Part shown: one piece after another, positions 1 through 64,000 of the stretch
Numbering within the stretch: the stretch's first letter is position 1
Layout: the number at the start of each line of letters is the position of its first letter
Source of the DNA: Thermodesulfobacteriota bacterium
Lineage (GTDB): Bacteria > Desulfobacterota > BSN033 > UBA1163
Reading direction: 5' to 3'
Assembly: GCA_041947025.1 (NCBI GenBank)
Contig: JBHGBJ010000004.1
Span: forward strand, 85,580-149,579
Length of the DNA: 64,000 bases
Program-made: the position numbers and the translations under genes
Notes under the pieces: model-generated
Database searches by the model: none
Seen by the model: the letters and a program-made list of their open reading frames with translations, nothing else
What the model was told of the DNA's origin: nothing

Positions 1-3000
1 CAGCCCACGATTCCAGGAAGAACTGGAATCCTTATTCCAGTCTCCCTTCGATATCTTATGTCTCTCCTCGGACTATGATCCCGATAAGGGATACTACCCG
101 ACAACGGACGCGGTGCCCGCCGTCCATCGCTTTCTGGTCGGCCGAAAGCTGCGCCATCGGTTTTCGATCCTTGCCGCAGGAGGGATCCGTTCCGCGGCCG
201 ATTCTCAAAAGACGATCCAGCGGGGCGCCAACGGAATCAAGATCGACTGGCCGGTCCTGATGACAGCGGACCCCATGGCCCGGCAGAAATTTCTGAAGAA
301 AGAACCGATCCAGATTTCAAACGATGCCGGGGCCCTCGCGAAACGTATCGCCAACATCATCCGGGTCTGGAACGTTCAGATGATCGAAGTTCTCGGCGCT
401 TCGGGGTTTAAAGAGATCAGAAAGACCGTGGGCGAGGAGAACCGTCTGCTCATATTCGACGACCTGGAGGAAAGAATCTACGATCACTTCAAGAATCAAG
501 ACCGCCTGGAGCGAAACCGCAAGACCAATCAGGCGCGGATTCAGAGAGAAGGGAACGGGTACGGATGGCGATACAGCCAGTTGAAGAACCTGATCCAGAC
601 CTCCCCGCTTCCCCACCGGTTTTACAATTGCGACCTCAGGCCTTCGTGTTATCGCATCTTCGACCGCGATCACGTCTGGCCGGCATCTCTGATCGCTTCC
701 GTGGGGAGGATGGCCAGCGGCGATCGCGACACCCTCCTCCTGGGCCGTACGGAAGAACGGGGGAATCTCGGCGATGGTTTCGACTTTATCAATGTTCTCT
801 TCCAGGACAACCCTGACAGGGTTCCAGAGGAAAAGCTCGACGAAGTATCCACCGGACTCCAGATCGCCCCGCAATTGAAACTGAAAGCCCCCTTCGTGGG
901 AGCCGGAATGTCTGTCGGCTCCATTGGCCCGGGCACGTGGCGTGCCCGCGTCCTGGCAAGCCGCGCCCTTGAGACCCAGATGGATACCGGCGAGGGAGGA
1001 TACCCCACGATCTTCATCCTCGATGCAAAGTGGAACCCTCTGGACCTCACGGACCATCAGGTGACCCTTTTGGGCAAACTGATGGAGGAAAGAAAACTGA
1101 TCCCGGTGGAGGACCTGGTCAAACGGGTCCACCAGGAAATGGATGAGTCTCCTGAATATCAGGAGCTGCTGGATGCCCTGAGCAGATATCCGGCTTCGAT
1201 GCCGGTCCAGTTCGTTCCCATCGTGACGCCCGAAGACCAGCCTTATGTCTCGACACAGCTTAAGACCGGGCTCTTCGGGGTAACGAAGGAGACGATTCGC
1301 CGGGCCCGTCGCGTGGTGATTGCTTACAGCCAGGGAGCCAAGCAAGGCGTGGGCGGCCATTTGCTGGGAAGGAAAGTCTTCGGACTCGTGTCCCGGCTGA
1401 GAGGGGTAGGCGAAGGGATCAGCCTAATCTCTCCTTTTCCCTTCCATAACTGTTATTCGATCGAAGACGTCAAGGCCTTCATCGATGCGGTGCGCATGAT
1501 CAACCGCCACACCACGATCTGTATCAAGGTCTCCCCCTCCCCGGACATCGAATTCATCTGCGCAGGCCTTGCCCGGATCGCCAAAGACAACCAGATGGTC
1601 ATCGAGATCTGGCTGGATGGGCCCCGCGGGGGGACCGGTGCAGCCCCCGATATTATCAAGGGCCAGATGGGAATGCACATGGAGTATGCCATCCCCATCT
1701 GCCACGAAAAACTGATGGATGATGGATTGAGGGATCATGTTGTCTTCATGGGAAGCGGTGGGTTCCGCACCTGGGGAGACGTCGTGAAAGGAGTAGCCCT
1801 GGGACTGGATGGCGTCATCCTGGGTACAGCCGACCTCGTGGCCATCGGTTGCGTCCGGGATCGAAACTGCGAATCAGGATGCCGGAGCGGTATCTCCACC
1901 ATTGAGCCCAAGATGCAGCTCTTGCGCGACGTCGAAATCAACACCCGGCAGATCATCAACTTCCGGGCCATTCTCCAAGCCCAGACCGCAAGAGCTCTTG
2001 CCGCTCTCCACATGAAAGACCTGAGACAGCTCCGGGGCCGTTATGACCTGATCGAATGGCCTCTGCTCGAAGAAAGGGTCCGGCAGCGCCGCCAGCGGAG
2101 GGCCGAGGCCTTCTCGCCTCATCCCTCCGCCAGACAAGAAGAAGAGGGGCTGCGGCCGGAGCCGCAAAGAGAAAATACGATCCCCGTGCCCTCGGATTGC
2201 GGAGTCGCCGCGATCGTCTCCAACCATTTCATTCCGAGCCACGTCATGGATCTGATGCTCGACCGGATGGCGAACCGCGGCATGGACGGCGTCGGCATCT
2301 GGAAAGGAGGGTGCTATCCCTCTCATATGGATCGGTATGCCTTGCATGTTCTCATCAAGGGCAGCCTTCAATCCGACCTGGAACAGGAATATCAATCCCG
2401 AGATCCGGATATTGATCCTGCAGAAATACGGCGCCGGGCCAGGCAGGAGATCCTGGCCAAACGCTGTCAAATCATGAAGGGGATCTCCGACCACTACTTT
2501 AAAGGTCTCGAACTGAACGATTTCGGCAACGACTTTGAGAAGTGCCGTATCCCGTACAAGCGCGATCCAGAAGGTCACGAACAGGACTTTCGCCTCTTCG
2601 GTGAAAAGGATCCGGGGGATGTGTTTCGTTTCTTCGCACGGGTGCGACGGGAAGAACTCTATCGCTTCATCGAAAACGTCCTGTTGAACGATACCATCTG
2701 GCCGCCCCGTCAGATGCGCTATCGCCAGGTCACAAAAGAAAATTATAGAGGCTACACCGATTTTCTCTGCGAGGCTGAAGATGAGTATATTTACCGGCTC
2801 AGCCGCAGGATCACCCGCGAGAACTATGCCGAAGTTCGTGAGAAGAAGGCGGCGGTCCTTTCCTGCGGAAAAAACTCCGGCTGCTGGAAGAGTGACGGCC
2901 GCCACATCCCGTGGGAACTTCCCGAGGCACCGGTCAACGTCATCCACCGACGGCTCGCCACGGGCTCTGTGGTGGACCAGATGAACGCTCATCCTTTTGC

Positions 3001-4801
3001 CGAGCTGCACACGGCCCTCACCCATAACGGGGAAACAACCAATTACCGCACCATGCTGAACCGGGTCTTGCAGTTCAATCTCTCACCTCTTGCTCAGACC
3101 GATACAGCAGTGGCTTCCCTGAAGCTCCATCTGCTCAGCCAATACCTCCATTATCCTTTCGATGCCCTGGTCGAATCTTTCTCGCCCACGACCGGGTGGA
3201 ACCTGACCCAGCTGCCGCCTGATGTGGCAGAGCGGTTCCAACGGGTGCAGGAAGTGGAGTTGGAGAGTGCTCCGGACGGGCCTTACCAGTATCTCTGCGG
3301 CCGCATCGATCCCTACCGCCGGGTGATCGAACGTTTGGATATCATCGACCCGTCACTGCTCCGACCCAATGTGGCGATGCTCTATGATGACGGGAAGAAC
3401 TTCGTCAGCATCATCTGCTCCGAAAAGCAGGGGAGCGATGCCGGGATTCAGGAGCTTTATCGACTCGGATTGATGCAGAGCACCTTCCCTCCTCTCACCT
3501 TTACGGTCAAGACGGGCATGGTGAGCAGGGTCTTCTATGACGAGAAGGGACAGATCACAGGACACGAAGTGCTCGACAAATTCGGCCAACCCATAAAGAT
3601 ACCCTGCGGGAAATTTCCCGCTTCAGAGGCTTCACCTTCATCAGGCCATCAAGGAATCGAGGCCAATCTTGGACTGGATCCTTCAATCTTCTTTAAGGAG
3701 CAATTGCCTCTCTGGGGATTTAGTGAGTTTGAATCGGCATTGGAAAAATTGAAGAAGGACCTGCCTCCTTTGCGAACGGTTGAGGAGCTCACCCAAGTGT
3801 ATGACCGTCTGCGTGCGTGGGATATCGGAAACAAAGACAGAGGGGCACTGCTGGACATTGCCCAGCGGCACATCTATCTCCTCTTGGATGGGATCGACGG
3901 TGGAAATGGAATGATCCGTGTAACTCTTGGGGAAGCGGAAAAGCTTAACCCGCCTGAAAATCCGGATCATGTGCTGGTCGTCGATGCAACGGGATTTAAA
4001 CCCGAGGGAACCGATCCTCTTCGGGTATTGAGCTGTTTCTTGGACCATAGCCATCGCATGGGGTGGAGAAAGTTCATCGTTTACAGAGTGACGGGCCAGC
4101 GAGGCATCGGCATGGGAACGGGCTCGGGCTCAACCGTTGATACGGTCCTGGATGTCTTCGGAAGCCCCGGGGAGTACTGTGGGGCCTTCAACATGGGCAC
4201 CTGGGTGCGGGTCCATGGCCATGCTCAGAACTTCACCGGCATGGTGATGCATTCCGGAACGCTGGAGATTCATGGTGATGTGGGGAAGGTACCAGGATAT
4301 TCTTCAAAGGGAGGGACATTTAACATTCTCGGGAACGTGGTGGACCGAGGCTGGGTCTGTGCGGTCAGTGACCCCCGAGGTCCGGGTTTGGAAATCAATA
4401 TCGTAGGAACGGCATACGAACACCTTTGCCAGGCCTTCATGGGTGGATCCGTCATCATGCTTGGGCTCTTCCGGGGAAGCGATGGAATCCTCCGTCAAAT
4501 GGAGTCTCCCTATAGCGGAGCAAAGATCCTGGCGGGCGCCTCTGCCGGCGAGGCAATCTTCTACGATCCCCGCAAGAGACTGGAGGAGGCTCAATACAGA
4601 GGGTGTGTGGCACAGCCGATCGATGATAAGAAATGGGAGGAGATCGTCAGCCGCTTGATGAAGCTGGAGAATATCTTTGCCCTGGGCTTCTCCCGGGAAA
4701 ACAGCCACCTCGCCGTAAAGATTGGCGGCCATCCCCGGACGATCAAACCCGAAGACTTCCGATGGATTATCCCAAAAGGAGAGCTGGAGGGGTATCATTA
4801 A
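1..4801 (+). CDS. Glutamate-synthase-like multidomain fusion protein, 5' end off-window (reading frame open from nt 2). Domain order: tail of an FMN/TIM-barrel-like segment, then a complete GltB FMN domain with 3Fe-4S Cys triad, then a class-II glutamine amidotransferase domain, then the GXGXG domain
   Basis: Motifs seen in translation: GAGMSVGSIGPG...TGEGG (FMN domain start); GCVRDRNCESGCRSG (3Fe-4S Cys cluster); internal DCGVAAIVS (class-II GATase N-terminal nucleophile motif); GQRGIGMGTGSG...GNVVDRG (GXGXG domain). No in-frame stop between nt 2 and the first ATG at 113. Confidence 0.75.
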   Translation, partial: SPRFQEELESLFQSPFDILCLSSDYDPDKGYYPTTDAVPAVHRFLVGRKLRHRFSILAAGGIRSAADSQKTIQRGANGIKIDWPVLMTADPMARQKFLKKEPIQISNDAGALAKRIANIIRVWNVQMIEVLGASGFKEIRKTVGEENRLLIFDDLEERIYDHFKNQDRLERNRKTNQARIQREGNGYGWRYSQLKNLIQTSPLPHRFYNCDLRPSCYRIFDRDHVWPASLIASVGRMASGDRDTLLLGRTEERGNLGDGFDFINVLFQDNPDRVPEEKLDEVSTGLQIAPQLKLKAPFVGAGMSVGSIGPGTWRARVLASRALETQMDTGEGGYPTIFILDAKWNPLDLTDHQVTLLGKLMEERKLIPVEDLVKRVHQEMDESPEYQELLDALSRYPASMPVQFVPIVTPEDQPYVSTQLKTGLFGVTKETIRRARRVVIAYSQGAKQGVGGHLLGRKVFGLVSRLRGVGEGISLISPFPFHNCYSIEDVKAFIDAVRMINRHTTICIKVSPSPDIEFICAGLARIAKDNQMVIEIWLDGPRGGTGAAPDIIKGQMGMHMEYAIPICHEKLMDDGLRDHVVFMGSGGFRTWGDVVKGVALGLDGVILGTADLVAIGCVRDRNCESGCRSGISTIEPKMQLLRDVEINTRQIINFRAILQAQTARALAALHMKDLRQLRGRYDLIEWPLLEERVRQRRQRRAEAFSPHPSARQEEEGLRPEPQRENTIPVPSDCGVAAIVSNHFIPSHVMDLMLDRMANRGMDGVGIWKGGCYPSHMDRYALHVLIKGSLQSDLEQEYQSRDPDIDPAEIRRRARQEILAKRCQIMKGISDHYFKGLELNDFGNDFEKCRIPYKRDPEGHEQDFRLFGEKDPGDVFRFFARVRREELYRFIENVLLNDTIWPPRQMRYRQVTKENYRGYTDFLCEAEDEYIYRLSRRITRENYAEVREKKAAVLSCGKNSGCWKSDGRHIPWELPEAPVNVIHRRLATGSVVDQMNAHPFAELHTALTHNGETTNYRTMLNRVLQFNLSPLAQTDTAVASLKLHLLSQYLHYPFDALVESFSPTTGWNLTQLPPDVAERFQRVQEVELESAPDGPYQYLCGRIDPYRRVIERLDIIDPSLLRPNVAMLYDDGKNFVSIICSEKQGSDAGIQELYRLGLMQSTFPPLTFTVKTGMVSRVFYDEKGQITGHEVLDKFGQPIKIPCGKFPASEASPSSGHQGIEANLGLDPSIFFKEQLPLWGFSEFESALEKLKKDLPPLRTVEELTQVYDRLRAWDIGNKDRGALLDIAQRHIYLLLDGIDGGNGMIRVTLGEAEKLNPPENPDHVLVVDATGFKPEGTDPLRVLSCFLDHSHRMGWRKFIVYRVTGQRGIGMGTGSGSTVDTVLDVFGSPGEYCGAFNMGTWVRVHGHAQNFTGMVMHSGTLEIHGDVGKVPGYSSKGGTFNILGNVVDRGWVCAVSDPRGPGLEINIVGTAYEHLCQAFMGGSVIMLGLFRGSDGILRQMESPYSGAKILAGASAGEAIFYDPRKRLEEAQYRGCVAQPIDDKKWEEIVSRLMKLENIFALGFSRENSHLAVKIGGHPRTIKPEDFRWIIPKGELEGYH

Positions 4802-4881
4802 AAATCGGGACACATACCATTTTCCCAGCACTTATCCTTAAATAGCGGAAACATCAAAAATGGTATGTGTCCCGATTTTTT
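4801..4881. repeat. REP doublet: two inverted copies of AAAATCGGGACACATACCATTTT separated by about 27 bp, directly after the stop of the glutamate-synthase-like gene
   Basis: Exact inverted 23-mers at 4801-4826 and 4856-4881; same motif recurs at 31507, 32398, 49399 and 50954. Confidence 0.75.
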
Positions 4882-4938
4882 ACTTGAAATCACCTTGGAG
4901 ACTTGGTAGGATATGAAAAAAAAGGGGGGTGATCGGTT

Positions 4939-5226
4939 ATGGCAGTGAGGATTATCATTGATCGCAAAGTGAAGAAAGGGAAGGAATCTGATTTTGCAAA
5001 ACTGCTCAGGGAATTGAGACTGAAGGCTGTTCCGTCAAAAGGTTATATTTCCGGCGAAACGCTTCGGGCCTTGGATGATCCCTCTAACTATATTGTGATC
5101 ACCACATGGCAGAGCGCCGATGAGTGGAAGGAGTGGGAGAAGAGACCGGAGCGAAAAAAGATTCAAGCCAAGATCGAAAAACTGATGGCAAGGCCGACAA
5201 AAACGAAGATCTATTTGCATGCATGA
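4939..5226 (+). CDS. Small ABM-domain (antibiotic biosynthesis monooxygenase-like) protein
   Basis: 95 aa, ferredoxin-fold-like pattern (IIIDRKV...ITTWQSADEW), ATG start. Confidence 0.5.
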   Translation: MAVRIIIDRKVKKGKESDFAKLLRELRLKAVPSKGYISGETLRALDDPSNYIVITTWQSADEWKEWEKRPERKKIQAKIEKLMARPTKTKIYLHA

Positions 5227-5234
5227 CTTGTCAC

Positions 5235-5261
5235 CTACCCTCTCCACTCGAGAGGGTAGGA
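5235..5261. other. Perfect 11-bp-stem hairpin CCTACCCTCTC-cactc-GAGAGGGTAGG just after the ABM gene stop
   Basis: Inverted repeat read directly; no U-tract follows. Confidence 0.35.
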
Positions 5262-5278
5262 AAGAAACGGGAAATTTC

Positions 5279-5402
5279 TTGACAAAGAATTCGGGCCATG
5301 TTAACTTTTTCCGAGTGATTTGAGAAGATAATTTATGCTTGAGCCAGTAAAACGAAATCGAGGACCCTCGATCCTGGTCAATCGGGATCGGGGGTCTTTT
5401 TT
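5279..5402 (+). promoter_or_regulatory. Putative promoter (TTGACA, 17-bp spacer, TGtTAACTT), a short 30-codon leader ORF and an intrinsic terminator (GACCCTCGATCC-loop-GGATCGGGGGTC followed by T7) upstream of carA; candidate transcription attenuator
   Basis: Sequence features read directly; terminator stem 12 bp with one mismatch followed by TTTTTTT at 5396-5402, 55 bp before the carA ATG. Confidence 0.4.
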
Positions 5403-5456
5403 TATGGAAAACTTACTTCCCCTTTAGTTGGCATGGGTATTTGTTAGGAGAACTTA

Positions 5457-6599
5457 ATGAAGAACAGTCAAAAAGCCCTGTTGGCCCTGGAGGATGGAAC
5501 TGTATTCGAAGGAAACTCCTTTGGGTTTGCCGGAGAAAGAGCCGGGGAGCTGGTTTTCAACACCAGCATGACAGGCTATCAGGAGATCCTGACCGACCCC
5601 TCGTACAAGGGACAGATCGTCATCATGACCTACCCTCTTATCGGCAATTATGGTGTCAATGAAGAAGATATGGAATCTCAGGAGCCGAAGGTGGAGGCCT
5701 TTGTCGTCAAGGAGAACAGCTCCCTTGCCAGCAACTGGCGAAGCGGCGCGTCCCTCTCCGATTATCTGATAAAGCACCGCATTATGGGCGTCGAGGCTAT
5801 GGATACGCGGGCCCTCACCAAGCATATCCGGCAAACAGGGGCAATGAAAGCCGTTCTCTCCACGGCGGACCTCGACCGGAATCGGTTGGTCGAAAAAGCC
5901 CGAACATCTCCCGGCCTGATCGGATGGGATCTGGTCAAGGAAGTAACTTGCCAGGCGCCCTATTCGTGGACCGCTGGAAACGACCCCCTGTTCAAGAGCC
6001 CTGACGCTCAGCCCTCTTCCTCCAGCTTTCAGCCGAGGGTCGTCGTTTTAGACTGCGGTGTGAAGCAGAACATCCTCCGCTCCCTCCGGGACCGGAATTG
6101 CAAGGTCTTTGTCCTGCCCGCCTCTGCCTCTGAAGAATCGGTCCTCTCCTATCGACCTGACGGAATCCTTCTCTCAAACGGCCCGGGCGATCCGGAAGGT
6201 GTCCCCTACACCATCGAAACGGTCCGCCATCTCATGGGAAAAAAACCGATCTTCGGAATCTGTCTGGGACACCAGCTCCTGGGCCTCGCCATGGGTGGGA
6301 GGACCTTCAAGTTGAAGTTCGGCCATCGAGGAGCCAATCAACCCGTTAAAGACCTTAAGAGCGGAAGGGTAATGATCACTTCCCAGAACCATGGGTTCTG
6401 CGTGGACCCCGATTCGTTGAATCCGAAAGAAGTCGAATTGACCCAGATCAATCTCAATGACCGAACGTCGGAAGGGATGAGGCACAAGAATCTTCCCGTC
6501 TTCTCGGTGCAATATCATCCCGAGGCCTCCCCAGGCCCTCACGACACACAGGGTTTATTCGATGAGTTCGTGAAGATGATGGAGTTACATAGAAAATAG
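5457..6599 (+). CDS. carA: Carbamoyl-phosphate synthase small (glutamine amidotransferase) subunit
   Basis: 380 aa; CarA N-terminal domain plus class-I GATase with catalytic GICLGHQ motif. Confidence 0.9.
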   Translation: MKNSQKALLALEDGTVFEGNSFGFAGERAGELVFNTSMTGYQEILTDPSYKGQIVIMTYPLIGNYGVNEEDMESQEPKVEAFVVKENSSLASNWRSGASLSDYLIKHRIMGVEAMDTRALTKHIRQTGAMKAVLSTADLDRNRLVEKARTSPGLIGWDLVKEVTCQAPYSWTAGNDPLFKSPDAQPSSSSFQPRVVVLDCGVKQNILRSLRDRNCKVFVLPASASEESVLSYRPDGILLSNGPGDPEGVPYTIETVRHLMGKKPIFGICLGHQLLGLAMGGRTFKLKFGHRGANQPVKDLKSGRVMITSQNHGFCVDPDSLNPKEVELTQINLNDRTSEGMRHKNLPVFSVQYHPEASPGPHDTQGLFDEFVKMMELHRK

Positions 6600-6604
6600 A
6601 TTCT

Positions 6605-6770
6605 CAAATCCCTACCCCCCCTCCCATTACGAAAGGGAGGGCAACCTCCCCCTTTGGCAAAGGGGGATTGAGGGGGATTTACATGGAAATTGAATATTGA
6701 AATTTATTTGGAATTTGCCTGCCTGCGGTTGGCAGGGGATTTGGTTATTGGGATTTCACTTGAGGACGGC
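6605..6770. repeat. Intergenic repeat block: three GC hairpins (CCCTCCC...GGGAGGG; CCCCCTTTggCAAAGGGGG; GCCTGCCTGcggttGGCAGGGG) followed by GGAATTT/GGATTTG heptamer-like repeats
   Basis: Palindromes read directly; the GCCTGCCTG..GGCAGGGG core recurs at about 22780, 25606, 27645 and 41075. Confidence 0.55.
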
Positions 6771-6772
6771 TT

Positions 6773-9700
6773 ATGCCTAAGCGAACCGATATCAAAAGAA
6801 TTCTGATCATTGGCTCGGGCCCGATTGTGATCAGCCAGGCCTGTGAATTTGACTACTCCGGGACACAGGCCTGCAAGGCCCTGAAGGAAGAGGGCTTCGA
6901 GGTGGTGCTGGTCAATTCCAACCCGGCCACGATCATGACCGACCCGGAAATGGCTGACCGTACCTATATCGAGCCGATCACCCCGGAAATCTTGGAAAAG
7001 ATCATCGAACGGGAAAGGCCCGATGCCCTTCTCCCTACCCTCGGCGGTCAGACCGGTCTCAATGTCTCCGTTGCCCTCTATGAGTCCGGTGTCCTTTCGA
7101 GATACGGCGTCAAGATGATCGGGGCCAACTACGAGGCCATTAAGAAAGGAGAGGACAGAAAGCTCTTCAAAGAATCGATGAAGAAAATCGGCCTCGATCT
7201 TCCGAAAAGCGGCCTCGCCTATACTCTGAAGGAATCCCTTGAAGTGGCCAAGGAGATCGGTTTCCCCGTGATCATCCGGCCGAGTTTCACGCTGGGAGGA
7301 ACCGGAAGTGGTGTCGCCTACAATATCGAAGAGTTCGAAAAGCAGGCTGCCCGAGGCCTTGAATGGAGCATGATCGGAGAGATCCTGATCGAGGAATCGG
7401 TTCTCGGCTGGAAAGAGTTTGAGCTGGAAGTGATGAGGGACCTTCATGACAACGTCGTCATTATCTGCTCCATCGAGAACTTCGACCCCATGGGGATCCA
7501 TACGGGAGACAGCATCACCGTCGCTCCCGCCCAAACCCTGACGGACAAAGAATATCAGAGGATGAGGGATGGTGCCATCCGGGCCATCCGGGAGATCGGT
7601 GTCGAGACAGGAGGATCCAACATTCAATTTGCGATTAACCCTGAAGACGGACGGATGGTGATCATCGAGATGAACCCGAGGGTCTCCCGGTCCTCTGCCC
7701 TAGCCTCCAAGGCCACAGGATTTCCCATCGCGAAGATTGCAGCCAAGCTTGCTGTTGGTTACGCGCTCGACGAAATCCCAAATGACATTACGAAAAAGAC
7801 GCCCGCTTCCTTCGAGCCCACCATCGATTATTGTGTGGTCAAGATCCCACGATTCACCTTTGAAAAATTTCCGGGAGCAGACCCCACCCTGACGACCTCC
7901 ATGAAATCGGTCGGCGAGACCATGGCGATCGGCCGGACCTTCAAGGAAGCCCTCCAAAAGGGCCTTCGATCTCTTGAGATCGGGAGAGCCGGTCTGGGTG
8001 CAGACGGCAAGGATAAATTCCCCTTCCCTCCCGGGGTGGTTAAAGAGGCCCTCCGGAAGAGGACCCTTGAAGAGGTCAGAAAAAAACTGACCACCCCGAA
8101 TGCGGAAAGGATTTTCACGATCCGGCATGCTTTGCTCCTGGGAATGAAGATCGAGGAGATTTACGATCTGACAAAGATCGATCCATGGTTCCTCACCAAT
8201 ATCCAGGAGATCATCGAGCTTGAAAAAGAGATCCAGTCCTATGGGACGGAGATGAAAGACCTCGAACTCTGGAAAGCCCAGGCCCCTCATCAGCCTCACC
8301 TTCCGGAAAATCTTTTGAAAAAGGCAAAGGAGTTTGGTTTCTCCGATCGGCAGCTCGGATATCTCCTTGGCGTGGATGAGGCAGCCATCCGAAATATGGT
8401 GAAAGAAAAAGGCATTCTCCCCACTTATAAATTGGTGGACACCTGCGGAGCAGAGTTTGAGGCCTATACCCCTTATTACTACTCCACTTACGAAACGGAG
8501 AGCGAGGCTAAGATCTCTTCGAGAAAGAAAATAATGATTCTGGGAGGAGGTCCAAACCGGATCGGGCAAGGGGTTGAATTCGACTATTGCTGCGTTCACG
8601 CCTCATTCGCTCTGAAGGAGTTGGGCTATGAAACGATCATGGTCAATTCCAATCCGGAAACCGTTTCGACGGACTATGATACCTCGGATAAGCTCTATTT
8701 CGAGCCCCTTACCCTCGAGGATGTCTTCCATATCGTTGAGATCGAAAGGCCCGACGGCGTGATTGTCCAATTCGGAGGACAGACGCCTCTTAATCTTGCA
8801 GTCCCCTTGGAGAAAATGGGAGCGAAGATTATCGGAACGACTCCTGACAATATCGACCGGGCAGAAGACCGAAAACGTTTCCAGGCCCTCCTCAATAAGC
8901 TCGGCCTTGTCCAGCCCCTCAATGGCACGGCGAGATCGATCGACGAAGCCAAGAGGGTAGCTGATGAGATCGGTTACCCTGTCGTTGTCCGGCCGTCCTA
9001 CGTGTTAGGGGGAAGGGCCATGGAAATTGTTTATGATGAGTCATCTTTGGAAGGCTTCGTTCACCGTGCTGTGGAGGCTTCTTCCGAGCATCCCGTTCTG
9101 ATCGATAAGTTTTTGGAAGATGCGATTGAGATCGATGTCGATGCCGTGGCCGATGGAGAATCCTGTATCATCGCCGGCATCATGGAACATATCGAACAGG
9201 CCGGGATTCATTCCGGAGACAGCGCCTGTGTCACGCCTCCTTTTTCTTTGAGCGACGAACTGATCGAAGAGCTCAAACAGAACACCTATGCTCTGGCCAG
9301 GGAGCTTCGTGTCGTGGGTCTGATGAACATCCAGTATGCGATCAAGAATGACGCCGTCTACATCCTTGAAGTCAATCCTCGGGCCTCCCGCACCGTCCCT
9401 TTCATCAGCAAGGCCACGGGCGTTCCATGGGCGAAGGTCGCAGCCAAATTGATGGTGGGAATGGGTCTCCGTCAACTGGGCATCGGTAAAGAGGTCCAAA
9501 TCCGCCATATGGCTGTAAAAGAATCCGTCTTCCCCTTCAACCGTTTTTACGGGACCGACACGGTGTTGGGCCCGGAGATGAAGTCAACAGGAGAGGTGAT
9601 GGGCATTGACGCCGATTTTGGAATGGCTTTTGCCAAGTCTCAAATCGGCGCAGGACTCGATATCCCTTTGAAAGGAAGGGTCTTCATCAGCGTCATGAAC

Positions 9701-10126
9701 AAGGACAAGCGATCGATCATCTTTGTCGCCAAGAAGTTGATCGATCTGAGTTTCGAGATCGTGGCCACCAAGGGAACGGCTAAGGTTCTGGCCAATAACG
9801 GCATTCCTGTCCAGACCGTCTTCAAGTTCGGTGAAGGAAGACCGGATATTGTCGATAAAATTAAGAATGGAGAGATCGACCTCGTCATCAATACGCCGAG
9901 CGGTAAGAAACCCAAAGCGGACGAAGTGGCCATCCGGAGCGAATCCGTCGCCCATAACATTCCATGCGTCACCACCCTCTTCGGTGCGGAAGCAGTGGTC
10001 AACGGGATCGAATCCCTGAAAAGAGGAATGTCCGTGAAATCCATCCAGGAATACCATCTGGCCATCAAACAGGAAGAAACTTCCCGTGAAGTTTCTCGCC
10101 TCCATCAACCCTCTTCCAGAATTTAA
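6773..10126 (+). CDS. carB: Carbamoyl-phosphate synthase large subunit
   Basis: 1117 aa; duplicated ATP-grasp halves, oligomerisation domain and MGS-like C-terminal domain; N-terminus [30 protein letters not shown]-like. Confidence 0.92.
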
Positions 10127-10260
10127 CCACCGTCTCGTCTTTATCATTCCGGACTCGATCTCGGTACGAGTCGATTCCGACCGAAATCCAGGGGGTTCCT
10201 TTCATGAAAAAAAGACCTCGGAGGATACACCGATCTTAGTGAATTCAAGGAAGGATAGAA

Positions 10261-10587
10261 TTACAGATGGAACATTCCTTTTAAGATTGACTTGAGTGGG
10301 TCTATTTCTTTTCTTTCTATTGTTCCTAACTTCCTTATTACAAATCGCTTTTCTATTGTTGCCTGTTTACCGAGCCGAATATACGATTCCCCAAGAAGAC
10401 CGCACTTCTTCCAATCACGAACCTTATAATCCGTTTCGCTTCTATATTCCTGAGTTGTTACTCTCCCAACAACGATATCCTGATCACCTGAATCAAACAA
10501 GACAATCGCGGGCCTCTTCGATACTCCCTGAAGATCCGTATGTGGGAATCCAATAAGAACAATGTCTCCAAAATTATAGGTTATCAT
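10261..10587 (-). CDS. mazF: MazF/PemK-family type II toxin (endoribonuclease)
   Basis: 108 aa; GDIVLIGFP...SKRPAIVL motif characteristic of the PemK/MazF fold; overlaps the upstream small gene by 14 nt. Confidence 0.65.
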   Translation of the reverse strand: MITYNFGDIVLIGFPHTDLQGVSKRPAIVLFDSGDQDIVVGRVTTQEYRSETDYKVRDWKKCGLLGESYIRLGKQATIEKRFVIRKLGTIERKEIDPLKSILKGMFHL

Positions 10588-10780
10588 AGATGGCGTCTTT
10601 CTCTGAATACCCCTTCAAGAATTGAGATATCGACAACTGATCCCATGTCTTTTCATCCTCGTCAAACAGAAGCATGACCCTTATCTTGGAATCCGCTTTA
10701 AGTTTGGCTTTGAGGTCCTCGGGCAGGGATAAATGTCCATCCGGCAGGATCTCGCCATAATACTCATAAGCTTTCATCAA
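10574..10780 (-). CDS. Putative antitoxin (AbrB/MazE-like) partner of MazF
   Basis: 68 aa, acidic C-terminus, immediately upstream of and overlapping the mazF-like gene on the same strand. Confidence 0.45.
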   Translation of the reverse strand: MMKAYEYYGEILPDGHLSLPEDLKAKLKADSKIRVMLLFDEDEKTWDQLSISQFLKGYSEKDAIYDNL

Positions 10781-10929
10781 TCTCCCTCCGAATTGATTTT
10801 TGGTCTTATTATATCACATTTTAGCAATTATTTGTTGACAAACCTTCGGTTACGGAGGAAGTTTCAACAGCGGGAGAAATTCTGAAAATCTTGACGAACC
10901 TATGCTTTCTTGATACCCTCTGGAGTGGA

Positions 10930-11100
10930 GGTGACCTTCCGATACCGGGATCGCAAGGATAACGACAGGATCAAGTCCATGACTCTGGATGCTTCAGAGT
11001 TCATCCGGCGCTTTCTCCTTCACATCCTGCCCGATGGTTCGTGAAGATCAGGCATTACGGAATCCTGAGCAACCGGGTGAATGGGGTCAGGTCTTGCAAT
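10930..11100 (+). pseudogene. Remnant of the C-terminus of an IS91-family (Y2 HUH) transposase, containing a frameshift
   Basis: Translation YRDRKDNDRIKSMTLDASEFIRRFLLHILPDG then, in the +1 frame, FVKIRHYGILSNR; matches the conserved C-terminal signature of IS91/IS801 transposases. No N-terminal part is present. Confidence 0.5.
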
Positions 11101-12010
11101 AACACATTTTATTTGATAGGGTATCTTCATGACAAGGCCTTTACGAATTGAGTTCGCGGGAGCTGTATATCATATCACATCCAGAGGCAATGCCAAGCAG
11201 GCTATTTTCATCGATGATCAAGATAGAGGTCGGTTTTTTGACGTATTATCGGTTGTTGTGGAGAGATTTAATTGGTTCTGTCATGCCTATTGCCTGATGG
11301 ACAATCATTATCATATTTTGATTGAAACCCCTAGCGGAAATTTATCAAAGGGGATGAGAGAGTTGAACGGGGTGTATACTCAAGGGTTCAATCAAAGGCA
11401 CAAACGTGTAGGCCATCTCTTTCAGGGGAGATATAAGGCGATAATAGTGGAAAAGAACAATCATTTAATGTCTCTCTGTCGATATGTGGTCTTAAACCCT
11501 GTGAGGATTGGTTTAAAAGAAAGACCTGAGCAGTGGAAATGGAGCAGTTATAGCTCTACTATTGGAACAGAGAAAAGACCTGCCTTTTTGACCACTGATT
11601 GGATACTCTCGCAATTTGATGGGAGAAAAAGAGTAGCCATGGAGAAGTATAGAAGGTTTGTGATGGAGGGGGTCGATAAAGAATCTCCATGGGAGACATT
11701 AAGGGGGCAGATCTTTTATGGGACAGATGAATTTATCAAACAACTCGGCGGCTTACTGGATGAGAAGGGGGATATAAAGGAGGTGCCTAAGCTCCAGAGA
11801 TATGCGGCAAGGTCCTCTCTCAGTGAACTGTTTAGCGAGAAAAAAGCGAAGAATAGAAGAGTTAAGGATAAGATTATTCATGCTGCTTATGTTCGTCATG
11901 GTTATACAATGAAAGAAATTGCAGAACATTTGGGTTTCCATTATGCTACTATAAGCCGGGCAATGAAACGGATTGAGCAGAGATAAGATGTATGATTGCA
12001 AGACCTGACC
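11081..12010 (+). mobile_element. IS200/RAYT-like unit: HuH Y1 transposase gene bracketed by 18-bp inverted repeats GGGGTCAGGTCTTGCAAT / ATTGCAAGACCTGACCCC
   Basis: Inverted repeats at 11081-11098 and 11993-12010 read directly, flanking CDS 11129-11986. Confidence 0.55.
11129..11986 (+). CDS. Y1 HuH tyrosine transposase (IS200/REP-associated-tyrosine-transposase-like) with a C-terminal helix-turn-helix extension
   Basis: 285 aa; HuH motif DNHYHILIE, catalytic-Tyr region RYKAIIVEK..., C-terminal DnaA-domain-IV-like HTH (MKEIAEHLGFHYATISRAMKRIEQR). Confidence 0.7.
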   Translation: MTRPLRIEFAGAVYHITSRGNAKQAIFIDDQDRGRFFDVLSVVVERFNWFCHAYCLMDNHYHILIETPSGNLSKGMRELNGVYTQGFNQRHKRVGHLFQGRYKAIIVEKNNHLMSLCRYVVLNPVRIGLKERPEQWKWSSYSSTIGTEKRPAFLTTDWILSQFDGRKRVAMEKYRRFVMEGVDKESPWETLRGQIFYGTDEFIKQLGGLLDEKGDIKEVPKLQRYAARSSLSELFSEKKAKNRRVKDKIIHAAYVRHGYTMKEIAEHLGFHYATISRAMKRIEQR

Positions 12011-12056
12011 CCACTTCATTTAGCCATCAAGCCAGGAAGGTAGAGAGGAGGTTCTC

Positions 12057-12998
12057 ATGCGAATTGCAGTCTTTGGCCCAGGAGGTGCTGGCGGTTACTT
12101 TGGCGCACAACTAGCTCGTGCCGGGGAGGACGTTATCTTCATCGGTCGCGGGGAACACTTGAAGGCAATTCGCGACCGGGGCCTTCGAGTGGAAACTTCC
12201 AAAGGAGAGATTGTCATTCAGCCCGCCCAAGCGACCGATGATCCCGCTCAGGTGGGAGTGGTTGATTCCGTGATCCTCGGCGTCAAGACGTGGCAAGTGG
12301 CAGAGGCGGCACGAGCCATGAAGCCGATGATCGGGCCAAAAACTTTCGTGGTGCCGTTACAAAACGGGGTGGAAGCATCTTCTCAATTAGCCGGAGCCTT
12401 GGGAGCGGAGCACGTCTTAGGCGGTTTGTGCGGAACTTTGAGTTGGATTATGGAGCCGGGCCGTATTCGCAGTATCGGCGAGGCCCATTTCATCAAATTC
12501 GGCGAGTTGGACAATCGGCCAAGTGAACGAGCCGAGCAATTGCGAAAGGTCTTTGAGAGAGCGGGCGTGAAGGTCGAAGTCCCTCCAGACATCCACGTAT
12601 CGCTCTGGGAAAAGTTCCTCTTCGTAGTCTCCTTTGGGGGAGTGGGCGCAGTCACGCGGGCGCCGATCGGGGTAATCCGCACCCTACCTGAGACGCGCCG
12701 GTTGCTGGAAGAATGCCTTCGTGAAATCTTCGCAGTGGCCCGGGGCCGTCAAGTTGCGCTTCCGGACGGAAGCGTTGAGAAGGCAATGGCGTTTCTGGAC
12801 TCTCTGCCACCCGGCGGGACAACATCGCTTCAAAGGGACATTGCCGACGGCAAGCCCTCTGAGCTCGAGGCTTGGAACGGTGCCGTGGTGCGCCTGGGCA
12901 GGGAAGTCGGCGTCGCGACACCGGTCCACGAGATCATTTACCATAGTCTCTTGCCGCTGGAGTTGCGCGCCCGCGGCAAAGTCCAGTTTCCTGCGTGA
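12057..12998 (+). CDS. panE: 2-dehydropantoate 2-reductase (ketopantoate reductase)
   Basis: 313 aa; N-terminal Rossmann motif MRIAVFGPGGAGGYFG, ApbA/PanE family pattern. Confidence 0.8.
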   Translation: MRIAVFGPGGAGGYFGAQLARAGEDVIFIGRGEHLKAIRDRGLRVETSKGEIVIQPAQATDDPAQVGVVDSVILGVKTWQVAEAARAMKPMIGPKTFVVPLQNGVEASSQLAGALGAEHVLGGLCGTLSWIMEPGRIRSIGEAHFIKFGELDNRPSERAEQLRKVFERAGVKVEVPPDIHVSLWEKFLFVVSFGGVGAVTRAPIGVIRTLPETRRLLEECLREIFAVARGRQVALPDGSVEKAMAFLDSLPPGGTTSLQRDIADGKPSELEAWNGAVVRLGREVGVATPVHEIIYHSLLPLELRARGKVQFPA

Positions 12999-13007
12999 TG
13001 GAGTGCC

Positions 13008-13943
13008 ATGATGAGACGTGATTTTGCCGCCAATGCCGGAGCATTTATTGCAGCCATTCTCTTCGGGGCCTCGGTCGTTGCCGTCCGGGTTGCGGTTCAA
13101 GATATTCCACCTTTGACGCTGGCAATCCTACGATTCGCACAGGGAGGCCTTCTCTTACTGATCTTTCTGCTCATTTGGTCGCGAAATCTTCTCCGTATCG
13201 GATGGCGCGATGTTCCCTACCTTCTTCTTCTCGGAGCCATTTTCTTTACCATCTTTCCGGTCACCTTTAACACCAGTCTCCGTCTGACCCAGGCGTCGCG
13301 CGGCGCATTGATGCTGGCAACGATGCCCCTCTGGAGCGTCTTGATTGCCCGGGCCGCTAAAAAGGAGCGCCTCAGCACACGGCAAATGTGCGGCGTCTTG
13401 CTGACCTTCGCAGGCGTGGGGATCGTGCTTGCGGAGCGAGGATTGGCTTTTTCCGGCACAAGCTTATCTCTTGCAGGAGATGGACTCATGCTGGTGACCG
13501 CACTCTGCGGCGCAGTCTATGGGGTCTTGGCAAAGCCGATGTTGACTCGCTACAAGGCTTTGACCGTAACGGCTTATGCGATGCTGTTTGGCACACTCCT
13601 GCTTGTACCAGCCGCTTTTTTCGAAGATCCTTTCTCCGCAATGGCACGGATGCATACCGATACCGTATGGCTCGTATTGTTCCTCGGAATATTCGGCGGA
13701 GCCATTGCCTATTTTCTCTGGACCTTTGCCCTGACGCGCCTTTCTCCGACCCAGGTCGCAGTCTATGTGAACCTGAACCCGATGATGGCGACTCTCCTGG
13801 GCGCAACCCTTCTCGCGGAAAAACTGACCGGCATCTTCACCGCCGGATTTGTAGCGGTATTGGCAGGAGTATTGCTTGTCAATTTACCCGGCAGAGTACG
13901 AACGCCGCTTCCTATTGAGAAATCTCAAACCATTCGCGGCTGA
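13008..13943 (+). CDS. EamA/DMT-family transporter (10 TM)
   Basis: 311 aa, two EamA-like repeats, hydrophobic throughout. Confidence 0.75.
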   Translation: MMRRDFAANAGAFIAAILFGASVVAVRVAVQDIPPLTLAILRFAQGGLLLLIFLLIWSRNLLRIGWRDVPYLLLLGAIFFTIFPVTFNTSLRLTQASRGALMLATMPLWSVLIARAAKKERLSTRQMCGVLLTFAGVGIVLAERGLAFSGTSLSLAGDGLMLVTALCGAVYGVLAKPMLTRYKALTVTAYAMLFGTLLLVPAAFFEDPFSAMARMHTDTVWLVLFLGIFGGAIAYFLWTFALTRLSPTQVAVYVNLNPMMATLLGATLLAEKLTGIFTAGFVAVLAGVLLVNLPGRVRTPLPIEKSQTIRG

Positions 13944-15369
13944 AGTATCTCTTGGAGATGAGGAAGGCCTGGACGAATTGCGAGAGATTCATAGACCACC
14001 AGACAGAAGCAGCACCGAAGCCGAAGAGAACAACAAAGATATAGCTCAAGGGAATTCTTACCAGCCACACGCTGAGGGCTATTCTTATCAAGACACTCTT
14101 CGTATCCCCTGCCCCGTTTAGCCCCCCACTGAGAATAACGCTCCACGCCATAAACGGCTCGCTGATCAGGCTGATAAAGATATATTTGACGCTTTCCTGG
14201 ATAACGATTTCGTTCTTTGACAGGAACGACACAATCCACCTCGCATTTGAGACCACTGCGATGACCATCAGGCTTACGATCACAACCCCAATCGTTGCCG
14301 TGACAAGGCCACTCTTAAAAGCATCTTCTTCTTTCTTTTCGCCCAAATGGTTTCCAACGATCACGGCATTGGCCATATTGAATCCAAACACTGGAAGATA
14401 AATGGCTGACTCGATCCTCAGTCCGGCGGTCAGGGCCGCAAGGATTTCAATCTTATGCTCGGGCAGGACACTCAATATGAGGAAAAGAACCATCGAGGAG
14501 AGCTGCCACAGGACCTGCAGAACGCCCATGGGCCAGCCAATGCTCGCAATCTTCTTGACCCGGCCCAGGGAGAATCTCTTTTCACCGCTCATGAGGCTTC
14601 TGACACAGGTGAGATTGACCAGACACCCGATCAAGACACTTGAAGCCGTGGCCAATGCAATCCCCCTGAAACCCAGGGCCGTGTGAAATACGAAGAAGAA
14701 ATTGAGCGAGATATTGACCCCGCATACAAGGGCCATGGTCCTCAAGGAGGACTTAACCCTGTTACAGGATCGGAGAATCCCATTACAGTTAATCAGCACA
14801 TAGTGAAAGAGCAACCCGGCAGCATAGATGCGAATGAAGGAGATCGTCAGAGGTTTGAGTTCTCCGGGGATATTCAGGATCTGGATCATGGCCGGGCTCA
14901 AAAATATGCCTGCCACGGCAAGGATCGCCCCGGCAATCGTTGCTGTCACAATTGAGGAAAAGACCGATTCCGTTATCTCTTCTTCGTTCTTTGAGGCAAA
15001 AAGCCTCGAAACGACCGAGACAGTCCCCACGGTAAGTGCATTGGCAATGACGATGAAGATGAAATAGAGTTGAACGACGAAACCATAGGCAGCTTGAACC
15101 TCTTTGCCAACCCTGCCAGCAATATAGACATCGGTGAGGCCGATCAAAAACTCAAAGAACATAATCAACGTCATCGGCCAACTGACGGACCAGCTACGGG
15201 AGACGAAGGCCCTGGTATCCAAAGATTTTCTGTCAGGAGGCGTGATCCTTTTACGCTTTTCCAAAATCCTTTCCCATGATCCTCCAGAGAATCTCCTCGA
15301 TTTCAGCCGACATCTTGGGAATTCTCTCCCCTTCCCTTCCCTTGATTCGAATCTCATACAGAGTTTCAA
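13912..15369 (-). CDS. MATE-family efflux transporter; the true start is uncertain (the 15369 start is TTG and would overlap the upstream gene by about 118 nt)
   Basis: 12-TM MATE pattern (RKSLDTRAF...WPMTLIMFFEFLIGLTDVYIAGRVG). Confidence 0.75.
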   Translation of the reverse strand: MKLCMRFESREGKGREFPRCRLKSRRFSGGSWERILEKRKRITPPDRKSLDTRAFVSRSWSVSWPMTLIMFFEFLIGLTDVYIAGRVGKEVQAAYGFVVQLYFIFIVIANALTVGTVSVVSRLFASKNEEEITESVFSSIVTATIAGAILAVAGIFLSPAMIQILNIPGELKPLTISFIRIYAAGLLFHYVLINCNGILRSCNRVKSSLRTMALVCGVNISLNFFFVFHTALGFRGIALATASSVLIGCLVNLTCVRSLMSGEKRFSLGRVKKIASIGWPMGVLQVLWQLSSMVLFLILSVLPEHKIEILAALTAGLRIESAIYLPVFGFNMANAVIVGNHLGEKKEEDAFKSGLVTATIGVVIVSLMVIAVVSNARWIVSFLSKNEIVIQESVKYIFISLISEPFMAWSVILSGGLNGAGDTKSVLIRIALSVWLVRIPLSYIFVVLFGFGAASVWWSMNLSQFVQAFLISKRYFSREWFEISQ

Positions 15370-16153
15370 GCTGGGGAATGAGATTTTTCAGCTCAGGGGT
15401 CTTCTCCACCCTCTGGTTGATCAAGTTACGTTGTTCGGCCGCCCTCTCAAAATCCTTCTTATCGATCGGGATGCGATAGAGCAAGTTCAGGATCTCCAGG
15501 AGGCGCACCTTCCCAAGGTAGTCTTCCTCCAAAGAGACATACTGGGGCAGTGAGACAATAAACCAGATCGTCTCTATCCCGAAGTCGGGCGCCCTTTGCA
15601 AGATGAGAGTCATAATACTGGTCGGCCCCTCGTAATGGCTTGCCTGTGCTTCCGATTTCTTGAGATCGAGCTCCGTTTCTCTCCCGACCGCCCCTCCGTT
15701 CACAATGAAAGGCTTTGTATGAGGCACCGCGTCATACATGCTCCCCAGGAGGCAATATTTCTTAACCTTGAGAACCTTAAGGAGCCGTAAAACAGATTCC
15801 ACATAGACCTCCGCCAAACCATGAGGCTCAAGAAGGCGGAGGAAAAGAAAGTCATTCCCTTCCTCCCTCTTGGCGTAGGAGAGAGCCACATTGGGGATGG
15901 AGACTCGCCGGGTCTCTCCCTCAAAATAGAGAGTCGGACGATAGCGGGTGAAATCGAAGAAGCAACCGGGCTTAGCCAGTCTGGCCAACTCCTTCGCTTT
16001 AAATTGAGCCTCCAATCCGTTCAGGATCAAGCTGCCGACATGATTGACGTCGATCCACGGGTTCAGGACTGCAAAGACATAAGGCTCGTTCAAATCCGGT
16101 ATCGGTTCGTCTAAGACAAAGGCACCTATCTTCACTTGTTGTCCCTCCGGCAT
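15251..16153 (-). CDS. PAC2-family (proteasome assembly chaperone 2-like) protein
   Basis: 300 aa; N-terminal YVFAVLNPWIDVNHVGSLILNGL resembles the PAC2 GW.D.G motif, and the later LPQYVS...LLEILNLL region resembles the PAC2 core; assignment is from memory of family patterns only. Confidence 0.4.
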   Translation of the reverse strand: MPEGQQVKIGAFVLDEPIPDLNEPYVFAVLNPWIDVNHVGSLILNGLEAQFKAKELARLAKPGCFFDFTRYRPTLYFEGETRRVSIPNVALSYAKREEGNDFLFLRLLEPHGLAEVYVESVLRLLKVLKVKKYCLLGSMYDAVPHTKPFIVNGGAVGRETELDLKKSEAQASHYEGPTSIMTLILQRAPDFGIETIWFIVSLPQYVSLEEDYLGKVRLLEILNLLYRIPIDKKDFERAAEQRNLINQRVEKTPELKNLIPQLETLYEIRIKGREGERIPKMSAEIEEILWRIMGKDFGKA

Positions 16154-16303
16154 GAACTCTCTTTTATTCTATTATAAAGAATCCTTAAAATCCTTGGAAA
16201 TAAATTTCTGGTGACAAGGAAGGATCCCGGAATTCACACTTGCGGCTTAATCTGTTCTGGATTGGATTTCAGTAAACACATTCTTTGCCGAGAAACCATC
16301 CAT

Positions 16304-16993
16304 TCATATCTTCAGGCCTGAGGCAAGTTCCTGCAAGGCCTCGCGATTCAGGATAAGAATCCTGTTCTTCTTTACATCGATGATCCCCTTGGCCTTCATC
16401 TTTGCCAGGGTCCTTGAAAGGGTCTCACTGATCGTTCCCAGCTTTAAGGCCAACTGGGTCTTGCTCAAATCAAGTTCGACCTCCTTGGCGCTTTTCCCCT
16501 CCCTTGATAATTTCAGCGAAAGGTCGATCAGGTACTTTGCGATCCGGGAGGAAACTTCCTTCAGTGAAAGCTCCTCGATCAGGGATGCAAATCTCTTTAA
16601 GAACTGGGAGAGGGAGACGATCATGTTGATGCTGAGCTGGGGATTCTTTTCGATCAACCGTATAAAATCTTTTTTTGGAAAAAAGAGAAGTTGACTATCG
16701 CTTAGGGCCTCGGCAAAAGCAGGATAAGTCCCTTCGAGAAAAAGGGCTGCTTCGGCAAAAGAATCGGGAGCATTGACCACGTGGAGAATCTGTTCTTTTC
16801 CATCGGCCGAAACCTTATAGACCTTCACCTTTCCTGAAAGGATCACATAGAATCCTCGGGTCTCCTCCCCTTCGGCGAAAAGGACTGCTCTTTTTTCGAC
16901 CTGCCTTACGGAGGCGATGGACCTTAACTTCTTCAGGTCTTCATCCTGCAATCCGGAAAAAAGAGGACATCGTCTTAAGAGATCAATGGACAT
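16304..16993 (-). CDS. Crp/Fnr-family transcriptional regulator (cNMP-binding domain plus C-terminal HTH)
   Basis: Likely start MSIDLLRRCPLFSGL; cNMP-binding beta-roll; HTH TQLALKLGTISETLSRTLAKM. Confidence 0.8.
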   Translation of the reverse strand: MSIDLLRRCPLFSGLQDEDLKKLRSIASVRQVEKRAVLFAEGEETRGFYVILSGKVKVYKVSADGKEQILHVVNAPDSFAEAALFLEGTYPAFAEALSDSQLLFFPKKDFIRLIEKNPQLSINMIVSLSQFLKRFASLIEELSLKEVSSRIAKYLIDLSLKLSREGKSAKEVELDLSKTQLALKLGTISETLSRTLAKMKAKGIIDVKKNRILILNREALQELASGLKI

Positions 16994-17336
16994 AAGGGCC
17001 TCAGGCTTGAAGAGCGCTTCGCTTGAGGACCGCTTTGCTTGAGGCAAAATAATCACTCAACCCCAAGGCCAAAAGCCGCTCCTCAAATCCCGCTCTGCGG
17101 GTTGTTCCTCCATCCCCCAACAGACTTCAATTTATAGTCTTCTTGCCATTTTTGCAAGCAAAAAGAAGCCAACCGCCTTCCAGATAAAAAGATTATTAAA
17201 TGATTCCAATTACATAGAGCATTATCCGGCCTTCTTCCTCCCTCTCTAAAAGTCATTCTCTCTTGCCAATATGATGTTGAAATAAAAAAGGATTTATGTT
17301 AATTTTAGTCAATACTTACCTCTGGAGAAAAAATCT

Positions 17337-19139
17337 TTGAATTCCCTTGTTAAAAACCTGATTTTTTGGGGGATTATTATTGCCGCGATGATCCTCCTTT
17401 TCAACCTTTTCAGCAAACCGCGCCAAACAATAATGGAAAAGAACTACTCCGATTTCATCTCTGCGGTTGAAGACAATAAGGTCCTTGAAGTCGAGAGCCG
17501 CGGCAGAAACATCATCTGGAGGGATGCTGAGGGGAAGCGTTACCAGACTTATGCACCCGAAGATCCTGAGATGATTAGGCTTCTTAGAGAGAAGAAGGTG
17601 ACCATTACCGCGAAGAAAGAGGAAGAGTCTCCTCTCTGGCAGAATATCTTAATCTCCTGGTTTCCGATGATTCTTCTGATCGGTGTCTGGCTCTTTTTCA
17701 TGAGGCAGATGCAAATCGGAGGAGGAAAGGCCCTCTCCTTCGGAAAGAGCAAGGCCAAAATCCTGACCAAGGAACATCATCAAGTCACCTTCGAGAATGT
17801 GGCTGGGATCGAGGAGGCAAAGGACGAGCTTCAGGAGATCATTGCCTTCCTCAGGGATCCTAAGAAGTTTACGAAACTGGGAGGAAGAATCCCCAAGGGC
17901 GTCCTCCTCATCGGCGCTCCCGGAACCGGGAAGACACTTCTGGCGCGGGCCATTGCGGGTGAAGCGGATGTCCCATTTTTCAGTATCAGTGGCTCGGATT
18001 TCGTCGAAATGTTCGTCGGCGTCGGAGCTTCACGGGTACGAGACCTCTTTCTCCAGGGAAAAAGAAATGCTCCCTGTATCATTTTTATTGACGAAATCGA
18101 CGCGGTCGGCAGGCACCGGGGAGCAGGTCTGGGCGGCGGCCATGATGAACGGGAGCAGACCCTGAACCAATTGCTGGTCGAAATGGACGGTTTTGAATCG
18201 AATGAAGGCGTGATCCTGATTGCGGCGACAAACCGGCCGGATGTCTTGGATCCTGCCCTGCTCAGGCCAGGCCGTTTCGACCGCCAGGTCGTCGTGCCCG
18301 TTCCCGATGTGAAGGGAAGAGAGGAAATCTTAAGCGTTCACTCCAAGAGGACACCCTTAGCCGAGGATGTGAAGCTCGATGTTCTGGCCAGAGGGACGCC
18401 CGGTTTTACCGGAGCCGATCTCGAAAATCTGGTCAACGAGGCGGCTCTTCTGGCTGCCCGGCTGGGAAAAGAACGGGTTGAGATGATCGATCTCGAACAG
18501 GCCAAGGATAAAGTCCTCATGGGCGTGGAGCGTAAATCGATGATCATTCCTCTCGAAGAAAGGAAAATTACCGCCTATCACGAGGCTGGCCACACCTTGG
18601 TGGCCAGGATGATTCCGGGGACAGATCCCATCCATAAGGTGACCATTATCCCCAGGGGACGGGCCCTGGGGCTGACCCAGCAGCTTCCCCTCGATGAAAA
18701 ACATACCTACCCAAAGGATTACCTCCTGAACAATATCACCATCATGATGGGCGGAAGGGCTGCAGAAGAATTGGTCTTGAACCGACAAACCACCGGAGCA
18801 GGAAACGATATCGAACAGTCCACGGGCATTGCCCGAAAGATGGTCTGCGAGTGGGGGATGAGCGAAAACCTGGGTCCCCTCAGCTTCGGCAAGCAAGAAG
18901 AGCAGATCTTCCTGGGAAGAGAGTTTGCCCAGCACCGGGACTATAGTGAAGACACAGCCCGCCTGATCGACAGTGAGATCAGGATGATCATCAATCAGAG
19001 CTATGAAAAAGCAAGAGAGATCCTCCAAAAGAACATCGCCATACTCCATCAATTAGCCAATGCCCTTCTCGAAAAAGAGGTCCTTGATAGTCGCGAGATC
19101 GATTCGATTATAAAGGGGGAGACGGTTTCGCTTTCATGA
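17337..19139 (+). CDS. ftsH: ATP-dependent zinc metalloprotease FtsH
   Basis: 600 aa; two N-terminal TM segments, AAA+ Walker A GAPGTGKT, second region of homology, zinc HEAGH motif; TTG start with upstream GGAG. Confidence 0.92.
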
Positions 19140-19140
19140 G

Positions 19141-20343
19141 ATGAACTTGATCAGGTGCCTTCATATCACCAATGCCAGAGAGACCATTCACCAAATGGGG
19201 ATGGTCGGGGTGGATGCCACTGGTATGAAGTTGATGAAGGGAAAGGCTCTTCATTTCAACCTCAGGGTTGAAGGAATCAATCCTCGAATTGCCAATCTGC
19301 TCAAACAAGAGATGCTTTCCCTGGGCGGCGATGCCGCTCTCGACAAGAGGGGGCTCGATTGTAGCACCGGACAGACGGATTCCATTCTTATGGGAACCCA
19401 GAAGCAGTTTGAAAAGCTCGTCCTCAAACTGGATCAGTACCCCAATCTCCGGCTGGTCGGCGAATCCCTGAGAGAGACCCTTGAGAACATTTCCAAGACC
19501 CGCTATTCGATCCGTTGCAGGAAGAAGACCTACACCCTGGGAAAACGAACCCTTCTCATGGGAGTACTCAATGTGACACCGGACTCTTTTTCGGACGGGG
19601 GTCTCTTCTTTGATCAGGAAAAAGCCATTGCTCATGGATTGAGGATGATGGAAGAGGGTGCAGATTTCATAGACATTGGAGGGGAATCGACCAGGCCGGG
19701 CTCAAAGCCTCTTGGACTGGAGGAAGAGCTCCGCCGGGTGATCCCTGTGATCGAGTCTCTTGCAAAAGAGGGGGAAGTCCCGATTTCGATCGATACCTAT
19801 AAGTCGGCTGTGGCAGAGAGAGCCATTGCAGCAGGAGCTGAAATCATCAATGACATCAGTGGGCTACATTTCGATCCCCTTCTCGGGAAAGTGGCTGCAA
19901 AGGAAGGTGTCCCGATTGTCCTGATGCACATCCGTGGAACACCTGAAACGATGCAGAAGGACGTCCATTATGACTCCCTTTTCTCCGAAATCCTTCAATA
20001 TTTGAAAGAGTCCATTCGAAGGGCGGAATCAGCCGGGGTGGACCCTCAACAAATCATTGTCGATCCGGGCATTGGCTTTGGAAAGAACCTCGAAGACAAC
20101 CTTCTTATCATAAAACATATGCAAGAATTCCGGGTACTTGGAAAACCTTTGCTCCTGGGGACCTCCCGGAAGACTTTCATCGGGAAGATTCTTAATGCGG
20201 AAGTCAACGGTCGGCTTGAGGGAACACTTTCAAGCATCGCCATCTGTGCCATGAACGGAGCTCACATTATCCGTTGCCATGATGTGCTGCAGGCAAGAAA
20301 AGCAGTTGCCGTTGCAGATGCGATCCGTCTGGCAGGGGCTTAA
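19141..20343 (+). CDS. folP: Dihydropteroate synthase with an extra N-terminal domain of about 120 aa
   Basis: Pterin-binding DHPS core (LMGVLNVTPDSFSDGG...DIGGESTRPG...); start overlaps the ftsH stop. Confidence 0.85.
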   Translation: MNLIRCLHITNARETIHQMGMVGVDATGMKLMKGKALHFNLRVEGINPRIANLLKQEMLSLGGDAALDKRGLDCSTGQTDSILMGTQKQFEKLVLKLDQYPNLRLVGESLRETLENISKTRYSIRCRKKTYTLGKRTLLMGVLNVTPDSFSDGGLFFDQEKAIAHGLRMMEEGADFIDIGGESTRPGSKPLGLEEELRRVIPVIESLAKEGEVPISIDTYKSAVAERAIAAGAEIINDISGLHFDPLLGKVAAKEGVPIVLMHIRGTPETMQKDVHYDSLFSEILQYLKESIRRAESAGVDPQQIIVDPGIGFGKNLEDNLLIIKHMQEFRVLGKPLLLGTSRKTFIGKILNAEVNGRLEGTLSSIAICAMNGAHIIRCHDVLQARKAVAVADAIRLAGA

Positions 20344-20357
20344 GAGTTCGGAGTTGT

Positions 20358-20385
20358 AGGGAACGCAGATCTGCATTCCCTACAG
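20358..20385. repeat. Gene-end palindrome GTAGGGAACGCAGATCTGCATTCCCTAC preceded by GAGTTCGGAGTTG
   Basis: Read directly; related GAGTTCGGAGT-containing elements occur at the acpS and tsaE 3' ends. Confidence 0.5.
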
Positions 20386-20540
20386 CGGAATGAACGCTGA
20401 AAAGGGTTAGGAGGCCAGTCTGGTTTCTTTACCCCTTACGAAAGCCTTCTGTGATGAGGCTTGACCTTCTCAATAAATCTATGTTAACGATTTTCCAACT
20501 TTGTTCTCGACCTTAGCCGGAGACTGGAGAACGAATCAAA

Positions 20541-21917
20541 GTGAAAAAGACGACACGCAAATTATTCGGGACAGACGGAATCAGAGGGGTTGCCAATGTC
20601 GAGCCGATGACGGGGGAGTTGGCCATGCAGCTCGGCAGGGCCATTGCCCATATTTTCAAGGAAGTTAGAGGGAAGCATCGGATTGTCGTAGGAAAGGATA
20701 CGCGCCTCTCGGGGTACATGCTGGAGACGGCCTTAGCTTCGGGCCTCTGTTCCATGGGGACCGATGTGATGCTGGTGGGCCCCCTTCCCACCCCTGGCAT
20801 CGCTTTCATCACCACCAGCATGAGGGCGAACGCCGGCGTGGTCATCTCGGCTTCTCACAATCCTTATTACGATAATGGGATCAAGATTTTTTCCCGGGAC
20901 GGCTTTAAGCTTCCGGACGAGATGGAACATCAGATCGAGGAGTTGATTTTTTCAGACCACCTCCGTTCCCTTCGACCCACGGCGAATGAAGTCGGAAAGG
21001 CCTACAGGATCGATGATGCCATCGGAAGGTATGTGGTCTTTCTCAAGAATACCTTCCCCAACGACCTGACACTGGATGGCCTTCGGATTGTCTTGGACTG
21101 CGCCAACGGCGCAAGCTACAAAGTCGCACCCATGGTCCTTGAAGAATTGGGAGCGGAAGTCATCCCCATCGGCGTGGAGCCCGATGGAGAGAATATCAAT
21201 GCCGGTTGCGGTTCGCTTCACCCCGAAGTGATCAGCCGCCTCGTCCTTGAAAAAGGAGCAGACATTGGCATCGCCCTGGATGGCGATGGAGATCGAATCA
21301 TCTTTGTGGACCGCCACGGAAAAGAGGTGGACGGGGATCACATCCTCGCGATCTGCGGCCTCCAAATGTTATCAGAGGGGCGGCTGAAGAAAAAGACAGC
21401 GGTCACCACGGTGATGAGCAATATCGGATTGGATCGAACCATGAAAAGATTTGGAGGGGAAGTGGTCCGGACCCAGGTGGGAGACCGCTATGTCGTCGAA
21501 GAGATGGTTCGGGGAAACTACAATCTGGGAGGAGAACAATCAGGCCATACCATCTTTCTGGATTACAACACGACGTGCGACGGCGTCCTCACAGCCCTCC
21601 AGGTTCTTGCCATCGTGAAGCAGAAGGATCGTCCCTTAGACGAGCTGGCCAAGGTGATGGAGTCCCTACCCCAGGTTCTCTATAACGTTGAAGTAAAGGA
21701 GAAGAAGGATCTCTCCCGGATTCCGGAGGTGGAGAAAAAGGTAAAGAAGATTGAAAAAACATTGGGCGAATCAGGAAGGATTTTAATGCGATACTCGGGG
21801 ACCGAACCTCTCCTTCGGATTATGGTTGAAGGCGAAGATGAAGCCAGGCTCCATCAGTTTGCCCAGGATCTCGTAGAATTGGTCAAAAAACACCTTGGGA
21901 AAACACACAGTGGGTGA
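20541..21917 (+). CDS. glmM: Phosphoglucosamine mutase
   Basis: 458 aa; [10 protein letters not shown]-terminus, active-site Ser loop [11 protein letters not shown]; GTG start. Confidence 0.9.
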
Positions 21918-22048
21918 CACGGAGACACGGAGATACGGTGAAAAGATCGCACGCGGTGTATTTCTGATACAGAGACTCGGAGCAAGATTCTCACCGTGTC
22001 TCGCTATCTCCCTATCCCCGCGTCATTTTTTTAGGAGGGGGATTTGTA

Positions 22049-22759
22049 ATGAGACTGGGGGTTAATATCGACCATATCGCAACCGTGAGACAGGCCCGGG
22101 GTGTGGCTTATCCTGACCCTGTCACGGCTGCTGGGATCGTGGAGTTGGCCGGCGCAGATGGGATTGTATGCCATTTAAGAGAGGACCGGCGCCATATCCA
22201 GGATCGGGATCTACGGCTTCTCAGGGAAGTGATTCAAACCCGGCTCAATTTGGAAATGGCCGCCACCGAAGAAATGATCCGCATCGCCCTGGCCACCAAG
22301 CCCGATATCGTGACCCTTGTTCCGGAAAAGAGGGAAGAATTAACAACGGAGGGGGGTCTCGATGTCGTCAAGTCCTTTCAATCCCTGAAGAAGGGTATCC
22401 AGCGCCTCCAAAAGGGGGGCATCCCCGTCAGCCTCTTCGTCGATCCCACAAGGGACCAGATCAGGGCATCTGAAGGAGTGGGGGCCTATTCCGTCGAAAT
22501 CCACACCGGCCGCTACTGTGAGGCAAGGACTCTCGCTCAGGCAGATGAAGAGCTTAAGAAGATCCTGGATGCCATAGGAGAAGCCTCCAAACTCAATCTG
22601 CGAATCGCCGCAGGACATGGGCTCAATTATGTCAATGTCCGGCGAATCGCTGAAATTCGGGAAATCGAAGAACTAAACATCGGCCACAGCATCATCGCAA
22701 GGGCGGTCTTCGTGGGACTGGATCGAGCGGTCCGGGAGATGATTGAGCTGATCAAATAA
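22049..22759 (+). CDS. pdxJ: Pyridoxine 5'-phosphate synthase
   Basis: 236 aa; [18 protein letters not shown]... TIM-barrel PdxJ signature. Confidence 0.9.
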
Positions 22760-22774
22760 GATGCGGATTGTAGA

Positions 22775-22866
22775 GTGCGCCTGCCTGCCGCCTGCCTCCG
22801 GCAGGGGCTGGGAATGCGGAGCATAAATCCCTTATTCCGAATTCCGCACTCCGAATTCCGAATTCG
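22775..22866. repeat. Intergenic repeat block: GCCTGCCTGCCGCCTGCCTccGGCAGGGGCTGGG palindrome plus CCGAATTCCGCACTCCGAATTCCGAATTCG direct repeats
   Basis: Read directly; shares cores with the blocks at 6718, 25606, 27645 and 41075. Confidence 0.55.
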
Positions 22867-22868
22867 AT

Positions 22869-23267
22869 ATGATCATCGGCACAGGCATCGACATCGTGAA
22901 CGTCGAACGGATCCGGGGCGTAATGGCCCGTTGGGGGGATCTTTTTCTCGCCAGGGTCTTCACGTTAAGGGAAATCGTCTTGTGCCAACAAAGAACCCGC
23001 CCTTCCGAATGTTTTGCAGTCCGGTTCGCAGCCAAAGAGGCGCTTCTTAAGGCTCTTGGAAGAGGTCTTCGCAACGGCATCCAATGGACTGATATCGAAG
23101 TCGAGAGCGACCCCCTTGGGAAGCCTCTCTTCTCCCTTTATCGAAGGGCGAAAGAGGTTGTCGAAGCCCAAGGAGTCCAAAAGACTCTTCTCACTCTCTC
23201 CCACGAGCGATCTTACGCCGTGGCACACGTGATCTTAGTGGGCGGACTCCGTAGGGGCGATTCATGA
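22869..23267 (+). CDS. acpS: Holo-[acyl-carrier-protein] synthase
   Basis: 132 aa; MIIGTGIDIVNVERI N-terminus typical of AcpS; the 3' end overlaps a perfect palindrome GTAGGGGCGATTCATGAATCGCCCCTAC. Confidence 0.85.
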   Translation: MIIGTGIDIVNVERIRGVMARWGDLFLARVFTLREIVLCQQRTRPSECFAVRFAAKEALLKALGRGLRNGIQWTDIEVESDPLGKPLFSLYRRAKEVVEAQGVQKTLLTLSHERSYAVAHVILVGGLRRGDS

Positions 23268-23299
23268 ATCGCCCCTACTCCGAACTCAGAACTTAGAAA

Positions 23300-24865
23300 A
23301 TGGGGGGAATGGTGATGAAGGTAGCGACGGCCGAGCAGATGCAGGAATTGGATCGAAAGAGCATCGAGTTGTTCCGGATTCCCGGGATCGTCCTGATGGA
23401 AAACGCAGGGAGGGGGGCGGCAGAGGCCATCGCCAGCACCTTTCCCGACATTCGGACAAAGAAGATCGCCATTATCGCCGGAAAGGGAAACAACGGAGGA
23501 GATGGCTTCGTCATTGCCCGGCACTTTCTGAATCAGGGAATCCCGGTGAAGGTCTTCCTGCTGACCGATCCCAAGTCTTTGCGAGGGGATGCGGAGAGCA
23601 ATTTCAACATCTTCCACCGCATGAAGGGGGAGGTCATCCCTGTCCCCTCCACTAAGGATTATCAAAAGATCAAGAAGAGTCTGGAATCCTTCGATCTTCT
23701 GATCGATGGCATATTCGGGACAGGGCTCGATGCCGAGGTCAGGGGGTATTATCGGGAAGTGATTGACCATCTGAACACCCTGCAAAAACCCATCGTCGCC
23801 ATTGACATTCCATCCGGATTAGATGCCAATACGGGCAAACCCCTGGGCGCAGCGGTTCGGGCGACCCTGACCATCACCTTTGGCCTGCCCAAAGTCGGGC
23901 ACCTCATCGCTCCCGGATCCGATTATACGGGGACGTTGAAAGTGATCGATATCGGTATTCCAAAGAGACTGGTGGAGGAAGAAAAGATTCAGACCCACCT
24001 TCTGGAATATGATGAGATTCGAAAGGGGCTGTCCATTCCCCGACAATCCGATACCCATAAGGGAGACTACGGTCACCTGTTGGTCATCGCCGGATCGGTG
24101 GGAAAGACCGGCGCAGCCGCCATGGCTTGCGAGGCCGCTCTCAGGATGGGAGCGGGCTTAGTCACCTTGGCCATTCCCAAGAGCCTCAACCCGATCATGG
24201 AGGTGAAATTGACAGAGGTCATGACAGAGCCCCTTCCGGAGACCCCAAAACAGACATTGAGCCTCCGGGCTTTCAAATCGATTCTTCGCCTCTGTGAAAA
24301 TAAGAAGGCCGTGGTTATCGGCCCCGGCATCGGAACCTACAAGGAGACCCAATCCCTTGTCCTCAAGCTGATCAAGGCATTGGAGGTCCCTATCATCCTG
24401 GATGCGGATGGTCTGACCTCGCTGGGAGCCCAACCCAAAAACCATCTCATCAAGAGACAGCCCCTCATTCTCACCCCCCATCCGGGAGAGATGGCAAGGC
24501 TGATCGCATCCACTCCCAAAGATGTCCAGGAGGATCGAATCGCTGCCAGTAGAAATTTCGCCCAAACCCACCATGTCTATCTTGCTCTCAAAGGACATCG
24601 GACCCTGATCGCTACCCCCAGAGGTGAGATCTTCATCAATCCCACCGGAAATCCTGGATTGGCTTCAGGGGGAACCGGCGACGTACTCACCGGAATGATC
24701 GGGGGGTTGATCTCTCAGGGATTTGATATTCTCTCTTCCCTTCAGATATCGGTCTACCTTCATGGATTGGCCGGAGATACTTTGGCCCAAGAATTGGGAC
24801 AGAAATCTCTGGTGGCGACGGACCTCATTCAAAAGATCCCTTCCCTTCTCCGGGGAAGGATTTGA
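23300..24865 (+). CDS. nnr: Bifunctional NAD(P)H-hydrate repair enzyme (NnrE epimerase plus NnrD dehydratase; YjeF family)
   Basis: 521 aa; YjeF N-terminal domain (GKGNNGGDG) and C-terminal carbohydrate-kinase-like domain (GSVGKTGAA...GGTGDVL). Confidence 0.85.
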   Translation: MGGMVMKVATAEQMQELDRKSIELFRIPGIVLMENAGRGAAEAIASTFPDIRTKKIAIIAGKGNNGGDGFVIARHFLNQGIPVKVFLLTDPKSLRGDAESNFNIFHRMKGEVIPVPSTKDYQKIKKSLESFDLLIDGIFGTGLDAEVRGYYREVIDHLNTLQKPIVAIDIPSGLDANTGKPLGAAVRATLTITFGLPKVGHLIAPGSDYTGTLKVIDIGIPKRLVEEEKIQTHLLEYDEIRKGLSIPRQSDTHKGDYGHLLVIAGSVGKTGAAAMACEAALRMGAGLVTLAIPKSLNPIMEVKLTEVMTEPLPETPKQTLSLRAFKSILRLCENKKAVVIGPGIGTYKETQSLVLKLIKALEVPIILDADGLTSLGAQPKNHLIKRQPLILTPHPGEMARLIASTPKDVQEDRIAASRNFAQTHHVYLALKGHRTLIATPRGEIFINPTGNPGLASGGTGDVLTGMIGGLISQGFDILSSLQISVYLHGLAGDTLAQELGQKSLVATDLIQKIPSLLRGRI

Positions 24866-25071
24866 TGTTTTGACAGTACGATATTCCGTCTCTCATTAAA
24901 GAACAGGGCGAAAACACTGCTCCGTACCAACTCCGGCCTCCGGCCCGAAGAGTTGATTTTCGGTCGCTCTTCTTTTAAGATATGAAACACATACCCCCTG
25001 CAATCCCCATCTCAATATCTTGTGGATATTTGCATGGAGTTTTTCTCGAAGGGAAAAAAAGGAGAGGGCCA

Positions 25072-25545
25072 ATGTACGTTGAGATGAAAGTGAAGTTTCT
25101 GACCTTCGATTCCACGTCAAACGGGTTCGTCGTGCTCTTGATGGACCTGGCCAATAAGACAGGCCTTCCCATCTGGATCGGTCCCTTTGAAGCAAATGCC
25201 ATTGCCATGAAGCTCAAAAAGATGGGCTCCCAGCGGCCGATGACCCACGATCTGATTCACTCCATTCTCAGAACCCTTGAGTCCCAGGTGATGAAAATCG
25301 TCGTCAATGACCTGAAGGAGAATACGTACTATGCCCTGATCCATCTCAATCGCGCAGGGAAGGAGATCATCATCGATTCCCGCCCCAGCGACGCCATCGC
25401 CATTGCCCTTGCGGTCAATGCTCCGATCTTTGTCTCTGAGCACGTCATTGAAAAAGCACGAACCATCGATTTGGAAAAGGATGGGGACCAATTGAAGGAA
25501 TGGCTTGAAAAGCTCAATCCCGATGATTTTAAGTATAAAGCGTAG
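25072..25545 (+). CDS. Bifunctional-nuclease-domain (DUF151) protein
   Basis: Likely start MYVEMKV; conserved LPIWIG...ANAI and RPSDAIAIAL motifs of the BFN family. Confidence 0.65.
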   Translation: MYVEMKVKFLTFDSTSNGFVVLLMDLANKTGLPIWIGPFEANAIAMKLKKMGSQRPMTHDLIHSILRTLESQVMKIVVNDLKENTYYALIHLNRAGKEIIIDSRPSDAIAIALAVNAPIFVSEHVIEKARTIDLEKDGDQLKEWLEKLNPDDFKYKA

Positions 25546-25559
25546 TCATCTCCACGGGA

Positions 25560-25745
25560 TGACAAGTGCCAAATTACAAGCGCCAAATAACAAATAAATT
25601 CCCCTGTCTGCCCCCGCCGGCGGCAGGGGCAGGCAGGAATCACCAAGAATTGGAAATTCCAACCAAAATTGTTTCGGTGATTCGGATCTGGAAATTGTGA
25701 TTTATTTGGGATTTGGAATTTGTGATTTGAGATTTGAAGGCGTCC
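25560..25745. repeat. Intergenic repeat block: CCCCTGTCTGCCCCCGCCGGCGGCAGGGGCAGGCAGG palindrome, GAATCACC...GGTGATTC inverted repeat, and GGAAATT/GATTTGG heptamer-like repeats
   Basis: Read directly. Confidence 0.55.
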
Positions 25746-25749
25746 AAAG

Positions 25750-26226
25750 GTGCTCCTTCATTCCAAGAGTGCATCCGAAACGATTCGCATCGGGAAATAC
25801 ATTGGGGGCCTGCTCTTGCCCGGAGATGTTGTGGCCTTATCCGGCGAATTGGGAACAGGGAAGACCCAATTCATCAAAGGCCTGGCTGCGGGGTTGGGGA
25901 TCAGGAAGTCTGCAAAGATCATGAGCCCCTCGTTTACGCTGATCCATGAGTACGTCGGAAAGGTGCGGTTTTATCATATCGATCTTTACCGGCTCGAGTC
26001 TGAAAAAGAGGCCGAAGAATTGGGATTGGAGGAATATTTCCAGGCCGGAGGAATCACGGCGATCGAATGGGCGGATCGAATACCTTCCTTGCTTCCCCAA
26101 GAGGTTTTCTGGATATCCATTCGTTACACTGGAGAGCACACCCGATCCTTTGAAATGATCGGCAAAGGGAAACGATATGTAGAGCTTCTAAAAAATGCGG
26201 AGTTCGGAGTGCGGAGCATCTTATAG
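25750..26226 (+). CDS. tsaE: tRNA threonylcarbamoyladenosine biosynthesis ATPase TsaE (YjeE)
   Basis: 158 aa; P-loop [13 protein letters not shown]; non-ATG start likely. Confidence 0.8.
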
Positions 26227-26315
26227 CTGAAAGCTCAAAGTTCAAAGCTCAAAGGTTTTTCACTTTCAACTTTGGGCTTAAGAAACTCCGATCTATCCCG
26301 CAGGGAGGTTTCAGC

Positions 26316-27554
26316 ATGGCCTTGGTGGTTCAAAAGTATGGTGGCACTTCCGTAGGAGATACCGACCGAATAAAGAATGTGGCTTCAAGGGTCATGTCGA
26401 CCAAGAATCAAGGGAATCAGGTGGTGGTTGTCGTTTCAGCCATGGCAGGAGAAACGGATAAATTGATTCGCTTGGCCCAGCAGGTTACGCCCAATCCCGA
26501 TGAGAGAGAATTGGATGTGATGGTCTCAACAGGAGAACAGGTCTCCATCGCTTTGCTCGCCATCGCCCTCAAATCGATGGGTTGCGATGCAAGATCTTAT
26601 CTCGGGTTTCAAATCAAGATTGCAACGGACAGCGCTTTCGGCAAGGCCCGTATTACAGGCATCGAGTCAGAGAAGATCCTTGACGACTTGAAAAAAGGAC
26701 GGGTGGTGGTCGTGGCGGGATTTCAGGGGATCGATGAGCTGGATAATATCACCACTCTGGGCCGTGGAGGATCGGACACTACGGGCGTCGCCGTCGCTGC
26801 CGCTCTGAAAGCGGATGTCTGTGAAATCTATACCGATGTCGATGGGGTGTATACCACCGATCCCAACGTCTATCCGAAAGCGAGAAAGTTATCCAAAATC
26901 TCTTACGATGAGATGCTCGAAATGGCCAGCCTGGGAGCCAAGGTATTGCAGATCCGTTCTGTGGAGTTTGCAAAAAAATATGATGTTCCCATCCATGTCA
27001 GATCATCATTCAACGACAATCCTGGGACAATCGTTTGCAAGGAGGACGAAGAGATGGAAAGGGTCATCGTTTCCGGTGTCACTTACAACAAGAATGAAGC
27101 AAAGATTGAGGTCTTCCGTCTTCCCGATGTTCCCGGGATAGCGGCCAAACTATTCAAGCCCATTGCGGATGCCAATATCGTTGTGGACATGATCATCCAG
27201 ACTTCCAGCACAGAGAAAGGTTGCGCCGATGTAGCATTCACCGTTCCCAAATCGGATTTTTCCAAGACCCTTCAGATGGTGAAGGGTACCCTTAAAGAGT
27301 TTGGGGAGAAAGAAATCAACTCCAATGAAGATATCGCCAAGGTATCGATTGTGGGAGTGGGGATGAGGAGCCATTCCAATGTCGCCGCGCAGATGTTTTC
27401 CGCCTTGGCAAAGGAAGGGATCAATATCCAAATGATCTCCACTTCAGAGATCAAGATCTCTTGTATCATCGATGCCAAGTATACAGAACTGGCGGTCCGT
27501 GCTCTCCATGATGCCTTTCAACTGGATAAACCGGAAGTGAAAGAAGAGAAATAG
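26316..27554 (+). CDS. lysC: Aspartate kinase with two C-terminal ACT domains
   Basis: 412 aa; [14 protein letters not shown]-terminus, amino-acid-kinase fold, two ACT repeats. Confidence 0.9.
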
Positions 27555-27599
27555 AACGATCATTGCAAAATGCGAAAGGAACAATATCCCGTTAGCAAT

Positions 27600-27745
27600 G
27601 AATCAGGAGAAACATTGATTTACAAGAGGTAGTGTCATTCCCGCGAAACCCTTGCCTGCTGCCTGCCTGTCGGCAGGGGCAGGAGAATCCAGAAAAACAC
27701 TGGATTCCTCGTCAAGCCAGGAATGACAAACACAGTGATCATACG
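27600..27745. repeat. Intergenic repeat block: outer inverted repeat GTCATTCC...GGAATGAC enclosing CCCTTGCCTGCTGCCTGCCTGTCGGCAGGGGCAGGAG palindrome
   Basis: Read directly. Confidence 0.55.
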
Positions 27746-27779
27746 ATGACGGACTGATTAGCAAATAAGAGGGCTATCT

Positions 27780-29357
27780 TTGAGTAAGTTACCCGTTAGA
27801 CTTTACGATACCACTCTCCGCGACGGTTCTCAGGCTGAAGATATCGCCTTCTCCGTGGAAGACAAGATTCGAATCGCTCAAAAGTTAGATGAGCTGGGCA
27901 TCCATTATATCGAGGGCGGGTGGCCGGGCTCCAACCCGAAAGATCTCCAGTTCTTTCAGGACATCCAGAAGATCAAATTCTCCCATGCGAAGATCGTGGC
28001 TTTCGGAAGCACGAGCCGGGTGGGAACCCTGCCTGAAGATGATGTCAATATCCGGGCCCTGATCGAGGCTGGCACAAAGGGAGTAACCATCGTCGGGAAA
28101 TCCTGGGATATTCACCCCCTGGAGGCGTTGAAGATCACCCTGGACCAGAATCTTCAGATGATCCATGACTCCATTCTCTTTCTCAAGAATCGGGTTGAAG
28201 AAGTGATTTTCGATGCAGAACATTTCTTTGACGGATTCAAGAACAATCCCCGTTATGCCCTTTCCACACTGAAAGCTGCCCAGGAAGCCAAGGCGGATTG
28301 GATCGTCTTGTGCGATACCAATGGGGGAACATTTCCCGACGAGATCCAATCGATCATCGAGAAGGTAAAAAAGAAGATAAGGGTCCCTCTCGGTATCCAT
28401 GTCCATAACGATACGGAGATGGCTGTAGCCAATTCGATCCTGGCAGTCAGACAGGGCGCCACCATGGTTCATGGAACGATGAACGGGTATGGGGAACGCT
28501 GCGGGAATGCCAACCTCTGCTCGATCATTCCCAATCTCAAATTGAAGATGGGGATTGACTGCATTTCGGATGCCCAATTGAAGAAGATCACCGAGGTCTC
28601 CCGCTTCGTCTCAGAGCTGGCCAACCTTCCCCATCACCGGTATCTTCCCTATGTCGGGGAGAGCGCCTTCGCCCACAAGGGAGGGTTGCATGTCAGTGCG
28701 ATCCGGAAGAGTGACGCCACTTATGAACATGTATCACCGGAGAGAGTTGGAAATCGTCAAAGGGTCCTCATCTCCGATCTCTCAGGAGCATCGAATATTC
28801 TTTACAAGGCTGCAGAGTTCAAGATCAATTTGAAGAGTAAAGATCCCAAAGTGAAGAAGATCCTCGACGACCTGAAGCGCCTCGAGAACGAAGGCTTCCA
28901 ATTTGAAGGAGCAGAAGGTTCTTTTGAAATCCTGATCAAGAAGGCCCTCGGACAACATAAGAAATTTTTCGAGCTGATGGGATTTCGCGTGATGGTAGAA
29001 AAGAAGGAGGAGGAAGGACTCCCTCTCTCCGAAGCAACCATCATGGTCCGAGTGGGCGACCAGGTGGAGCATACGGCGGCGGTCGGAAACGGTCCTGTCA
29101 ACGCCCTGGACAATGCGATCCGCAAGGCTCTGGAGAAGTTTTATCCAGAGCTGAAAGAGGTCAAGCTCCTCGATTACAAAGTCAGAATTCTCTCCACCAA
29201 AAACGGAACCGCTGCCCAGACCAGGGTCTTGATTGAATCAGGGGATGGGACTTCAAAGTGGGGGACCGTTGGCGTCTCCGAAAATATCATTCAGGCCAGC
29301 TGGCAGGCCCTCGTCGACTCCATCGATTATAAACTCCTCAAAGAAAAAAACGGATAG
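27780..29357 (+). CDS. Citramalate synthase / 2-isopropylmalate synthase family enzyme (likely CimA-type, with C-terminal LeuA-dimerisation-like domain)
   Basis: 525 aa; [15 protein letters not shown]-like motif, HxH metal motif (GIHVHND); TTG start. Placement downstream of aspartate kinase fits a role in Ile/Leu biosynthesis. Confidence 0.8.
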
Positions 29358-29470
29358 AAGCAATGTCAAATGCCTTACCCCCCATCGTCCCTTTCACTTA
29401 AGGGGGGGGATAGAGGGGGGTTACAGCAGCAGGGGATGCCACCCCACACGAAAGCGGGAAGCACCACACT

Positions 29471-30145
29471 TTGGCATTTATGAGATATCTTTCTCTTGGC
29501 CAGCAGAGGATCCTTTTCGCATTAGCTTTTCTCCTCCTCATTGCCCTTTATTTTCAATTCTACCATCGGTCCTCTACATCCATTCCGAAAAAGAATGTCA
29601 GAGAATTTGTCGTTGAGGTCGAAGGAGAGGTTCGCCGGCCCGGAATCTATATTTTTGAAACACCTCCGACCTTAAAGCAAGCAATCGAGAAAGCAGGAGA
29701 CCTGAAGGAACCCGCAGAATTTGACCAGGGAGCATCATCAGAAATCTTAGGAACTGGAACTTTGCTCACCGTCACGAAAGAACCGTCAATAATCTCTCCA
29801 TCCTCCCCTCACCCCTCTCCTCTCCCTCCAGGGGAGAGGGCACAGGGTGAGGGGCCTCTGTTAAGGGGGAACGATGGGGGGATGAAACGGGATCAAATAA
29901 GAATAAAGATCCGTAGGATGGCTGCCAGCAAATTGCTTGTCTTCTCCATTCCCCTCGACCTCAATCAAGCCACGGCGGAGGATCTCCGCCTGATCCCTGG
30001 AATCGGAGAGTCCTCAGCTCAAGAGATTGTGGATCATCGGGAAAGAAGAAAGGGATTCCGATCTGTGGAAGAGCTGAAAAACATCAAAGGAATCGGCGAG
30101 AAAACATTCCAGTCCATCAAGCCCTATCTTGCGGTCAGCCCCTAA
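29471..30145 (+). CDS. comEA: ComEA-family DNA-binding competence protein (TM anchor, SLBB domain, tandem helix-hairpin-helix); the linker contains a GC-rich nested palindrome
   Basis: C-terminal LDLNQATAEDLRLIPGIGESSAQEIVDHRE...IKGIGEKTFQSIKPYL HhH pair; linker PSSPHPSPLPPGERAQGEGP is encoded by the palindrome CCCCTCACCC...GGGTGAGGGG at 29799-29855. Confidence 0.75.
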   Translation: MAFMRYLSLGQQRILFALAFLLLIALYFQFYHRSSTSIPKKNVREFVVEVEGEVRRPGIYIFETPPTLKQAIEKAGDLKEPAEFDQGASSEILGTGTLLTVTKEPSIISPSSPHPSPLPPGERAQGEGPLLRGNDGGMKRDQIRIKIRRMAASKLLVFSIPLDLNQATAEDLRLIPGIGESSAQEIVDHRERRKGFRSVEELKNIKGIGEKTFQSIKPYLAVSP

Positions 30146-30309
30146 TCTTCATCATTGATTATTGTTGATTGAATTTTGGGTTCCAATCGTCAATCATAAG
30201 AAACCACATCTTTCGACGGTGACCAGCCAGCCGTGAATGATTGTCTCCCCACTCAGCCTCCCCTTAGATTAAGGGGAGGTGTGGAGGGGTTACTCTAAAT
30301 GGGAATGCT

Positions 30310-30828
30310 TCACACTCCGTCCCAGTCGATAGCCGTTTTTTCTGACGGCAACGGTATGATGTAAACGGGTTTTCGAGTTCGATGCAATACGGCACTGGAG
30401 ACACTTCCCAGAAAGGTATGTTTTAAGAATCCCTTCCCATGGGTTCCAAGGACGATCATATCGCATCCTTCATCGTCTGCAGCCTTCAAGATCTCTTCAA
30501 CGGGGTGGCCAATCGGAACAAGGGTTTTTGAAACAAGGGTAAGACATGGTGGTCCAAATTGCGTTTCCACCTTTTGGCAAAATTTCTGCAAGTGTTTCTT
30601 AATCTCCTCAATGTCCTTCTCCCGCTCTTCCTCCTTGTTCTTTTCCAAGATTTCATAAACTCGGTAACCCCCTTCGGGAACCATATAGGGGCGAACGGGT
30701 TCAATCGTATGCAAGATGATAATCCTTGCATCATGTCTCTTGGCCATATCCATAGCGTACAAGAAGGCATAAGAAGAATTCTTGCTGAGATCAGTGGCGT
30801 AAAGGATATTTCTGATTTGCGGGATCAT
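30310..30828 (-). CDS. Universal stress protein (UspA family)
   Basis: 172 aa; ILYATDLS...IIILHTIEP...MIVLGTHGKG Usp ATP-binding pattern. Confidence 0.8.
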   Translation of the reverse strand: MIPQIRNILYATDLSKNSSYAFLYAMDMAKRHDARIIILHTIEPVRPYMVPEGGYRVYEILEKNKEEEREKDIEEIKKHLQKFCQKVETQFGPPCLTLVSKTLVPIGHPVEEILKAADDEGCDMIVLGTHGKGFLKHTFLGSVSSAVLHRTRKPVYIIPLPSEKTAIDWDGV

Positions 30829-30927
30829 ATCTCTCCTCCTTTTCTTAAATTTTAAAGCAAACGATCTATAAACAAATCAGTTAAAAACTGTATTTTACAG
30901 AAAGAAAGACCGTATTTTTGGCTGACC

Positions 30928-30970
30928 GGAACGTGCCCCGCGAGCCCCGCCTTGTAGGCGGGGTAAAGGG
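30928..30970. other. Nested GC-rich palindrome GTGCCCCGCGAGCCCCGCCttgtaGGCGGGGTAAAGGGGCAC in the divergent intergenic region between the usp and PRC-barrel genes
   Basis: Read directly. Confidence 0.4.
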
Positions 30971-31056
30971 GCACAATAGGAACGATGATACCTTTCCGGG
31001 GAGCTTCACTTGAAACAGGCCGTATGAGTAATTACCTTTTTAGTAAGAAAGGAGTG

Positions 31057-31509
31057 ATGGAAATGAGCAAATCATTAAGTCTTTTCGCTGTGTTATCCAT
31101 TCTTGTGCTGGGGCTGATGGTTGCCCCTCTATACGCTTCCGAACCGGCTTCGAGGGGTTGGAACAGAGCCTACCAGACGAGCGAGATTATCGGATCATGG
31201 GTTATGAATCACGAGGGAAGATATCTGGGAAAAGTTCAGGATCTTGTGGTGGACGCGGAGGGTCGCATCATCTTCGCGATCGTTGGATACTGGCCATGGG
31301 ATTGGAGAATCATCAACGATAATTCAGTGGCCGTCCCCTTCAATGATTTGACTTATGATCGCAGTGGAAAAACTCCGGTGGCCATCGCTGACATAACCTG
31401 GGAGAAATTCCAGTCCGCTCCCAAGTTTGCAAAATCCGAATTGACAGATCGCCAGCGGGCAGAAGAGGTTTATCGATACTTCGGGCAGCAACCCTATTGG
31501 ACTCGCTAA
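31057..31509 (+). CDS. Secreted PRC-barrel-domain protein
   Basis: Signal peptide MSKSLSLFAVLSILVLGLMVAPLYA; PRC-barrel-like core (VMNHEGRYLGKVQDLVVDAEGRIIFAIV); RBS AGGAG upstream of the 31057 ATG. Confidence 0.5.
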   Translation: MEMSKSLSLFAVLSILVLGLMVAPLYASEPASRGWNRAYQTSEIIGSWVMNHEGRYLGKVQDLVVDAEGRIIFAIVGYWPWDWRIINDNSVAVPFNDLTYDRSGKTPVAIADITWEKFQSAPKFAKSELTDRQRAEEVYRYFGQQPYWTR

Positions 31510-32425
31510 AAATAGGGACACATACCATTTTTCTTGACATTGATCGTAAAAGGGATTTTAATGATCTTATGTCACGAATTGCCCGAATCATCGGAGCCGG
31601 GTATCCCCATCATATTGTCCAACGGGGCAACAACAGGGAAAAAGTCTTTTTTGATCCCGGAGACTACCAAAGGTATCTCTCCTTCGTCTCAAGATATTCA
31701 GAAGAGAAAGAAGCCGCTATCCTTGCTTACTGCCTCATGCCTAATCACATCCACCTGCTCGTGAGGCCCTCGGACGAGGAAAATCTCGCCAAGATGATGC
31801 AGGGGATCACACTCTGCTACAGCAAATATTTTAACGGAGAAAATGGGCGGACCGGAAGACTCTGGGAATGCAGATACCATTCCACTGTCATCGATGGGGA
31901 GAGATATCTGTGGGCCGTCAGCAAGTATATTGAGAATAATCCTGTCAGAGCCGGGATGGTCAAAAAACCCGAGGATTACCTCTACTCCAGCGCGAAGAAT
32001 CATCTTTTGGGAATCGAGGATCCCCTTCTCAAAGACCCACTCTTCGATAGCAGCCAGCTGAAAGAATACCGAAGCTTCATGAAGTTAGAGGAAGGAAAAG
32101 GTATTCTGGAGGAGATAAGGAAGCAGACAAGATCGGGCAGACCTCTCGGTGATGAGGGATTTCTCAAGATTCTTTCTGAGAGAATGGGTTGCAGCATGTC
32201 TTTTAGGCAAAGGGGAAGACCGAGGAAGAAGACAGAAGGATGCTGACGACGCGGAGAAAGGATGACGCGGTGATAGCGAAACGAGGAGAGACTTTTTCTC
32301 CGAGTCTCCGTGCCTGCGCGCTGAAGCGCAGCGTGTCTCCGATTCCCGGTGTGAGAAATATTCTGCGTCACTCCATCTCGTCTGGATATTTTGACATCCT
32401 TAAAAATGGTATGTGTCCCGATTTA
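31507..32425 (+). mobile_element. REP-associated tyrosine transposase (RAYT) unit: RAYT gene bracketed by inverted REP copies (AAAATAGGGACACATACCATTTTT at 31507-31532 and AAAAATGGTATGTGTCCCGATTT at 32398-32425)
   Basis: REPs read directly in inverted orientation, flanking CDS 31569-32246. Confidence 0.7.
31569..32246 (+). CDS. REP-associated tyrosine transposase (IS200-like Y1 HuH transposase)
   Basis: HuH motif PNHIHLLVRP, catalytic-Tyr region RYHSTVIDGERYL, N-terminus MSRIARIIGAGYPHHIVQRGNN typical of RAYTs. Confidence 0.75.
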   Translation: MSRIARIIGAGYPHHIVQRGNNREKVFFDPGDYQRYLSFVSRYSEEKEAAILAYCLMPNHIHLLVRPSDEENLAKMMQGITLCYSKYFNGENGRTGRLWECRYHSTVIDGERYLWAVSKYIENNPVRAGMVKKPEDYLYSSAKNHLLGIEDPLLKDPLFDSSQLKEYRSFMKLEEGKGILEEIRKQTRSGRPLGDEGFLKILSERMGCSMSFRQRGRPRKKTEGC

Positions 32426-33027
32426 TGAAGGTAACTCATTTTCCTAATGCGGCTTTTGATGTGGTGGCCATGGCCGCCTCTGCCGGCGGTCTCACGGCCT
32501 TGAGCAAGATCCTCGCCGCCCTGCCTCAAGATTTTCCCGCGGCGATTCTCGTCGTTCAGCACCTGGACCCGCGGCACCGGAGCCTGATGGCTGAGATTCT
32601 CAGCCGGCGCACACCCCTGAAGATTCAGGAGGCCAGAGAAGGAGATACCTTGGCCCCCGGGACCGTTTACATCGCCCCTCCGAACCGGCACCTCTTGGTC
32701 AACATTGACGGCACCCTCTCCCTTTCTCAGTCGGAATTGGTTCACTTTGTCCGGCCTTCTGCCGACTTGCTCTTCGAGTCCGTGGCAGCCATTTACAAGG
32801 ATCGTGCGATCGCCGTTGTCCTCACCGGAACCGGAAGTGACGGCACCATGGGAGTTCAGGCGATTAAGAAGATGGGCGGTACGGTCGTTGCCCAGGACGA
32901 GAAGACATCGGAGTTTTACGGTATGCCGAGTGCAGCCATCCAGACCGGCAACGTTGATTTCATCCTTCCCCTCGATGAGATCCCCTCAGCCCTGATCACC
33001 CTGGTCATGAAAGGAGACGCCTTATGA
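32425..33027 (+). CDS. CheB-type protein-glutamate methylesterase catalytic domain (no receiver domain)
   Basis: VVAMAASAGG...HxxxSLMAEIL...GTGSDGTMG...GMP motifs of the CheB methylesterase fold. Confidence 0.8.
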   Translation: MKVTHFPNAAFDVVAMAASAGGLTALSKILAALPQDFPAAILVVQHLDPRHRSLMAEILSRRTPLKIQEAREGDTLAPGTVYIAPPNRHLLVNIDGTLSLSQSELVHFVRPSADLLFESVAAIYKDRAIAVVLTGTGSDGTMGVQAIKKMGGTVVAQDEKTSEFYGMPSAAIQTGNVDFILPLDEIPSALITLVMKGDAL

Positions 33028-34883
33028 ACGCCGCCCAACCGGACAAGGAATTCGAAGCGCTCCTCGAATACCTTCAAAGCACCCGTGGGTTTGATTTCGC
33101 GGCCTACAAGAGGCCCAGTCTGATGCGTCGGGTGACCAAGCGCATGCAGATGATTAAGATAGATAAATTCTCAGACTACATGGACTACCTGGAGGTTCAT
33201 CCCGAGGAGTTTGCACAGCTCTTTGACACCATCCTGATTAACGTCACCTCTTTTTTCCGTGATCAACCTGCCTGGGACTTTCTTTCCCAGCAGATTCTTC
33301 CGAAAATCCTGGAAGCGAAGAGGTCGAACGATCCCATCCGCGTCTGGAGCGCCGGCTGCGCCTCCGGCGAAGAAGCTTACAGCATTGCCATTTTGTTTGC
33401 AGAGGCCCTCGGCCCTGATGCATTTCGTGATCGCGTGAAGATCTATGCCACGGACGTGGATGAAGAGGCTCTCACCCACGCCCGCCACGCAAGCTACAGT
33501 GAAAAGGACCTCGATCCTGTTCCTCCGGAGCTTCGGGAAAAGTATTTTGAGCATGGGGCGAGCCGCCTGATTTTTCGCAATGACCTCCGCCGCTCCGTCA
33601 TCTTCGGTCGTCACGACCTGGTCCAGGATGCTCCCATCTCGCGCCTCGATCTTCTCACATGCCGCAACACCCTGATGTATTTCAACGCGGAGATTCAAGG
33701 CCGCATCCTGGCCCGGTTCCATTTCGCCCTCAATGATCCCGGCTACCTCTTCCTGGGAAGGGCTGAAATGCTTCTGACACACACCAGTATCTTCACTCCG
33801 GTAGAGCTGAAATGCCGTATCTTCTCGAAAGTCCCCAAGATTCAGATGCGCGACCGGCTCCTCGTCCTTGCCCAGGCAGGAAACATGGAGGTCGGAAACC
33901 ATCTGGCCAGACAGTTGCGTGTCCGCGATGTCGCCTTCGAATCGTCTCCCATGGCGCAGATCGTGGTCGATGCCGATGGAAACCTGGCCATGGCCAGCGA
34001 ACGGGCAAGGACGCTGTTCGGTCTCACCCAGAGGGATGTCGGACGTCCCTTTCAGGACCTTGAACTGTCTTATCGACCGATCGATCTGAGATCCCTGATC
34101 GACAAATGCGAAAACGAGAGGCGCATCGTGAAGGCGGAGAATGTCCAACGTCAACTGTCGGATGGATCGCCCCAGTCTCTTGAAATCCAGCTGACCCCCT
34201 TGGTCGAGAACGGCGCAACCATTGGGGTGAGCATCGTTTTTAACGATCAGACCCGCTATCTTAAGCTCCAGGAAGAGCTTCAGCGCAACCAACAGGAGCT
34301 CGAAACCGCCTACGAAGAGCTTCAGTCAGCCAACGAAGAGCTCGAAACCACCAACGAGGAACTCCAGTCGACCAATGAAGAGCTTGAAACCACCAACGAG
34401 GAGCTCCAGTCTTCGAACGAAGAGCTGGAAACCATGAACGAAGAGCTCCAATCCACGAACGAAGAGCTTTCGACGATCAATGAGGAGCTGCGGCAGCGCA
34501 CGGAAGAGCTCAACCAGACAAACGCTTTTCTTCAATCGATCCTCGGCAGCCTCCACGGCGGGGTTGCCGTCTTGGATGCAAGGCAAAACATCATCTCCTG
34601 GAGCCGCAGGGCAGAGGACCTCTGGGGACTTCGCCCCGAAGAGGTCCAAGGCCGGTCTTTCGTAAGCCTCGATATTGGCCTGCCCGTAGAAGAGCTGAAG
34701 ACGGCGATTCGGGCCTGTCTCGTGGCAGATTCCGAATACGAGGAAGTCATCGTCGATGCGGTCAATCGCAAGGGCAGGACCATCAATTGTCGCGTCACCT
34801 GCACCCCCATTGTCGGAGCGGCCAAGGAGCGCCATGGCGCCATCCTGATGATGGAAGAGCTCGATTCCGGATGCAAGAAATAG
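33024..34883 (+). CDS. CheR-type SAM-dependent methyltransferase fused to a coiled-coil with repeated NEELQST/NEELETT heptads and a C-terminal PAS domain
   Basis: CheR N-terminal and MTase motifs (VWSAGCASGEEAYSIAI); 21-bp imperfect tandem coding repeats at about 34290-34500; start overlaps the cheB-like stop. Confidence 0.8.
   Translation: MNAAQPDKEFEALLEYLQSTRGFDFAAYKRPSLMRRVTKRMQMIKIDKFSDYMDYLEVHPEEFAQLFDTILINVTSFFRDQPAWDFLSQQILPKILEAKRSNDPIRVWSAGCASGEEAYSIAILFAEALGPDAFRDRVKIYATDVDEEALTHARHASYSEKDLDPVPPELREKYFEHGASRLIFRNDLRRSVIFGRHDLVQDAPISRLDLLTCRNTLMYFNAEIQGRILARFHFALNDPGYLFLGRAEMLLTHTSIFTPVELKCRIFSKVPKIQMRDRLLVLAQAGNMEVGNHLARQLRVRDVAFESSPMAQIVVDADGNLAMASERARTLFGLTQRDVGRPFQDLELSYRPIDLRSLIDKCENERRIVKAENVQRQLSDGSPQSLEIQLTPLVENGATIGVSIVFNDQTRYLKLQEELQRNQQELETAYEELQSANEELETTNEELQSTNEELETTNEELQSSNEELETMNEELQSTNEELSTINEELRQRTEELNQTNAFLQSILGSLHGGVAVLDARQNIISWSRRAEDLWGLRPEEVQGRSFVSLDIGLPVEELKTAIRACLVADSEYEEVIVDAVNRKGRTINCRVTCTPIVGAAKERHGAILMMEELDSGCKK
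34290..34500 (+). repeat. Coding 21-bp tandem repeats (about 9 units) encoding heptads E-E-L-(Q/E)-(S/T)-(T/A)-N
   Basis: Read directly in both DNA and translation. Confidence 0.7.
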
Positions 34884-34912
34884 ATTCGGACACCGGCGCC
34901 CAGGATATCCCC

Positions 34913-37870
34913 ATGAAGGCAACAAACAAGACCAAAGCAGATCTGATCGAAAAGAACAAGGATGCGGGGCGGAGCCTTAAAGAGGCCAAAGAGAAGCTAT
35001 CAACTCACCGGAAAGATGAAGCTACGCTTCTCCTTGCCCAGGAACTGGCGCACACCATCCTTGACCAGTCAACAGAAGTCATCATGATCTGCGATGAAAA
35101 TGGCAAAATTATTCAGGCGAGCCAGATGGCACACCGGTACTTCGGAGCAAAGATACTACGCCAGCAATTTGATTCTCTCTGCCGTTTGTCGATCACATCC
35201 CCTTCTCCCTTGCAACCAAATCAGTTTTCCGTCTCCTCCGTTTTGTCGGGCAAGATCATCCGCTCTCTGGAAGTCACTCACAGAGGAGATGATGCCAAAG
35301 AGTCCTATTTCCTCCTGAGATCAAGGCCCTTAACCCATAATGGAAAGAGAATCTTGGGTTGCGTCGTCAGCCTGACTGACATCACCGAGCGCAAGCAAGC
35401 GGAGGAGGAGCTCAGAAATTCTCGTAACGAGCTGGAAAGAAGGGTTCTGGAACGAACTGCCGAACTGTCAGCGACCAATGAACAATTGAAGACCGAAATC
35501 GACATCCGCAAGCAAACCGAAAAGGTTCTGGAAAAGATGACCCGGGAACTGTCGGAACGAGTCAAGGAAATAAACTGTCTCCATTCTGTCTGCTATTCCA
35601 TTGAAAAGAGGTACCTTGGAGTAGATGAGAAACTTGAAAATATTGTTCACCAAATTCCGTCAGGGTGGCAGTTTTCCGAGATCGCCTGTGCGAGAATCAC
35701 TCTGGAAGAAAATGAGTACCGAACCGATAACTTCAAAGAGACCCCGTGGAGGCAGGCGAGTCAAATCGTGTTTGATGGCCGCGAAGTCGGGGCGATCGAG
35801 GTCTACTATCTGGAAGAAAGACCCGAGGCGGATGAGGGACCTTTCCTCAAGGAGGAGAGGGATCTCATTAACACGATTGCCATTGAATTAGGAGAGATGA
35901 TTGCCCATCTCCAGGCGGACGAGGCCATCAAAAGAGAACGGCAGCGATTTAATGATGTCCTGGAGATCCTGCCGGTTTACGTGGTCCTCTTGTCACCGGA
36001 TTATCACGTGCCTTTTGCCAATCGCTTCTTCCGGGAGCGCTTCGGTGAGTCCCAGGGTCGGCGCTGCTTTGAATACTTGTTTGACCGAAGGGAGCCCTGC
36101 GAGGTTTGTGAAACCTATACCGTTGTGAAGACCCACGCCCCTCACCACTGGGAGTGGAAGGGCCCGGACAATCGGATTTACGACATCTACGATTTCCCCT
36201 TTACGGACACGGACGGTTCCCCCCTCATCATGGAGATGGGCATCGACATTACCGAGCGGAAGCGGGCAGAAGAGGCCCTGAGGACCGCCCACCAATACAA
36301 CCGGAGCCTCATCGAGGCAAGCCTTGATCCCCTCGTTACCATAGACGCGAACGGCAAAGTGATGGATGTAAACAGTGCTACGGAGCGGGTGACCGGCGTT
36401 TCCCGCAACGAAATCATCGGCAGCGATTTCTCAAGTTACTTCACAGAACCGGAGAAGGCAGAGGAAGGTTATCAAAAGGTCTTCGCAGAAGGATCGGTCA
36501 GAGATTATCCCCTTGCCATCCGTCACGAATCGGGCAAGGTCACCGATGTCTTATACAACGCCGCCGTCTATAAGAACGAGGCCGGTGAAGTCCGGGGCGT
36601 TTTTGCTGCGGCAAGGGACGTGACTGAGCTCGCGGAGACCAGGAAGCATATCGAAGCGACCAATGCTCTCCTCAGTCTCTTTGTCAAGATGCGAGCACGG
36701 AGCGATTATCTCGATGCAGTCCTGAAGCTGATCCAAGCCTGGACCGGCTGCCGATGCGTGGGCATCCGGGTATTGAATGAAAGAGATTATATCCCCTATG
36801 AATCCTATGTGGGATTCGGCCGGGAGTTCTGGGAATCGGAGAATTTGCTCTCCGTGAAATATGACCAGTGCGCTTGCATCAGGGTGATCACCGGCAACCC
36901 CGATCCTCAAGATCTTCGGACCATGACACCGGCAGGCTCTTTTCGTTGTGAGAATACCTTTGAATTTGTCGGAGGCCTATCGGAAGAGGAGAAGGCAAGG
37001 TTCAGAGGCGTCTGCATCCAGAATGGGTTCAGGTCGGTTGCCATCATTCCCATTCGTTACCGCGATCGGGTCCTCGGTGCAGTTCATCTGGCAGACGAAA
37101 GAGCGGCCCATGTGCCGCTCACGAGAATAGAATTTATCGAATCCATGGCGCCCCTGATCGGAGAGGCAATGAACCGGTTCAATTTGGAGGAAGAATTGAA
37201 AGATTCGGAGAACCGGCTCCGGTATCTCTCTTCTCAGCTTCTGACCGTCCAGGAAAATGAGAGGAAACGGATTTCAAGGGAGGTTCATGACAGTCTCGGA
37301 CAAACCCTTGCTGCGATAAAATTCGGATTGGAAAGCAAGCTGAGCCAGATGGGCAAAGGTTCCGCACCGCCGGGAGTCTCTGTAGAAGGTCTCATCTCTC
37401 TGACTCAAAACGGGATCGATGAGGCCCGAAGAATCCAGATGGATCTCAGACCTTCGATCCTCGATGATCTCGGGATCATCTCCACCCTCAGCTGGTTCTG
37501 CCGGGAATTCCAAAGGATCTATCCGGCGATCCGGATCGAAACGCAGATCGCTGTCCAGGAAGAAGAAATATCCGGCCCCCTCAAAACCGTGATCTATCGG
37601 GTGATGCAGGAGGCCCTGAATAATACCGCCAAACATAGCAAGGCAGACCGCGTCCGCCTTTCTCTGGGAAAAGCCGACTCTAAGATGCAGCTGATCATCG
37701 AAGACAATGGGAGAGGATTCGACCCGGAAGGTCTGATTTTAACCCAAGGCCCTGAGAGAGGAATCGGCCTCAGCAGCATGAGAGAGCGAACCGAATTTGC
37801 CGGCGGGGTTTTCACCATCGAAGCGGCTATCGGAAAAGGAACGACGATCAAAGCGAGCTGGCCCATTTGA
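34913..37870 (+). CDS. Multi-sensor signal-transduction histidine kinase (several PAS domains, a GAF domain, HisKA_3 dimerisation/phospho-acceptor and HATPase_c)
   Basis: H-box REVHDSLGQTLAAIKF (HisKA_3, pairs with NarL/LuxR response regulators); N/G boxes near the C-terminus; PAS-like blocks; Cys cluster RRCFEYLFDRREPCEVCE. Confidence 0.8.
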   Translation: MKATNKTKADLIEKNKDAGRSLKEAKEKLSTHRKDEATLLLAQELAHTILDQSTEVIMICDENGKIIQASQMAHRYFGAKILRQQFDSLCRLSITSPSPLQPNQFSVSSVLSGKIIRSLEVTHRGDDAKESYFLLRSRPLTHNGKRILGCVVSLTDITERKQAEEELRNSRNELERRVLERTAELSATNEQLKTEIDIRKQTEKVLEKMTRELSERVKEINCLHSVCYSIEKRYLGVDEKLENIVHQIPSGWQFSEIACARITLEENEYRTDNFKETPWRQASQIVFDGREVGAIEVYYLEERPEADEGPFLKEERDLINTIAIELGEMIAHLQADEAIKRERQRFNDVLEILPVYVVLLSPDYHVPFANRFFRERFGESQGRRCFEYLFDRREPCEVCETYTVVKTHAPHHWEWKGPDNRIYDIYDFPFTDTDGSPLIMEMGIDITERKRAEEALRTAHQYNRSLIEASLDPLVTIDANGKVMDVNSATERVTGVSRNEIIGSDFSSYFTEPEKAEEGYQKVFAEGSVRDYPLAIRHESGKVTDVLYNAAVYKNEAGEVRGVFAAARDVTELAETRKHIEATNALLSLFVKMRARSDYLDAVLKLIQAWTGCRCVGIRVLNERDYIPYESYVGFGREFWESENLLSVKYDQCACIRVITGNPDPQDLRTMTPAGSFRCENTFEFVGGLSEEEKARFRGVCIQNGFRSVAIIPIRYRDRVLGAVHLADERAAHVPLTRIEFIESMAPLIGEAMNRFNLEEELKDSENRLRYLSSQLLTVQENERKRISREVHDSLGQTLAAIKFGLESKLSQMGKGSAPPGVSVEGLISLTQNGIDEARRIQMDLRPSILDDLGIISTLSWFCREFQRIYPAIRIETQIAVQEEEISGPLKTVIYRVMQEALNNTAKHSKADRVRLSLGKADSKMQLIIEDNGRGFDPEGLILTQGPERGIGLSSMRERTEFAGGVFTIEAAIGKGTTIKASWPI

Positions 37871-37965
37871 ATTTCAGATTTCAGATTTCAAATTTCAAAT
37901 TTTAAATCTCAGATTGAAGAAAGACAAACCATTTGAATTTCAGATTTCAAATTGAAGATCCATCA
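37871..37965. repeat. Heptamer array (GATTTCA / AATTTCA units); the inverted complement of the array lies at 38400-38450
   Basis: TGAATTTCAGATTTCAGATTTCAAATTTCAAATTT versus CAATCTGAAATCTGCAATTTGAAATTTGAAATT. Confidence 0.6.
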
Positions 37966-38034
37966 GGAAACATTGCTCAATTGATCGCAGATTCAAATGC
38001 TTTCTTAAATGTGAAATGATTTCGGGAGGGCTAA

Positions 38035-38388
38035 ATGGACCAGGAACAGCTGAAAGTAAGAACGAAGGAATTTGCAAAACAAGTGATCTCTTTGTGTAGA
38101 CAGCTTCCTGCTACAGGGAAGGGAGACTGATTGGAGACCAATTTTTCGCTCGGGCACTTCGGTAGGAGCAAATTACAGGGCAGCCTGCCGGGCACGGTCA
38201 AGGCCGGATTTTATCTCGAAGCTCAGTATCGTGCTGGAAGAAACGGACGAATCGCTTTACTGGATGGAGATCCTTAATGAAAATAGGATTCTGAATTCAA
38301 AACCTCTTCCGGGGTTAATGAAAGAGGCAAAAGAACTCATTGCCATTTTCGTTTCAAGTCTGAATACGGCCAGGGGTAGGCAATAAAT
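38035..38388 (+). pseudogene. Four-helix-bundle protein gene (TIGR02436-like; formerly called 23S rRNA intervening-sequence protein) disrupted by frameshifts
   Basis: N-terminal part MDQEQLKVRTKEFAKQVISLCRQLPATGKGD in one frame; C-terminal part FRSGTSVGANYRAACRARSRPDFISKLSIVLEETDESLYWMEILNE... in another frame. One break falls in a T5 run. Confidence 0.5.
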
Positions 38389-38399
38389 ACCGCCCAATT

Positions 38400-38450
38400 T
38401 CCAATGCGTTTCATGTTTCAATCTGAAATCTGCAATTTGAAATTTGAAAT
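38400..38450. repeat. Right-hand heptamer inverted repeat, partner of 37871-37965
   Basis: See the partner feature. Confidence 0.6.
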
Positions 38451-38455
38451 TAGTT

Positions 38456-39115
38456 TTATTCTCGTGAGACCAGGCCTTTTTCGATGGCGAAGGCGGTCAG
38501 GGCTTGTACATTATGGAAGTCCAGTTTCTCCATGATGTTGGCCCGGTGTTTCTCAATCGTTTTCACGCTGATGCAAAGCTCCTGGGCAATCTCCTTATTC
38601 TTATATCCTTCTGCAATCATCTTCAGGACTTCACGTTCCCGGGGGGTCAGCGATTCCCAGGCCGTGCGCGTTTTCAAGGTTTTCCTTCCTTCCAGGTACC
38701 CCTCGATCACTTTCTCGGAAACCTCCGGGCTGATATAAGGTTTGCCGCTCAACACTTTTCTGACCGCCATCACTAATTCTGTGTGGGTGGAATCCTTTAA
38801 AAGATATCCGTCAGCTCCCGCCTTCAGCGTATTGAGAATATACTCCTCAGCCCTGTGGACGGTCAAAACCAGGATCCTCGTCTTCGGACACTGCCTCTTG
38901 ATCTCCCGGATGGCTTCCATTCCATTCATCCGGGGCATGGAAAGATCGGTCAGGATCAGATCCGGCTTATGTTCCTCAACCTGTCGGATCGCCTCACGGC
39001 CATCTTCAGCCTCCGCCACGATCTCAAATTCCGGGTGAGAAGAGAGAAGGGATTTTAAGCCCTCCCTGAGGATGGTATGGTCTTCAGCGATTACAATTCG
39101 AAACTTTTTCTCCAT
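38456..39115 (-). CDS. NarL/LuxR-family response regulator (REC plus LuxR HTH)
   Basis: Likely start MEKKFRIVIAEDH; LILTDLSMPRMNG receiver Asp; C-terminal LTPREREVL...IAQEL.ISVKTIEKHRANIMEKL. Confidence 0.85.
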   Translation of the reverse strand: MEKKFRIVIAEDHTILREGLKSLLSSHPEFEIVAEAEDGREAIRQVEEHKPDLILTDLSMPRMNGMEAIREIKRQCPKTRILVLTVHRAEEYILNTLKAGADGYLLKDSTHTELVMAVRKVLSGKPYISPEVSEKVIEGYLEGRKTLKTRTAWESLTPREREVLKMIAEGYKNKEIAQELCISVKTIEKHRANIMEKLDFHNVQALTAFAIEKGLVSRE

Positions 39116-39226
39116 AATGCCGGCCCTTCCCTTTCTCAAATCGTTGGAAAATACATGAAATCATCTCACCAAATACTGTCAATACCTTATTTAGCATTTC
39201 GTGAAGTAATAGTAAAGTAGAAAAAA

Positions 39227-39649
39227 ATGCGAAAGGCTTTCGCCGTGTCCAGAATATTGATTATAGAGAACAGCACCATTTACCGACAATTATTAAAAGA
39301 AACCCTCCAGTCCCGATTCCCATCGGTGGAGATCCTCGAGGCAGTGGATGGAGAGGAGGCACTTCAGCAGATTCATGCCTTCTCCCCGGACCTGATCTTT
39401 ATGGATATCAAATTGCCCGGAACCAACGGGCTGGAGTTGACCAGAAAAATAAAAGACCAATATCCTGCCTTGCCGATTGTCATCCTTACAGCCTATGACC
39501 TGCCGGAATACCGGGAGGCGGCATCGCAATCCAAGGCGGATTACTTTCTCGCAAAGGGTTCCGCGACAAGGGCGGATATCTCCACCATGGTTGGATCCAT
39601 ATTATCCACCCTGTGTCAGAACCGGACGGGTCCCCGAAATGGGGATTGA
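39227..39649 (+). CDS. Stand-alone CheY-like receiver-domain protein
   Basis: 140 aa; FMDIKLPGTNG phospho-acceptor Asp region, ILTAY, LAKG Lys; the N-terminal acidic pair is replaced by EN. Confidence 0.65.
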   Translation: MRKAFAVSRILIIENSTIYRQLLKETLQSRFPSVEILEAVDGEEALQQIHAFSPDLIFMDIKLPGTNGLELTRKIKDQYPALPIVILTAYDLPEYREAASQSKADYFLAKGSATRADISTMVGSILSTLCQNRTGPRNGD

Positions 39650-40031
39650 CCTAAAAATAGGGTCTTTTTGTTCAAGAAATACTGGGTTTTACTGATTTAC
39701 TCATCCGGCAGGCTCTGCTATTTATGACCAAAGAAAAACGGAGGGATAGCCGGGCAAAACCTTTTCGACCGACGCCGGTTTAGCGGCTGAACAAGCGAGC
39801 GAACGAAGATGATCGTTTTTTCCATAAAAATTCAATTCATCAAGTGGGAAATCCGGTTTCTTAAATTCAGATGGCGGAGATTGGAACAGGAAAGAATGCC
39901 TCATCCCTCACCCTTACGGAACGGAAGAGATCGTCCTTGTCTCACTGGAATCTCTGAATTTCGGGGCCTGTTATGAAATGCGCACAGCGCGGGTGCGGCC
40001 TCGGTTTCCGTAAAGAGAGGCAAGCCGAAAG

Positions 40032-40301
40032 ATGAACGATAAAAGAAAGGAAGAGACCATGAGCGCGATGAAGGCGGGAGAAATATGGCTGAACAGCATC
40101 ACAGGGGGAATTTACAAGATCCGGGACATCATAAACCAGATGGTCATCCTGCAGTCGGTCAGGGGGGCAAACCAGATCCTTACAAGCAAAGAATGCTTGA
40201 ATCTTTTTTATGTCATGGTTCCTCGCGAAGAGGATTCCAGATTTCCTTCAGAAAGGGGCCGGCCTTCCCCGGCAGTCAGAAGAATCGAAGAGCCTTGCTG
40301 A
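40032..40301 (+). CDS. Hypothetical small protein
   Basis: ORF only; no recognisable motif. Confidence 0.2.
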   Translation: MNDKRKEETMSAMKAGEIWLNSITGGIYKIRDIINQMVILQSVRGANQILTSKECLNLFYVMVPREEDSRFPSERGRPSPAVRRIEEPC

Positions 40302-40310
40302 TCCATTCGA

Positions 40311-41006
40311 ATGAAACGATTGGTTCTTAGCCGAAGAAGATTCTTAAACCTGTGGGGAGCCGGAATCATCTCCTTTTTGATCCGTCCTCAAGACATTTCC
40401 TTCGCTCAGGCGAGAAAGGAGGCACCAATGGCCTATACTGCCAAAGATTACAATCGACTTTTGGGAATGGAGGGGTTCAGCGACACCCTTCTCAAGAACC
40501 ACTTCACCCTGTACCAAGGTTATGTCAACAATACCAACAAGCTGGTGGAGGCGTTTGCTCAGATGCTCAAGGAAGGAAAGGTGGCGACCCCCGAGTTTGC
40601 CGAGCTCAGGAGGAGGTTTGGATGGGAGTTCAACGGGATGAGACTGCATGAGTACTATTTTGAAAACCTCGGCGGAAAAGGAGGACTGGATAAGGCAGGC
40701 AAGCTCTTCAAGAAGATGTCGGAAGATTTCGGCGGGTACGAACCCTGGGAAAAAGAATTTAAGGCCGTGGGAGCCATGCGCGGGATCGGCTGGGCCGTTC
40801 TCTACCAGGACAGTCTCAACGGGAAACTCATCAACTTCTGGATCAACGAGCATGATGGTGGACATCCTGCCGGCTGCATCCCCCTGCTGATATTGGATGT
40901 TTTTGAACATGCCTTCATGATTGATTATGGATTGAAGAGAGCAGACTATATCGAAGCTTTTTTTAAGAATATCAACTGGAAAGGCGTAGAAGGAAGGCTG
41001 AAGTGA
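40311..41006 (+). CDS. Fe/Mn superoxide dismutase family protein with twin-arginine signal peptide (diverged)
   Basis: SRRRFLNLWGAGI Tat motif; C-terminal DVFEHAFMIDY matches the DVWEHAYY(L)DY metal-ligand motif; N-terminal NHFTLYQGYVNNTN resembles HHxKHH..YVNNLN. Confidence 0.6.
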   Translation: MKRLVLSRRRFLNLWGAGIISFLIRPQDISFAQARKEAPMAYTAKDYNRLLGMEGFSDTLLKNHFTLYQGYVNNTNKLVEAFAQMLKEGKVATPEFAELRRRFGWEFNGMRLHEYYFENLGGKGGLDKAGKLFKKMSEDFGGYEPWEKEFKAVGAMRGIGWAVLYQDSLNGKLINFWINEHDGGHPAGCIPLLILDVFEHAFMIDYGLKRADYIEAFFKNINWKGVEGRLK

Positions 41007-41071
41007 ATCAATAATCCGCGTGTTTCCCCCTTTACAAAAGGGGGAGTTTCCTTATGTCCTCCCTCTTCTAA

Positions 41072-41100
41072 AGCCTGCCTGTAGGCAGGGGAGGTGCGGA
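41072..41100. repeat. GCCTGCCTGtaGGCAGGGGAGG palindrome preceded by CCCCCTTTacaAAAGGGGGAG hairpin (41028-41050)
   Basis: Read directly; same family as 6644 and 6735. Confidence 0.5.
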
Positions 41101-41128
41101 GGGATTAAATTAAAAGGAGGTAAAGGAC

Positions 41129-41575
41129 ATGGCCGTTTCATTAAAGCCCGTGACTAAGGTGAGTGATAAGTTAAAAGGAATGTTAAACGACGCCATTGCT
41201 CGAGAGATTCAGGTGAGCATCCAGTACATGTGGCAGCATGTGCAGGTGATGGGGGTCAAGGGGGTCGCCGTGCAGGATCGATTCAAGCAGACCGCCATCG
41301 CCGAGATGAAGCATGCGGAGTCCATTGCGGAAAGGCTCTGGTATCTCGAGGGAACTCCCACCACAAAGCCGGCGGCGATCAAAGTGGGGGAGAATCTGAA
41401 GGAGTTTCTTGAGCTGGATACGAAGGCCGAAGAGGAAGCAATCGTGCTCTATAAACAGATTATCGAGCTTGCCCAAAAAGAAGCGGATGTGACCACCGCC
41501 TTTATGTTCAAAGAAATTCTCGAGGATGAAGAAGAACATCACGATCTCTTCACAACCATGCTCGAAGAGGTGTGA
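41129..41575 (+). CDS. Bacterioferritin / ferritin-like di-iron protein
   Basis: 148 aa; paired E..H ligand motifs (AEMKHAE ... EEEHHD) of the ferritin-like four-helix bundle. Confidence 0.65.
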   Translation: MAVSLKPVTKVSDKLKGMLNDAIAREIQVSIQYMWQHVQVMGVKGVAVQDRFKQTAIAEMKHAESIAERLWYLEGTPTTKPAAIKVGENLKEFLELDTKAEEEAIVLYKQIIELAQKEADVTTAFMFKEILEDEEEHHDLFTTMLEEV

Positions 41576-41621
41576 GACAGTCCGGTATGGCTTTTCGCCA
41601 ATATCTGACCAGGAGGTACCC

Positions 41622-41798
41622 ATGAAGTGCTATCGATGCAGCAAACATATGGTCTATGAGAAATTCTACGGCTATCAGGAAAATTTCTGGGGATGGAGAT
41701 GCATCTTCTGCGGAGAGATCGTCGATCACGTGATCCTGGAGAATCGCCTCTCAGCAAGGACGGGCACCCCACCCAATGGCCGCGCCCGGAGAAAGTGA
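41622..41798 (+). CDS. Small zinc-ribbon protein (CxxC...CxxC)
   Basis: MKCYRCSKHMVYEKFYGYQENFWGWRCIFCGEIVDH; two Cys pairs. Confidence 0.4.
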   Translation: MKCYRCSKHMVYEKFYGYQENFWGWRCIFCGEIVDHVILENRLSARTGTPPNGRARRK

Positions 41799-41875
41799 AG
41801 CTCTCCCGCTTACGGATGGCAGGGAAGCTTTCGAAGGGGACCTCCCCTCAAGCCCGGAGGGCTGACTGCATCCAT

Positions 41876-42532
41876 CTATTCTTGGGAAACCAATCCCTTC
41901 TCGATGGCGTAGGCAGTCAAGGCCTGGACATTATGGAGGTTTAACTTGTCCATGAGGTTGGCTCGATGCTTCTCGACCGTCTTCTCACTGATACAGAGCT
42001 CATCCGCAATCTCTGTGTTCTTAAACCCCTCGGCGATCATTTTCAGGATTTCCCGTTCCCGGGGGGTAACCGTATCCCAGGGAGTCTGAGGCGTTAGGGC
42101 CTTCTTCCCTTCCAGATACCCTTCAAGCACCTTATCGGAGATTTCCGGGCTAATATAGTGGCTGCCACTTAGGACTCTTCTTACTGCCATGACCATTTCA
42201 GTGTGGGTAGAATCCTTCAGGAGATACCCGTCTGCTCCGGCCTTGAAAGTGGCAAGAATGTATTCATCTGCCTTATGAACAGTGAGGACCAGAACTTTTG
42301 TCTTTGGAAATTGCCTCTTGATCTCCCGGATAGCCTCCATCCCGTTCATCCGGGGCATGGAAAGGTCGGTCAGGATAAGATCGGGCTTCAATCTTTCAAC
42401 GCACCGGATCGCTTCCCGGCCATTTCCTGCTTCTCCCACGATCTCAAACTCAGAATAAGCGGAGAGAAGAGCCCGCAACCCTTCCCTGAGAATCGTGTGA
42501 TCCTCAGCAATAACAATCCGGTGTTTCGCCAT
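41876..42532 (-). CDS. NarL/LuxR-family response regulator, paralog of 38456-39115 (protein roughly 80 percent identical, DNA roughly 75 percent)
   Basis: Likely start MAKHRIVIAEDH; same motif set as the paralog. Confidence 0.85.
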   Translation of the reverse strand: MAKHRIVIAEDHTILREGLRALLSAYSEFEIVGEAGNGREAIRCVERLKPDLILTDLSMPRMNGMEAIREIKRQFPKTKVLVLTVHKADEYILATFKAGADGYLLKDSTHTEMVMAVRRVLSGSHYISPEISDKVLEGYLEGKKALTPQTPWDTVTPREREILKMIAEGFKNTEIADELCISEKTVEKHRANLMDKLNLHNVQALTAYAIEKGLVSQE

Positions 42533-42823
42533 TCCAATTAGCCTTTTTCCCTTCAATAATAAGGGCTTATTCCGGACCAAAGAAATTTTTTATTTATTTA
42601 TCATATTATTTAAGAGGAGTAAAGCAAAAAAACTGCTCTCTTCCTCCGTATGGGAGATGCCAAAATTCGGCACTTTGCCCACGGGAATATGGGACTTACC
42701 CAATCGGATTTATGCATATTACGTGCGAGAATTGCCTTATCGCGTTTATGAATGGCCATCCAGAGATATTCTGTGATCTCCTAGTATCCTGGCCAACTCA
42801 CACCCTGATGCCTGATATCCTGT

Positions 42824-43828
42824 TCAATATCCTTCTAAAATGAAGTCTGAGAATATGATTCTGTAGGTAACCACTGCGGCAAATATCAGGAATAGAACGA
42901 TAGAGGCAAGGCTAAGCTTCTTCTGAACCGAGGGAACAACCTTCAAAAGACTCTTCGTATGCCTGAAGGGCATCAATACGCCCACTCCCATCCCCGTGAT
43001 CGCACCCCCAAACAAGGATATGTAAAGAGGATAGCCGATATACCCATATTCTTTCTGAAGAATGCAGAAGGGACAGTGATGGGTCGGCAGTTCATAAAAA
43101 TAGAGGGATATGAAAGAGAGGATGGACAGAATGGAAACAAACAAGAGAATGGCGCTCAGAGATGAAAATAGATATCCTCCCCTGCCCCTGAGGTAATAGT
43201 AGATCCCGGAAGCAGTAGTGGATATGACGAAGAGGTAAAAGATCACTTTCATCGGAACGCCCGACAGTAAGACGATCTCCGAGACGGAGCGAACGGATTC
43301 CCCGCTGAAGAGGCTTCCGCAGCAGGAGGTGATGATATCGGGCCGGAGGTGAAGAAAGTAGTTGTCCTGCATCACAATCTCTGCAAGGATCAGGGGGGTT
43401 AAAATCAGCAGAAGAAAGTACTTCTTCTTGATCAGGGGATAATCGTAGCCCCGGTTGTCCGTGTAGTTCAAGATGAGCCAGAGGCCTGCGAGAAGAAAAT
43501 TGATCGTCTTCAGGACAAGGGCAGGATACCCATAGCTATTCACGTAGAGAGATCCTGCGGCGCACATTGCGCCCACAAAGAACGTATGCAAGTGGTCGGC
43601 GGTAAAGACATAGAGAAAGAGGGAGACGAGCTCGAACCCGAAGAGATAGGTGAGGAGGGTTGAGATGAGATAGGTCTTTCTTTCAAGAATGAGTTGAAGC
43701 TCGCTTCCGCTCTTGATGTCCCATTTTCTCAGGATCTGGACTCCGTAAGAAACGGAGTACAAAACCATGAAGCCGATCAGGATGGAGGACACGTAGAGCG
43801 CGATGATGCTCGGATGAAGGGTCATCAC
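42824..43828 (-). CDS. Polytopic membrane protein (about 8-9 TM) with conserved Cys motifs (SCCGS and PTHHCPFC); function unknown
   Basis: 334 aa, hydrophobic throughout; start overlaps the stop of the upstream ABC ATPase gene (operonic). Confidence 0.5.
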   Translation of the reverse strand: MMTLHPSIIALYVSSILIGFMVLYSVSYGVQILRKWDIKSGSELQLILERKTYLISTLLTYLFGFELVSLFLYVFTADHLHTFFVGAMCAAGSLYVNSYGYPALVLKTINFLLAGLWLILNYTDNRGYDYPLIKKKYFLLLILTPLILAEIVMQDNYFLHLRPDIITSCCGSLFSGESVRSVSEIVLLSGVPMKVIFYLFVISTTASGIYYYLRGRGGYLFSSLSAILLFVSILSILSFISLYFYELPTHHCPFCILQKEYGYIGYPLYISLFGGAITGMGVGVLMPFRHTKSLLKVVPSVQKKLSLASIVLFLIFAAVVTYRIIFSDFILEGY

Positions 43829-44502
43829 GTCCCTCCATCCACTCTTCCATCCCTGAGGTTGATCACTCTGTCCACAACTTTGGATTCAGAGACGATAGGG
43901 TCATGACTTGCGATCAGCACGGTCTTCCCTTCGTTCTTGAGCCTTTCCACGATTTCCATAAACTCCCGGGAGAGCTTGGTATCGAGGTGTGCTGTGGGCT
44001 CGTCAGCGATCACGACTGACGGATTATTGATCAACGCCCTCGCAATGGCCACCCGCTGGGACTCTCCGCCTGAAAGCCATTCCACTTTCGAGAACTCTTT
44101 CTTCGAAAGACCGAAGAGCTCAAGCAGGCCCATCGCCCTCTTCCTCAAAGAAGAGAATCTCTCCCCATTCGGGTAAGCAGGAACCATCACATTCTCCAGA
44201 ACTGTTATCCCTTTAATCAGATGGAATTGTTGAAAGATGAATCCAAAAGTGGTCCGTCTGACCTCGGTGAGAAACCTCTCTGGGAGACTCGATATCTCCC
44301 TATCGAAAAGCGTGATCCTGCCCGCTGTCGGCCTTGCCATGCAACCCAGGATGCTGAGGAGGGTGGTCTTCCCGGACCCGCTCGGGCCCTTAAAAACGGT
44401 CACTTTGCCGGAGTCGATCGTCAGGGTGATCCCCTCAAGGGCCACGAATTCATTCGGGTTCCCCATGTTAAAAACCTTTTTGATGTTCAGCAATTCGATC
44501 AT
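43825..44502 (-). CDS. ABC transporter ATP-binding protein (MacB/LolD-like)
   Basis: Walker A GPSGSGKTT, ABC signature LSGGESQR, Walker B VIADEPT. Confidence 0.88.
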   Translation of the reverse strand: MIELLNIKKVFNMGNPNEFVALEGITLTIDSGKVTVFKGPSGSGKTTLLSILGCMARPTAGRITLFDREISSLPERFLTEVRRTTFGFIFQQFHLIKGITVLENVMVPAYPNGERFSSLRKRAMGLLELFGLSKKEFSKVEWLSGGESQRVAIARALINNPSVVIADEPTAHLDTKLSREFMEIVERLKNEGKTVLIASHDPIVSESKVVDRVINLRDGRVDGGT

Positions 44503-44506
44503 TCTT

Positions 44507-45643
44507 CTATGACCTCATGATTGAATCCGGATCGATGGTGGCGGCCCTCCACGAGGGCACAATCGTTGAAACGGTGTAGGGGATGACCGTGAGGAAAAAG
44601 AGGGTCCCCACTTGATAGGCGCTGATGAAGGGCGTCAGCCTGAAATCCGGATAGAGCACGGACCAGCCCTTCAGCACGGGTGAAAAGACGGCTGCGGATG
44701 TGAAGAAGATATGACCGTAAGCCAGCAGAATTCCCAGCAGAAAGGAGGTCAGTGAAACCGCTACTCCTTCCCAGAATTTCATGAGCAGCACGTCCGAAGT
44801 CTCCCATCCCAAGGCCTTCAAGATCCCGATCTCCCGCTTTTCTTCCGCGCTCAATCCTGCTGCCTTGTCCCATGCAAAGATGATGAAAGCCATCACCGAG
44901 CCAAGGAGGATGACAATAAGGATTCCGCCTCGCCAGTCAAAGACGCTGTCATAGGTCCTCAATATCTCATCCCTGAGGATGGGCCGGCTGTCCGGAAGAA
45001 GCTGAAGGATCTTCGTCGCGATGGTCGTCAGCTCTTTCTTGTTCCGGACGCTCACGGTTAAGTCAGTGAAATACCCTTTCGATATGCCGAAGAGCTTCCT
45101 GAAATCTTTCTCTGCCATTAAGATGAGATCTGAAGAGACGAGTTCCGAGTCGGAGGAAAGAATCTCCTGAATCTCTAAATTCAAGACCGCTCCGTTATAG
45201 GCTCGAAAGGAGAGGCTGTCACCCTCGAACGCCAGGCGGCTCTTCGAAATTCCCTTTCCGATGCTGATCCTTTCAGGACCGCCCGTACCATCTCCCGGCA
45301 CCAAGAGGGTATAATTAGCCCCCACCACCGGATCGTAATAGTATCCCCAGAGGCGTCCTTTTACCGCGTGGACCCCTCTGATTCTCCTGATGGAATCGAT
45401 GTAGCTCGCCGGAATCAGATCGTGTCTTCCGCCGCTCATGCGCTGGACAAGCATCTCAGGCGAATCTCTCAGGACGAAAGCAGCTTCTTTCTTTATCGAG
45501 TGAGTGAAGAAGACGGCCGAAGCCAACAAGAAGACAATCAGGGTGTAGACCGCAACCAATGCCCCATTCTTCCCTTTCTTCCTGAAGATCGAGGAAAGGG
45601 TAAAATCAATCACGTGCTTTTGTTTCCCGATCCAGTTTTCCAT
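44507..45643 (-). CDS. ABC transporter permease of the FtsX/MacB type (N-terminal TM, large periplasmic domain, three C-terminal TMs)
   Basis: 378 aa; FtsX-like C-terminal module. Confidence 0.8.
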   Translation of the reverse strand: MENWIGKQKHVIDFTLSSIFRKKGKNGALVAVYTLIVFLLASAVFFTHSIKKEAAFVLRDSPEMLVQRMSGGRHDLIPASYIDSIRRIRGVHAVKGRLWGYYYDPVVGANYTLLVPGDGTGGPERISIGKGISKSRLAFEGDSLSFRAYNGAVLNLEIQEILSSDSELVSSDLILMAEKDFRKLFGISKGYFTDLTVSVRNKKELTTIATKILQLLPDSRPILRDEILRTYDSVFDWRGGILIVILLGSVMAFIIFAWDKAAGLSAEEKREIGILKALGWETSDVLLMKFWEGVAVSLTSFLLGILLAYGHIFFTSAAVFSPVLKGWSVLYPDFRLTPFISAYQVGTLFFLTVIPYTVSTIVPSWRAATIDPDSIMRS

Positions 45644-45935
45644 AAAAGTGCTCGATTCCTTTCGGAGGACCGATGATGCTCCCAGCGGGAAAATGCTCCA
45701 TAGACATGGGGTAGTCCTGAAAGGCCGTATGGAGGTCAGCCTGCGACGGATGCCGGGTATATCGGGCTTCGGTGCAAAGACAGAGGTCGGTCAGTTCCAG
45801 TCTTTTGACCAACTGCGCCATCTCTTGAAGCAACGGATCATCCGCCCTCATCCGAAAGAAGGAATGGAAGAAGATGAGGCAAAAGAGAGAGACGCCGACC
45901 ATCACGAAGATTAGAAAGGCATTCGATTTCCTCAT
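45606..45935 (-). CDS. Hypothetical small membrane-anchored protein; overlaps the permease start by 38 nt
   Basis: ORF with an N-terminal TM helix; weak RBS. Confidence 0.2.
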   Translation of the reverse strand: MRKSNAFLIFVMVGVSLFCLIFFHSFFRMRADDPLLQEMAQLVKRLELTDLCLCTEARYTRHPSQADLHTAFQDYPMSMEHFPAGSIIGPPKGIEHFYGKLDRETKARD

Positions 45936-46011
45936 TGTCTCTATTGTCTCTATTTCGGCGCCGATCCCTTACCCCTTGAGATGCCTGATTGACGATCTGA
46001 AGCGGTTCTGC

Positions 46012-46548
46012 TTAAAAAAGACTCGACAGGATTCTCTTTAGTCCCTCTTGGTTGACCTCACCGAGGACCTTAAATCGAATCACGCCCTTTCGATCGCAGA
46101 GAAAAGTGGTTGGAATGCCCGTGACGCCGTACTGCCGGGCCGTTCCCGAAGTAGAGTCAAGAAGAACGGGATAAGAGACTCTCATATTTGCCAGATAAGA
46201 CTCGGCCGCCCCTCTATTCTCTCCCACGTTGATTGAGAAAGGAATCAACCCCTTTCCTCCGTAACTGTTGTAAATCGATTCGATAGCAACCATCTCCTTG
46301 ATGCAGAAGGAACACCAGCTCGCCCAGAAGTGAACCAGGATCACCTTGCCGGGGAAGTCGCTGGGCAGAGTGATCTTATTCCCTTTCAAATCAGGCAGGG
46401 AAACCGTTGGAAGCGTGTCTCCGACCCTGAGAGATGCCTCGGCTGCCGCCGGCCAAAAAGCCACCGGGAGGAGAAAAGTTCCCGCTACCTTCATGCAGAA
46501 CTTCCAGAGATCCCTTCTGGACAAGACTTCAACTCCGGTTTTTTCCAT
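46012..46548 (-). CDS. TlpA/ResA-like periplasmic thiol-disulfide oxidoreductase (thioredoxin fold)
   Basis: WASWCSFC active-site CxxC; strong RBS GGGAGGGG before the 46548 ATG; RRDLWK N-region (possible Tat-like signal). Confidence 0.8.
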   Translation of the reverse strand: MEKTGVEVLSRRDLWKFCMKVAGTFLLPVAFWPAAAEASLRVGDTLPTVSLPDLKGNKITLPSDFPGKVILVHFWASWCSFCIKEMVAIESIYNSYGGKGLIPFSINVGENRGAAESYLANMRVSYPVLLDSTSGTARQYGVTGIPTTFLCDRKGVIRFKVLGEVNQEGLKRILSSLF

Positions 46549-46574
46549 AAACCCCTCCCGTGATTAGAAAGCCC

Positions 46575-48320
46575 CTACGCAATATTCCAGATTCCCATCA
46601 TTCCGAGGTCTTCGTGCTCAACGATGTGGCAATGGAACATGGACGTGCCCGCGAAATCCATCACCGACATGAGAATCCTCACGCTGCCCATGGCCGGGAC
46701 CAAGACCGTGTCCTTCCACGCTGGCACGCTCGTGTAAAACGCGGCGTACTCGGGGTCGCCCCCGTTAATGGCCAGCACCTGGCACGGATTGACGTGATGG
46801 TGAAAGGGATGATCCATCATGCTGTGGTTGAAAATCTCCCAGACCTCGTAGGTGCCGAGCTTCGAGTGGATCGTATGGGCGATCATCCTGCCATGGGGAT
46901 CGCCGGTCCCGGTGCCGTGGCCGTGGCCGCTCGAATCGTGAAGGAGAAGAGGACGGCCTTGATCCCCTGCGAGTTCGAATGTGATACCATTGATCGCGGC
47001 AAGTCCATGACCCATATTCGTGCCACTCATGTTCACGCCACCCATATTCATGCCGCTCATGTTCATGCCACGGCCCATACCCATCATACCCATGCCCATG
47101 CCGTGGCCCATGCTGAGGGTGAGTTGCTCTGTCTTGACCGGTGCCACCCGGACTCGAGTGGCGCCGGGGTTGACGGAAGCGGGCAGTTGGTCCGCAATGC
47201 GTTCCCCGCGATAAGAAAGGGTCAGGAGCGTGTGTTGCTGCATCGCGCCCATGCCTTGCCCACCGCAGTTGCCCATGCAGTGGCCGCTGCGGTTGTAAGG
47301 AAGCGAGAACAATCGGTAGCTCTTCTCGCTCTGGTCGGCCTTCACCAACAGATCCACGCGCTCGCCCGGTGAGAGGAGGAGAGAATTCACCGCGTAAGGC
47401 TTGTCGAGCAGCCCGCCTTCCGTACCGATGACGTGAAGGGGATGGCCCTCCAGGCTCAGCTTGTAGAAACGCGCGTTGCTGGCGTTGATGACCTTCCAGC
47501 GCTGGACCTGGCCCGGCTTGATGCTCATCACGGGGTTGACCTGTCCATTGACCATCACGACGTCGCCCTCTTTACCGTGCACGTAATCCATCATTGAGGT
47601 GTGGGCGCCGGGTTTTCCCTCCCCGATGCTGATGTCCTTGAGAAGGAGCAGACGAGTCTCGTAGCCGGCCAAGGCCTTGACCTCGTCCGCAACCTCCAGG
47701 GCCCCGGCCAACCCGCCCCACATCTGCTCGGCGACGGAACCGTGAATGTGGGGATGATAGAAATTCAGTGTGCCAGCCGGATGTTTCGACAGGTCATAAT
47801 CATAGACGAAGGTCTCATCGGTCATGCAGATGATCATGACGTTGTCGGAATTGCCGGAGGGAGAGACGTGCAACCCGTGGGTGTGGAGGTTACTGATGTC
47901 CCGGTCGTGGCCCATAAGGTTGTTGCCCAGCATGGAGAGGGAATTTTTGAAGCGGATCTGCAACCGGTCGCCGCTCTTGACCCGGATCGTCGGCCCGGGA
48001 TAACTGCCGTTATACGTGAGCAGTTGGGCCTCAGTGCCTCCGATACGGACGGGTGTGACCTTGGCTTCGAGGCTGACGATGACCTGTTTTGGATCATTAC
48101 TTTGGTTGGCAGCGACAGGCGGTTCCTTGAATGGATCTCCCGGTGGCGGATCAATCACTGCCACCTGGCCTCCTCCCATCATTCCCATTCCCCTCATCCC
48201 CATCATCCCGCCTCTCATCCTGGCCATTGCCGGATCAGCCTTCAGGCCGAGATAGGCCCCTGCAAGACCCAGGGATGTGAGCTTAAAGAAATCTCTTCGA
48301 TTCAAATTTCGCTTCTTCAT
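46575..48320 (-). CDS. Multicopper oxidase (CopA/CueO-like) with Tat signal and Met/His/Gly-rich inserts
   Basis: Tat motif NRRDFFKL; type-1/2/3 copper motifs HTHGLHV and HCHIVEHEDLGMMG; Met-rich tracts MRGGMMGMRGMGMMGGG and GHGMGMGMMGMGRGMNMSGMNMG. Confidence 0.88.
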   Translation of the reverse strand: MKKRNLNRRDFFKLTSLGLAGAYLGLKADPAMARMRGGMMGMRGMGMMGGGQVAVIDPPPGDPFKEPPVAANQSNDPKQVIVSLEAKVTPVRIGGTEAQLLTYNGSYPGPTIRVKSGDRLQIRFKNSLSMLGNNLMGHDRDISNLHTHGLHVSPSGNSDNVMIICMTDETFVYDYDLSKHPAGTLNFYHPHIHGSVAEQMWGGLAGALEVADEVKALAGYETRLLLLKDISIGEGKPGAHTSMMDYVHGKEGDVVMVNGQVNPVMSIKPGQVQRWKVINASNARFYKLSLEGHPLHVIGTEGGLLDKPYAVNSLLLSPGERVDLLVKADQSEKSYRLFSLPYNRSGHCMGNCGGQGMGAMQQHTLLTLSYRGERIADQLPASVNPGATRVRVAPVKTEQLTLSMGHGMGMGMMGMGRGMNMSGMNMGGVNMSGTNMGHGLAAINGITFELAGDQGRPLLLHDSSGHGHGTGTGDPHGRMIAHTIHSKLGTYEVWEIFNHSMMDHPFHHHVNPCQVLAINGGDPEYAAFYTSVPAWKDTVLVPAMGSVRILMSVMDFAGTSMFHCHIVEHEDLGMMGIWNIA

Positions 48321-48379
48321 GGGTGCCTCCTTGGCCGTTCTCTCGATAAGAGGATGATACTTACAAAACCCTCGCCAGA

Positions 48380-48904
48380 CTACTGGTCGCCGCGAATCTG
48401 TCCGGAGATCATTTTCCTGTAGTCGGATAAGAGGTTCTTTGTCTTCTCCTTAATCCCATCCATCTCTTTTCGAAGGACCTCCTTATCACGACTATTCGTA
48501 GCGGCCATCAACTTTTCCTGGATCTGGACGACCTCGGCGATCACCTGTAAAGCATCCTGCATCGACAAGATGTAGAGAATATCGCGCATGGTCAATCCTT
48601 GGTCCATGTTATGACTCATTTCGGGCTGGTTCATCGGCATCGAACCGCTCATCATATTGCCCATCATGTTCCCCATACCACAGCGCATGGGCATCATCTG
48701 CATCGATTGGCCGCCCTGCATCATCCCTTGATTCATCCAGGATGGGTTCGGTTGATTGAATGGCCCCCCTTGCACCCCTGTCGGAGGACCGGGCACGGGT
48801 ATCGTCTCCTGGGGACGTGCCGTTACCTGTTGCTGTGGCGTCTGGGCAAAGGCAGCACCGCAGGATACAAAGAGAATCCAAAACAGAATGAACGTTCTTC
48901 TCAT
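48380..48904 (-). CDS. Secreted Met-rich protein, probable periplasmic Cu(I)-binding protein
   Basis: Signal peptide MRRTFILFWILFVSCGAAFA after RBS GGAGGAGG; Met-rich core MMQGGQSMQMMPMRCGMGNMMGNMMSGSMPMNQPEM. Confidence 0.5.
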   Translation of the reverse strand: MRRTFILFWILFVSCGAAFAQTPQQQVTARPQETIPVPGPPTGVQGGPFNQPNPSWMNQGMMQGGQSMQMMPMRCGMGNMMGNMMSGSMPMNQPEMSHNMDQGLTMRDILYILSMQDALQVIAEVVQIQEKLMAATNSRDKEVLRKEMDGIKEKTKNLLSDYRKMISGQIRGDQ

Positions 48905-48960
48905 ATCATCCTCCTCCGTTCCTTTCTCTTCAATAACGAAGAGCGAAAGGGTGAAGTCCA

Positions 48961-49431
48961 TTAATCGAGGCCCTTCACCAGATTGAATGTAATCTCCTGA
49001 AATTTTAGTACGGGTTTGCCTGAATGGTCTTTCATGAACTCCTTTGCATCGCCTTCGTTTTGGAAAGGAATGAGCTCTTTTCCCATGGGCCCGAAGACAT
49101 TGCTTCCTGCGACGTAATAGGCCTTGTACCCATCCGTAAAAGTCAGGCTGTAGTAATCTTTGACATAAATGGAATCCGTTTTCTTCGAGGGTTGATGCTT
49201 CTTCAGGTTGAAGTAATACTTGAACATATCTTTTGCCCCGTCGAAAACAACATAGGTCCCGTCTGTAAAGACAATCTCGGCAAGCCAGTCAGGATATTTT
49301 GCAACGAACATCCCGCAGACCGGGCATTTGTCCTTCGGAGAAGGGTTGATCGGCTTTCTTTCCCCGCCGTTCACATCAGCCGCCAGCATCAGGACCAGAA
49401 AAATCGGGACACATACCATTTTCTTATTCAT
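48961..49431 (-). CDS. NosL-family copper-chaperone-like protein; the N-terminal codons are encoded by a REP copy
   Basis: DKCPVCGMFV metal-binding motif as in NosL; N-terminus MNKKMVCVPIFLVLML, where KMVCVPIF is the translation of the REP at 49399-49423. Confidence 0.55.
   Translation of the reverse strand: MNKKMVCVPIFLVLMLAADVNGGERKPINPSPKDKCPVCGMFVAKYPDWLAEIVFTDGTYVVFDGAKDMFKYYFNLKKHQPSKKTDSIYVKDYYSLTFTDGYKAYYVAGSNVFGPMGKELIPFQNEGDAKEFMKDHSGKPVLKFQEITFNLVKGLD
49399..49423. repeat. REP copy AAAAATCGGGACACATACCATTTTC (forward orientation)
   Basis: Exact match to the REP core; inverted partner at 50954-50980. Confidence 0.75.
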
Positions 49432-49631
49432 CCTTCGGCATTCCCTTCGTCTCTAAGATAAATTGCGTCTCGATGGGCTCTTACCCACACAAACCATTGA
49501 CCTTCGACAGGCTCAGGCCGAACGGCGGTCCGTTGAAATGAAGTGATTTTTCCGTTCATACTGAGATTGTCGAAGCATAAAATCAATCTGGGCAACAGCC
49601 CCTCGATCTGTCACAGATGGAGAATCACGCT

Positions 49632-50183
49632 TCATGGATGCTTTTGCTCCATGCCTTTGTGGTCCATTTTTTTTTCTTCCATCATCTTCATGCGACGAGC
49701 CTGTCGTCTTTCCCGGATCATCTTCGTGTCAGCGTACATGTCTTCATAGGAAGCCTTAATCGCCTGATCAAAACTGGCAATCACACCACCATTCTCCTTG
49801 ATGAACTTTTCGGCTTCTTCCTTCTTTTCAAAGGCCCACTTCGCCCGGTGTGTCATAACCCCCATCTTATTTCCGCCCATCACCCAGAAAGCCTTCTCCA
49901 CATCGATCAGCGCCTTTGAGCCATAATCGCCCACCGTGATCGCCTTAGGGGTCTTATCCAGCTGCAGGGCAAGTTCAACGGCGGCACAGTGGATGCTGCA
50001 TGTCCCAATCGACGTTCCATCGTCATACTCGATGAACACGCGGCTATGAGCATACTGCTGCCGGTTCATTCCGCAGTACTTGCAGGACGGGTACTTCTGA
50101 ATGTCTTCCTGACCCAAAGAGATTCCTGTCATGCAAAAGCAAAATATGAAAGCCACTGTTAAAAAAATGTATATCCGTTTCAT
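49632..50183 (-). CDS. NosL-family copper-chaperone-like lipoprotein/secreted protein (second paralog)
   Basis: Signal peptide; CKYCGM motif; Met/Lys-rich C-terminal tail. Confidence 0.55.
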   Translation of the reverse strand: MKRIYIFLTVAFIFCFCMTGISLGQEDIQKYPSCKYCGMNRQQYAHSRVFIEYDDGTSIGTCSIHCAAVELALQLDKTPKAITVGDYGSKALIDVEKAFWVMGGNKMGVMTHRAKWAFEKKEEAEKFIKENGGVIASFDQAIKASYEDMYADTKMIRERRQARRMKMMEEKKMDHKGMEQKHP

Positions 50184-50365
50184 AGAGGTCTCCTTTCGAA
50201 CGTAAGAAAGATCAGACGGGGAATTTTCCCCCGCCCTTTTCAGAGAAATCGGTCAACCCGTGAATCAACCCATTCATAATTTCGAACAGATATCCTGCCT
50301 TTCGAGTCGAGATTTCCTGCCTACCCATCGGTCCAGAAGTATTTCAGGCCCATCACCACCCCCTT

Positions 50366-50797
50366 TCAACCAACGGAAAATTCTCCCCTTTTCCACTTTT
50401 CTTTTTCCGTTTCAGTCTGAGATTCTTCCTGCCTGTACTCGCATTTCTCACATAGACCCTGCTCTTCAAACGAGACCTGGCAAAAAGTACCCCTCTCCTT
50501 CCAGCACGGTTTAGCACATCCCTGCCTAACGGACTGCCGCATGCACTTCAGGCAGCCATCCTTGAACCAACAGGGATAGAAGGTCAGGTGGTATGCCACA
50601 CCAGCCAGATTGAGACCTTTATCAAGAAGGCCTTGAATAAAGGAAAGGCGCTTTAGATCTTGGTCAGTGTACAACCGATGATCGTGTTTTCGAGGAGGTT
50701 TGAGAAGGCCATGGCGCTCCCAGACGCGGAGAGTTTCCGGGTGCACGCCCATGAGATCCGCCACAACGCCTATTGTATAAAGAGGTTTTTTCTCCAT
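50366..50797 (-). CDS. MerR-family transcriptional regulator with a Cys-rich C-terminal domain (10 Cys)
   Basis: N-terminal MerR HTH (YTIGVVADLMGVHPETLRVWERHGLL); C-terminal CWFKDGCLKCMRQSVRQGCAKPCWKERGTFCQVSFEEQGLCEKCEY. Confidence 0.8.
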   Translation of the reverse strand: MEKKPLYTIGVVADLMGVHPETLRVWERHGLLKPPRKHDHRLYTDQDLKRLSFIQGLLDKGLNLAGVAYHLTFYPCWFKDGCLKCMRQSVRQGCAKPCWKERGTFCQVSFEEQGLCEKCEYRQEESQTETEKEKWKRGEFSVG

Positions 50798-50953
50798 CCA
50801 AAGACCTTCAAAAGAAACTTTGAGCTATTTTCAATACCCTTTTATAAGAAACTCTATCCGATTGGGATAAGCGTTCATATGGGTTCAATGATGTATTCTC
50901 GGGAAAAATGGACTGTATTTTTCGGATACTCTGACGAAATAGAGCAAGTGTAA

Positions 50954-50980
50954 AAAAAATGGTATGTGTCCCGATTTTTT
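50954..50980. repeat. REP copy AAAAAATGGTATGTGTCCCGATTTTTT (reverse orientation)
   Basis: Exact match to the REP core. Confidence 0.75.
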
Positions 50981-51151
50981 AAAATACAGCGTCTATGGGT
51001 CGAAAATACATCATTCACCTGATTATTTTTTTAACGAGGCCGTGATTGAATGAAAGGTAACAAAGGCTGGCAGCTTTTCATCTCGCTTGAAATAGGTTAT
51101 GCTGAGCACGGTACGGGTGCCCTTTTGACACCCCCATTATCAGAAGAAAGG

Positions 51152-51769
51152 ATGAAGATGATCCTAAAGATCCTGATCGTCATCAGCTTGATAAGCTTCT
51201 CTACGCCTTGTTGGGCAGACATCTACAAGTATGAAGATGAAAACGGGGTGATTCATTTTACGAATCGGCCCAGAGATCCTCAATTTAAACTCTACCTTCA
51301 AGATAGGACCGGAAAGGGTGAAGAGATGCCAGGCGCTTCTTTCGAGACGGATCCCCCTTCTGTCGACCACCCTTACGAGGCCTTGATTTCTGCAGTTTCC
51401 AACAAATATCAGGTCGATTCTGCTCTGATCAAGGCCATCATTCGGGCTGAATCGGGATTCAACCCTCTTGCTGTCTCACCAAAAGGAGCAAGGGGGCTGA
51501 TGCAATTGATGCCGGAAACCGCTTCACGAGTGAAGGTGTCCAATCCTTTTAATCCTCAGGAGAATATCGAAGGCGGGGTTCGGCATTTCAAGTATCTTCT
51601 CTCGCTTTTCCATAATGATGTCCGGCTCTCATTGGCCGCCTACAATGCAGGGGAGGATATCGTTTCCAAATTGAGAACGATTCCGCCTTACCGGGAAACC
51701 ATCGATTATGTTCGAAAGGTATTGTACTTTTACCAACTCAACCAAGGGCAAAAAGCCATCATTTTTTAA
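51152..51769 (+). CDS. Lytic transglycosylase (SLT domain) with N-terminal DUF4124-like domain and signal peptide
   Basis: ADIYKYEDENGVIHFTN (DUF4124-like); SLT catalytic motif ESGFNPLAVSPKGARGLMQLMP. Confidence 0.8.
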   Translation: MKMILKILIVISLISFSTPCWADIYKYEDENGVIHFTNRPRDPQFKLYLQDRTGKGEEMPGASFETDPPSVDHPYEALISAVSNKYQVDSALIKAIIRAESGFNPLAVSPKGARGLMQLMPETASRVKVSNPFNPQENIEGGVRHFKYLLSLFHNDVRLSLAAYNAGEDIVSKLRTIPPYRETIDYVRKVLYFYQLNQGQKAIIF

Positions 51770-51789
51770 TTCCCCCCGTTTCGGTCTTG

Positions 51790-52770
51790 ACAGAATACAG
51801 TATTTTTCTTGAAGAAATACTGTCTTCTACTCATTGCTCCATCATGGGATTTGTAAGAAAATGACGGCATTATAAAAGAATTGCCAACGAACCCGTAAAC
51901 GTGATAAGAAAGCCCATGGATTTAAAATCCTTTGAATTTCTTGTACAGAGTGACAGAGAGGTTAAACAATACTGGATGCGGCAGTGCTGGAAAAACGACT
52001 TCCTCTTCTGTATACGTTGCCGGGCGAGAAGGATCTATCGGGTCCGGCGCGACCGATACCGTTGCAGCCAATGCGGTTATGAATTCTCCGATTTTACCGG
52101 AAGGTGGATCAATAGGGTGAAACTTCCGCTAAGAGACTGGCTCTGGCTGGTCAAACTTTTTGAGTTGGAAATCTCGGCCAGAAAGGTTTCTCAGCAGCTC
52201 GGTATATCCTATCCGACCGTGCTCAAAGCCTTTCACCTGATCCGAAAGGCGATTACCGCTCATGCGGATGGCCGCGATTCTCTCCTCAACGGGGAAGTCG
52301 AGTTGAACCAGACCTATTTTGAAGATCGTCGTCGCAATAGACCTTCCCATAAGATTCCTGTCTTCGGTATTCTTGAAAGAAAAGGCCAGGTCAGAGTGGA
52401 GATCTTGAAAGAAATCACTGCGGAGGAGATGCTCAACAAGACGGTTAAGACGGTGAGGAGAGGGTCCGTCGTCTACACCGATCGATTCAACGGGTACGAT
52501 GCACTGATGTTCTGCGGCTACAAGCATATCCGGATGAACTCCGGGAAACGGTTTACCCGTAAGGAAGTCTACATCAATGGTGTGGACGGCTTCTGGAGTT
52601 ATGCGAAGGAGAGGATCAACAAGTTTCACGGAGTCTCAAGGGAAAAGTTCCCTTTCTACCTGAAGGAGATGGAGTTCAGGTACAACCACAGGAATAAGCC
52701 GATTTTCGATAAATTGGTCTGCTACCTTTGTGATCTGGCGGTGGTCTGAGAATATCTGTCTGAGGCAAGA
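51790..52770 (+). mobile_element. IS1595-family (ISXO2-like) insertion sequence, approximate ends
   Basis: Transposase CDS inside; left-end palindrome ACAGTATTT-n9-AAATACTGT at about 51803-51830; ends and target-site duplication not confidently defined. Confidence 0.4.
51916..52749 (+). CDS. IS1595-family transposase (N-terminal zinc ribbon plus DDE domain)
   Basis: CIRCRARRIYRVRRDRYRCSQCGYEF zinc ribbon followed by a DDE_Tnp_IS1595-like core (YTDRFNGYD...NGVDGFWSYAKER). Confidence 0.75.
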   Translation: MDLKSFEFLVQSDREVKQYWMRQCWKNDFLFCIRCRARRIYRVRRDRYRCSQCGYEFSDFTGRWINRVKLPLRDWLWLVKLFELEISARKVSQQLGISYPTVLKAFHLIRKAITAHADGRDSLLNGEVELNQTYFEDRRRNRPSHKIPVFGILERKGQVRVEILKEITAEEMLNKTVKTVRRGSVVYTDRFNGYDALMFCGYKHIRMNSGKRFTRKEVYINGVDGFWSYAKERINKFHGVSREKFPFYLKEMEFRYNHRNKPIFDKLVCYLCDLAVV

Positions 52771-52773
52771 GCG

Positions 52774-54483
52774 ATGGATTCCCATCAAGATCGGATGGCC
52801 TCTTATTTGATCGAAAAGGGGCTCCTTCAAAAAGAAGATTTGGATAAGATCCTTCCTCCGGGCCAGCCGGCCGGCGCCCTTTCTCTGGAGGAAAAGCTGA
52901 TTCAATCTGGACTGATGGGCGAGGAGCAATTCCGGAAGGTGGTGGAAGAATTTTATGGGGTCCCTTTTTTTGCAGTCAAAGATCTGCCACCTGAACCCGT
53001 CCTCGTCAATTCTCTCTCGGTCGATTTCATGAAAGAGTCCAAATTCATCCCCGTTCGCTTCGCCGAAAACGAGCTGACCATCGCCATGAGTCATCCTCTC
53101 GATTTTTACACCATCGACGCCATACGGGTCGCCACGGGTCACCAGGTTCGGGTGGTCTATGCCATGGAGGAGGGAATTCTGTGGGCCATTGACCAATATT
53201 ATGGATCGGGGAACACTTCCATGGAAAAGATCATTGAGGATCTGGATGCTGTCCCGGAGTACCGGGTCGAGGATGAGGAGAATATCGATCATCTTCGGGA
53301 CATGGCGTCGGAGGGACCGGTCATCCGGCTGGTCAATCTCATTATCAGCAAGGCCATCGAGACCAGGGCCAGCGATATTCACTTTGAGCCCTTCGAGGAC
53401 CAGTTCAGGGTCCGTTATCGGATTGACGGGGTGCTGCACGATGTGGAATCGCCTCCGAAGCGCCTCCAGGCGGCCATCGCCTCCCGTGTCAAGATCATGG
53501 CCAAGCTCAACATTGCGGAGAGACGTCTTCCGCAGGATGGGCGGATCATGCTCCGCGTGAAGGGAAAGGAGATCGATTTCAGGGTCTCTTCGGTTCCGAC
53601 CATCTACGGGGAAAGCATCGTTCTAAGGATCCTGGATAAGAGCAGCATTGTCCTCGATATTGAGAAACTCGGTTTCCCGCACGATACGCTCACGGGATTC
53701 AACGATCTGATCCAGAGGCCCCACGGCATCATTCTGGTCACGGGCCCGACCGGAAGCGGAAAGACCACAACCCTCTACTGCGCCCTGGAGAAGATCAATG
53801 CCCCGGACAAGAAGATCATCACCATCGAGGACCCTGTGGAATATCAGCTCAAAGGGATCAACCAGATCCAGGTCAAGCCAGCGATCGGCCTTTCCTTTGC
53901 CAATGCATTGAGATCGATTGTCCGTCAGGATCCGGATGTGATTCTGATCGGAGAGGTCCGGGATGCTGAGACAGCAGAGATTGCGATCCACTCCGCATTG
54001 ACCGGTCACCTCGTATTGAGCACGCTCCACACGAATGATGCGCCCAGCGCGGTCACCCGATTGATCGATATGGGGATGGAGGATTTCCTTCTCTCCTCGA
54101 CCCTGATCGGGATTTTAGCCCAGCGGTTGGTTCGCGTGACCTGCCCCCACTGCCAGGTTCCCTATATCCCCGATCCTGCGATTCTGAAGGAAATGGATCT
54201 CCACGGCAGGGAGCCTGATCATTCGAAGATCGTGGGAGTCAAGGGATGCGAACACTGCGCCCAGACAGGATATTGGGGCCGGGCGGGGATCTTTGAATTT
54301 TTGAAGGTGACCGAAGAGATACAAAAACTGATCCTGGGAAAGAAGGACGCCAATATTATCAAGGAGGAGGCTCGCAAACAGGGGATGAGGACGTTGAGGG
54401 AAGACGGTTGGCTGAAGGTGAAGCAGGGGATGACCACCGTTTCGGAAGTCCTGAGGGTCACCCAGGAGGAGAGGGTCGGATAA
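52774..54483 (+). CDS. gspE: Type II secretion / type IV pilus-type assembly ATPase (GspE family) with N-terminal T2SSE_N domain and C-terminal zinc-binding CxxC...CxxC
   Basis: Walker A GPTGSGKTT, Asp box, Walker B, His box; tetracysteine CPHC...CEHC. Confidence 0.9.
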   Translation: MDSHQDRMASYLIEKGLLQKEDLDKILPPGQPAGALSLEEKLIQSGLMGEEQFRKVVEEFYGVPFFAVKDLPPEPVLVNSLSVDFMKESKFIPVRFAENELTIAMSHPLDFYTIDAIRVATGHQVRVVYAMEEGILWAIDQYYGSGNTSMEKIIEDLDAVPEYRVEDEENIDHLRDMASEGPVIRLVNLIISKAIETRASDIHFEPFEDQFRVRYRIDGVLHDVESPPKRLQAAIASRVKIMAKLNIAERRLPQDGRIMLRVKGKEIDFRVSSVPTIYGESIVLRILDKSSIVLDIEKLGFPHDTLTGFNDLIQRPHGIILVTGPTGSGKTTTLYCALEKINAPDKKIITIEDPVEYQLKGINQIQVKPAIGLSFANALRSIVRQDPDVILIGEVRDAETAEIAIHSALTGHLVLSTLHTNDAPSAVTRLIDMGMEDFLLSSTLIGILAQRLVRVTCPHCQVPYIPDPAILKEMDLHGREPDHSKIVGVKGCEHCAQTGYWGRAGIFEFLKVTEEIQKLILGKKDANIIKEEARKQGMRTLREDGWLKVKQGMTTVSEVLRVTQEERVG

Positions 54484-54488
54484 AACCC

Positions 54489-55703
54489 ATGCCGGAATTT
54501 CTTTACAAGGCGACCACCCGGTCCGGAGGAACGGTAGAGGGCCTCATGGAGGGGAGGGATGAAGAGAACGTCATCGAGGGGCTTCATCGGCTGGGGTACA
54601 TTCCGATCCGGATTACCTCGGCTGAAAAAAAGGGAGGGGCCTTCGGTCTCTCCTCAATTTTCCCCCGGCGGGTGGGAATCAAGGACCTGCTCGTCTTGAC
54701 CCAAGAACTCTCGACACTGATCTCCGCAGGGCTGCCCATTGACCGGAGTCTCAATATCCTGAGCAGCTTGGCAGAGAATGAAAAACTGAAGGAGGTGACG
54801 AAGGACGTGCTCAGCAAGGTCGAGGGAGGAAGCTCTCTCGCGGACGCTTTGAACAATCATCCCCGGATCTTCTCAAAACTCTATGTGAACATGGTTAAGG
54901 CGGGCGAGTCCGGTGGTTTTCTGGAAGCCATCCTGTCCCGTCTGGCCCAGTATCTTCAAAGCGTCAAGGAGATTCGAGAGTCCCTGGTTTCCGCGATGAT
55001 CTATCCTCTCATTCTCACGATCGTCAGCGGGATCTCTGTAGCGATTCTGGTGACCTTCGTCATTCCCAGATTCGCGAGGATCTTTGCAGATACCGGCCAG
55101 GCGATCCCCCTGCCAACGCAGATCATGCTCGCGATCAGCCATGGAGTGAGAGGTTATTGGTGGCTGGGAGCTGGCGCGATCGCCCTCGGTTATCTTGGGC
55201 TCAGGATCTATCTCCAGCAGGAAGAGAGGAAAGTGAGATGGGACCGGTTCAAATTGAGATGGGTCTTGATGGGCGACATCATCAAGAAAGTGGAGGTGGC
55301 CCGTTTTTCAAGGACGCTCGGGACCTTGCTCCAGAGCGGAGTTTCGATTCTTCCGGCCCTCAACCTGACCAAAGAGATCTCCCAGAACAGAGTGATCTCA
55401 CAGTCCATTGCCTCCATTCACGACCGGCTCAGGGAAGGAAAGGCGATCTCAAAATCGTTGGCAGAAACCGACGTCTTTCCGCCTCTGGCGGCCCATATGA
55501 TTGGTGTCGGAGAGGAGACCGGAAGGCTCGACGAGATGCTGATCAAGGTGGCTGAGACCTATGAGGAGAATGTCCAGAGGGCGGTCAAAAGGGCCGTCTC
55601 CCTCCTGGAACCTTTCATCATCCTCTTCATGGGCCTTGTTGTAGGGTTCATCGTGATCTCCATGCTATTAGGAATCTTCAGCATCAATGAAATTCCTTTT
55701 TAA
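54489..55703 (+). CDS. gspF: Type II secretion inner-membrane platform protein (GspF family)
   Basis: About 405 aa, two T2SSF repeats, three TM segments. Confidence 0.88.
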   Translation: MPEFLYKATTRSGGTVEGLMEGRDEENVIEGLHRLGYIPIRITSAEKKGGAFGLSSIFPRRVGIKDLLVLTQELSTLISAGLPIDRSLNILSSLAENEKLKEVTKDVLSKVEGGSSLADALNNHPRIFSKLYVNMVKAGESGGFLEAILSRLAQYLQSVKEIRESLVSAMIYPLILTIVSGISVAILVTFVIPRFARIFADTGQAIPLPTQIMLAISHGVRGYWWLGAGAIALGYLGLRIYLQQEERKVRWDRFKLRWVLMGDIIKKVEVARFSRTLGTLLQSGVSILPALNLTKEISQNRVISQSIASIHDRLREGKAISKSLAETDVFPPLAAHMIGVGEETGRLDEMLIKVAETYEENVQRAVKRAVSLLEPFIILFMGLVVGFIVISMLLGIFSINEIPF

Positions 55704-55977
55704 CCCCTCTCCCGTGAGACGAGTGGGGCCATGAGGAGGGAGGGTCGATTCAGGGGGACAGGCAGTCAGGTTTCTCAGCTTTAGAATGCGGTCGTTTTAA
55801 GTGATCGAGGATTGGCTCTTGCAGAGAGGTGATTCTTTTCGTTAGCCGGGAGCTCCGTAGGGGAGCGATAAGGTTTCCGCTCTAGAGCTTCGTCACCCGA
55901 CCGCCTGTCCCATGCCGAGTGAATAGCTTTTCTTTGATTACGACGTAGTCTCCCAAGGATGAGCAAGAGGAGAAGAG

Positions 55978-56421
55978 ATGAAAGATAAGAGCGGGGCAAG
56001 AGAAAAAGGGTTTACGCTGATCGAGATTCTGGTGGTCGTCATCATCATCGGTCTGCTGGCGGCCTTGGTGGGACCAAAGTACTTTGGCCAGGTGAGCACG
56101 GCCAAACAGAAGGCGGCCAAGGCCCAGATTGAGCTCTTCGCCACGGCCTTGGATACCTTTCGTCTGGATACGGGAAGATACCCAACCCAGGAGGAAGGCT
56201 TGAAGGCCCTGAGGGAAAAGCCTTCCGGGTTGGAGAACTGGCAGGGACCTTACCTTCCGAAAGAGATCCCCATGGATCCGTGGGGGAAGCCTTATGTCTA
56301 TAAGTTCCCGGGCGAGCATTACGATTACGATCTGATATCCTATGGACTCGATGGGGCGGAGGGAGGCACGGGAGAGAATCAGGATGTTGTGAGCTGGAAA
56401 GACGTAGGGAAGGAGAAATGA
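55978..56421 (+). CDS. gspG: Major pseudopilin GspG
   Basis: Prepilin leader ...KGFTLIEILVV; conserved GspG core. Confidence 0.88.
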   Translation: MKDKSGAREKGFTLIEILVVVIIIGLLAALVGPKYFGQVSTAKQKAAKAQIELFATALDTFRLDTGRYPTQEEGLKALREKPSGLENWQGPYLPKEIPMDPWGKPYVYKFPGEHYDYDLISYGLDGAEGGTGENQDVVSWKDVGKEK

Positions 56422-56876
56422 AGAAGAAGGGTTTTACATTAATCGAATTGATCATCGTCTTGCTCCTGGCGGGCCTGGCTGTATCGCTGGTCACCCCTTC
56501 TCTTTTCCGGCTCTCCAAAACGGCCGAACTGAGGGGAATGGCCCAAAAGATTTCTGCTATCCTCCGCTACTGCCGGAGCGAGTCTATTCATAAAAGACAG
56601 GTTTATCAGGTTCTTTTCGATTCCCATCAGAGGGAGGTAAGGGTTCGGTCCATGGAAGATGAGAAGGTCACCCGGAGATATGCTCTCCCCGAAGGGATTC
56701 AGATCGAGGAAGTCAAGATCCCTTCTCCTCAATATCTTACGGAGGTTCCGACAATCGAGTTTTATCCCAATGGGGGATCGAACGGAGGTTCCATTCTTGT
56801 GGGTAGCCGAGACCGCAAGGGATACATGATCAAGGTCCATTTTTTGACCGGGATCGTTGAAATCGAGAAGGTCTGA
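56418..56876 (+). CDS. Minor pseudopilin GspH-like
   Basis: Prepilin N-terminus KKGFTLIELIIVLLL; size and position. Confidence 0.6.
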   Translation: MKKKGFTLIELIIVLLLAGLAVSLVTPSLFRLSKTAELRGMAQKISAILRYCRSESIHKRQVYQVLFDSHQREVRVRSMEDEKVTRRYALPEGIQIEEVKIPSPQYLTEVPTIEFYPNGGSNGGSILVGSRDRKGYMIKVHFLTGIVEIEKV

Positions 56877-56888
56877 CCGAGTGACTCG

Positions 56889-57320
56889 ATGTTAAGTGTC
56901 AGAGCCCAACGCTCACATCCGAAAGGGTTTACCCTGATCGAAGTAGTCATTGCCCTTGCGATCTTGGGGATAGGACTGGTCGTGATCATGGAACTCTTCT
57001 CGGGAGGACTTCGTCTGGGAAGGACCTCGGGAGAGTACACCGTGGCAAGCAATTACGCCCGGATGAAGATGGAGGAGATCAGGCTAAACCCGTCCGTTCA
57101 AGAAGGGACAGAGGAGGGAGAATTCAACGGCCTTTATCGATGGCAGGTTGAAGTGAAAAAGATCGAAGTCTTGCCGCTCGAAAAGAACAGGGACTTTAAT
57201 GCTCCGGCTGAACTTTTTCAGGTTAAGGTCCATGTCATTTGGAAGTCAGGGGGAAAGGAAAGGTCCATGGGTCTGGAAACTTATCAAACGGCCAAAGAGG
57301 AAGGGAATGGAAACATTTGA
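56889..57320 (+). CDS. Minor pseudopilin GspI-like
   Basis: Prepilin N-terminus KGFTLIEVVIAL; size and position. Confidence 0.6.
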   Translation: MLSVRAQRSHPKGFTLIEVVIALAILGIGLVVIMELFSGGLRLGRTSGEYTVASNYARMKMEEIRLNPSVQEGTEEGEFNGLYRWQVEVKKIEVLPLEKNRDFNAPAELFQVKVHVIWKSGGKERSMGLETYQTAKEEGNGNI

Positions 57321-58077
57321 GTCTCTTCTTCTCATTGAGAAACGAAGGGATCGCGGATTCACCCTGCTTGAGGTGATCGTCACACTCACCGTTATTGGAT
57401 TCATTCTTCTCATCATTTTCGGGGCCTTCCGTCTGGGCTTCTCTGCCTGGGACAAAGGGGAATCTCTCAAGGAAGAGTATCAAAGGACGCGGATGATCTC
57501 CCAGTTGATCGCTCAGCAGATGAAATCGGCCGTCCCGTACAAGATCAAGACCAAGAAGGCAGAAGGGGATTATCTCGCCTTCGAGGGAGATGACCATTCC
57601 GTGAAGTTCGTCTCGGCTTTCTCGGTGAAGGCGAAAGAATCCGAAGGATTTGTTTTTGCCGCCTATGATTTCAGAAGAGAAGGAAGGGAAGGAGGCCGTT
57701 TGGTTTTTTACGAGCAGAGGGCTCTCAACAAAGACTTCTTTGAAGAGAGACCCAAGGAGGAATTGGAAATTCAGCTGCTGGAGGGGGTTTCAAATGTCCA
57801 GTTCGAATACTATCGGGAGGAAGACCCGGATGAGAATCGGACAGAGGAATGGGTTCCAGAGTGGAATGCAAGAGAAGAGAAGGAGTTGCCCAGGGCCTTC
57901 CGAATGACGATCACCTATGCTGCCGCTCCAGAGGCGGGGCAGTCCGGGCAGACCAAGGAGAAGAAGGTCTCCATCCAGCTTCTCGCATCCATTCCAGCCC
58001 ATCAATTGGAGGAGTTGAGAACCGCTCCACCCGGCATAAGGGGATTACAGCAAATACCCCAGAGAAGAGCGAATTAA
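57307..58077 (+). CDS. Minor pseudopilin GspJ-like
   Basis: Prepilin N-terminus RGFTLLEVIVTL; size and position. Confidence 0.55.
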   Translation: METFESLLLIEKRRDRGFTLLEVIVTLTVIGFILLIIFGAFRLGFSAWDKGESLKEEYQRTRMISQLIAQQMKSAVPYKIKTKKAEGDYLAFEGDDHSVKFVSAFSVKAKESEGFVFAAYDFRREGREGGRLVFYEQRALNKDFFEERPKEELEIQLLEGVSNVQFEYYREEDPDENRTEEWVPEWNAREEKELPRAFRMTITYAAAPEAGQSGQTKEKKVSIQLLASIPAHQLEELRTAPPGIRGLQQIPQRRAN

Positions 58078-59157
58078 ATGGGCCGAAGAATCGAACTCGG
58101 AATCAGGAATCCTGCAATCGGCAATCGAAAAGGTGTGGCGATGATCATGGTGCTTTGGGTCATCGCCATCCTTTCGGTGGTCGTTTTGGAATTCTGTTTT
58201 GGCATGAGGACAGAAGCCAATATCGCCAAGAACTTTAAGGAAGACGTGCAGCTTTATGCCATAGCGGAAGGAGGCGTCGAGCGGGCCATTGTAGAGTTGA
58301 TCTACAAACACGACCTCAGGGTTCAACAACTGAGAAGGGGTACGAAAACCGAAGAAATCCCTCCGGAGATGAAGGAATGGCTGACGGATGGAAGACCCTA
58401 CCCTCTCGTCTTCGATCAGGGATCCTGTGAGATCAGAATCATGGCCGAAGGAGGCAAGGTCAATATCAACAAGGTCTCCGAAGCCACGCTACGAAAAATC
58501 ATCGGGAACTTAGGTCTTGAAGCGGAACAAAGGGATATCGTGACCGATTCGATCTTGGATTGGCGGGATCCGGATGATCTCTACCGTATCAATGGGGCCG
58601 AGAATGACTATTATCAGTCCCTCAAGGAACCCTATCTCTGTAAGAACGACAATCTCGATTCGATCGAAGAACTCCTCCTCGTCCGAGGTGTGACCCCTGA
58701 ATTATTCTATGGGAGGAAGAAGACTCTCAACGGAGAGGAAGAGAGCAAGGCCGATCAAGCCGGATTGAAAGATATCTTCTCCATTTATTCCTCGGGAGAG
58801 CAGATCGACATCAACAGTGCCACGTCTGTCGTCTTGAGGTATGTCCTGGGAGTGCCGGAGGATGTCTCTCGACCAATCGTTAAGGCCCGAGAGGAGAAGG
58901 GATTCTTGAACCAACAGGATCTGCTTCAAAGGGTGCCCGAGATCTTACCTTTTATCGGGGAAGTGGGAAAGATCGCTCTCTATCAGTCCATAACCCCCTA
59001 CTACACCACCGAATCCGTGGCAAGGAGTAAAGAAGGAGGTGCGACTCGAGGCATAAAAGCCATCCTCAAGGTCGATCCGAAGGAGAGGAAGGGATACAAG
59101 ATCGTTCAATGGATCGATGCGGTGGGGTATTCAACGGCCTCAAACCCTGATTTTTGA
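58078..59157 (+). CDS. GspK-like minor pseudopilin
   Basis: 359 aa; N-terminal hydrophobic segment without the conserved Glu5; helix-hairpin-helix-like region typical of GspK. Confidence 0.65.
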   Translation: MGRRIELGIRNPAIGNRKGVAMIMVLWVIAILSVVVLEFCFGMRTEANIAKNFKEDVQLYAIAEGGVERAIVELIYKHDLRVQQLRRGTKTEEIPPEMKEWLTDGRPYPLVFDQGSCEIRIMAEGGKVNINKVSEATLRKIIGNLGLEAEQRDIVTDSILDWRDPDDLYRINGAENDYYQSLKEPYLCKNDNLDSIEELLLVRGVTPELFYGRKKTLNGEEESKADQAGLKDIFSIYSSGEQIDINSATSVVLRYVLGVPEDVSRPIVKAREEKGFLNQQDLLQRVPEILPFIGEVGKIALYQSITPYYTTESVARSKEGGATRGIKAILKVDPKERKGYKIVQWIDAVGYSTASNPDF

Positions 59158-59220
59158 ATCGGGCTTTGCCTGGGGGAAATCGAAGAGCTCCAGGGCGGTT
59201 GATTTAATGGAAGGTTCGCC

Positions 59221-60639
59221 ATGATCTTTTATGAAACAAGTTTCGGAATCGATTTTATGCAGGACCACCTTGCCCTGGCCGTCTTGAGAAGATCGTTCGG
59301 CAAGATCAGTCTGGCGGGTTATGAAATTCATCCCATGCCTCCCCCGATGCCGGTCGAGGACCGGGAGGCCCATCTGATCGGCTTGATCAATGCATTTGTA
59401 TTGAAATATCAGGTCGATAAAGACCGGGTCTCCATCTCCATCCCGAGAAGAAAGACCGTTGCCCGGTTCATCACGCTTCCGGTGGCTACGAAAGAAAACT
59501 TGAGAAAGGTGCTCGAGTACGAGACTTCCAAATATACTCCCTTTGAAAAGGGAGAGGTTTACTTCGACTATCTCATTCTCAAAGAGGAGAAAGAGTTGAT
59601 CCATCTTTTCTCGGTCTTTGTGAAGAAGGAGGAAGTCGATCCTTACTTATCCTTGTTGAAGAAGATCGGAATCGAGCCGATTTCAATCCAGATTTCCTCC
59701 ATGGGAGCCCTCAATCTCTTCTTTCATAACGACGGGGCAAAGAAAGAAGGGGCTTCGGTTTTGCTCGATATGTCAGAACCTTTTTCCGAGATGAACATCC
59801 TCCAGGGAAAGGACTGGAAGGAGAGTTTTCATCTCCCCTTACCTTCTGAGAAGAAGGAACTGACTGTCCTGAGCACCGTTAAGCGGCTGGGACTGGAAAC
59901 CCAACTCTCCTCCAAAGGAAACCTCTTCGTTTATGGACTGGACGCCGACGAGAAGGTCCTGGAAGTCCTCAAAGAGACTTTTCCTGCCCTGGTGGTCTCT
60001 CCGCCTCCGTGCCATCGCATCCCTTTAGAACAGGGCGGGCCTTTTCCTTACAGGATTTACTCCTCGATTGGCCTTCCGCTTAAGGGCTTGGTTAAGACCC
60101 GGCTGGAACTCAATCTCCTGCCCTTGGAAATGCAAAAAAAGGTCAGACAGATAGGAAAACCGGTTTCCATCTTCCTGGCCTCATTGGCCTTACTTCTGGG
60201 TCTGACATGGGGCGCAGGAATCTTCTTTCGGTACCGGAATGAATTGGAGACCGTGAACGCGGAGATCAAGAAGAGAAAACCGGAAGTGGAGGCTGTTGAA
60301 AACTTACAGAAGCAGAAGGAGACCATGGCCAAAGAGATTTTTGACTTTGAGAAGATCCGTTCCGGGGAAACAAGCAAGATCGACATCCTGAAGGAGTTAA
60401 CCCAGCTCTTGCCCGGCACGGTCTGGATCTGGAATTTCAAGTATAACGGAAAGGAGATCGAGATCAGCGGATATGCGGATTCTGCCCCCGAATTGATCTC
60501 TCTTCTCGACAAGTCCCCTCTCTTTGAGAGGGTCGAATTCTTATCCCCCGTGACGAAGGACAGACAGTTTAAACCGGAAGGGGATAAGGAGAAGGAAAGA
60601 TTCAGGATTAAGGTAAGGATCGAAGGGAGGAAGTCGTGA
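59221..60639 (+). CDS. GspL-like / PilM-PilN-like assembly protein (cytoplasmic actin-like domain, TM, periplasmic domain)
   Basis: 472 aa, single internal TM (about residue 315); position in the operon. Confidence 0.5.
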   Translation: MIFYETSFGIDFMQDHLALAVLRRSFGKISLAGYEIHPMPPPMPVEDREAHLIGLINAFVLKYQVDKDRVSISIPRRKTVARFITLPVATKENLRKVLEYETSKYTPFEKGEVYFDYLILKEEKELIHLFSVFVKKEEVDPYLSLLKKIGIEPISIQISSMGALNLFFHNDGAKKEGASVLLDMSEPFSEMNILQGKDWKESFHLPLPSEKKELTVLSTVKRLGLETQLSSKGNLFVYGLDADEKVLEVLKETFPALVVSPPPCHRIPLEQGGPFPYRIYSSIGLPLKGLVKTRLELNLLPLEMQKKVRQIGKPVSIFLASLALLLGLTWGAGIFFRYRNELETVNAEIKKRKPEVEAVENLQKQKETMAKEIFDFEKIRSGETSKIDILKELTQLLPGTVWIWNFKYNGKEIEISGYADSAPELISLLDKSPLFERVEFLSPVTKDRQFKPEGDKEKERFRIKVRIEGRKS

Positions 60640-61253
60640 CCTGGAAGGAATGGTCCTTTATCAATCTTAAGACGTCAACATATTCCCAGAAAAAGGTATT
60701 GTGGGTCGGAGGGGCCGCCGCACTCTCTCTCCTCATCTATTTTCTCGGGGTCCTTCCTCTTTCTGACGCTGCCAGGAGAGCCCAGGAGGAGATCGTCCTG
60801 AAGAAGAATATCTTGCTGAGGTATAAGGAATATCTTCAGAATCGGAAGAAGATCGAAGAGGAGCTCGATCAGGCCCAGAAACGATACGCAGGTCTTCAAC
60901 AAAGGCTTCTCTCCGGGGAGACACCCCAATTAGGAGCAGCCCAGCTTCAGGAGATCGTGAGGAGGCTTTCGGAGAAGAACGGGATTGCCATCAGAAGCTT
61001 TAGAATATTGGAGCCAAAGGAGACTTATGGCTTTACGAGGATTTCTCTTCACATTGAATTCAATCCGGTCAACAACATGCTCAGCCTCGGCCAATTCATT
61101 CACGATATCGAGCAACAGGAAAAGGAGCTGATGATTTCTGAAGCGGACCTTCTTGTCCCCAATCCGAGGATGCCCAACAGCGTTCAAGGAAGTCTCGTCA
61201 TCTCCGGATTGATGAAAACGAGCCCCGTGAAGGAGAAGGGGAAGGAGGGATGA
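60636..61253 (+). CDS. GspM-like / PilO-like bitopic protein
   Basis: 205 aa, N-terminal TM then coiled-coil and periplasmic domain; position. Confidence 0.45.
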   Translation: MTWKEWSFINLKTSTYSQKKVLWVGGAAALSLLIYFLGVLPLSDAARRAQEEIVLKKNILLRYKEYLQNRKKIEEELDQAQKRYAGLQQRLLSGETPQLGAAQLQEIVRRLSEKNGIAIRSFRILEPKETYGFTRISLHIEFNPVNNMLSLGQFIHDIEQQEKELMISEADLLVPNPRMPNSVQGSLVISGLMKTSPVKEKGKEG

Positions 61254-62062
61254 TGTCACTCAAGTATCTGGTCTTCACCGTTATGCTTACTTTGATCGTT
61301 ATCCTCCTGGGAGTGGAAAATTACGCCACCTGGACTCAGCCTCTTGAAATCTCACCCGGAAGAAGAATGGAAAAGAAGACGGAGACAAGACCCGAGACGA
61401 TACCGGTCATTGCGGATGCAAGAGCTTCTTCTATCGCCTCCTATGTCTCTATCGCCGAAAAGAATATCTTTAATCCAGAAAGGAAGGAATTCCCGCTGCC
61501 AATGGCTGCGACCCAGAAGCCTCCTGCCCGGCCCCAGGTGATTCTATACGGAGTGACCATCCTTGCGGACCGTCAATATGCCTCCGTCGCCACCCCTGGC
61601 CGACCTCTCAAGAAAGGCGAGAGGGAGACGATCACACTAAAACCAGGGGAGAAGATTGGAGAATATAAGCTGACAGAAATATTGCCCGATCGAATTAGAC
61701 TGGAGGCTTCCGGGGATAGTTTTGAAGTCCTTCTCTACGATCCCGCAACGCCGAAAAGAAGAAGCGATACGAAGACCGCGACGAAGAAGCCTCCTGGCAT
61801 CCCAACCCCCGGCCCCGGGCCCATGCTTCCCTCTGCCGAAGCGCCGAAACCTGTTCCTCTCCCGGTTCCATCGCCGGTGCCAGCCGAAAGACCGAGGGTT
61901 CCGTCTCAAGAAACAGTGTCCCCACCCCCTTCACCCCCTCCTGTGACTCAAACTCCTGCGCCAACCTTTCCCCAGACCACTCCTCCTCCGGTCTATCCCG
62001 GAAGGACGAGAAGGGTGCCCTACCCGCCCCCAAGAACTCCATTACAGCAAGGAGGATCATAA
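61250..62062 (+). CDS. Bitopic proline-rich protein (GspC/GspN-like or PilP-like candidate)
   Basis: N-terminal TM then P/T-rich C-terminus; position between the gspM-like gene and the secretin. Confidence 0.35.
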   Translation: MMSLKYLVFTVMLTLIVILLGVENYATWTQPLEISPGRRMEKKTETRPETIPVIADARASSIASYVSIAEKNIFNPERKEFPLPMAATQKPPARPQVILYGVTILADRQYASVATPGRPLKKGERETITLKPGEKIGEYKLTEILPDRIRLEASGDSFEVLLYDPATPKRRSDTKTATKKPPGIPTPGPGPMLPSAEAPKPVPLPVPSPVPAERPRVPSQETVSPPPSPPPVTQTPAPTFPQTTPPPVYPGRTRRVPYPPPRTPLQQGGS

Positions 62063-62065
62063 GAG

Positions 62066-64000
62066 ATGAGAATGGCAAATGTTTGGTCTAAGATTCTTAT
62101 CTTGCTCTTCGTGATTGAGGCAGTCGCCCTTTTTGGGACCACTCAATCTTTAAAGGGACAGCCGACAGAAGGAATTCCGACTTCCCCTCCGGTGGGCCCT
62201 TCCACACCTTTAACTCCGACCCCTCCTCAATTCCCTGGTCCGATTCCAAAAGAATCGTCTCCCGCTCTGCCACCCATGGGGCCTGTTCCATCCCAAACGC
62301 CCCCTCAACTTCCCGGCCCGATTCCAAAAGAATCCTCTCCCGCTCAGCCGCCTATGGGGCCTGTCCCGTCCAAAACGCCTCCCCAGCCTCCCGTTCCAAG
62401 TCCTCAGGAACCTCTTGCCCCTCAGCCACCCATCCCCCCTGCTCCGTCCCAAATGCCAGGACAGCCTCCGACTGTCCCCTCCCCACCGAAAAAAGGCCCG
62501 GATACCCGGACAACGTCGGGGATTGTTTTTAATTTTGACAACGCCGATCTCTACGAGGTGATCCGTGTCATGGCAGAGGTATTGAAGATCAATTACATCA
62601 TCGACCCAGCGGTCAAAGGGATCGTCAATATTCACACCTCAGGCCAGATCTCGGCCGAGGATACCCTCGCGATCTTCCAATCCATCCTGAAGTTAAATGG
62701 AGCAACTGCCGTTAAGAAAGACAATCTTTATGAAATCGTTCCCTTCGGCGACGCGAAGAAGCTCTACACATCTCCGTCAACCATCGAGGAGAGCAAAAAG
62801 ATTGTTCCCGATGGAAGATATATGATCGAGATCGTCCCCTTAAAATATATCCCGGTCACAGAGGCTTCAAAGATCATCAAACCCTTTCTATCCGACGGAG
62901 CCGATATTGTGGAGCATCCGGCTCATAATATTCTGATCATGGGTGACGTTGCGCAAAATATCAAGAAGATCCTCGACATTCTCGCACTCTTTGATATTGA
63001 CATCTTCACCGACTTGAGAGTCAGGATCTACCCTGTCTTGAATGCGGATGTGACGGAGATCTCCAAGGAAATGGAGCGGATCTTTTCCTCCTTTGAGATC
63101 TCGACGAAGTCGGGCAGGGGCGTGGGCATCACCTTTACACCGGTTGCCCGAATTAACTCGCTCCTGGTCGTCAGCTCCATCCCGAATATTTTCGGAAAAG
63201 TGGAGGGCTGGCTTAAAGAACTCGACAAGACCCCCCTGGAGACAAAATTCGGTGTCTTCGTCTACTATTGCCAGAACGCCAAAGCCAAGGATCTGGTCGA
63301 TGTTTTAAAGGGCGTATTCATTGGGGCCAAAGAAAAGAAAGAAGAATTTAAGGCCAAAGTGACCGAGCCGACTCCCAGAGGAATCAGACAGCCCCCTGCC
63401 GCGACTCCTCCTGCTTCAACGCCTCCGACCCAGGAAGAATCCGCAACTGTGCCAGAAGGAGAAATCAACATCGTCGCGGATGAGGCAAACAATGCCGTGG
63501 TCATCCGGGCTTATGCCAGAGACTACAGGAGCATCCTGGAAACCGTCAAGAGGCTGGATATCTACCCGAGGCAGGTCCTGATCGAGGTGCTGCTTGCCGA
63601 CGTCACCTTGAATGACGACACCCAGTTCGGCATTGAGTGGTCGAGATTTCTGACAAGCAAGTCCCCCAATGCCCAGAGCATCGTGATGCAGGCACAACCG
63701 CCTACCGACCCTTTGACCTCATCGCTTTCCGGGACGGTCACCGGCGGGTTTCGATACGCGATTGTGGACGTAGGGCAAAGGATTTCTGCTGCGATCCGAT
63801 TGGCCGCGTCGGAAGGTCGCGTGAATGTGAGAATTTCACCGACCATCCTCGCCTCCAACAATAAGGAGTCGAAGATTCAAATCGGATCTTCACAACCCAT
63901 CCCTACCGGCGTGTTCACTTCGACCACCGTGTCCGCTGCCGCTTCGGGTGTCGTTGAAACTTCGGTGGAATATAAAGATATCGGCACGATCCTCACCGTG
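62066..64000 (+). CDS. gspD: Secretin (GspD family), 3' end off-window, with a proline-rich N-terminal extension containing a 78-bp tandem duplication
   Basis: RBS AAGGAGGA; signal peptide; N0/N1-like domains (VFNFDNADLYEVIRVMAEVLKINYIIDP); start of the secretin domain (GIEWS...). Absent from the ORF table because no stop occurs before the window end. Confidence 0.85.
   Translation, partial: MRMANVWSKILILLFVIEAVALFGTTQSLKGQPTEGIPTSPPVGPSTPLTPTPPQFPGPIPKESSPALPPMGPVPSQTPPQLPGPIPKESSPAQPPMGPVPSKTPPQPPVPSPQEPLAPQPPIPPAPSQMPGQPPTVPSPPKKGPDTRTTSGIVFNFDNADLYEVIRVMAEVLKINYIIDPAVKGIVNIHTSGQISAEDTLAIFQSILKLNGATAVKKDNLYEIVPFGDAKKLYTSPSTIEESKKIVPDGRYMIEIVPLKYIPVTEASKIIKPFLSDGADIVEHPAHNILIMGDVAQNIKKILDILALFDIDIFTDLRVRIYPVLNADVTEISKEMERIFSSFEISTKSGRGVGITFTPVARINSLLVVSSIPNIFGKVEGWLKELDKTPLETKFGVFVYYCQNAKAKDLVDVLKGVFIGAKEKKEEFKAKVTEPTPRGIRQPPAATPPASTPPTQEESATVPEGEINIVADEANNAVVIRAYARDYRSILETVKRLDIYPRQVLIEVLLADVTLNDDTQFGIEWSRFLTSKSPNAQSIVMQAQPPTDPLTSSLSGTVTGGFRYAIVDVGQRISAAIRLAASEGRVNVRISPTILASNNKESKIQIGSSQPIPTGVFTSTTVSAAASGVVETSVEYKDIGTILTV
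62233..62388 (+). repeat. Two tandem 78-bp coding repeats, each encoding a 26-aa unit ([F/L]PGPIPKESSPA[L/Q]PPMGPVPS[Q/K]TPPQ)
   Basis: CGATTCCAAAAGAATC recurs at 62241 and 62319. Confidence 0.6.

Follow-up and report, generated by a model that had tools for sequence, protein, structure and literature searches.

A probable TIRtron and its dispersed terminal inverted repeats in a Thermodesulfobacteriota bacterium

A short repeat that recurs in inverted pairs, one of them around a Y1 transposase gene, raises the question of which kind of repeat and enzyme system occupies this locus, for which a first-pass annotation had proposed a classic REP/RAYT family. Our analysis points with good probability to a TIRtron, in which a single-copy RAYT-like HUH/Y1 gene lies between inverted 24-nt terminal inverted repeats (TIRs) and the TIR has spread in trans as solo copies and a doublet.

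A 24-nt repeat in three convergent pairs

The window (the whole 64-kb stretch of DNA analysed) was scanned with the query AAAATCGGGACACATACCATTTT at up to 3 mismatches. Exactly six matches were obtained, at 4801-4823 (+), 4857-4879 (-), 49400-49422 (+) and 50956-50978 (-) and, with 1 mismatch, at 31509-31531 (+, A for C) and 32403-32425 (-); 100 dinucleotide-preserving shuffles gave 0 matches (chance expectation 0). The six copies in three inverted pairs described by the first-pass annotation are thus borne out, and all three pairs are convergent (+ then -). Its positions were off by 0-5 nt, the motif that it quoted has 23 nt instead of 22 and the doublet spacer 33 nt instead of 27. The full unit is a sharply bounded 24-nt motif, AAAAAT[C/A]GGGACACATACCATTTT, with the extended form A4-5-T-N-GGGACACATACC-A-T4-6. 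Neither a GT[AG]G nor a CGTC tag is present in it, and it folds only weakly as a single unit (-2 to -3 kcal/mol); in shuffling tests of two C-variant solo copies, 14-23 of 200 shuffles folded equally well. The C variant accounts for five of the six window copies, including the right TIR of the Y1 gene, and for 0 of 179 copies elsewhere. This distribution suggests that the dispersed copies in the window are a local amplification of a private C variant, presumably by spread in trans, although gene conversion between copies could be an alternative source. The copies away from the Y1 gene are the following:

4800-4823, plus strand: TIR copy, left arm of a solo doublet, 24 of 24 nt complementary to 4857-4880
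4824-4856, no strand: doublet spacer of 33 nt, resembling no other doublet spacer
4857-4880, minus strand: TIR copy, right arm of the solo doublet, with a T-run next on the plus strand
49399-49422, plus strand: solo TIR copy within the 5' coding end of a NosL gene (48961-49431, minus strand)
50956-50979, minus strand: solo TIR copy, intergenic, upstream of a MerR-like gene (50366-50797, minus strand) and an SLT gene (51050-51769, plus strand)

The third pair does enclose the predicted nosL-like (49632-50183, minus strand) and Cys-rich merR-like (50366-50797, minus strand) genes. The minus strand of the copy at 49399-49422 codes for K-M-V-C-V-P-I-F of the NosL1 signal peptide, and the NCBI start codon of that gene (P0121, 152 aa) is the ATG within the TIR. 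A reading of this pair as the ends of a 1.5-kb cargo unit was rejected, since NosL2-NosL1 is a conserved tandem in other genomes without the repeat; two separate solo insertions are the simplest account of the copies.

The TIRYT1 gene and its conserved locus

The remaining pair flanks the Y1 gene, as annotated, and forms with it what we call TIRtron 1:

31508-31532, plus strand: left TIR of TIRtron 1, A variant AAAAATAGGGACACATACCATTTTT
31534-31562, plus strand: putative sigma-70-type promoter abutting the left TIR, conserved in position
31569-32246, plus strand: TIRYT1, 225-aa HUH/Y1 protein, NCBI MFB3884221.1
32247-32402, no strand: segment of 156 nt between the TIRYT1 stop and the right TIR, found in this genome only
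32402-32425, minus strand: right TIR of TIRtron 1, C variant

The observation that repeats sit at gene ends was accurate: the first two A's of the TIR at 4800-4823 complete the TAA stop (4799-4801) of a 1562-aa glutamate-synthase-like ORF (113-4801), the A-run of the left TIR of TIRtron 1 shares bases with the TAA stop (31507-31509) of a PRC-barrel gene (30985-31509), the CheB start codon (CDS 32425-33027) takes its A from the outermost base of the right TIR, and the copy at 49399-49422 occupies the 5' end of a NosL gene, as described above. The putative promoter consists of TTGACA (31534-31539), a 17-nt spacer and TTTAAT (31557-31562), the latter only 6 nt before the ATG, so that the TIRYT1 mRNA would be leaderless or near-leaderless.

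TIRYT1, which matches Pfam Y1_Tnp (PF01797) at 1e-18, is TnpAREP-like rather than a canonical IS200/IS605 TnpA. It reaches 79.9 bits with the NCBIfam model REP_Tyr_transpos, 0.1 bit short of the curated cutoff of 80, versus 23.9 bits with the IS200 model (cutoff 55). The best PDB match of a profile built from 25 homologues is TnpAREP (4ER8, 3.5e-6), with IS200-type chains ranking behind, and 4er8_A is also the top Foldseek match (E 8.5e-9, TM 0.74) of its AF2 model (pLDDT 70.7). The protein contains N59-H60-I-H62, W99-E100, Y120-IEN-N124-P125, S140-S141 and a C-terminal AT-hook-like RGRPRK; H60, H62, Y120, N124 and P125 are invariant. With IS200/IS605 elements (IS608, ISDra2 TnpA) it shares the HUH/Y1 core fold, the lack of target-site duplications and probably single-strand DNA chemistry, but it has Y-x3-NP, a class-2 signature (PMC6006769), where those have Y-x3-Q, and a C-terminal extension of 85 aa. 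No TnpB adjoins the gene, which lies between true terminal inverted repeats, not distinct subterminal hairpins, and is present as a single copy at a fixed locus. The gene occurs once in the 64 kb. Repeat and cognate gene do lie in one window, so the system was rightly called self-contained in that respect, whereas the count of six copies covers the window only.

More than 15 metagenomic orthologues of TIRYT1 (68-85% identical) have the same layout of TIR, 37-39 nt with a TTGACA promoter, gene and TIR. In 15 loci the TIR and the ATG are separated by 37-39 nt, CTTGACA beside the TIR is unchanged in 14 of 14 orthologous TIRtrons, and the right TIR begins 0-52 nt past the stop. All orthologues picked by protein alone (L136, L139, L141 and L143) have a TIR on both sides, and in L139 and L141 both arms share an ACATCCC variant. 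The gene order aspartokinase, LeuA-like, HHH_3, TIRtron, then CheB-CheR or a PAS kinase, was found in the window, L136, L143, L027, L033, L046, L055, L071, L092 and L125, placing the TIRYT gene in one syntenic slot in about ten lineages (69-82% protein identity); the host clade sharing this slot is Thermodesulfobacteriota sediment bacteria. Five syntenic lineages compared for tree congruence were nearly equidistant save one close pair, no TIRYT1 homologue above 60% identity was found on the plasmids searched, and no TIR in the viral contigs searched. The gene is apparently vertically inherited, and the TIR motif is near-invariant although the protein diverges by about 30%.

Other transposase genes also lie in the window. 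One belongs to a second TIRtron, with TIRs different from those of TIRtron 1:

11082-11112, plus strand: left TIR of TIRtron 2, TGGGGTCAGGTCTTGCAATAACACATTTTAT, containing GGGGTCAG
11129-11986, plus strand: TIRYT2, 285-aa Y1 protein, NCBI MFB3884202.1
11983-12013, minus strand: right TIR of TIRtron 2, overlapping the TIRYT2 stop codon

TIRYT2 is 36% identical to TIRYT1 and carries NHYH, FQ, YVVLNP and a C-terminal HTH; the left TIR of TIRtron 2 (11082-12013) abuts a frameshifted IS91-family Y2_Tnp fragment. Another is an IS1595-family DDE transposase gene (51901-52749), which the motif does not flank.

Copies of the repeat outside the window

The motif occurs beyond the window in 165 unique contexts from metagenomes and MAGs, among which information content reaches zero beyond positions -3..+20; no GTDB species representative had more than two exact copies. 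Solo copies are the majority. Only 15% of copies lie deep inside open frames (65% of random positions), 36% lie where a long ORF ends (2.8% of random positions), and about 25% overlap the upstream stop codon. Close pairs were convergent in 22 cases and divergent in 0, and none of 32 pairs was flanked by target-site duplications. Doublet spacers (1-94 nt) are mutually unrelated in sequence, and neither TIRYT gene remnants nor the conserved CTTGACA promoter were recognised in those examined; recurrence in two different contexts was limited to a single doublet family (L040/L025). Support for unit-wise replication is therefore weaker than for Pseudomonas REPINs. Solo copy positions differ between syntenic genomes, the dispersed sites being lineage-specific, and near-identical loci differ by indels located exactly at TIR ends.

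Class assignment, alternatives and a candidate mechanism

Repeat and enzyme gene fit the TIRtron/TIRYT, a known but little-studied cousin of classic REP/RAYT that was described by Di Nocera, De Gregorio & Rocco 2013 (PMC3733652). The class comprises RAYT-like genes between terminal inverted repeats carrying GGGGWSAS (PMC3733652; PMC6006769) and corresponds roughly to TnpAY1 subclass 2.1 (Quentin et al. 2018, PMC6006769) and to RAYT Group 1 (Bertels et al. 2017, PMC5581495); the literature on TIRYT, a term found in only two works, reports no biochemistry or mobility for any of them. Common features are a RAYT-like Y1 gene between long TIRs unrelated to GTAG REPs, a fixed distance from TIR to gene, a TIR family of singles and dimers, a protein size of about 225-285 aa, an SS motif after the core, a C-terminal extension (HTH in TIRYT2), and prevalence in delta-proteobacterial lineages. 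The consensus GGGGWSAS is matched by GGGGACAC/CGGGACAC in the TIR and by GGGGTCAG in TIRtron 2. Subclass signals in TIRYT1 are mixed, NHIH and YIENNP resembling 2.4 and WE, SS tail, length and TIR resembling 2.1, in which the consensus is YIELNP/Y[IV]HLNP and NHVH/NH[YF]H, neither of them matched exactly by TIRYT1; moreover, no dispersed repeats were found for subclass 2.1 (PMC6006769), whereas the TIR is dispersed here, and Group 1 is the most IS-like group (PMC5581495), whereas this gene is syntenic and apparently vertically inherited.

A classical REPtron or REPIN system, with palindromic REP hairpins cleaved by the RAYT as by E. coli TnpAREP, is an unlikely alternative that shares much with the locus: the enzyme fold and Y-x3-NP, a single-copy, chromosomal, syntenic gene (like Group 2/3 RAYTs) with inverted copies of an extragenic repeat, itself dispersed in the genome, on both sides, and convergent doublets capable of long hairpins. 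It is opposed by the missing guide tetranucleotide, the lack of a stable palindrome in the single unit, W-E in place of the W-Q of GTAG-reading subclasses, heterogeneous doublet spacers, a repeat almost invariant across species rather than species-specific, and the match to GGGGWSAS, whose class the literature holds separate (PMC3733652; PMC6006769). The label "classic REP" did not hold up, and the choice between the two is largely a question of sub-kind, not of reality.

We consider it very unlikely that TIR-gene-TIR moves whole as an autonomous IS-like element, with solos and doublets as decayed full copies. The transposase gene does lie between terminal inverted repeats, Group 1 exceeds all other RAYT groups in duplication rate and plasmid presence (PMC5581495), and TIRtron 2 adjoins an IS91 remnant; yet the gene is single in the window and keeps its syntenic slot, close homologues are missing from the plasmids and phages searched, doublet spacers retain no gene or CTTGACA remnant, and the private C variant is common to dispersed 24-nt copies, not to whole elements. 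An immobile host motif, namely a binding or termination signal selected at gene ends with the Y1 protein domesticated as a DNA-binding regulator, is quite improbable as well: motif constancy against protein divergence, placement at stop codons, contact of the left TIR with the gene's own -35 box, the AT-hook-like C-terminus and vertical inheritance would suit it, but the HUH and Tyr catalytic residues are invariant, sites have been gained and lost among syntenic relatives with indels exactly at TIR ends, a lineage-private variant occupies five sites, and one doublet is present in two unrelated contexts. Hardly credible is a MITE moved by an unrelated DDE transposase such as the IS1595-family gene, with coincidental Y1 adjacency: although the short TIRs, the RNA-foldable non-coding doublets of 70-140 bp beside genes and the AT-rich context recall Correia/NEMIS, RUP and ERIC, most copies are single 24-nt TIRs, the pairs have no target-site duplications, the motif is absent from the flanks of the IS1595 gene, and the TIRs keep a fixed 37-39 nt from a Y1 HUH gene in every orthologue, including the protein-selected ones.

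For the preferred TIRtron, TIRYT would be a RAYT-like HUH/Y1 single-strand DNA endonuclease that recognises the outer TIR half containing GGGACAC, while RGRPRK may dock on the A/T tracts flanking the TIR; single-stranded DNA would be cut and rejoined with the help of Tyr120 and the metal site of the HUH motif. A convergent pair of TIRs, be it the one around the gene or a doublet, can form a long hairpin, so that the mobilisable unit would be [TIR-x-TIR], and solo copies would be one-ended products or decayed halves. Since a lone TIR is nearly unstructured, hairpin recognition of the TnpAREP/IS608 type cannot hold for solo copies. With the left TIR directly next to the -35 box, TIRYT binding probably also controls expression of its own gene. 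The likely role of doublets (A-tract, 24-bp stem, U-tract) is that of bidirectional terminators or stabilisers of mRNA 3' ends; the doublet at 4800-4880 is in its entirety a hairpin with a 24-bp stem, folding at -24 kcal/mol as DNA (z -9.5) and -38.7 kcal/mol as RNA (z -8.9).

TIRtron 1: repeat, transposase and class

A scan with the 23-mer AAAATCGGGACACATACCATTTT at up to three mismatches returned six matches in the window (two of them with one mismatch each), and none of 100 shuffles of the window gave any match at this threshold. The full unit of 24-25 nt reads AAAAAT[C/A]GGGACACATACCATTTT(T), and the family motif with its variable position N is AAATNGGGACACATACCATTTT. The copies and the gene enclosed by the second pair are as follows.

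4801 (+) and 4857 (-): starts of the 23-mer matches, first pair
31509 (+) and 32403 (-): starts of the 23-mer matches, second pair
49400 (+) and 50956 (-): starts of the 23-mer matches, third pair
31508-31532 (+) and 32402-32425 (-): full repeats, the TIRs of TIRtron 1 on either side of its gene, besides the four other copies
31534-31539 (+): TTGACA of the putative promoter of the transposase gene
31557-31562 (+): TTTAAT of the same putative promoter
31569-32246 (+): transposase gene TIRYT1, ATG at 31569

All three pairs are convergent. In the first, a doublet, 33 nt separate the two copies; the open reading frame 31569-32246 lies between the copies of the second; and those of the third enclose 1.5 kb with a NosL-like and a Cys-rich MerR-like gene. 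The first-pass annotation had placed the copies a few bases off and given the doublet a 27-nt spacer, its remaining description being accurate. Rfam and tRNA scans of the window gave no matches, and the motif string was found in the literature only in unrelated primer sequences.

RAYT-like genes with long terminal inverted repeats (TIRs) sharing GGGGWSAS have been described as TIRtrons, and their enzymes as TIRYTs; their TIR families, of moderate abundance, comprise single, dimeric and grouped copies (Di Nocera et al. 2013, PMC3733652). The term TIRYT was found in no more than two works. The enzymes have largely been equated with TnpAY1 subclass 2.1, identical to Bertels Group 1, and no dispersed repeats were reported for the largest class-2 TnpAY1 group, to which the TIRYT lineage would belong (Quentin et al. 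2018, PMC6006769); a more IS-like behaviour of the same group has also been described (PMC5581495). The window element is a member of this already described kind, and is a real and well bounded feature. In TIRtron 1 as well as in TIRtron 2, a second element at 11082-12013, a RAYT-like gene lies between TIRs unrelated to GTAG REPs, and the roughly constant distance between TIR and coding sequence that is typical of TIRtrons also holds for the orthologues of TIRtron 1. GGGGWSAS is matched at seven of eight positions by the window copies, which read CGGGACAC or AGGGACAC, and at all eight by the TIR of TIRtron 2 (GGGGTCAG). The window variant at this site is CGGGACAC; among the matches listed, 59 of the 185 family copies had GGGGACAC, and the commonest variants of the family were AAATAGGGACAC and AAATGGGGACAC, the latter an exact fit to GGGGWSAS.

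The arrangement had initially been called a REP/RAYT system, which was right as to the kind of system and wrong as to the sub-kind and the third pair. In common with REP/RAYT systems, the gene lies between inverted copies of a repeat found elsewhere in the genome (as it does at more than 15 orthologous loci), the copies are mostly extragenic, the one in NosL1 (gene 48961-49431, minus strand) being an exception, and, as in REPIN-RAYT systems sensu Bertels, the gene is single-copy in the window and sits at a conserved, apparently vertically inherited locus. In contrast, a REP unit is an imperfect palindrome with a stem-loop and has a conserved GT[AG]G/CGTC tetranucleotide at the hairpin foot. 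For single TIR units the folding energy was between -2.1 and -3.1 kcal/mol (z between -1.4 and -3.3), with pairing limited to a 5-6 bp A:T stem and two G:C pairs, while for the doublet at 4800-4880 it was -24 kcal/mol in the DNA form (z -9.5) and -38.7 kcal/mol in the RNA form; GTAG, GTGG and CGTC were absent from both strands of AAAAATNGGGACACATACCATTTT, by direct reading and in the position matrix. The TIR thus is not a palindromic unit, lacks the 5' GT[AG]G/CGTC tag and is not a classical REP. REPs number tens to hundreds of copies per genome; the TIR was counted six times in the 64-kb window and five times within 20 kb on L136, a syntenic contig. Since a palindromic unit and a GTAG tag are both lacking, the label REP/RAYT does not follow automatically from a Y1 gene with flanking repeats.

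The 225-aa product of the open reading frame 31569-32246 (MFB3884221.1, from an NCBI MAG labelled Thermodesulfobacteriota) matched Pfam Y1_Tnp (1e-18) and scored 79.9 bits with the NCBIfam model REP_Tyr_transpos, missing the cutoff of 80 by 0.1. Residues N59-H60-I-H62, W99-E100, Y120-x3-N124-P125 and S140-S141 were invariant or nearly so in 25 aligned homologues, Y120-IEN-N124-P125 being invariant; Y-x3-NP is the signature of class-2 (TnpAREP-like) enzymes, while IS200 transposases have Y-x3-Q (PMC6006769). With a profile of the 25 homologues the best PDB match was E. coli TnpAREP 4ER8 (3.5e-6), ahead of IS200-type chains; single-sequence phmmer had missed 4ER8, so that the profile was required. 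The AlphaFold model (pLDDT 70.7, pTM 0.74) likewise had 4er8_A as its top Foldseek match (E 8.5e-9, TM 0.74), followed by IS608, ISDra2 and IS200 TnpA. TIRYT1 is a class-2 TnpAY1 that is TnpAREP-like, and not an IS200-type TnpA. IS200/IS605 elements encode a protein of ~150 aa with Y-x3-Q, are accompanied by a TnpB and exist in multiple near-identical copies, and such an identity is ruled out by Y-x3-NP, the length of 225 aa, a score of 23.9 with the IS200/IS605 model (cutoff 55), the absence of a TnpB adjacent to TIRYT1 (the flanking genes code for a PRC-barrel protein and CheB) and the presence of one copy, tblastn with TIRYT1 giving a 36% paralogue and no second copy in the window. The early assignment of the transposase outside IS200/IS605 is borne out by these results.

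Subclass 2.1 is described by NHVH/NH[YF]H, W[EQ]/FQ, YIELNP/Y[IV]HLNP, an SS tail, ~238 aa and a C-terminal domain, which is an HTH in 2.1.2 (PMC6006769). TIRYT1 has NHIH, WE, YIENNP and SS in 225 aa; on this motif comparison the WE motif, SS tail, length and taxon would fit subclass 2.1, but NHIH and YIENNP would fit 2.4 better. A C-terminal RGRPRK was nearly invariant in the homologues (G216-R217-P218 in the alignment) and would match the AT-hook core of HMGA-type proteins.

Distribution, gene linkage and chromosomal locus

In the species-representative genome set the TIR motif occurred in nine other genomes, once or twice each, including Syntrophaceae and 'delta proteobacterium' MAGs, a Scalindua MAG, Maricaulis and Cellulosilyticum; no GTDB representative had more than two exact copies, and at least 120 JGI metagenome contigs carried the motif. 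Among the matches listed (165 unique contexts), information content was ~2 bits from -3 to +20 and zero beyond, so the unit is sharply bounded and its flanks are unrelated. The viral contigs searched were free of TIR copies, PLSDB plasmids lacked any TIRYT1 homologue of more than 60% identity, and, with proteins of the window as queries, all encoding contigs found were short Logan contigs that match it at 100% identity. Exact 21-nt matches were seen at 3880-3900 of L002 (Maricaulis maris, an alphaproteobacterium) and at 3719-3739 of L003 (Cellulosilyticum ruminicola, a clostridium), with no TIRYT within the 8 kb fetched and ~0.3 chance matches expected over the whole collection; they may be traces of horizontal spread.

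At least 17 motif-selected contigs carried a TIRYT 68-85% identical to TIRYT1 between a (+) and a (-) TIR copy. Stronger evidence for linkage came from orthologues picked by protein alone (P0110, P0089, P0101 and P0027; 69-74% identical), all four of which had a TIR on both sides. An ACATCCC variant was common to both TIR arms in L139 and in L141, two contigs that also have the downstream kinase in common. The left TIR ended 37-39 nt before the ATG at 15 loci; the right TIR followed the stop codon after 0-1 nt in six loci, after 36-52 nt in three and after 156 nt in the window. An invariant CTTGACA directly follows the T-run, with an A/T-rich -10-like hexamer ~17 nt on and the ATG 6-9 nt further. 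This conserved layout next to the TIR points to a sigma-70-type promoter that would yield a leaderless or near-leaderless mRNA and would be open to autoregulation by TIR binding. The 156-nt segment between the TIRYT1 stop and the right TIR (32247-32402) has internal inverted repeats, is absent from all orthologous TIRtrons and matched nothing else fetched.

On the contigs L136 and L143, the genes to the left of the TIRtron (YjeF-like, BFN, TsaE, aspartokinase, LeuA-like and HHH_3) and to its right (CheB-CheR or a PAS/HisKA_3 kinase, RR-GerE, RR, SOD and ferritin) were in the same order as in the window.

Identity to the window of genes at the shared locus
Aspartokinase: 86-89%
LeuA-like: 83-88%
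CheR: 88%
CheB: 93.5%
Sensor kinase: ~70%
TIRYT: 69-74%

Seven more metagenome contigs that were long enough to judge had the TIRtron in the same slot, and the slot between HHH_3 and the CheB-CheR or PAS-kinase genes was occupied in ~10 lineages. Among five lineages, L027 and L033 were the closest pair both for housekeeping genes (95-98%) and for TIRYT (92%); the remaining pairs were star-like, with four of the five lineages equidistant, a spacing on which a rank correlation between TIRYT and housekeeping identity is uninformative. We read the resident TIRtron as inherited vertically and evolving faster than its housekeeping neighbours. Independent site-specific insertion at the slot is a less economical explanation, since the genes adjoining the TIRtron are not the same in all lineages (none, DUF2231, or Usp plus PRC). 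With vertical inheritance as the preferred reading, these data add to the described TIRtron kind a TIRYT that is syntenic and apparently passed on vertically in a Thermodesulfobacteriota clade, across which its TIR hardly varies. When window positions 30146-31508 and 32425-34883 were compared with L136, L143, L027, L033 and L071, the immediate neighbours of the TIRtron varied despite the synteny (left: none, DUF2231, or Usp plus PRC-barrel; right: CheB-CheR present or absent, with SOD directly adjacent in L071), suggestive of a local hotspot at which genes come and go.

TIR copies, neighbouring genes and a proposed mechanism

A second addition is a lineage-private TIR variant amplified within the source genome: C stood at the variable position in five of the six window copies, the right arm of TIRtron 1 among them, and in 0 of 179 copies outside the window among the matches listed. 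Solo TIR positions differed in otherwise syntenic regions, L136 having three additional copies within 20 kb that were absent from the window and from L143. Two doublets on different contigs (L040 and L025) were 82% identical over 121 nt including the spacer, with unrelated flanks. Like the indel between two near-identical loci described below, these observations speak for a spread of TIR copies within genomes. Close pairs were convergent in 22 cases and divergent in none, while wider pairs on other contigs were seen in every orientation. No flanking direct repeat was found in 26 of 32 doublets and TIRtrons, and the other six had 1-3 nt, as by chance; this lack of a target-site duplication argues against a MITE mobilised by a DDE transposase and is consistent with HUH chemistry. 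There was no clear target sequence, the base before the A-run being T in just 52% of copies. Two 98%-identical loci with the same doublet (L048:11300-11606 and L095:1560-1890) differed at both outer TIR boundaries: precisely at the left one by an indel of 31 nt, and at the right one by a duplication of TATTTTT (7 nt). Partial tandem TIR copies lay outside full copies on eight contigs (L007, L024, L040, L043, L050, L057, L073 and L090); they always comprised the outer half, ended near GGGACACAT(T) and had a period of 15-19 nt, and their breakpoint may be a footprint of cleavage, of joining or of replication slippage.

TIR copies were rarely deep in open frames of at least 100 codons (22 of 148, or 15%, vs 65% of random positions on the same contigs). 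An open frame of at least 80 codons entering the outer TIR end stopped at -14 to +3 nt in 36% of copies vs 2.8% at random, so that the location of repeats at gene ends noted in the first-pass annotation generalises beyond the window. The stop was the TAG of AAA-TAG-GGA in 21 cases and a TAA formed with the A-run in 17; this systematic overlap of TIR copies with stop codons is the third addition to the described kind. The TIR as a routine source of start codons was rejected, the frame of the in-TIR ATG being used by 3 of 153 copies. NosL1 is one of these three, and its start as annotated by NCBI is that ATG; the central eight residues of its signal peptide (MNK-KMVCVPIF-LVLMLAADVNG) are encoded by the TIR. 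TIR copies therefore matter for genome annotation, as they overlap stop codons and, in NosL1, hold the annotated start codon.

The third pair had been taken to bracket a 1.5-kb segment as a unit. In two unrelated contig families, however, a second NosL gene immediately precedes the NosL1 homologue with no TIR there, so NosL2 (49632-50183, minus strand, inside the bracket) and NosL1 (outside it) are a native tandem. Given this conserved tandem, the absence of a compositional step at the third-pair TIRs and the occurrence of wide pairs in any orientation, a composite or cargo element or a 1.5-kb mobile unit was rejected, the preferred reading being that each copy is a solo insertion independent of the other.

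The conserved catalytic residues imply that TIRYT1 would cut and rejoin single-stranded DNA through its Tyr/HUH residues. A single TIR is unstructured and two convergent TIRs form a 24-bp stem, close pairs are only convergent, and the gene's own pair has the same polarity; this suggests TIR-x-TIR as the mobilisable unit, with the A-tract/GGGACAC end outward. On this view a solo copy would be either a one-ended product or a decayed half, and the AT-hook-like RGRPRK could dock on the A/T tracts bracketing the GC-rich TIR core. In their build the doublets resemble bidirectional intrinsic terminators (A-tract, stem and U-tract), though with long loops; a simple terminator scan did not flag the window doublet, because its loop exceeds 8 nt. 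Tentatively, and with doubts outweighing confidence, we propose that the TIRYT lineage is long-domesticated and vertically inherited and keeps up, within each host lineage, a population of 24-nt TIRs comparable to REPINs, copies of which may have been co-opted by the hosts as gene-end punctuation. Such punctuation may comprise TIR-supplied TAG or TAA stop codons for about a quarter of upstream genes, doublets as bidirectional terminators and, in one case, part of a signal peptide. If true, this would extend the picture of an ancient vertically inherited replicator from gamma-proteobacterial REPINs to non-palindromic TIRs in Thermodesulfobacteriota, and the functionless subclass 2.1 would gain a testable substrate. 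No RAYT-like proteins are more widespread than the TIRYTs (subclass 2.1, Group 1), and the locus is a compact test case for them, with a single enzyme, a 24-nt site that is almost invariant and clearly bounded, a conserved abutting promoter, a natural hairpin-forming doublet and syntenic relatives for scoring copy gains and losses.

TIRtron 2 and other repeats of the window

The second TIRtron has the following parts.

11082-11112 and 11983-12013: TIRs of TIRtron 2, 31 nt each, containing GGGGTCAG and differing from those of TIRtron 1
11129-11986: TIRYT2 gene
~10930-11085 (+): frameshifted C-terminal fragment of an IS91-family Y2 transposase

TIRYT2 (MFB3884202.1, 285 aa) is a 36% identical paralogue of TIRYT1 (tblastn), scored 78.9 bits with REP_Tyr_transpos, and has the motifs NHYH, FQ, YVVLNP and SS and a C-terminal HTH_23/28/38; by motifs, HTH and length it would fit subclass 2.1.2. 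Its TIR was present in the window in these two copies only. The IS91 fragment (Pfam PF04986, 3e-16) terminates right at the left TIR, which suggests that TIRtron 2 lies in or beside a degraded IS91 element. Other RAYT-like genes with their own flanking repeats were found on the contigs L004 (a TIR) and L028 (a true palindrome); together with both TIRtrons, they uphold the rule that each Y1 gene has its own repeat. On L028 (100-1040) the gene is distant (29% identity) and lies among four copies of the palindrome TTCCACTTCGTAAGTGGAA, a REPtron-like arrangement on a contig that also carries a solo TIR of the TIRtron 1 family.

Several further elements were seen in the window. An IS1595-family DDE transposase gene (51901-52749, plus strand; DDE_Tnp_IS1595 plus zinc ribbon) lies ~1 kb from the solo TIR at 50956 and is not flanked by the TIR motif. 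AT-rich ATTTCAAATTTCAGATT-type repeats (37863-37960 and 38417-38450) form a 34-nt inverted pair (88% complementary) around ~500 nt between a sensor-kinase and a GerE response-regulator gene. A 300-nt direct repeat of 74% identity (38457-38756 and 41877-42176) appears to lie in two paralogous minus-strand response-regulator genes. Coding repeats were seen as three tandem Pro-rich units of 78 nt at 62219-62452 (minus strand) and as five 42-nt EELQ-type coiled-coil units at 34272-34460 (plus strand) within the CheR-PAS gene.

Follow-up and report, generated by a model that had tools for sequence, protein, structure and literature searches.

An inactivated four-helix-bundle gene between inverted heptamer arrays: a probable copy of a cassette resembling rRNA intervening sequences

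In the window (the whole stretch of 64,000 nt of Thermodesulfobacteriota DNA that was analysed), the spacer between a sensor histidine kinase ORF and a LuxR-type ORF occupies positions 37871–38455, that is, 585 bp rather than the 580 bp given in an earlier, sequence-only reading, and is filled by one copy of a cassette that combines a small gene with tandem heptamer arrays. The kinase gene, the upstream neighbour (34787..37870, plus strand, start codon uncertain), has orthologs with PAS/GAF/HisKA_3/HATPase_c domains, and its TGA stop codon (37868–37870, plus strand) is directly adjoined by the first heptamer of the cassette. The downstream neighbour is a convergent gene for a LuxR/GerE-type response regulator (38456..39115, minus strand, 219 aa from MEKKF), the stop codon of which lies 4 nt beyond the end of the last array.

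The left, 5′ array consists of about seven units (37870..37918, plus strand), in the order GATTTCA three times, AATTTCA twice, AATTTTA, AATCTCA and then GATTGAA; a tandem repeat finder reports period 7 and 6.6 copies at 37870–37915. The right, 3′ array of about five units (38417..38451, plus strand; 4.6 units at 38420–38451) reads TTCAATC, TGAAATC, TGCAATT, TGAAATT, TGAAATT, the reverse complement of the left array. With 6.6 and 4.6 units, both are simple repeats in the usual sense of at least three tandem 7-nt units in non-coding DNA. The outer inverted-repeat arms, 34 nt each (37885–37918 and 38417–38450), are 88% complementary, in agreement with the earlier description of a gene bracketed by inverted repeats of about 35 bp built from GATTTCA and AATTTCA heptamers. 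Direct and inverted repeat detection also revealed a second short array of three units (37929..37959, plus strand), ahead of which CCATTTGA repeats the 25 nt at 37863–37887 (96%), the final 8 nt of the kinase gene included, and the 5′ leader contains a local hairpin (37926..38003, plus strand; arms 37926–37945 and 37984–38003, 80% complementary). This hairpin is present in the minimum-energy fold, and the closing stem of the minimum-energy fold of the cassette RNA is formed by pairing of the arrays (z = -3.35).

Allowing at most one mismatch, ATTTCARATTTCA has eight matches in the 64 kb, all at the cassette locus, compared to 0.45 expected from shuffles, and the ATTTCAR-type heptamer is confined to this locus within the window. 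The question of whether the heptamers occur only here has a divided answer: the GATTTCA type is unique in the 64 kb, but arrays with other unit sequences are found at two further loci of the window, around acpS and tsaE. A promoter and terminator consensus scan of positions 37600–38700 yielded no plus-strand promoter, with counts at the level of shuffles. Rfam searches identified no family, rRNA included, in the whole 64-kb window at the gathering threshold, and nothing credible in the cassette at E values up to 10, the top match being IMES-3 with 17.9 bits against a gathering score of 55.

Direct reading of the sequence identifies a Shine-Dalgarno-like GGGAGGG (38024..38030, plus strand) 4 nt ahead of the ATG at 38035, where the cassette gene starts. 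When aligned with three intact orthologous genes, the window gene has 1-nt gaps at exactly two places, one after ACA at 38115 and the other in CAATT-TTTCGC, within a T5 run (38142–38146). Codons 1–27 (MDQEQLKVRTKEFAKQVISLCRQLPAT; 38035..38115, plus strand) form the first segment, which, read onward in the same frame, runs into a premature TGA at 38128–38130; the 11 codons between the two deletions (REGRLIGDQFF; 38115..38147, plus strand) are in a second frame, and the remainder (RSGTSVGANYRAACRARS ... NTARGRQ, then stop; 38147..38386, plus strand) is in a third. The sequence-only reading had recognised the gene as broken, with one break in the T5 run, and both points stand, but there are two breaks and three frames, not two frames.

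The frame-repaired product of 117 aa matches TIGR02436 with 86.6 bits (cut-off 24; profile positions 4–108 of 109) and PF05635 with 59.2 bits (cut-off 33.8), as well as PDB entry 2rld, which has five chains (E = 4.6e-17). The cassette gene is a member of the TIGR02436/PF05635 (23S_rRNA_IVP) four-helix-bundle (4HB) family, as had been proposed from the sequence for a gene of the 23S rRNA intervening sequence (IVS) class in the kinase–LuxR gap. The family motif is GxxRxxxSxxxNxxE (PMC3936711); the product retains R-x3-S-x3-N (RSGTSVGAN), and the final E is replaced by A (ANYRAA) in the window product and in all close homologs, so that this replacement looks like a trait of the subfamily. No single intact ORF of about 110–125 codons exists in the window copy which, as assembled, is a pseudogene of the PF05635 family that cannot produce the full-length protein.

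The intact copies are under strong purifying selection on the 4HB protein, with dN/dS of 0.03–0.12 among orthologs of the same lineage (A1, see below) with unsaturated dS, which implies that the protein matters to the host or to the cassette. The suggestion of a decaying passenger gene accordingly holds for the window copy and for broken orthologous copies at four other loci (L110, L113, L120 and L137), but not for the family. Comparison of the repaired window gene with the orthologs gives dN/dS of 0.02–0.05, so the inactivation in the window is either recent or an artefact. An intact gene in the organism, with both frameshifts introduced as assembly or consensus errors, would fit this signature of selection on the repaired gene and the nature of the breaks, both of them single-base deletions and one in the T5 run; furthermore, exact look-up of the frameshift fragments (51 aa and 31 aa) found neither on record as an independent assembly. 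Nevertheless, this explanation is rather unlikely, and both deletions are probably real. Over 7,191 nt, two Logan contigs assembled independently from SRR29307520 agree with the window at 100%, without gaps, which indicates that the assembly is not prone to indels (one of them, L001, stops inside the right array). In addition, a database of 5.8 billion proteins contains no intact version closer than 88% identity, and the four broken orthologous cassettes show that such damage occurs elsewhere.

The T5 run had also invited the idea of a phase-variable gene, or of programmed frameshifting at this run. One break does fall in the run, but the idea is very unlikely to be correct: five thymines are a short run for slippage, the orthologs have TTCTTC at this position and a single frame, and the second break, a separate 1-nt deletion 31 nt upstream, is not in a long run. 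With a net shift of -2, two recoding events would be required to read through.

The closest database proteins, with 88% and 86% identity, are intact and 116 aa long. Their genes have a PAS/HisKA_3 kinase gene on one side and a convergent GerE regulator gene on the other, with ATTTCAR arrays in inverted orientation as flanks; the best genome match is a Thermodesulfobacteriota MAG, at 84%. In several related lineages, the corresponding site carries the A1 cassette as well (77–82% nucleotide identity), so by sequence comparison the cassette is not a recent arrival at the window site. We surveyed this site in 80 metagenome loci with LuxR orthologs of 71–83% identity, of which 42 allowed the kinase end to be located. 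In 10 loci, the distance from the end of the LuxR match to the end of the kinase C-terminal match is 11–45 nt; these comprise nine empty sites (11–37 nt), with the two stop codons 1 nt apart in one of them (L107), and one site with the right array alone (L143). In relatives that lack the cassette, the spacer thus measures just a few bases. One locus (L111) has only a hairpin, with both arrays around a loop of about 25 nt that retains the unique 3′ cassette sequence AATGCATTTTATGTTTCAAT, which implies that the hairpin arose by internal deletion of a full cassette. Short remnants of 116–285 bp were identified in four loci, including a truncated 4HB gene (L125), and 27 loci are occupied by inserts of 439–954 bp.

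At least three 4HB lineages are represented at the occupied sites, and the heptamer type is specific to the lineage without exceptions: ATTTCAR in lineage A1, to which the window copy belongs, GARTGCG in lineage A2, and GAGACRC in lineage B, a diverged classical NIAEA type, the cassette of which was seen in both orientations. Counting of 4HB genes at the LuxR loci gave at least 34 occupied among 65, with a profile from close relatives that missed the type-B genes of two loci (L100 and L101). From the empty, hairpin-only and differently occupied orthologous sites, we conclude that the spacer unit is an insertion cassette, and the same comparison of sequences indicates that the arrays are part of the cassette and not of the site, and that this site has seen repeated gain, loss and replacement of cassettes.

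No target-site duplication was evident between empty and occupied sites, the sequences of which are too diverged for close comparison, and the duplication of CCATTTGA (37863 and 37929) is on one side of the cassette only. Neither a transposase nor a recombinase was found with the cassette either, so that the term "mobile" derives from comparative evidence only. Of the proposal of a small mobile or MITE-like element, the insertion cassette is upheld by the polymorphism of the site; a strict MITE it is not, given the gene, the lack of a detected duplication and the single copy of this repeat type in the window.

To assess how general the combination of gene and arrays is, we used a genome set of 80 loci, the best matches to one 4HB subfamily, which come from many phyla. 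In 50 of these loci, period-7 arrays occur no more than 300 nt away from the 4HB gene. Their density is 1.08 per kb near the gene compared to 0.117 per kb further off; for periods 5, 6 and 8–11, it does not exceed 0.027 per kb. When the 300-nt flanks were compared in inverted orientation, the best ungapped match reached a score of at least 14 in 62 of 78 loci, and 16 lack a clear inverted repeat. The same score is reached by 69 of 390 mismatched flank pairs (18%) and by 9 of the 78 loci in direct orientation (Mann-Whitney p = 3e-26). The units vary by locus (GATTGCG, GAGTGCG, GATTTTA, GATTTAC, GAAGTCA and others), and the arms agree within each locus. Phasing of the heptamers yields the consensus G-A-T/a-T-G/T-C/t-R, with a median array length of 4.3 units (interquartile range 3.6–5.0).

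The resulting design, 5′-(GATTKYR)n ... gene ... (YRMAATC)n-3′, has fixed polarity, with a 5′ arm of the GA.T type in 61 of 62 cassettes, and adjacent array pairs without a gene are arranged forward-then-reverse in 11 cases and reverse-then-forward in none. Mismatches within the arms, counted to tell selection on the RNA from selection on the DNA, comprise 41 G-U and 27 A-C (p = 0.11), with no clear bias toward G-U. A plain RNA stem would not require fixed arm polarity, and this polarity, together with the lack of a clear G-U bias, indicates that more than base pairing is at work. The correlation between protein similarity and heptamer type is weak (rho = -0.19, p = 0.0015), for which reason a clear protein-to-repeat recognition code was rejected.

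Among cultured strains, the design is found on plasmids of Nostoc punctiforme (NPUN_RS34315, on pNPUN01, with GTCGGAR units) and Gloeocapsa PCC 7428 (GLO7428_RS25575, with GATTTTA units), where the cassette is squeezed between two co-directional genes. Plasmid matches of the 4HB subfamily are mostly cyanobacterial, 16 of the 31 being from Nostoc. Alignment of two copies from one cyanobacterial genome (L052 and L053) showed that both belong to a larger duplication. We detected no 23S rRNA signature motifs in any fetched locus.

The observations on the site bear on a different account, in which the hairpins belong to the host as ordinary intergenic elements (simple-sequence repeats, terminators or REP-like sequences), the arrays are a target, and 4HB genes land in the loops. 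Heptamer hairpins without a gene are indeed common in the same genomes (L092, L089 and L095, as well as one in the pdxJ–acpS spacer of the window), and about half of the period-7 arrays in the fetched loci have no detectable 4HB gene within 300 nt. Under this account, one would not expect empty orthologous kinase/LuxR sites without any arrays, three 4HB lineages at one site with a different heptamer type each, or a hairpin that retains unique 3′ cassette sequence, as in L111, which points to origin from a full cassette. We regard this account as improbable. Still less likely is that the arrays are operators for the neighbouring LuxR/NarL-type regulator, with the small gene in its regulon. NarL-family regulators do bind heptamer motifs, and the arrays adjoin the regulator gene, but these arrays are at the 3′ ends of both convergent genes and not at promoters, orthologous kinase/LuxR pairs work without them, and the same architecture surrounds 4HB genes in unrelated neighbourhoods of many phyla. 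Finally, the least probable reading is that the gene serves as Avd accessory gene in a diversity-generating retroelement (DGR): PF05635 is homologous to Avd (PMC10053308) and a joined type-B protein gives a weak bAvd match, but no reverse transcriptase gene was seen in the window ORF list at 35–41 kb or within about 3 kb in the orthologous loci.

We consider it likely that the spacer is a copy of a widespread, IVS-like selfish cassette located outside rRNA, the gene of which was recently inactivated in this genome. The cassette consists of a 4HB gene of about 116 codons and two inverted arrays of three to seven tandem heptamers each. In a transcript of either strand, the arms would be expected to form a stem of about 30 bp around the gene. 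By analogy with the RNase III cleavage of the Coxiella rRNA IVS, RNase III probably cuts this stem in read-through transcripts, which would free the host transcripts of the insert and render it harmless, while a stable 3′ hairpin would remain between the convergent genes.

The polarity of the arms suggests that some factor probably reads the arrays directionally, and the conserved 4HB protein is the obvious candidate for the array reader. This protein, which has five chains per crystal entry and is probably pentameric, probably binds arrays of about five heptamers and is probably needed for the spread or upkeep of the cassette, and such a need would explain its conservation. Array-to-array recombination between sites is the simplest candidate for movement of the cassette, and recombination between the two inverted arms could also yield the gene in both orientations.

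More tentatively, the 4HB proteins of the 23S-IVS family in general might be specific partners, and perhaps propagators, of heptamer arrays, forming a selfish gene-plus-repeat system comparable to RAYT/REP. The rRNA IVS would then be one landing site of this system and the gene-less hairpins its deletion derivatives, and the system could account for much of the prokaryotic excess of heptanucleotide repeats, including the cyanobacterial STRRs and their binding factor. The old puzzle of tandem heptanucleotide repeats, cyanobacterial STRRs among them, is tied to that of the 4HB family by three observations: fixed-polarity inverted arrays in at least 10 phyla, the joint gain and loss of gene and arrays at one site, and gene-less hairpins derived from the full cassette. 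PF05635/TIGR02436 is a very large family of obscure function, with at least about 8,000 relatives recovered in one search, known since 1993 only as the ORF of rRNA IVS, and more recently for its kinship with Avd. Heptamers are reported to be the most frequent of the long simple repeats in many bacterial genomes, and heptamer arrays also explain a practical nuisance, namely that short-read contigs break there. Taken by itself, the window offers a modest finding, namely an old copy that is now inactivated.

The 4HB family itself, its occurrence in rRNA IVS, its kinship with Avd and the heptamers in the Coxiella IVS are already known. Our literature search identified no paper that ties 4HB genes in general to flanking heptamer arrays, the Coxiella paper alone noting heptamers, in one IVS; nor did it turn up a description of the gene with its arrays as a mobile cassette that gives rise to gene-less derivatives. 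A general link between 4HB genes and heptamer arrays is plausible but unproven.

With MITEs, the cassette shares terminal inverted repeats, presence/absence polymorphism at orthologous sites and internal-deletion derivatives such as the hairpin of L111. In contrast to MITEs and their parent insertion sequences, its termini are tandem repeats, it has no transposase gene, and no target-site duplication was found. MITEs are, moreover, defined by the lack of coding capacity and by many copies, whereas the cassette carries a gene and has ATTTCAR matches at one locus in 64 kb. The resemblance to REP/RAYT systems (REPINs) consists of a gene between inverted short repeats and of gene-less intergenic hairpin doublets in both. 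However, REPs are single palindromes of 20–40 nt, whereas the repeats of the cassette are tandem heptamer arrays, and RAYT is an HUH Y1 transposase with known cleavage chemistry, whereas the product of the window gene is a PF05635 four-helix bundle; we know of no catalytic activity of the 4HB protein.

The fold of this protein is homologous to that of Avd, a pentamer with affinity for nucleic acid and for the DGR reverse transcriptase, whereas the cassette gene is stand-alone, accompanied by heptamer arrays and with no reverse transcriptase gene seen nearby. Cyanobacterial STRRs and other prokaryotic heptanucleotide repeats are, like the cassette arrays, intergenic tandem heptamers, usually of three to six units and in both orientations. 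The classic STRR units differ from GATTKYR, and in the literature searched, repeats of the STRR type are not linked to a gene; a Nostoc study seeks the as yet unidentified factor that binds heptamer repeats.

The closest parallel is with the 23S rRNA IVS of Leptospira and Coxiella burnetii, which encode the same protein family (S23p/23S_rRNA_IVP). The sporadic distribution of rRNA IVS suggests horizontal transfer (PMC4990558). In C. burnetii, the IVS is 428 nt long, contains the S23p ORF of the 4HB family and is closed by a 28-bp terminal stem that is cut by RNase III in vitro, with mapped RNA ends within the stem; ahead of the ORF are three tandem GACAGAT heptamers, the first of which is the site of the 5′ cut, the number of repeats varies by strain, and the ORF is decayed in some strains (PMC4990558). 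The window cassette, at about 580 nt, is located between kinase and regulator genes instead of in an rRNA helix, with no rRNA in the window, and RNase III excision, demonstrated for the rRNA element, is a prediction for the cassette. Of the features of an IVS, the complementary termini that form a long enclosing stem are present in the cassette, and location in rRNA is not. In the comparison with rRNA IVS, recommended in the sequence-only reading, the Coxiella element has the same design (PMC4990558): similar size, a terminal stem enclosing the ORF (28 bp there and 34 nt here), and tandem heptamers just upstream of the ORF that vary in number, with decay of the ORF in some copies of both elements.

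At the kinase/LuxR site, where the window carries a broken copy of the four-helix-bundle gene (4HB gene; TIGR02436/PF05635), the loci with the LuxR orthologs closest to the window's (L100 and L101, 82-83%) encode a type-B 4HB gene, that is, one accompanied by GAGACRC heptamers, which is itself interrupted after the residues NIAEA (L100 2552-3195). The interrupter is a gene for a GIY-YIG nuclease of 77 aa (domain score 53 bits), and the two 4HB halves cover positions 1-55 and 60-104 of the PF05635 profile and score 90.8 bits when joined. The GIY-YIG gene is a selfish gene nested within the cassette gene. The 4HB gene of Nostoc sp. S13 (L054 5001-5345), which aligns to the profile as two pieces (1-67 and 69-115), is apparently a further interrupted copy.

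In the window itself, the left side of the cassette, and only that side, carries a duplicated junction: a direct duplication of 25 nt (96%; 37863-37887 and 37929-37953) comprises the kinase gene's final 8 nt (CCATTTGA) together with the start of the array, and possibly arose by unequal recombination between arrays. One of the two Logan contigs matching the window (L001) ends at 38421, inside the heptamer array adjoining the LuxR gene, and the short-read contigs L118, L127 and L157 likewise terminate within the LuxR-side array. The heptamer arrays break assemblies, so metagenome bins probably under-represent or truncate such cassettes.

Heptamer arrays of a type other than that of the kinase/LuxR cassette flank acpS, in the pdxJ-acpS spacer (22757-22872) and beyond acpS (23228-23302), with the units GATGCGG and GAGTGCG in forward and ATTCCGA and ACTCCGA in reverse orientation. 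In the spacer, the forward and reverse arrays pair with each other, with a GC-rich hairpin inside (MFE -41.6, z = -1.9), and the structure looks like a heptamer hairpin of the GARTGCG type without a gene; in related genomes, this type accompanies a 4HB gene. Arrays also bracket tsaE (25750-26226), which is a housekeeping gene and yet lies between GATTTGR arrays upstream (25685-25738) and two arrays downstream (26196-26257), the first of GAGTTCG/GAGTGCG and the second of AAAGCTC/AAAGTTC. Because the final 30 nt of the tsaE ORF traverse the first downstream array, the annotated C-terminus may be repeat-derived. Two mutually similar GC-rich palindromes (22779-22812, cctgcctgccgcctgcctccggcagg..., and 25603-25637, ctgcccccgccggcggcaggggcaggcagg), one in each of two spacers, adjoin heptamer arrays; these palindromes may be terminators or belong to a second family of small repeats.

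Among other tandem repeats, one of coding type directly upstream of the kinase ORF (34272-34511; period 21/42/84 nt, ~8.7 copies, consensus ACCAACGAAGAGCTCCAAACC) encodes a 7-residue protein repeat, and those at 47010-47113, 48174-48209 and 62225-62433 comprise CAT/CCC-rich units of 15/30 nt and 9 nt as well as a unit of 78 nt present in 2.7 copies.

In the flanks of the 4HB loci L021 (3542-3640 and 8817-8932) and L098 (3912-4058 and 6555-6840), which come from one MAG of Deltaproteobacteria and one of Bacteroidota, there are very long, pure arrays of other heptamers. Across these two loci, the units are GGTGTCA (13 copies), GTGGTCA (15), AACTTTT (40) and GATAATT (20). The cyanobacterial STRR2 repeat has the unit TTGGTCA, which the GTGGTCA unit resembles.

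Follow-up and report, generated by a model that had tools for sequence, protein, structure and literature searches.

Gene content of the locus

Positions 42824-50797 of the window (the whole 64,000-nt stretch of DNA analysed) hold ten ORFs, all on the minus strand and tightly spaced (Table 1). The first-pass annotation of this DNA had listed ten packed minus-strand genes and named a family for each; our ORF check recovered all ten, and the families matched.

Table 1. Features of the island and its downstream flank, in window coordinates
Feature	Coordinates	Strand	Basis
MerR-family regulator	50366..50797	-	143 aa, PF13411 3.6e-19
Terminator-like hairpin, merR/nosL1 interval	50214..50236	-	consensus scan
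NosL-family protein 1 (NosL1), secreted	49632..50183	-	PF05573 3.8e-15
NosL-family protein 2 (NosL2), secreted, core chaperone	48961..49431	-	PF05573 1.9e-32
Met-rich secreted protein, accessory	48380..48961	-	Met count; no Pfam match
Tat-exported multicopper oxidase (MCO), accessory	46575..48320	-	581 aa, PF07732 + PF00394 + PF07731
TlpA/ResA-like periplasmic thioredoxin, accessory	46012..46548	-	AhpC-TSA + Redoxin ~2.5e-21
Small single-pass membrane protein, core	45606..45935	-	109 aa; orphan family
FtsX-type permease, core	44507..45643	-	PF02687; type VII (MacB/LolC) ABC fold
ABC ATPase, core	43825..44502	-	PF00005 1.4e-29
Eight-helix Cys/His membrane protein, core	42824..43828	-	334 aa; new family
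NarL/LuxR-type response regulator, membership uncertain	41876..42580	-	Response_reg + GerE domains

The intergenic gaps from nosL2 to the last gene are -1, 59, 26, 76, -38, 4, and -4 nt, whereas 182 nt separate merR from nosL1 and 200 nt separate nosL1 from nosL2. The hairpin between merR and nosL1 came from a consensus scan and is no more than a pattern match; its 10-pair stem includes 6 G-C pairs and is followed by a T-rich tail. Because of this terminator-like element and the two wide gaps, the island is probably organized as two or three transcription units rather than one. At its other end, the ATPase stop codon overlaps the start of the membrane-protein gene (...ACGTGATGACC), as had been noticed in the first pass; the overlap is 4 nt with a GTG start or 1 nt with an ATG start, and suggests co-translation of the two genes. 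The NarL/LuxR-type response regulator begins 243 nt downstream of the module and is possibly its regulator: the same regulator type, together with a HisKA_3 kinase, flanks the module at loci L005/L006 and L088/L089, and a response regulator occurs within 5 kb at 6/58 loci.

A conserved core with variable accessories

The evolutionary unit is smaller than the 8-kb island that the first-pass annotation had treated as a whole. The ten genes are real, yet what is conserved is a five-to-six-gene core, in which one or two NosL copies accompany a ∼105-aa single-pass protein, the FtsX permease, the ATPase, and the 333-aa membrane protein. Among 58 genome loci, each with 4 kb or more of flank on the upstream side, both the permease and, upstream of it, the small protein are kept beside the membrane protein in 57, and the ATPase lies immediately upstream of the membrane protein in 54. 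NosL is found within 5 kb of the module at 50/58 loci, 33 of the 58 having two copies. With the core order repeated at 54-57 of the 58 independent genome loci, chance falls far short of explaining the arrangement. The small protein, given only passing mention in the first pass, belongs to the core.

Homologues of the membrane protein occur in at least 572 species of several phyla and form 964 clusters at 50% identity; every one is annotated as hypothetical, and nearly all come from metagenome-assembled genomes. The cultured Desulfonema ishimotonii has an operon of NosL, small protein, FtsX, ATPase, and membrane protein with no further copper gene, and a subclade only 35% identical retains the gene order unchanged, with Sco1/SenC added.

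Variable accessories are the oxidase, the Met-rich protein, TlpA, and MerR at this locus and Sco1, CusAB, and YtkA in other genomes; all but MerR are copper or thiol-handling proteins. In the 58-locus set, TlpA lies within 5 kb of the module at 11 loci, an MCO within 10 kb at only 11, and MerR near it at only 1. A survey of ∼9 kb around the module at 80 genome loci yielded CusA-like RND pumps (27/80), CusB-YHS (18/80), YtkA (16/80), TlpA (15/80), and giant MCOs (10/80). YtkA, MCO, and CusAB also adjoin the module on separate metagenome contigs, and in a Methylococcales locus it is flanked by a P1B ATPase, a DsbD_2-cupredoxin fusion, and a DsbD_N protein. The co-occurrence check proposed in the first pass, for the FtsX-ABC-membrane trio with MCO and NosL across genomes, supports the first-pass reading, with NosL frequent beside the trio and copper genes among the variable neighbours.

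A full-text literature search found no published description of a module combining NosL with an FtsX/MacB-type ABC system, in keeping with the earlier statement that the FtsX-ABC pair and Cys-motif protein are not a described architecture. The core is an uncharacterized conserved module.

The eight-helix membrane protein

HMM and structure searches, suggested in the first pass as a check on this protein, gave no sequence match in Pfam, NCBIfam, or PDB and, with the predicted model, no specific fold match; the protein represents a new family. The family is not a characterized one unrelated to metals with copper-free neighbours, an outcome that the first-pass annotation had envisaged: its neighbours are the FtsX/ABC pair, NosL, and copper genes. 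The first pass had counted 8-9 TM segments; the protein is indeed polytopic, and the predicted model (pLDDT 93.3, pTM 0.92) has exactly eight membrane-spanning helices. The SCCGS and HHCPFC motifs reported earlier are present at C169/C170 and C252/C255 (334-aa numbering).

Across the family there are three motifs, GAMCAxG, TSCCG, and YELPxHHCPF(C/D), whose invariant or near-invariant Cys and His residues sit in three loops on one side of the membrane. These loops probably face the periplasm in the model, since positive charges concentrate in the loops of the opposite side. Of 444 sequences compared for these motifs, 441 have the vicinal CC pair. At the last position of CPF(C/D), the putative fourth ligand, 398 have Cys and 30 (∼7%) have Asp, the CPFD carriers including a whole subclade with unchanged gene context. 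This replacement of the second CPFC Cys by Asp favours a putative metal site over a redox CxxC forming a disulfide. Conservation extends to the cytoplasmic loop that joins helices 1 and 2 (W35, S39, Q44, E48); Cys and His aside, the only polar residues conserved within helices are Q44 and E48, where helix 2 meets the cytoplasm.

The other core proteins

The small membrane protein has no Pfam or NCBIfam match, and an alignment of 62 orthologues contains a conserved periplasmic motif, LTDLCLFTEARYTRHxSQADLxTxFQDxPxSxEHFPSGS. The FtsX permease has four membrane helices, with a ∼180-aa alpha/beta periplasmic domain between helices 1 and 2. Its fold is that of MacB/LolC and not of NosY, the match spanning 331 residues of 5xu1_S, in a model of moderate confidence (pLDDT 71.7, pTM 0.54). 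No Cys, Met, or His is conserved in the periplasmic domain in the orthologue alignment; therefore any copper contact must go through partner proteins. Automatic annotation labels this gene ‘lipoprotein release permease’. The ATPase has intact Walker A, LSGG, Walker B, and H-loop, and its best NCBIfam matches are MacB, LolD, and FtsE, all under cut-off. For the pair together, the best matches are LolCE (36 bits against a cut-off of 362), LolD (185 against 308), and MacB.

NosL1 has the pattern CxxCGM...CxxHC and a Met/Lys-rich tail; in 27 orthologues C34, C37, M39, C62, C66, and M110 are invariant and H65 is kept in 89%. NosL2, in which the CPVCGM motif, Met116, and His136 are conserved among 51 orthologues, is homologous (E 4e-8) to the Pseudomonas stutzeri NosL in the solved NosDFY-NosL complex, 7osf, and the CxxCGM motifs of the two line up. 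On reading the sequences, neither copy has a clear lipoprotein signal.

Accessory proteins at this locus

The MerR protein, an accessory particular to this locus and outside the conserved core, has 8 Cys at residues 76-119 in its Cys-rich C-terminal half, and scores under the CueR, MerR, ZntR, and HspR model cut-offs. The Met-rich protein (no Pfam match even at E 0.1) has 23 Met, 17 of them in residues 60-130, and a helical C-terminal half; its true start is probably Met20, near position 48904. A homologue is paired with TlpA downstream of the module at loci L043 and L079. The MCO has all three Cu-oxidase domains, the Tat motif RRDFFK, and four copper motifs (HTHG, HPHIH, HPFHHH, and HCHIVEHEDLGM). 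Its Met-rich insert, approximately residues 395-441, contains as many as 11 Met in a 30-residue stretch. The protein reaches 179.9 bits with the CueO model, under the 525-bit cut-off. This CueO-like enzyme is possibly a client of the module here, but an oxidase is not the module's general client, because so few loci have one nearby. The TlpA-like thioredoxin has a WCSFC active site and scores 95 bits with the ResA model (cut-off, 170 bits). Sco1/SenC takes its place in the distant subclade (L088, L089).

Proposed function and alternatives

On balance, we favour the view that the core is an ATP-driven machine for handling Cu(I) on the periplasmic side of the inner membrane, gene context being what points to copper; the module probably moves copper(I) outside the cytoplasm. 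The eight-helix protein would hold Cu(I) in a thiolate/imidazole site at the outer face of the membrane, for which the candidate residues are C88, C168, C169, H249, C251, and C/D254. The FtsX dimer would act as other MacB/LolC-fold transporters do, no substrate crossing the membrane: cytoplasmic ATP hydrolysis would move the periplasmic domain, and that motion would drive Cu(I) transfer between the membrane site and soluble NosL. NosL may then exchange Cu(I) with periplasmic partners, here the Tat-exported, Met-rich MCO and the Met-rich protein, and in other genomes CusAB, YtkA, or Sco1. TlpA would keep the copper-binding cysteines reduced, a job that Sco1 or DsbD-type proteins may do elsewhere. 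The analysis shows gene content, family assignments, the conservation of gene order and residues, and predicted folds and topology; copper as substrate, a physical complex of the parts, and the direction of transfer are what we infer, copper specificity from the neighbours and from NosL family membership. The periplasmic Cu(I) trafficking suggested in the first pass is supported to that extent.

The eight-helix protein might instead be a functional counterpart of DsbB, VKOR, or CcdA: a membrane thiol-disulfide oxidoreductase passing electrons to or from TlpA, Sco1, or NosL, in which case the module would serve redox maintenance and not metal carriage. A CxxC (CPFC), the vicinal Cys pair, and a further Cys all lie on the predicted periplasmic side, and TlpA, Sco1, or DsbD-type genes recur as neighbours. 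We nevertheless consider this unlikely: the second Cys of the CxxC is the one replaced by Asp, including in a subclade with the same operon; TlpA is close by at only 11/58 loci; in the Methylococcales locus a separate DsbD_2 membrane protein already adjoins the module; and the obligate tie to an ATPase-driven FtsX permease would be left unexplained. Copper uptake, with NosL capturing scarce periplasmic Cu(I), the eight-helix protein importing it to the cytoplasm (as proposed for CopD or CcoA), and FtsX/ATPase aiding the loading, would suit the role of NosL and Sco1 as assembly and supply chaperones, the sulfidic or anoxic habitats of hosts, where copper is poorly available, the bare Desulfonema module with no efflux genes nearby, and the conserved cytoplasmic helix 1-2 loop. 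It too is improbable, as the conserved Cys and His are all on one side of the membrane with no transmembrane ligand relay evident, and the frequent CusAB, MCO, and YtkA neighbours, with the MerR-type regulator here, speak of excess copper and not scarcity. Moreover, we know of no type VII ABC system that imports anything.

The substrate could also be another thiol-loving metal, for example Hg(II), Ag(I), Cd(II), or Zn(II). The mercury transporters MerT and MerF have a similar vicinal Cys pair, NosL and MerB have a common fold (PMC10114901), a MerR-family gene heads the island, and P. stutzeri NosL is reported to form a heterometal site (title of PMC8457098). Yet the ten island proteins include no match to the merA, merP, merT, or merB families, the recurrent neighbours are copper-specific (MCO, CusAB, YtkA, Sco1), and the MerR protein, found near a single module, scores far under the MerR, CueR, and ZntR cut-offs. 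We judge a different metal very unlikely; Ag(I) would probably be co-handled with Cu(I) and hence is no true alternative. Finally, the FtsX/ATPase pair would be an ordinary MacB/Lol-type exporter of a lipoprotein, peptide, or antibiotic, adjacent to copper genes by chance and with the membrane protein an unrelated passenger, if its automatic label and top NCBIfam matches were taken at face value. This is scarcely credible, given scores so far under the cut-offs, the lack in the window of a membrane-fusion/outer-membrane (MacA/TolC-type) partner adjoining the pair, and the tie to NosL and the Cys-motif protein at 50-57 of 58 loci in several phyla.

As to direction in a Cu(I)-handling machine, we lean towards a route that takes Cu(I) off the membrane surface, either to detoxify it or to load the oxidase, a preference based on how often CusAB, MCO, and YtkA lie nearby and on the MerR gene of this locus; the alternative is supply to cuproenzymes. 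Strict anaerobes, for which few cuproenzymes are known, are common among the hosts, which makes any choice between supply and detoxification tentative.

Comparison with known systems

With the Cue, Cus, Pco, and Scs copper-stress systems the window shares a MerR-family regulator, a Tat-exported CueO-like oxidase containing Met-rich inserts, a periplasmic Met-rich protein, and a thioredoxin of the TlpA type, comparable to ScsD; the module adjoins CusAB in other genomes. However, oxidase and regulator score under the CueO and CueR cut-offs, CusA, CusB, and YtkA were not found in the window, and the described systems have neither an ABC transporter nor an eight-helix protein.

The type VII (MacB-fold) mechanotransmitters comprise MacB, LolCDE, FtsEX, HrtBA, YbbAP, and Streptococcus pneumoniae Spr0694-0695. 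The module resembles them in its four-helix permease, whose first two helices are separated by a large periplasmic domain, and in its separate ATPase of the LolD/FtsE type, but it scores far under every named family cut-off and has NosL, single-pass, and eight-helix Cys/His proteins instead of adjoining MacA/TolC-type partners. The literature searched contained no copper-handling member of this superfamily.

The Zur-regulated P. aeruginosa operon PA4063-PA4066 encodes a split MacB-type system whose mechanism is unresolved (PMC11481552). Compared by operon content, it is likewise a metal-homeostasis operon with separate ATPase and permease, a soluble periplasmic metal-binding protein, and an extra accessory protein, although its link is to zinc and cobalt rather than copper, with pyochelin-cobalt export proposed (PMC11481552). 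Its accessory proteins are soluble and not NosL, and a polytopic membrane protein with Cys motifs is absent from it.

In the Nos system, NosFY is considered to act as a conformational motor and not to transport a substrate. Copper from NosL passes via NosD, within NosDFY, to NosZ (reviewed in PMC7558416). The module has no NosD, and nosZ was found neither among the ORFs examined nor among recurrent neighbours; two orphan membrane proteins are obligatory in it, and, unlike in the Nos system, both NosL copies here read as having no clear lipoprotein signal. In both, a NosL-family periplasmic Cu(I) chaperone is encoded beside an ABC system; the logic is similar, but the parts of the module are evolutionarily different.

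Gene content and surroundings of the island

ORF calling bears out the ten close-packed minus-strand genes that the first-pass annotation had delimited here, and Pfam and NCBIfam searches agree with the families it had named (coordinates are collected in the table below). The MerR-family regulator has eight cysteines, all within its C-terminal half; both NosL copies belong to PF05573 (E = 3.8e-15 for NosL1 and 1.9e-32 for NosL2); the TlpA/ResA-like thioredoxin has the active site WCSFC; and the Met-rich protein matches no family in Pfam or NCBIfam. By direct inspection, the multicopper oxidase (MCO) is a three-domain enzyme with a twin-arginine signal (RRDFFK), a complete set of four copper-ligand motifs and a Met-rich insert, and the Walker A, signature, Walker B and H-loop motifs of the ATPase are intact. 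The start of the last gene, which encodes a 334-aa membrane protein (here the 8-helix protein), overlaps the ATPase stop, and the gaps from nosL2 to this last gene range from -38 to 76 nt. Two upstream gaps are wider, 182 and 200 nt, and a terminator-like hairpin lies 3' of merR; the island is therefore probably divided into two or three transcription units. The real island genes are overlapped by many long ORFs on the plus strand or in other frames. Conserved antisense "shadow" ORFs also clustered as families across the relatives' loci, and we discarded these as artefacts of codon bias rather than genes.

Upstream of merR, an SLT lytic transglycosylase carrying a DUF4124 domain is encoded, and an SLT gene also adjoins the conserved genes in the relatives' loci L002, L004, L005 and L006, so that some ancestral gene order survives around the island. 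An IS1595-family transposase gene (DDE_Tnp_IS1595 plus zinc ribbon) also adjoins the island, and after it comes the gene of a PilB/GspE-type secretion ATPase that carries an MshEN domain. On the other side, beyond a response regulator, an Fe/Mn superoxide dismutase with an apparent twin-arginine signal (SRRRFLNLWG) and a ferritin/rubrerythrin-like protein form an oxidative-stress pair beside the copper genes.

Coordinates of features in the window and in relatives' loci
Feature	Sequence	Positions	Strand
Signalling cluster	window	33024-39649	
Second NarL-type response regulator, within the cluster	window	38456-39139	-
Fe/Mn superoxide dismutase	window	40311-41006	+
Ferritin/rubrerythrin-like protein	window	41129-41575	+
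NarL/LuxR-type response regulator	window	41876-42580	-
Ten-gene island	window	42824-50797	-
8-helix protein	window	42824-43828	-
Example of an overlapping non-genic ORF	window	44499-44873	-
MCO	window	46575-48320	-
NosL2	window	48961-49431	-
NosL1	window	49632-50183	-
SLT lytic transglycosylase	window	51050-51769	+
IS1595-family transposase	window	51901-52749	+
PilB/GspE-type secretion ATPase	window	52774-54483	
Reordered and extended module	L040 (Methylococcales)	2187-14017	
Giant multicopper protein	L065 (Deltaproteobacteria)	15637-19269	
NarL/LuxR-type regulator and HisKA_3 kinase	L005/L006 (distant relatives)	11852-14652	
NarL/LuxR-type regulator and HisKA_3 kinase	L088 (distant relative)	3512-5148	

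A conserved core and its distribution

The window's 8-helix protein is 100% identical to ACE144_03330 of a Thermodesulfobacteriota MAG, and its relatives number more than 6,700 proteins in a 90%-clustered collection (964 clusters at 50% identity), all of them annotated as unnamed or "hypothetical". A homologue search started from a Geobacter-type member likewise brought up solely MAG-derived or unnamed proteins. A locus search that used a 10-sequence alignment as query places relatives in at least 572 species-representative genomes, with carriers that include Thermodesulfobacteriota, Syntrophales, Geobacterales, Nitrospirota/Thermodesulfovibrionales, Methylococcales, Aminicenantes and Marinimicrobia. 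We called ORFs on 80 genome loci and searched them with the window proteins, taking core counts from the 58 whose upstream flank extends for 4 kb or more. The small single-pass protein and the FtsX permease each occur in 57 of these, the ATPase gene lies immediately upstream of the 8-helix protein gene in 54, and NosL is found within 5 kb in 50, of which 33 have two copies. The other island genes are sporadic: of the 58 loci, 11 have TlpA within 5 kb, 11 an MCO within 10 kb, two the Met-rich protein nearby and one MerR. In the window, the Met-rich protein, MCO and TlpA genes lie between NosL2 and the remaining core. The locus of the cultured sulfate reducer Desulfonema ishimotonii, one cultured host found by cluster look-up, encodes no more than NosL, the small protein, FtsX, the ATPase and the 8-helix protein, and a subclade of only ∼35% identity keeps the core order, to which a NarL-type two-component system and the copper chaperone Sco1/SenC are added. 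With the core conserved and the accessories variable, the evolutionary unit is the five-to-six-gene core, hereafter the module. The first-pass annotation had suggested that the whole 8-kb island may be a novel periplasmic Cu(I) trafficking or cuproprotein maturation pathway; that interpretation survives the family searches, structure prediction and cross-genome comparison it had called for, with the island replaced by the core as the unit. A tblastn search of 72,556 plasmids with the 8-helix protein gave zero matches, and the module is thus not a known plasmid-borne resistance determinant.

To characterize the genomic setting, we clustered every ORF within ∼9 kb of the module at the 80 loci. 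CusA-like RND pumps recur at 27 loci, CusB-like adaptors carrying a YHS domain at 18, YtkA-domain proteins at 16, TlpA at 15 and giant multicopper proteins at 10, and the same set surrounds the module on metagenome contigs. Shadow ORFs aside, the family-checked neighbour clusters are all periplasmic copper or thiol-handling proteins; the window itself has no CusA, CusB or YtkA. In a Methylicorpusculum MAG the module is reordered and extended, with the gene order P1B ATPase, DsbD_2-cupredoxin fusion, small protein, FtsX, ATPase, 8-helix protein, NosL, TlpA, 538-aa NosL fusion and DsbD_N protein. The giant multicopper proteins, of 1,200-1,400 aa, stand near the module in several Deltaproteobacteria (L065, also L046, L050 and L074); the one checked against Pfam, that of L065, combines Cu-oxidase domains with FG-GAP repeats. 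We take these proteins to resemble the outer-surface multicopper proteins of Geobacter, and they are possible clients of the module.

In the window, a NarL/LuxR-type response regulator is encoded 243 nt downstream of the module, and in distant relatives too the module is flanked by a regulator of this type along with a HisKA_3 kinase. Whereas this regulator recurs, MerR is near the module at only the single locus among the 58, and the NarL/LuxR-type protein rather than MerR may be the usual regulator. Further along the window, a signalling cluster encodes a CheR-PAS protein, a 1027-aa PAS/GAF HisKA_3 histidine kinase, a stand-alone receiver domain and a second NarL-type response regulator; the kinase could be the partner of the response regulator beside the module.

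Components of the module

In source records the module's parts are annotated as "hypothetical" or "lipoprotein release permease". The window permease has an FtsX domain and four membrane helices, the first two of which are separated by a large periplasmic domain, and the top NCBIfam matches of the ATPase are the MacB ATPase domain, LolD and FtsE (E ∼1e-54). Scores nonetheless fall far under the family cut-offs, at 36.3 bits versus 362 for LolCE, 185 versus 308 for LolD, and 17 (permease) and 187 (ATPase) versus 966 for MacB, so that the pair is none of these systems. No Cys, Met or His is conserved in the FtsX periplasmic domain; copper, if handled, would therefore be handled by partner proteins. 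The small protein, 109 aa in the window and without a match in Pfam or NCBIfam, has one N-terminal membrane helix and a strongly conserved region of ∼45 residues (LTDLCLFTEARYTRH...EHFPSGS) that is predicted to be periplasmic.

The 8-helix protein defines a new family of ∼333 aa, recognizable by the motifs GAMCAxG, TSCCG and HxCPF(C/D) and by a gene directly after that of the ATPase. It has no match in Pfam, NCBIfam or PDB sequences, profile search included. AlphaFold2, from a 45-sequence alignment, gives a confident model (pLDDT 93.3, pTM 0.92) of eight long helices with short helices in three loops, for which Foldseek against the PDB returns nothing at E ≤ 1e-3 (best TM-score 0.33). Internal duplication was considered and rejected, as hhalign of the N-terminal against the C-terminal half gives a probability of 2.6%. 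Invariant or near-invariant residues cluster in GAMCAxG (C88), TSCCG (C168, C169) and YELPxHHCPF(C/D) (H249, C251, C254). Lys and Arg are enriched in the loops that alternate with the motif loops, which predicts that all three motifs are periplasmic and both termini outside; the three motif loops may form one putative site. A census of 444 family sequences finds the first Cys in 436 and the vicinal Cys pair in 441; the third motif ends in Cys in ∼398 of them and in Asp in ∼30. This Cys-to-Asp variation fits a metal ligand and not a redox disulfide, so we read the conserved residues as a probable metal site rather than, in CPF(C/D), a DsbB-like CxxC. Sequence, fold and the want of an invariant redox Cys pair likewise set the protein apart from the DsbB, VKOR and CcdA-DsbD families.

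A possible Cu(I) relay

Both NosL copies keep the CxxCGM motif, and NosL2, the core chaperone, also keeps a conserved Met and His and is homologous to NosL of the NosDFY-NosL complex 7osf (E = 4e-8). In published work, copper passes from NosL to NosD, within NosDFY, and on to NosZ (PMC7558416), and MacB-fold transporters are described as transmitting conformational change across the membrane rather than transporting through it (PMC11481552, citing Crow et al. 2017). Taken together, these points make a three-step model the most economical. ATP hydrolysis would shift the FtsX periplasmic domain; this motion would power the passage of Cu(I) between soluble NosL and the membrane-surface thiolate site of the 8-helix protein; and NosL would then swap copper with periplasmic partners, which in the window might be the Met-rich MCO and the Met-rich protein and in other genomes Cus, YtkA or Sco1. 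TlpA would maintain the cysteines in the reduced state. The gene-level facts are observed, and copper as the substrate, the formation of a complex and the direction of transfer are what we infer from them; the efflux and oxidase neighbours make us lean toward removal of Cu(I), or oxidase loading, with supply or uptake of copper by the module a possible alternative.

The module is widespread, coherent and directly testable, and comparative genomics and structure prediction support a putative role for it in periplasmic copper handling, with a chaperone paired to an energy-coupled ABC device and two orphan protein families among its parts. The full proposal, to which we give somewhat less than even credence, is of a widespread ATP-driven periplasmic Cu(I) relay, so far unrecognized and independent in origin from NosDFY, in which a MacB-fold mechanotransmitter, the 8-helix thiolate protein and the small protein load or unload NosL. 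To our knowledge, copper traffic to and from periplasmic proteins is understood in few systems (NosDFY-NosL, Sco/PCuAC, CusF-CusCBA and CopG), and carriers of the module include methane oxidizers that depend on copper enzymes, metal-reducing Geobacterales with giant multicopper proteins, sulfate reducers and Nitrospirota. If true, such a relay would be a new energy-coupled step in bacterial copper homeostasis and, within the type VII ABC superfamily, the first member to handle copper, extending the work of MacB-fold machines to metal ions. It would also define two new protein families, with a Cys/His site that can be tested, correct the routine "lipoprotein release permease" label as a mis-annotation, and supply a missing route for controlling membrane-surface Cu(I), and for metalating or protecting periplasmic cuproproteins, in anaerobes, methanotrophs and Nitrospirota.

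Comparison with known systems

Full-text literature searches gave no description of a NosL-FtsX-ABC module. The module shares with NosDFY-NosL a common logic and a NosL-family Cu(I) chaperone, here as two PF05573 proteins, but it is not a NosDFYL system. Its permease is not of the ABC-2 type of NosY; the periplasmic beta-helix protein NosD has no family match among the ten island proteins (Pfam, NCBIfam) and is absent from the recurrent neighbours, as is nosZ, which was also missing from the ORFs examined across 28-54 kb of the window. Clade II nos clusters additionally encode NosB, a membrane protein of unknown function and a conceivable relative.

By fold, the module belongs to the type VII (MacB/FtsX-fold) ABC superfamily, but it is not LolCDE, MacAB-TolC or FtsEX. 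MacB is a fused ATPase-permease, whereas ATPase and permease are separate genes in the window, and Pfam finds no MacA-type membrane-fusion protein (HlyD/MFP family) among the island proteins. A mercury transporter is likewise not indicated: a vicinal Cys pair is the only feature that the 8-helix protein has in common with MerT, MerC and MerF, whose families it does not match, and merA and merP are absent among the island proteins. The regulator and oxidase also differ from the Cue system, scoring 24 bits versus 147 for CueR and 179.9 versus 525 for CueO, although the oxidase is still a complete three-domain MCO. The nearest published architecture is PA4063-PA4066 of P. aeruginosa, in which a split MacB-type system under Zur control is combined with a metal-binding protein of the periplasm (PMC11481552). 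Unlike the module, it is linked to zinc and cobalt, and it lacks both NosL and a membrane protein with Cys motifs.
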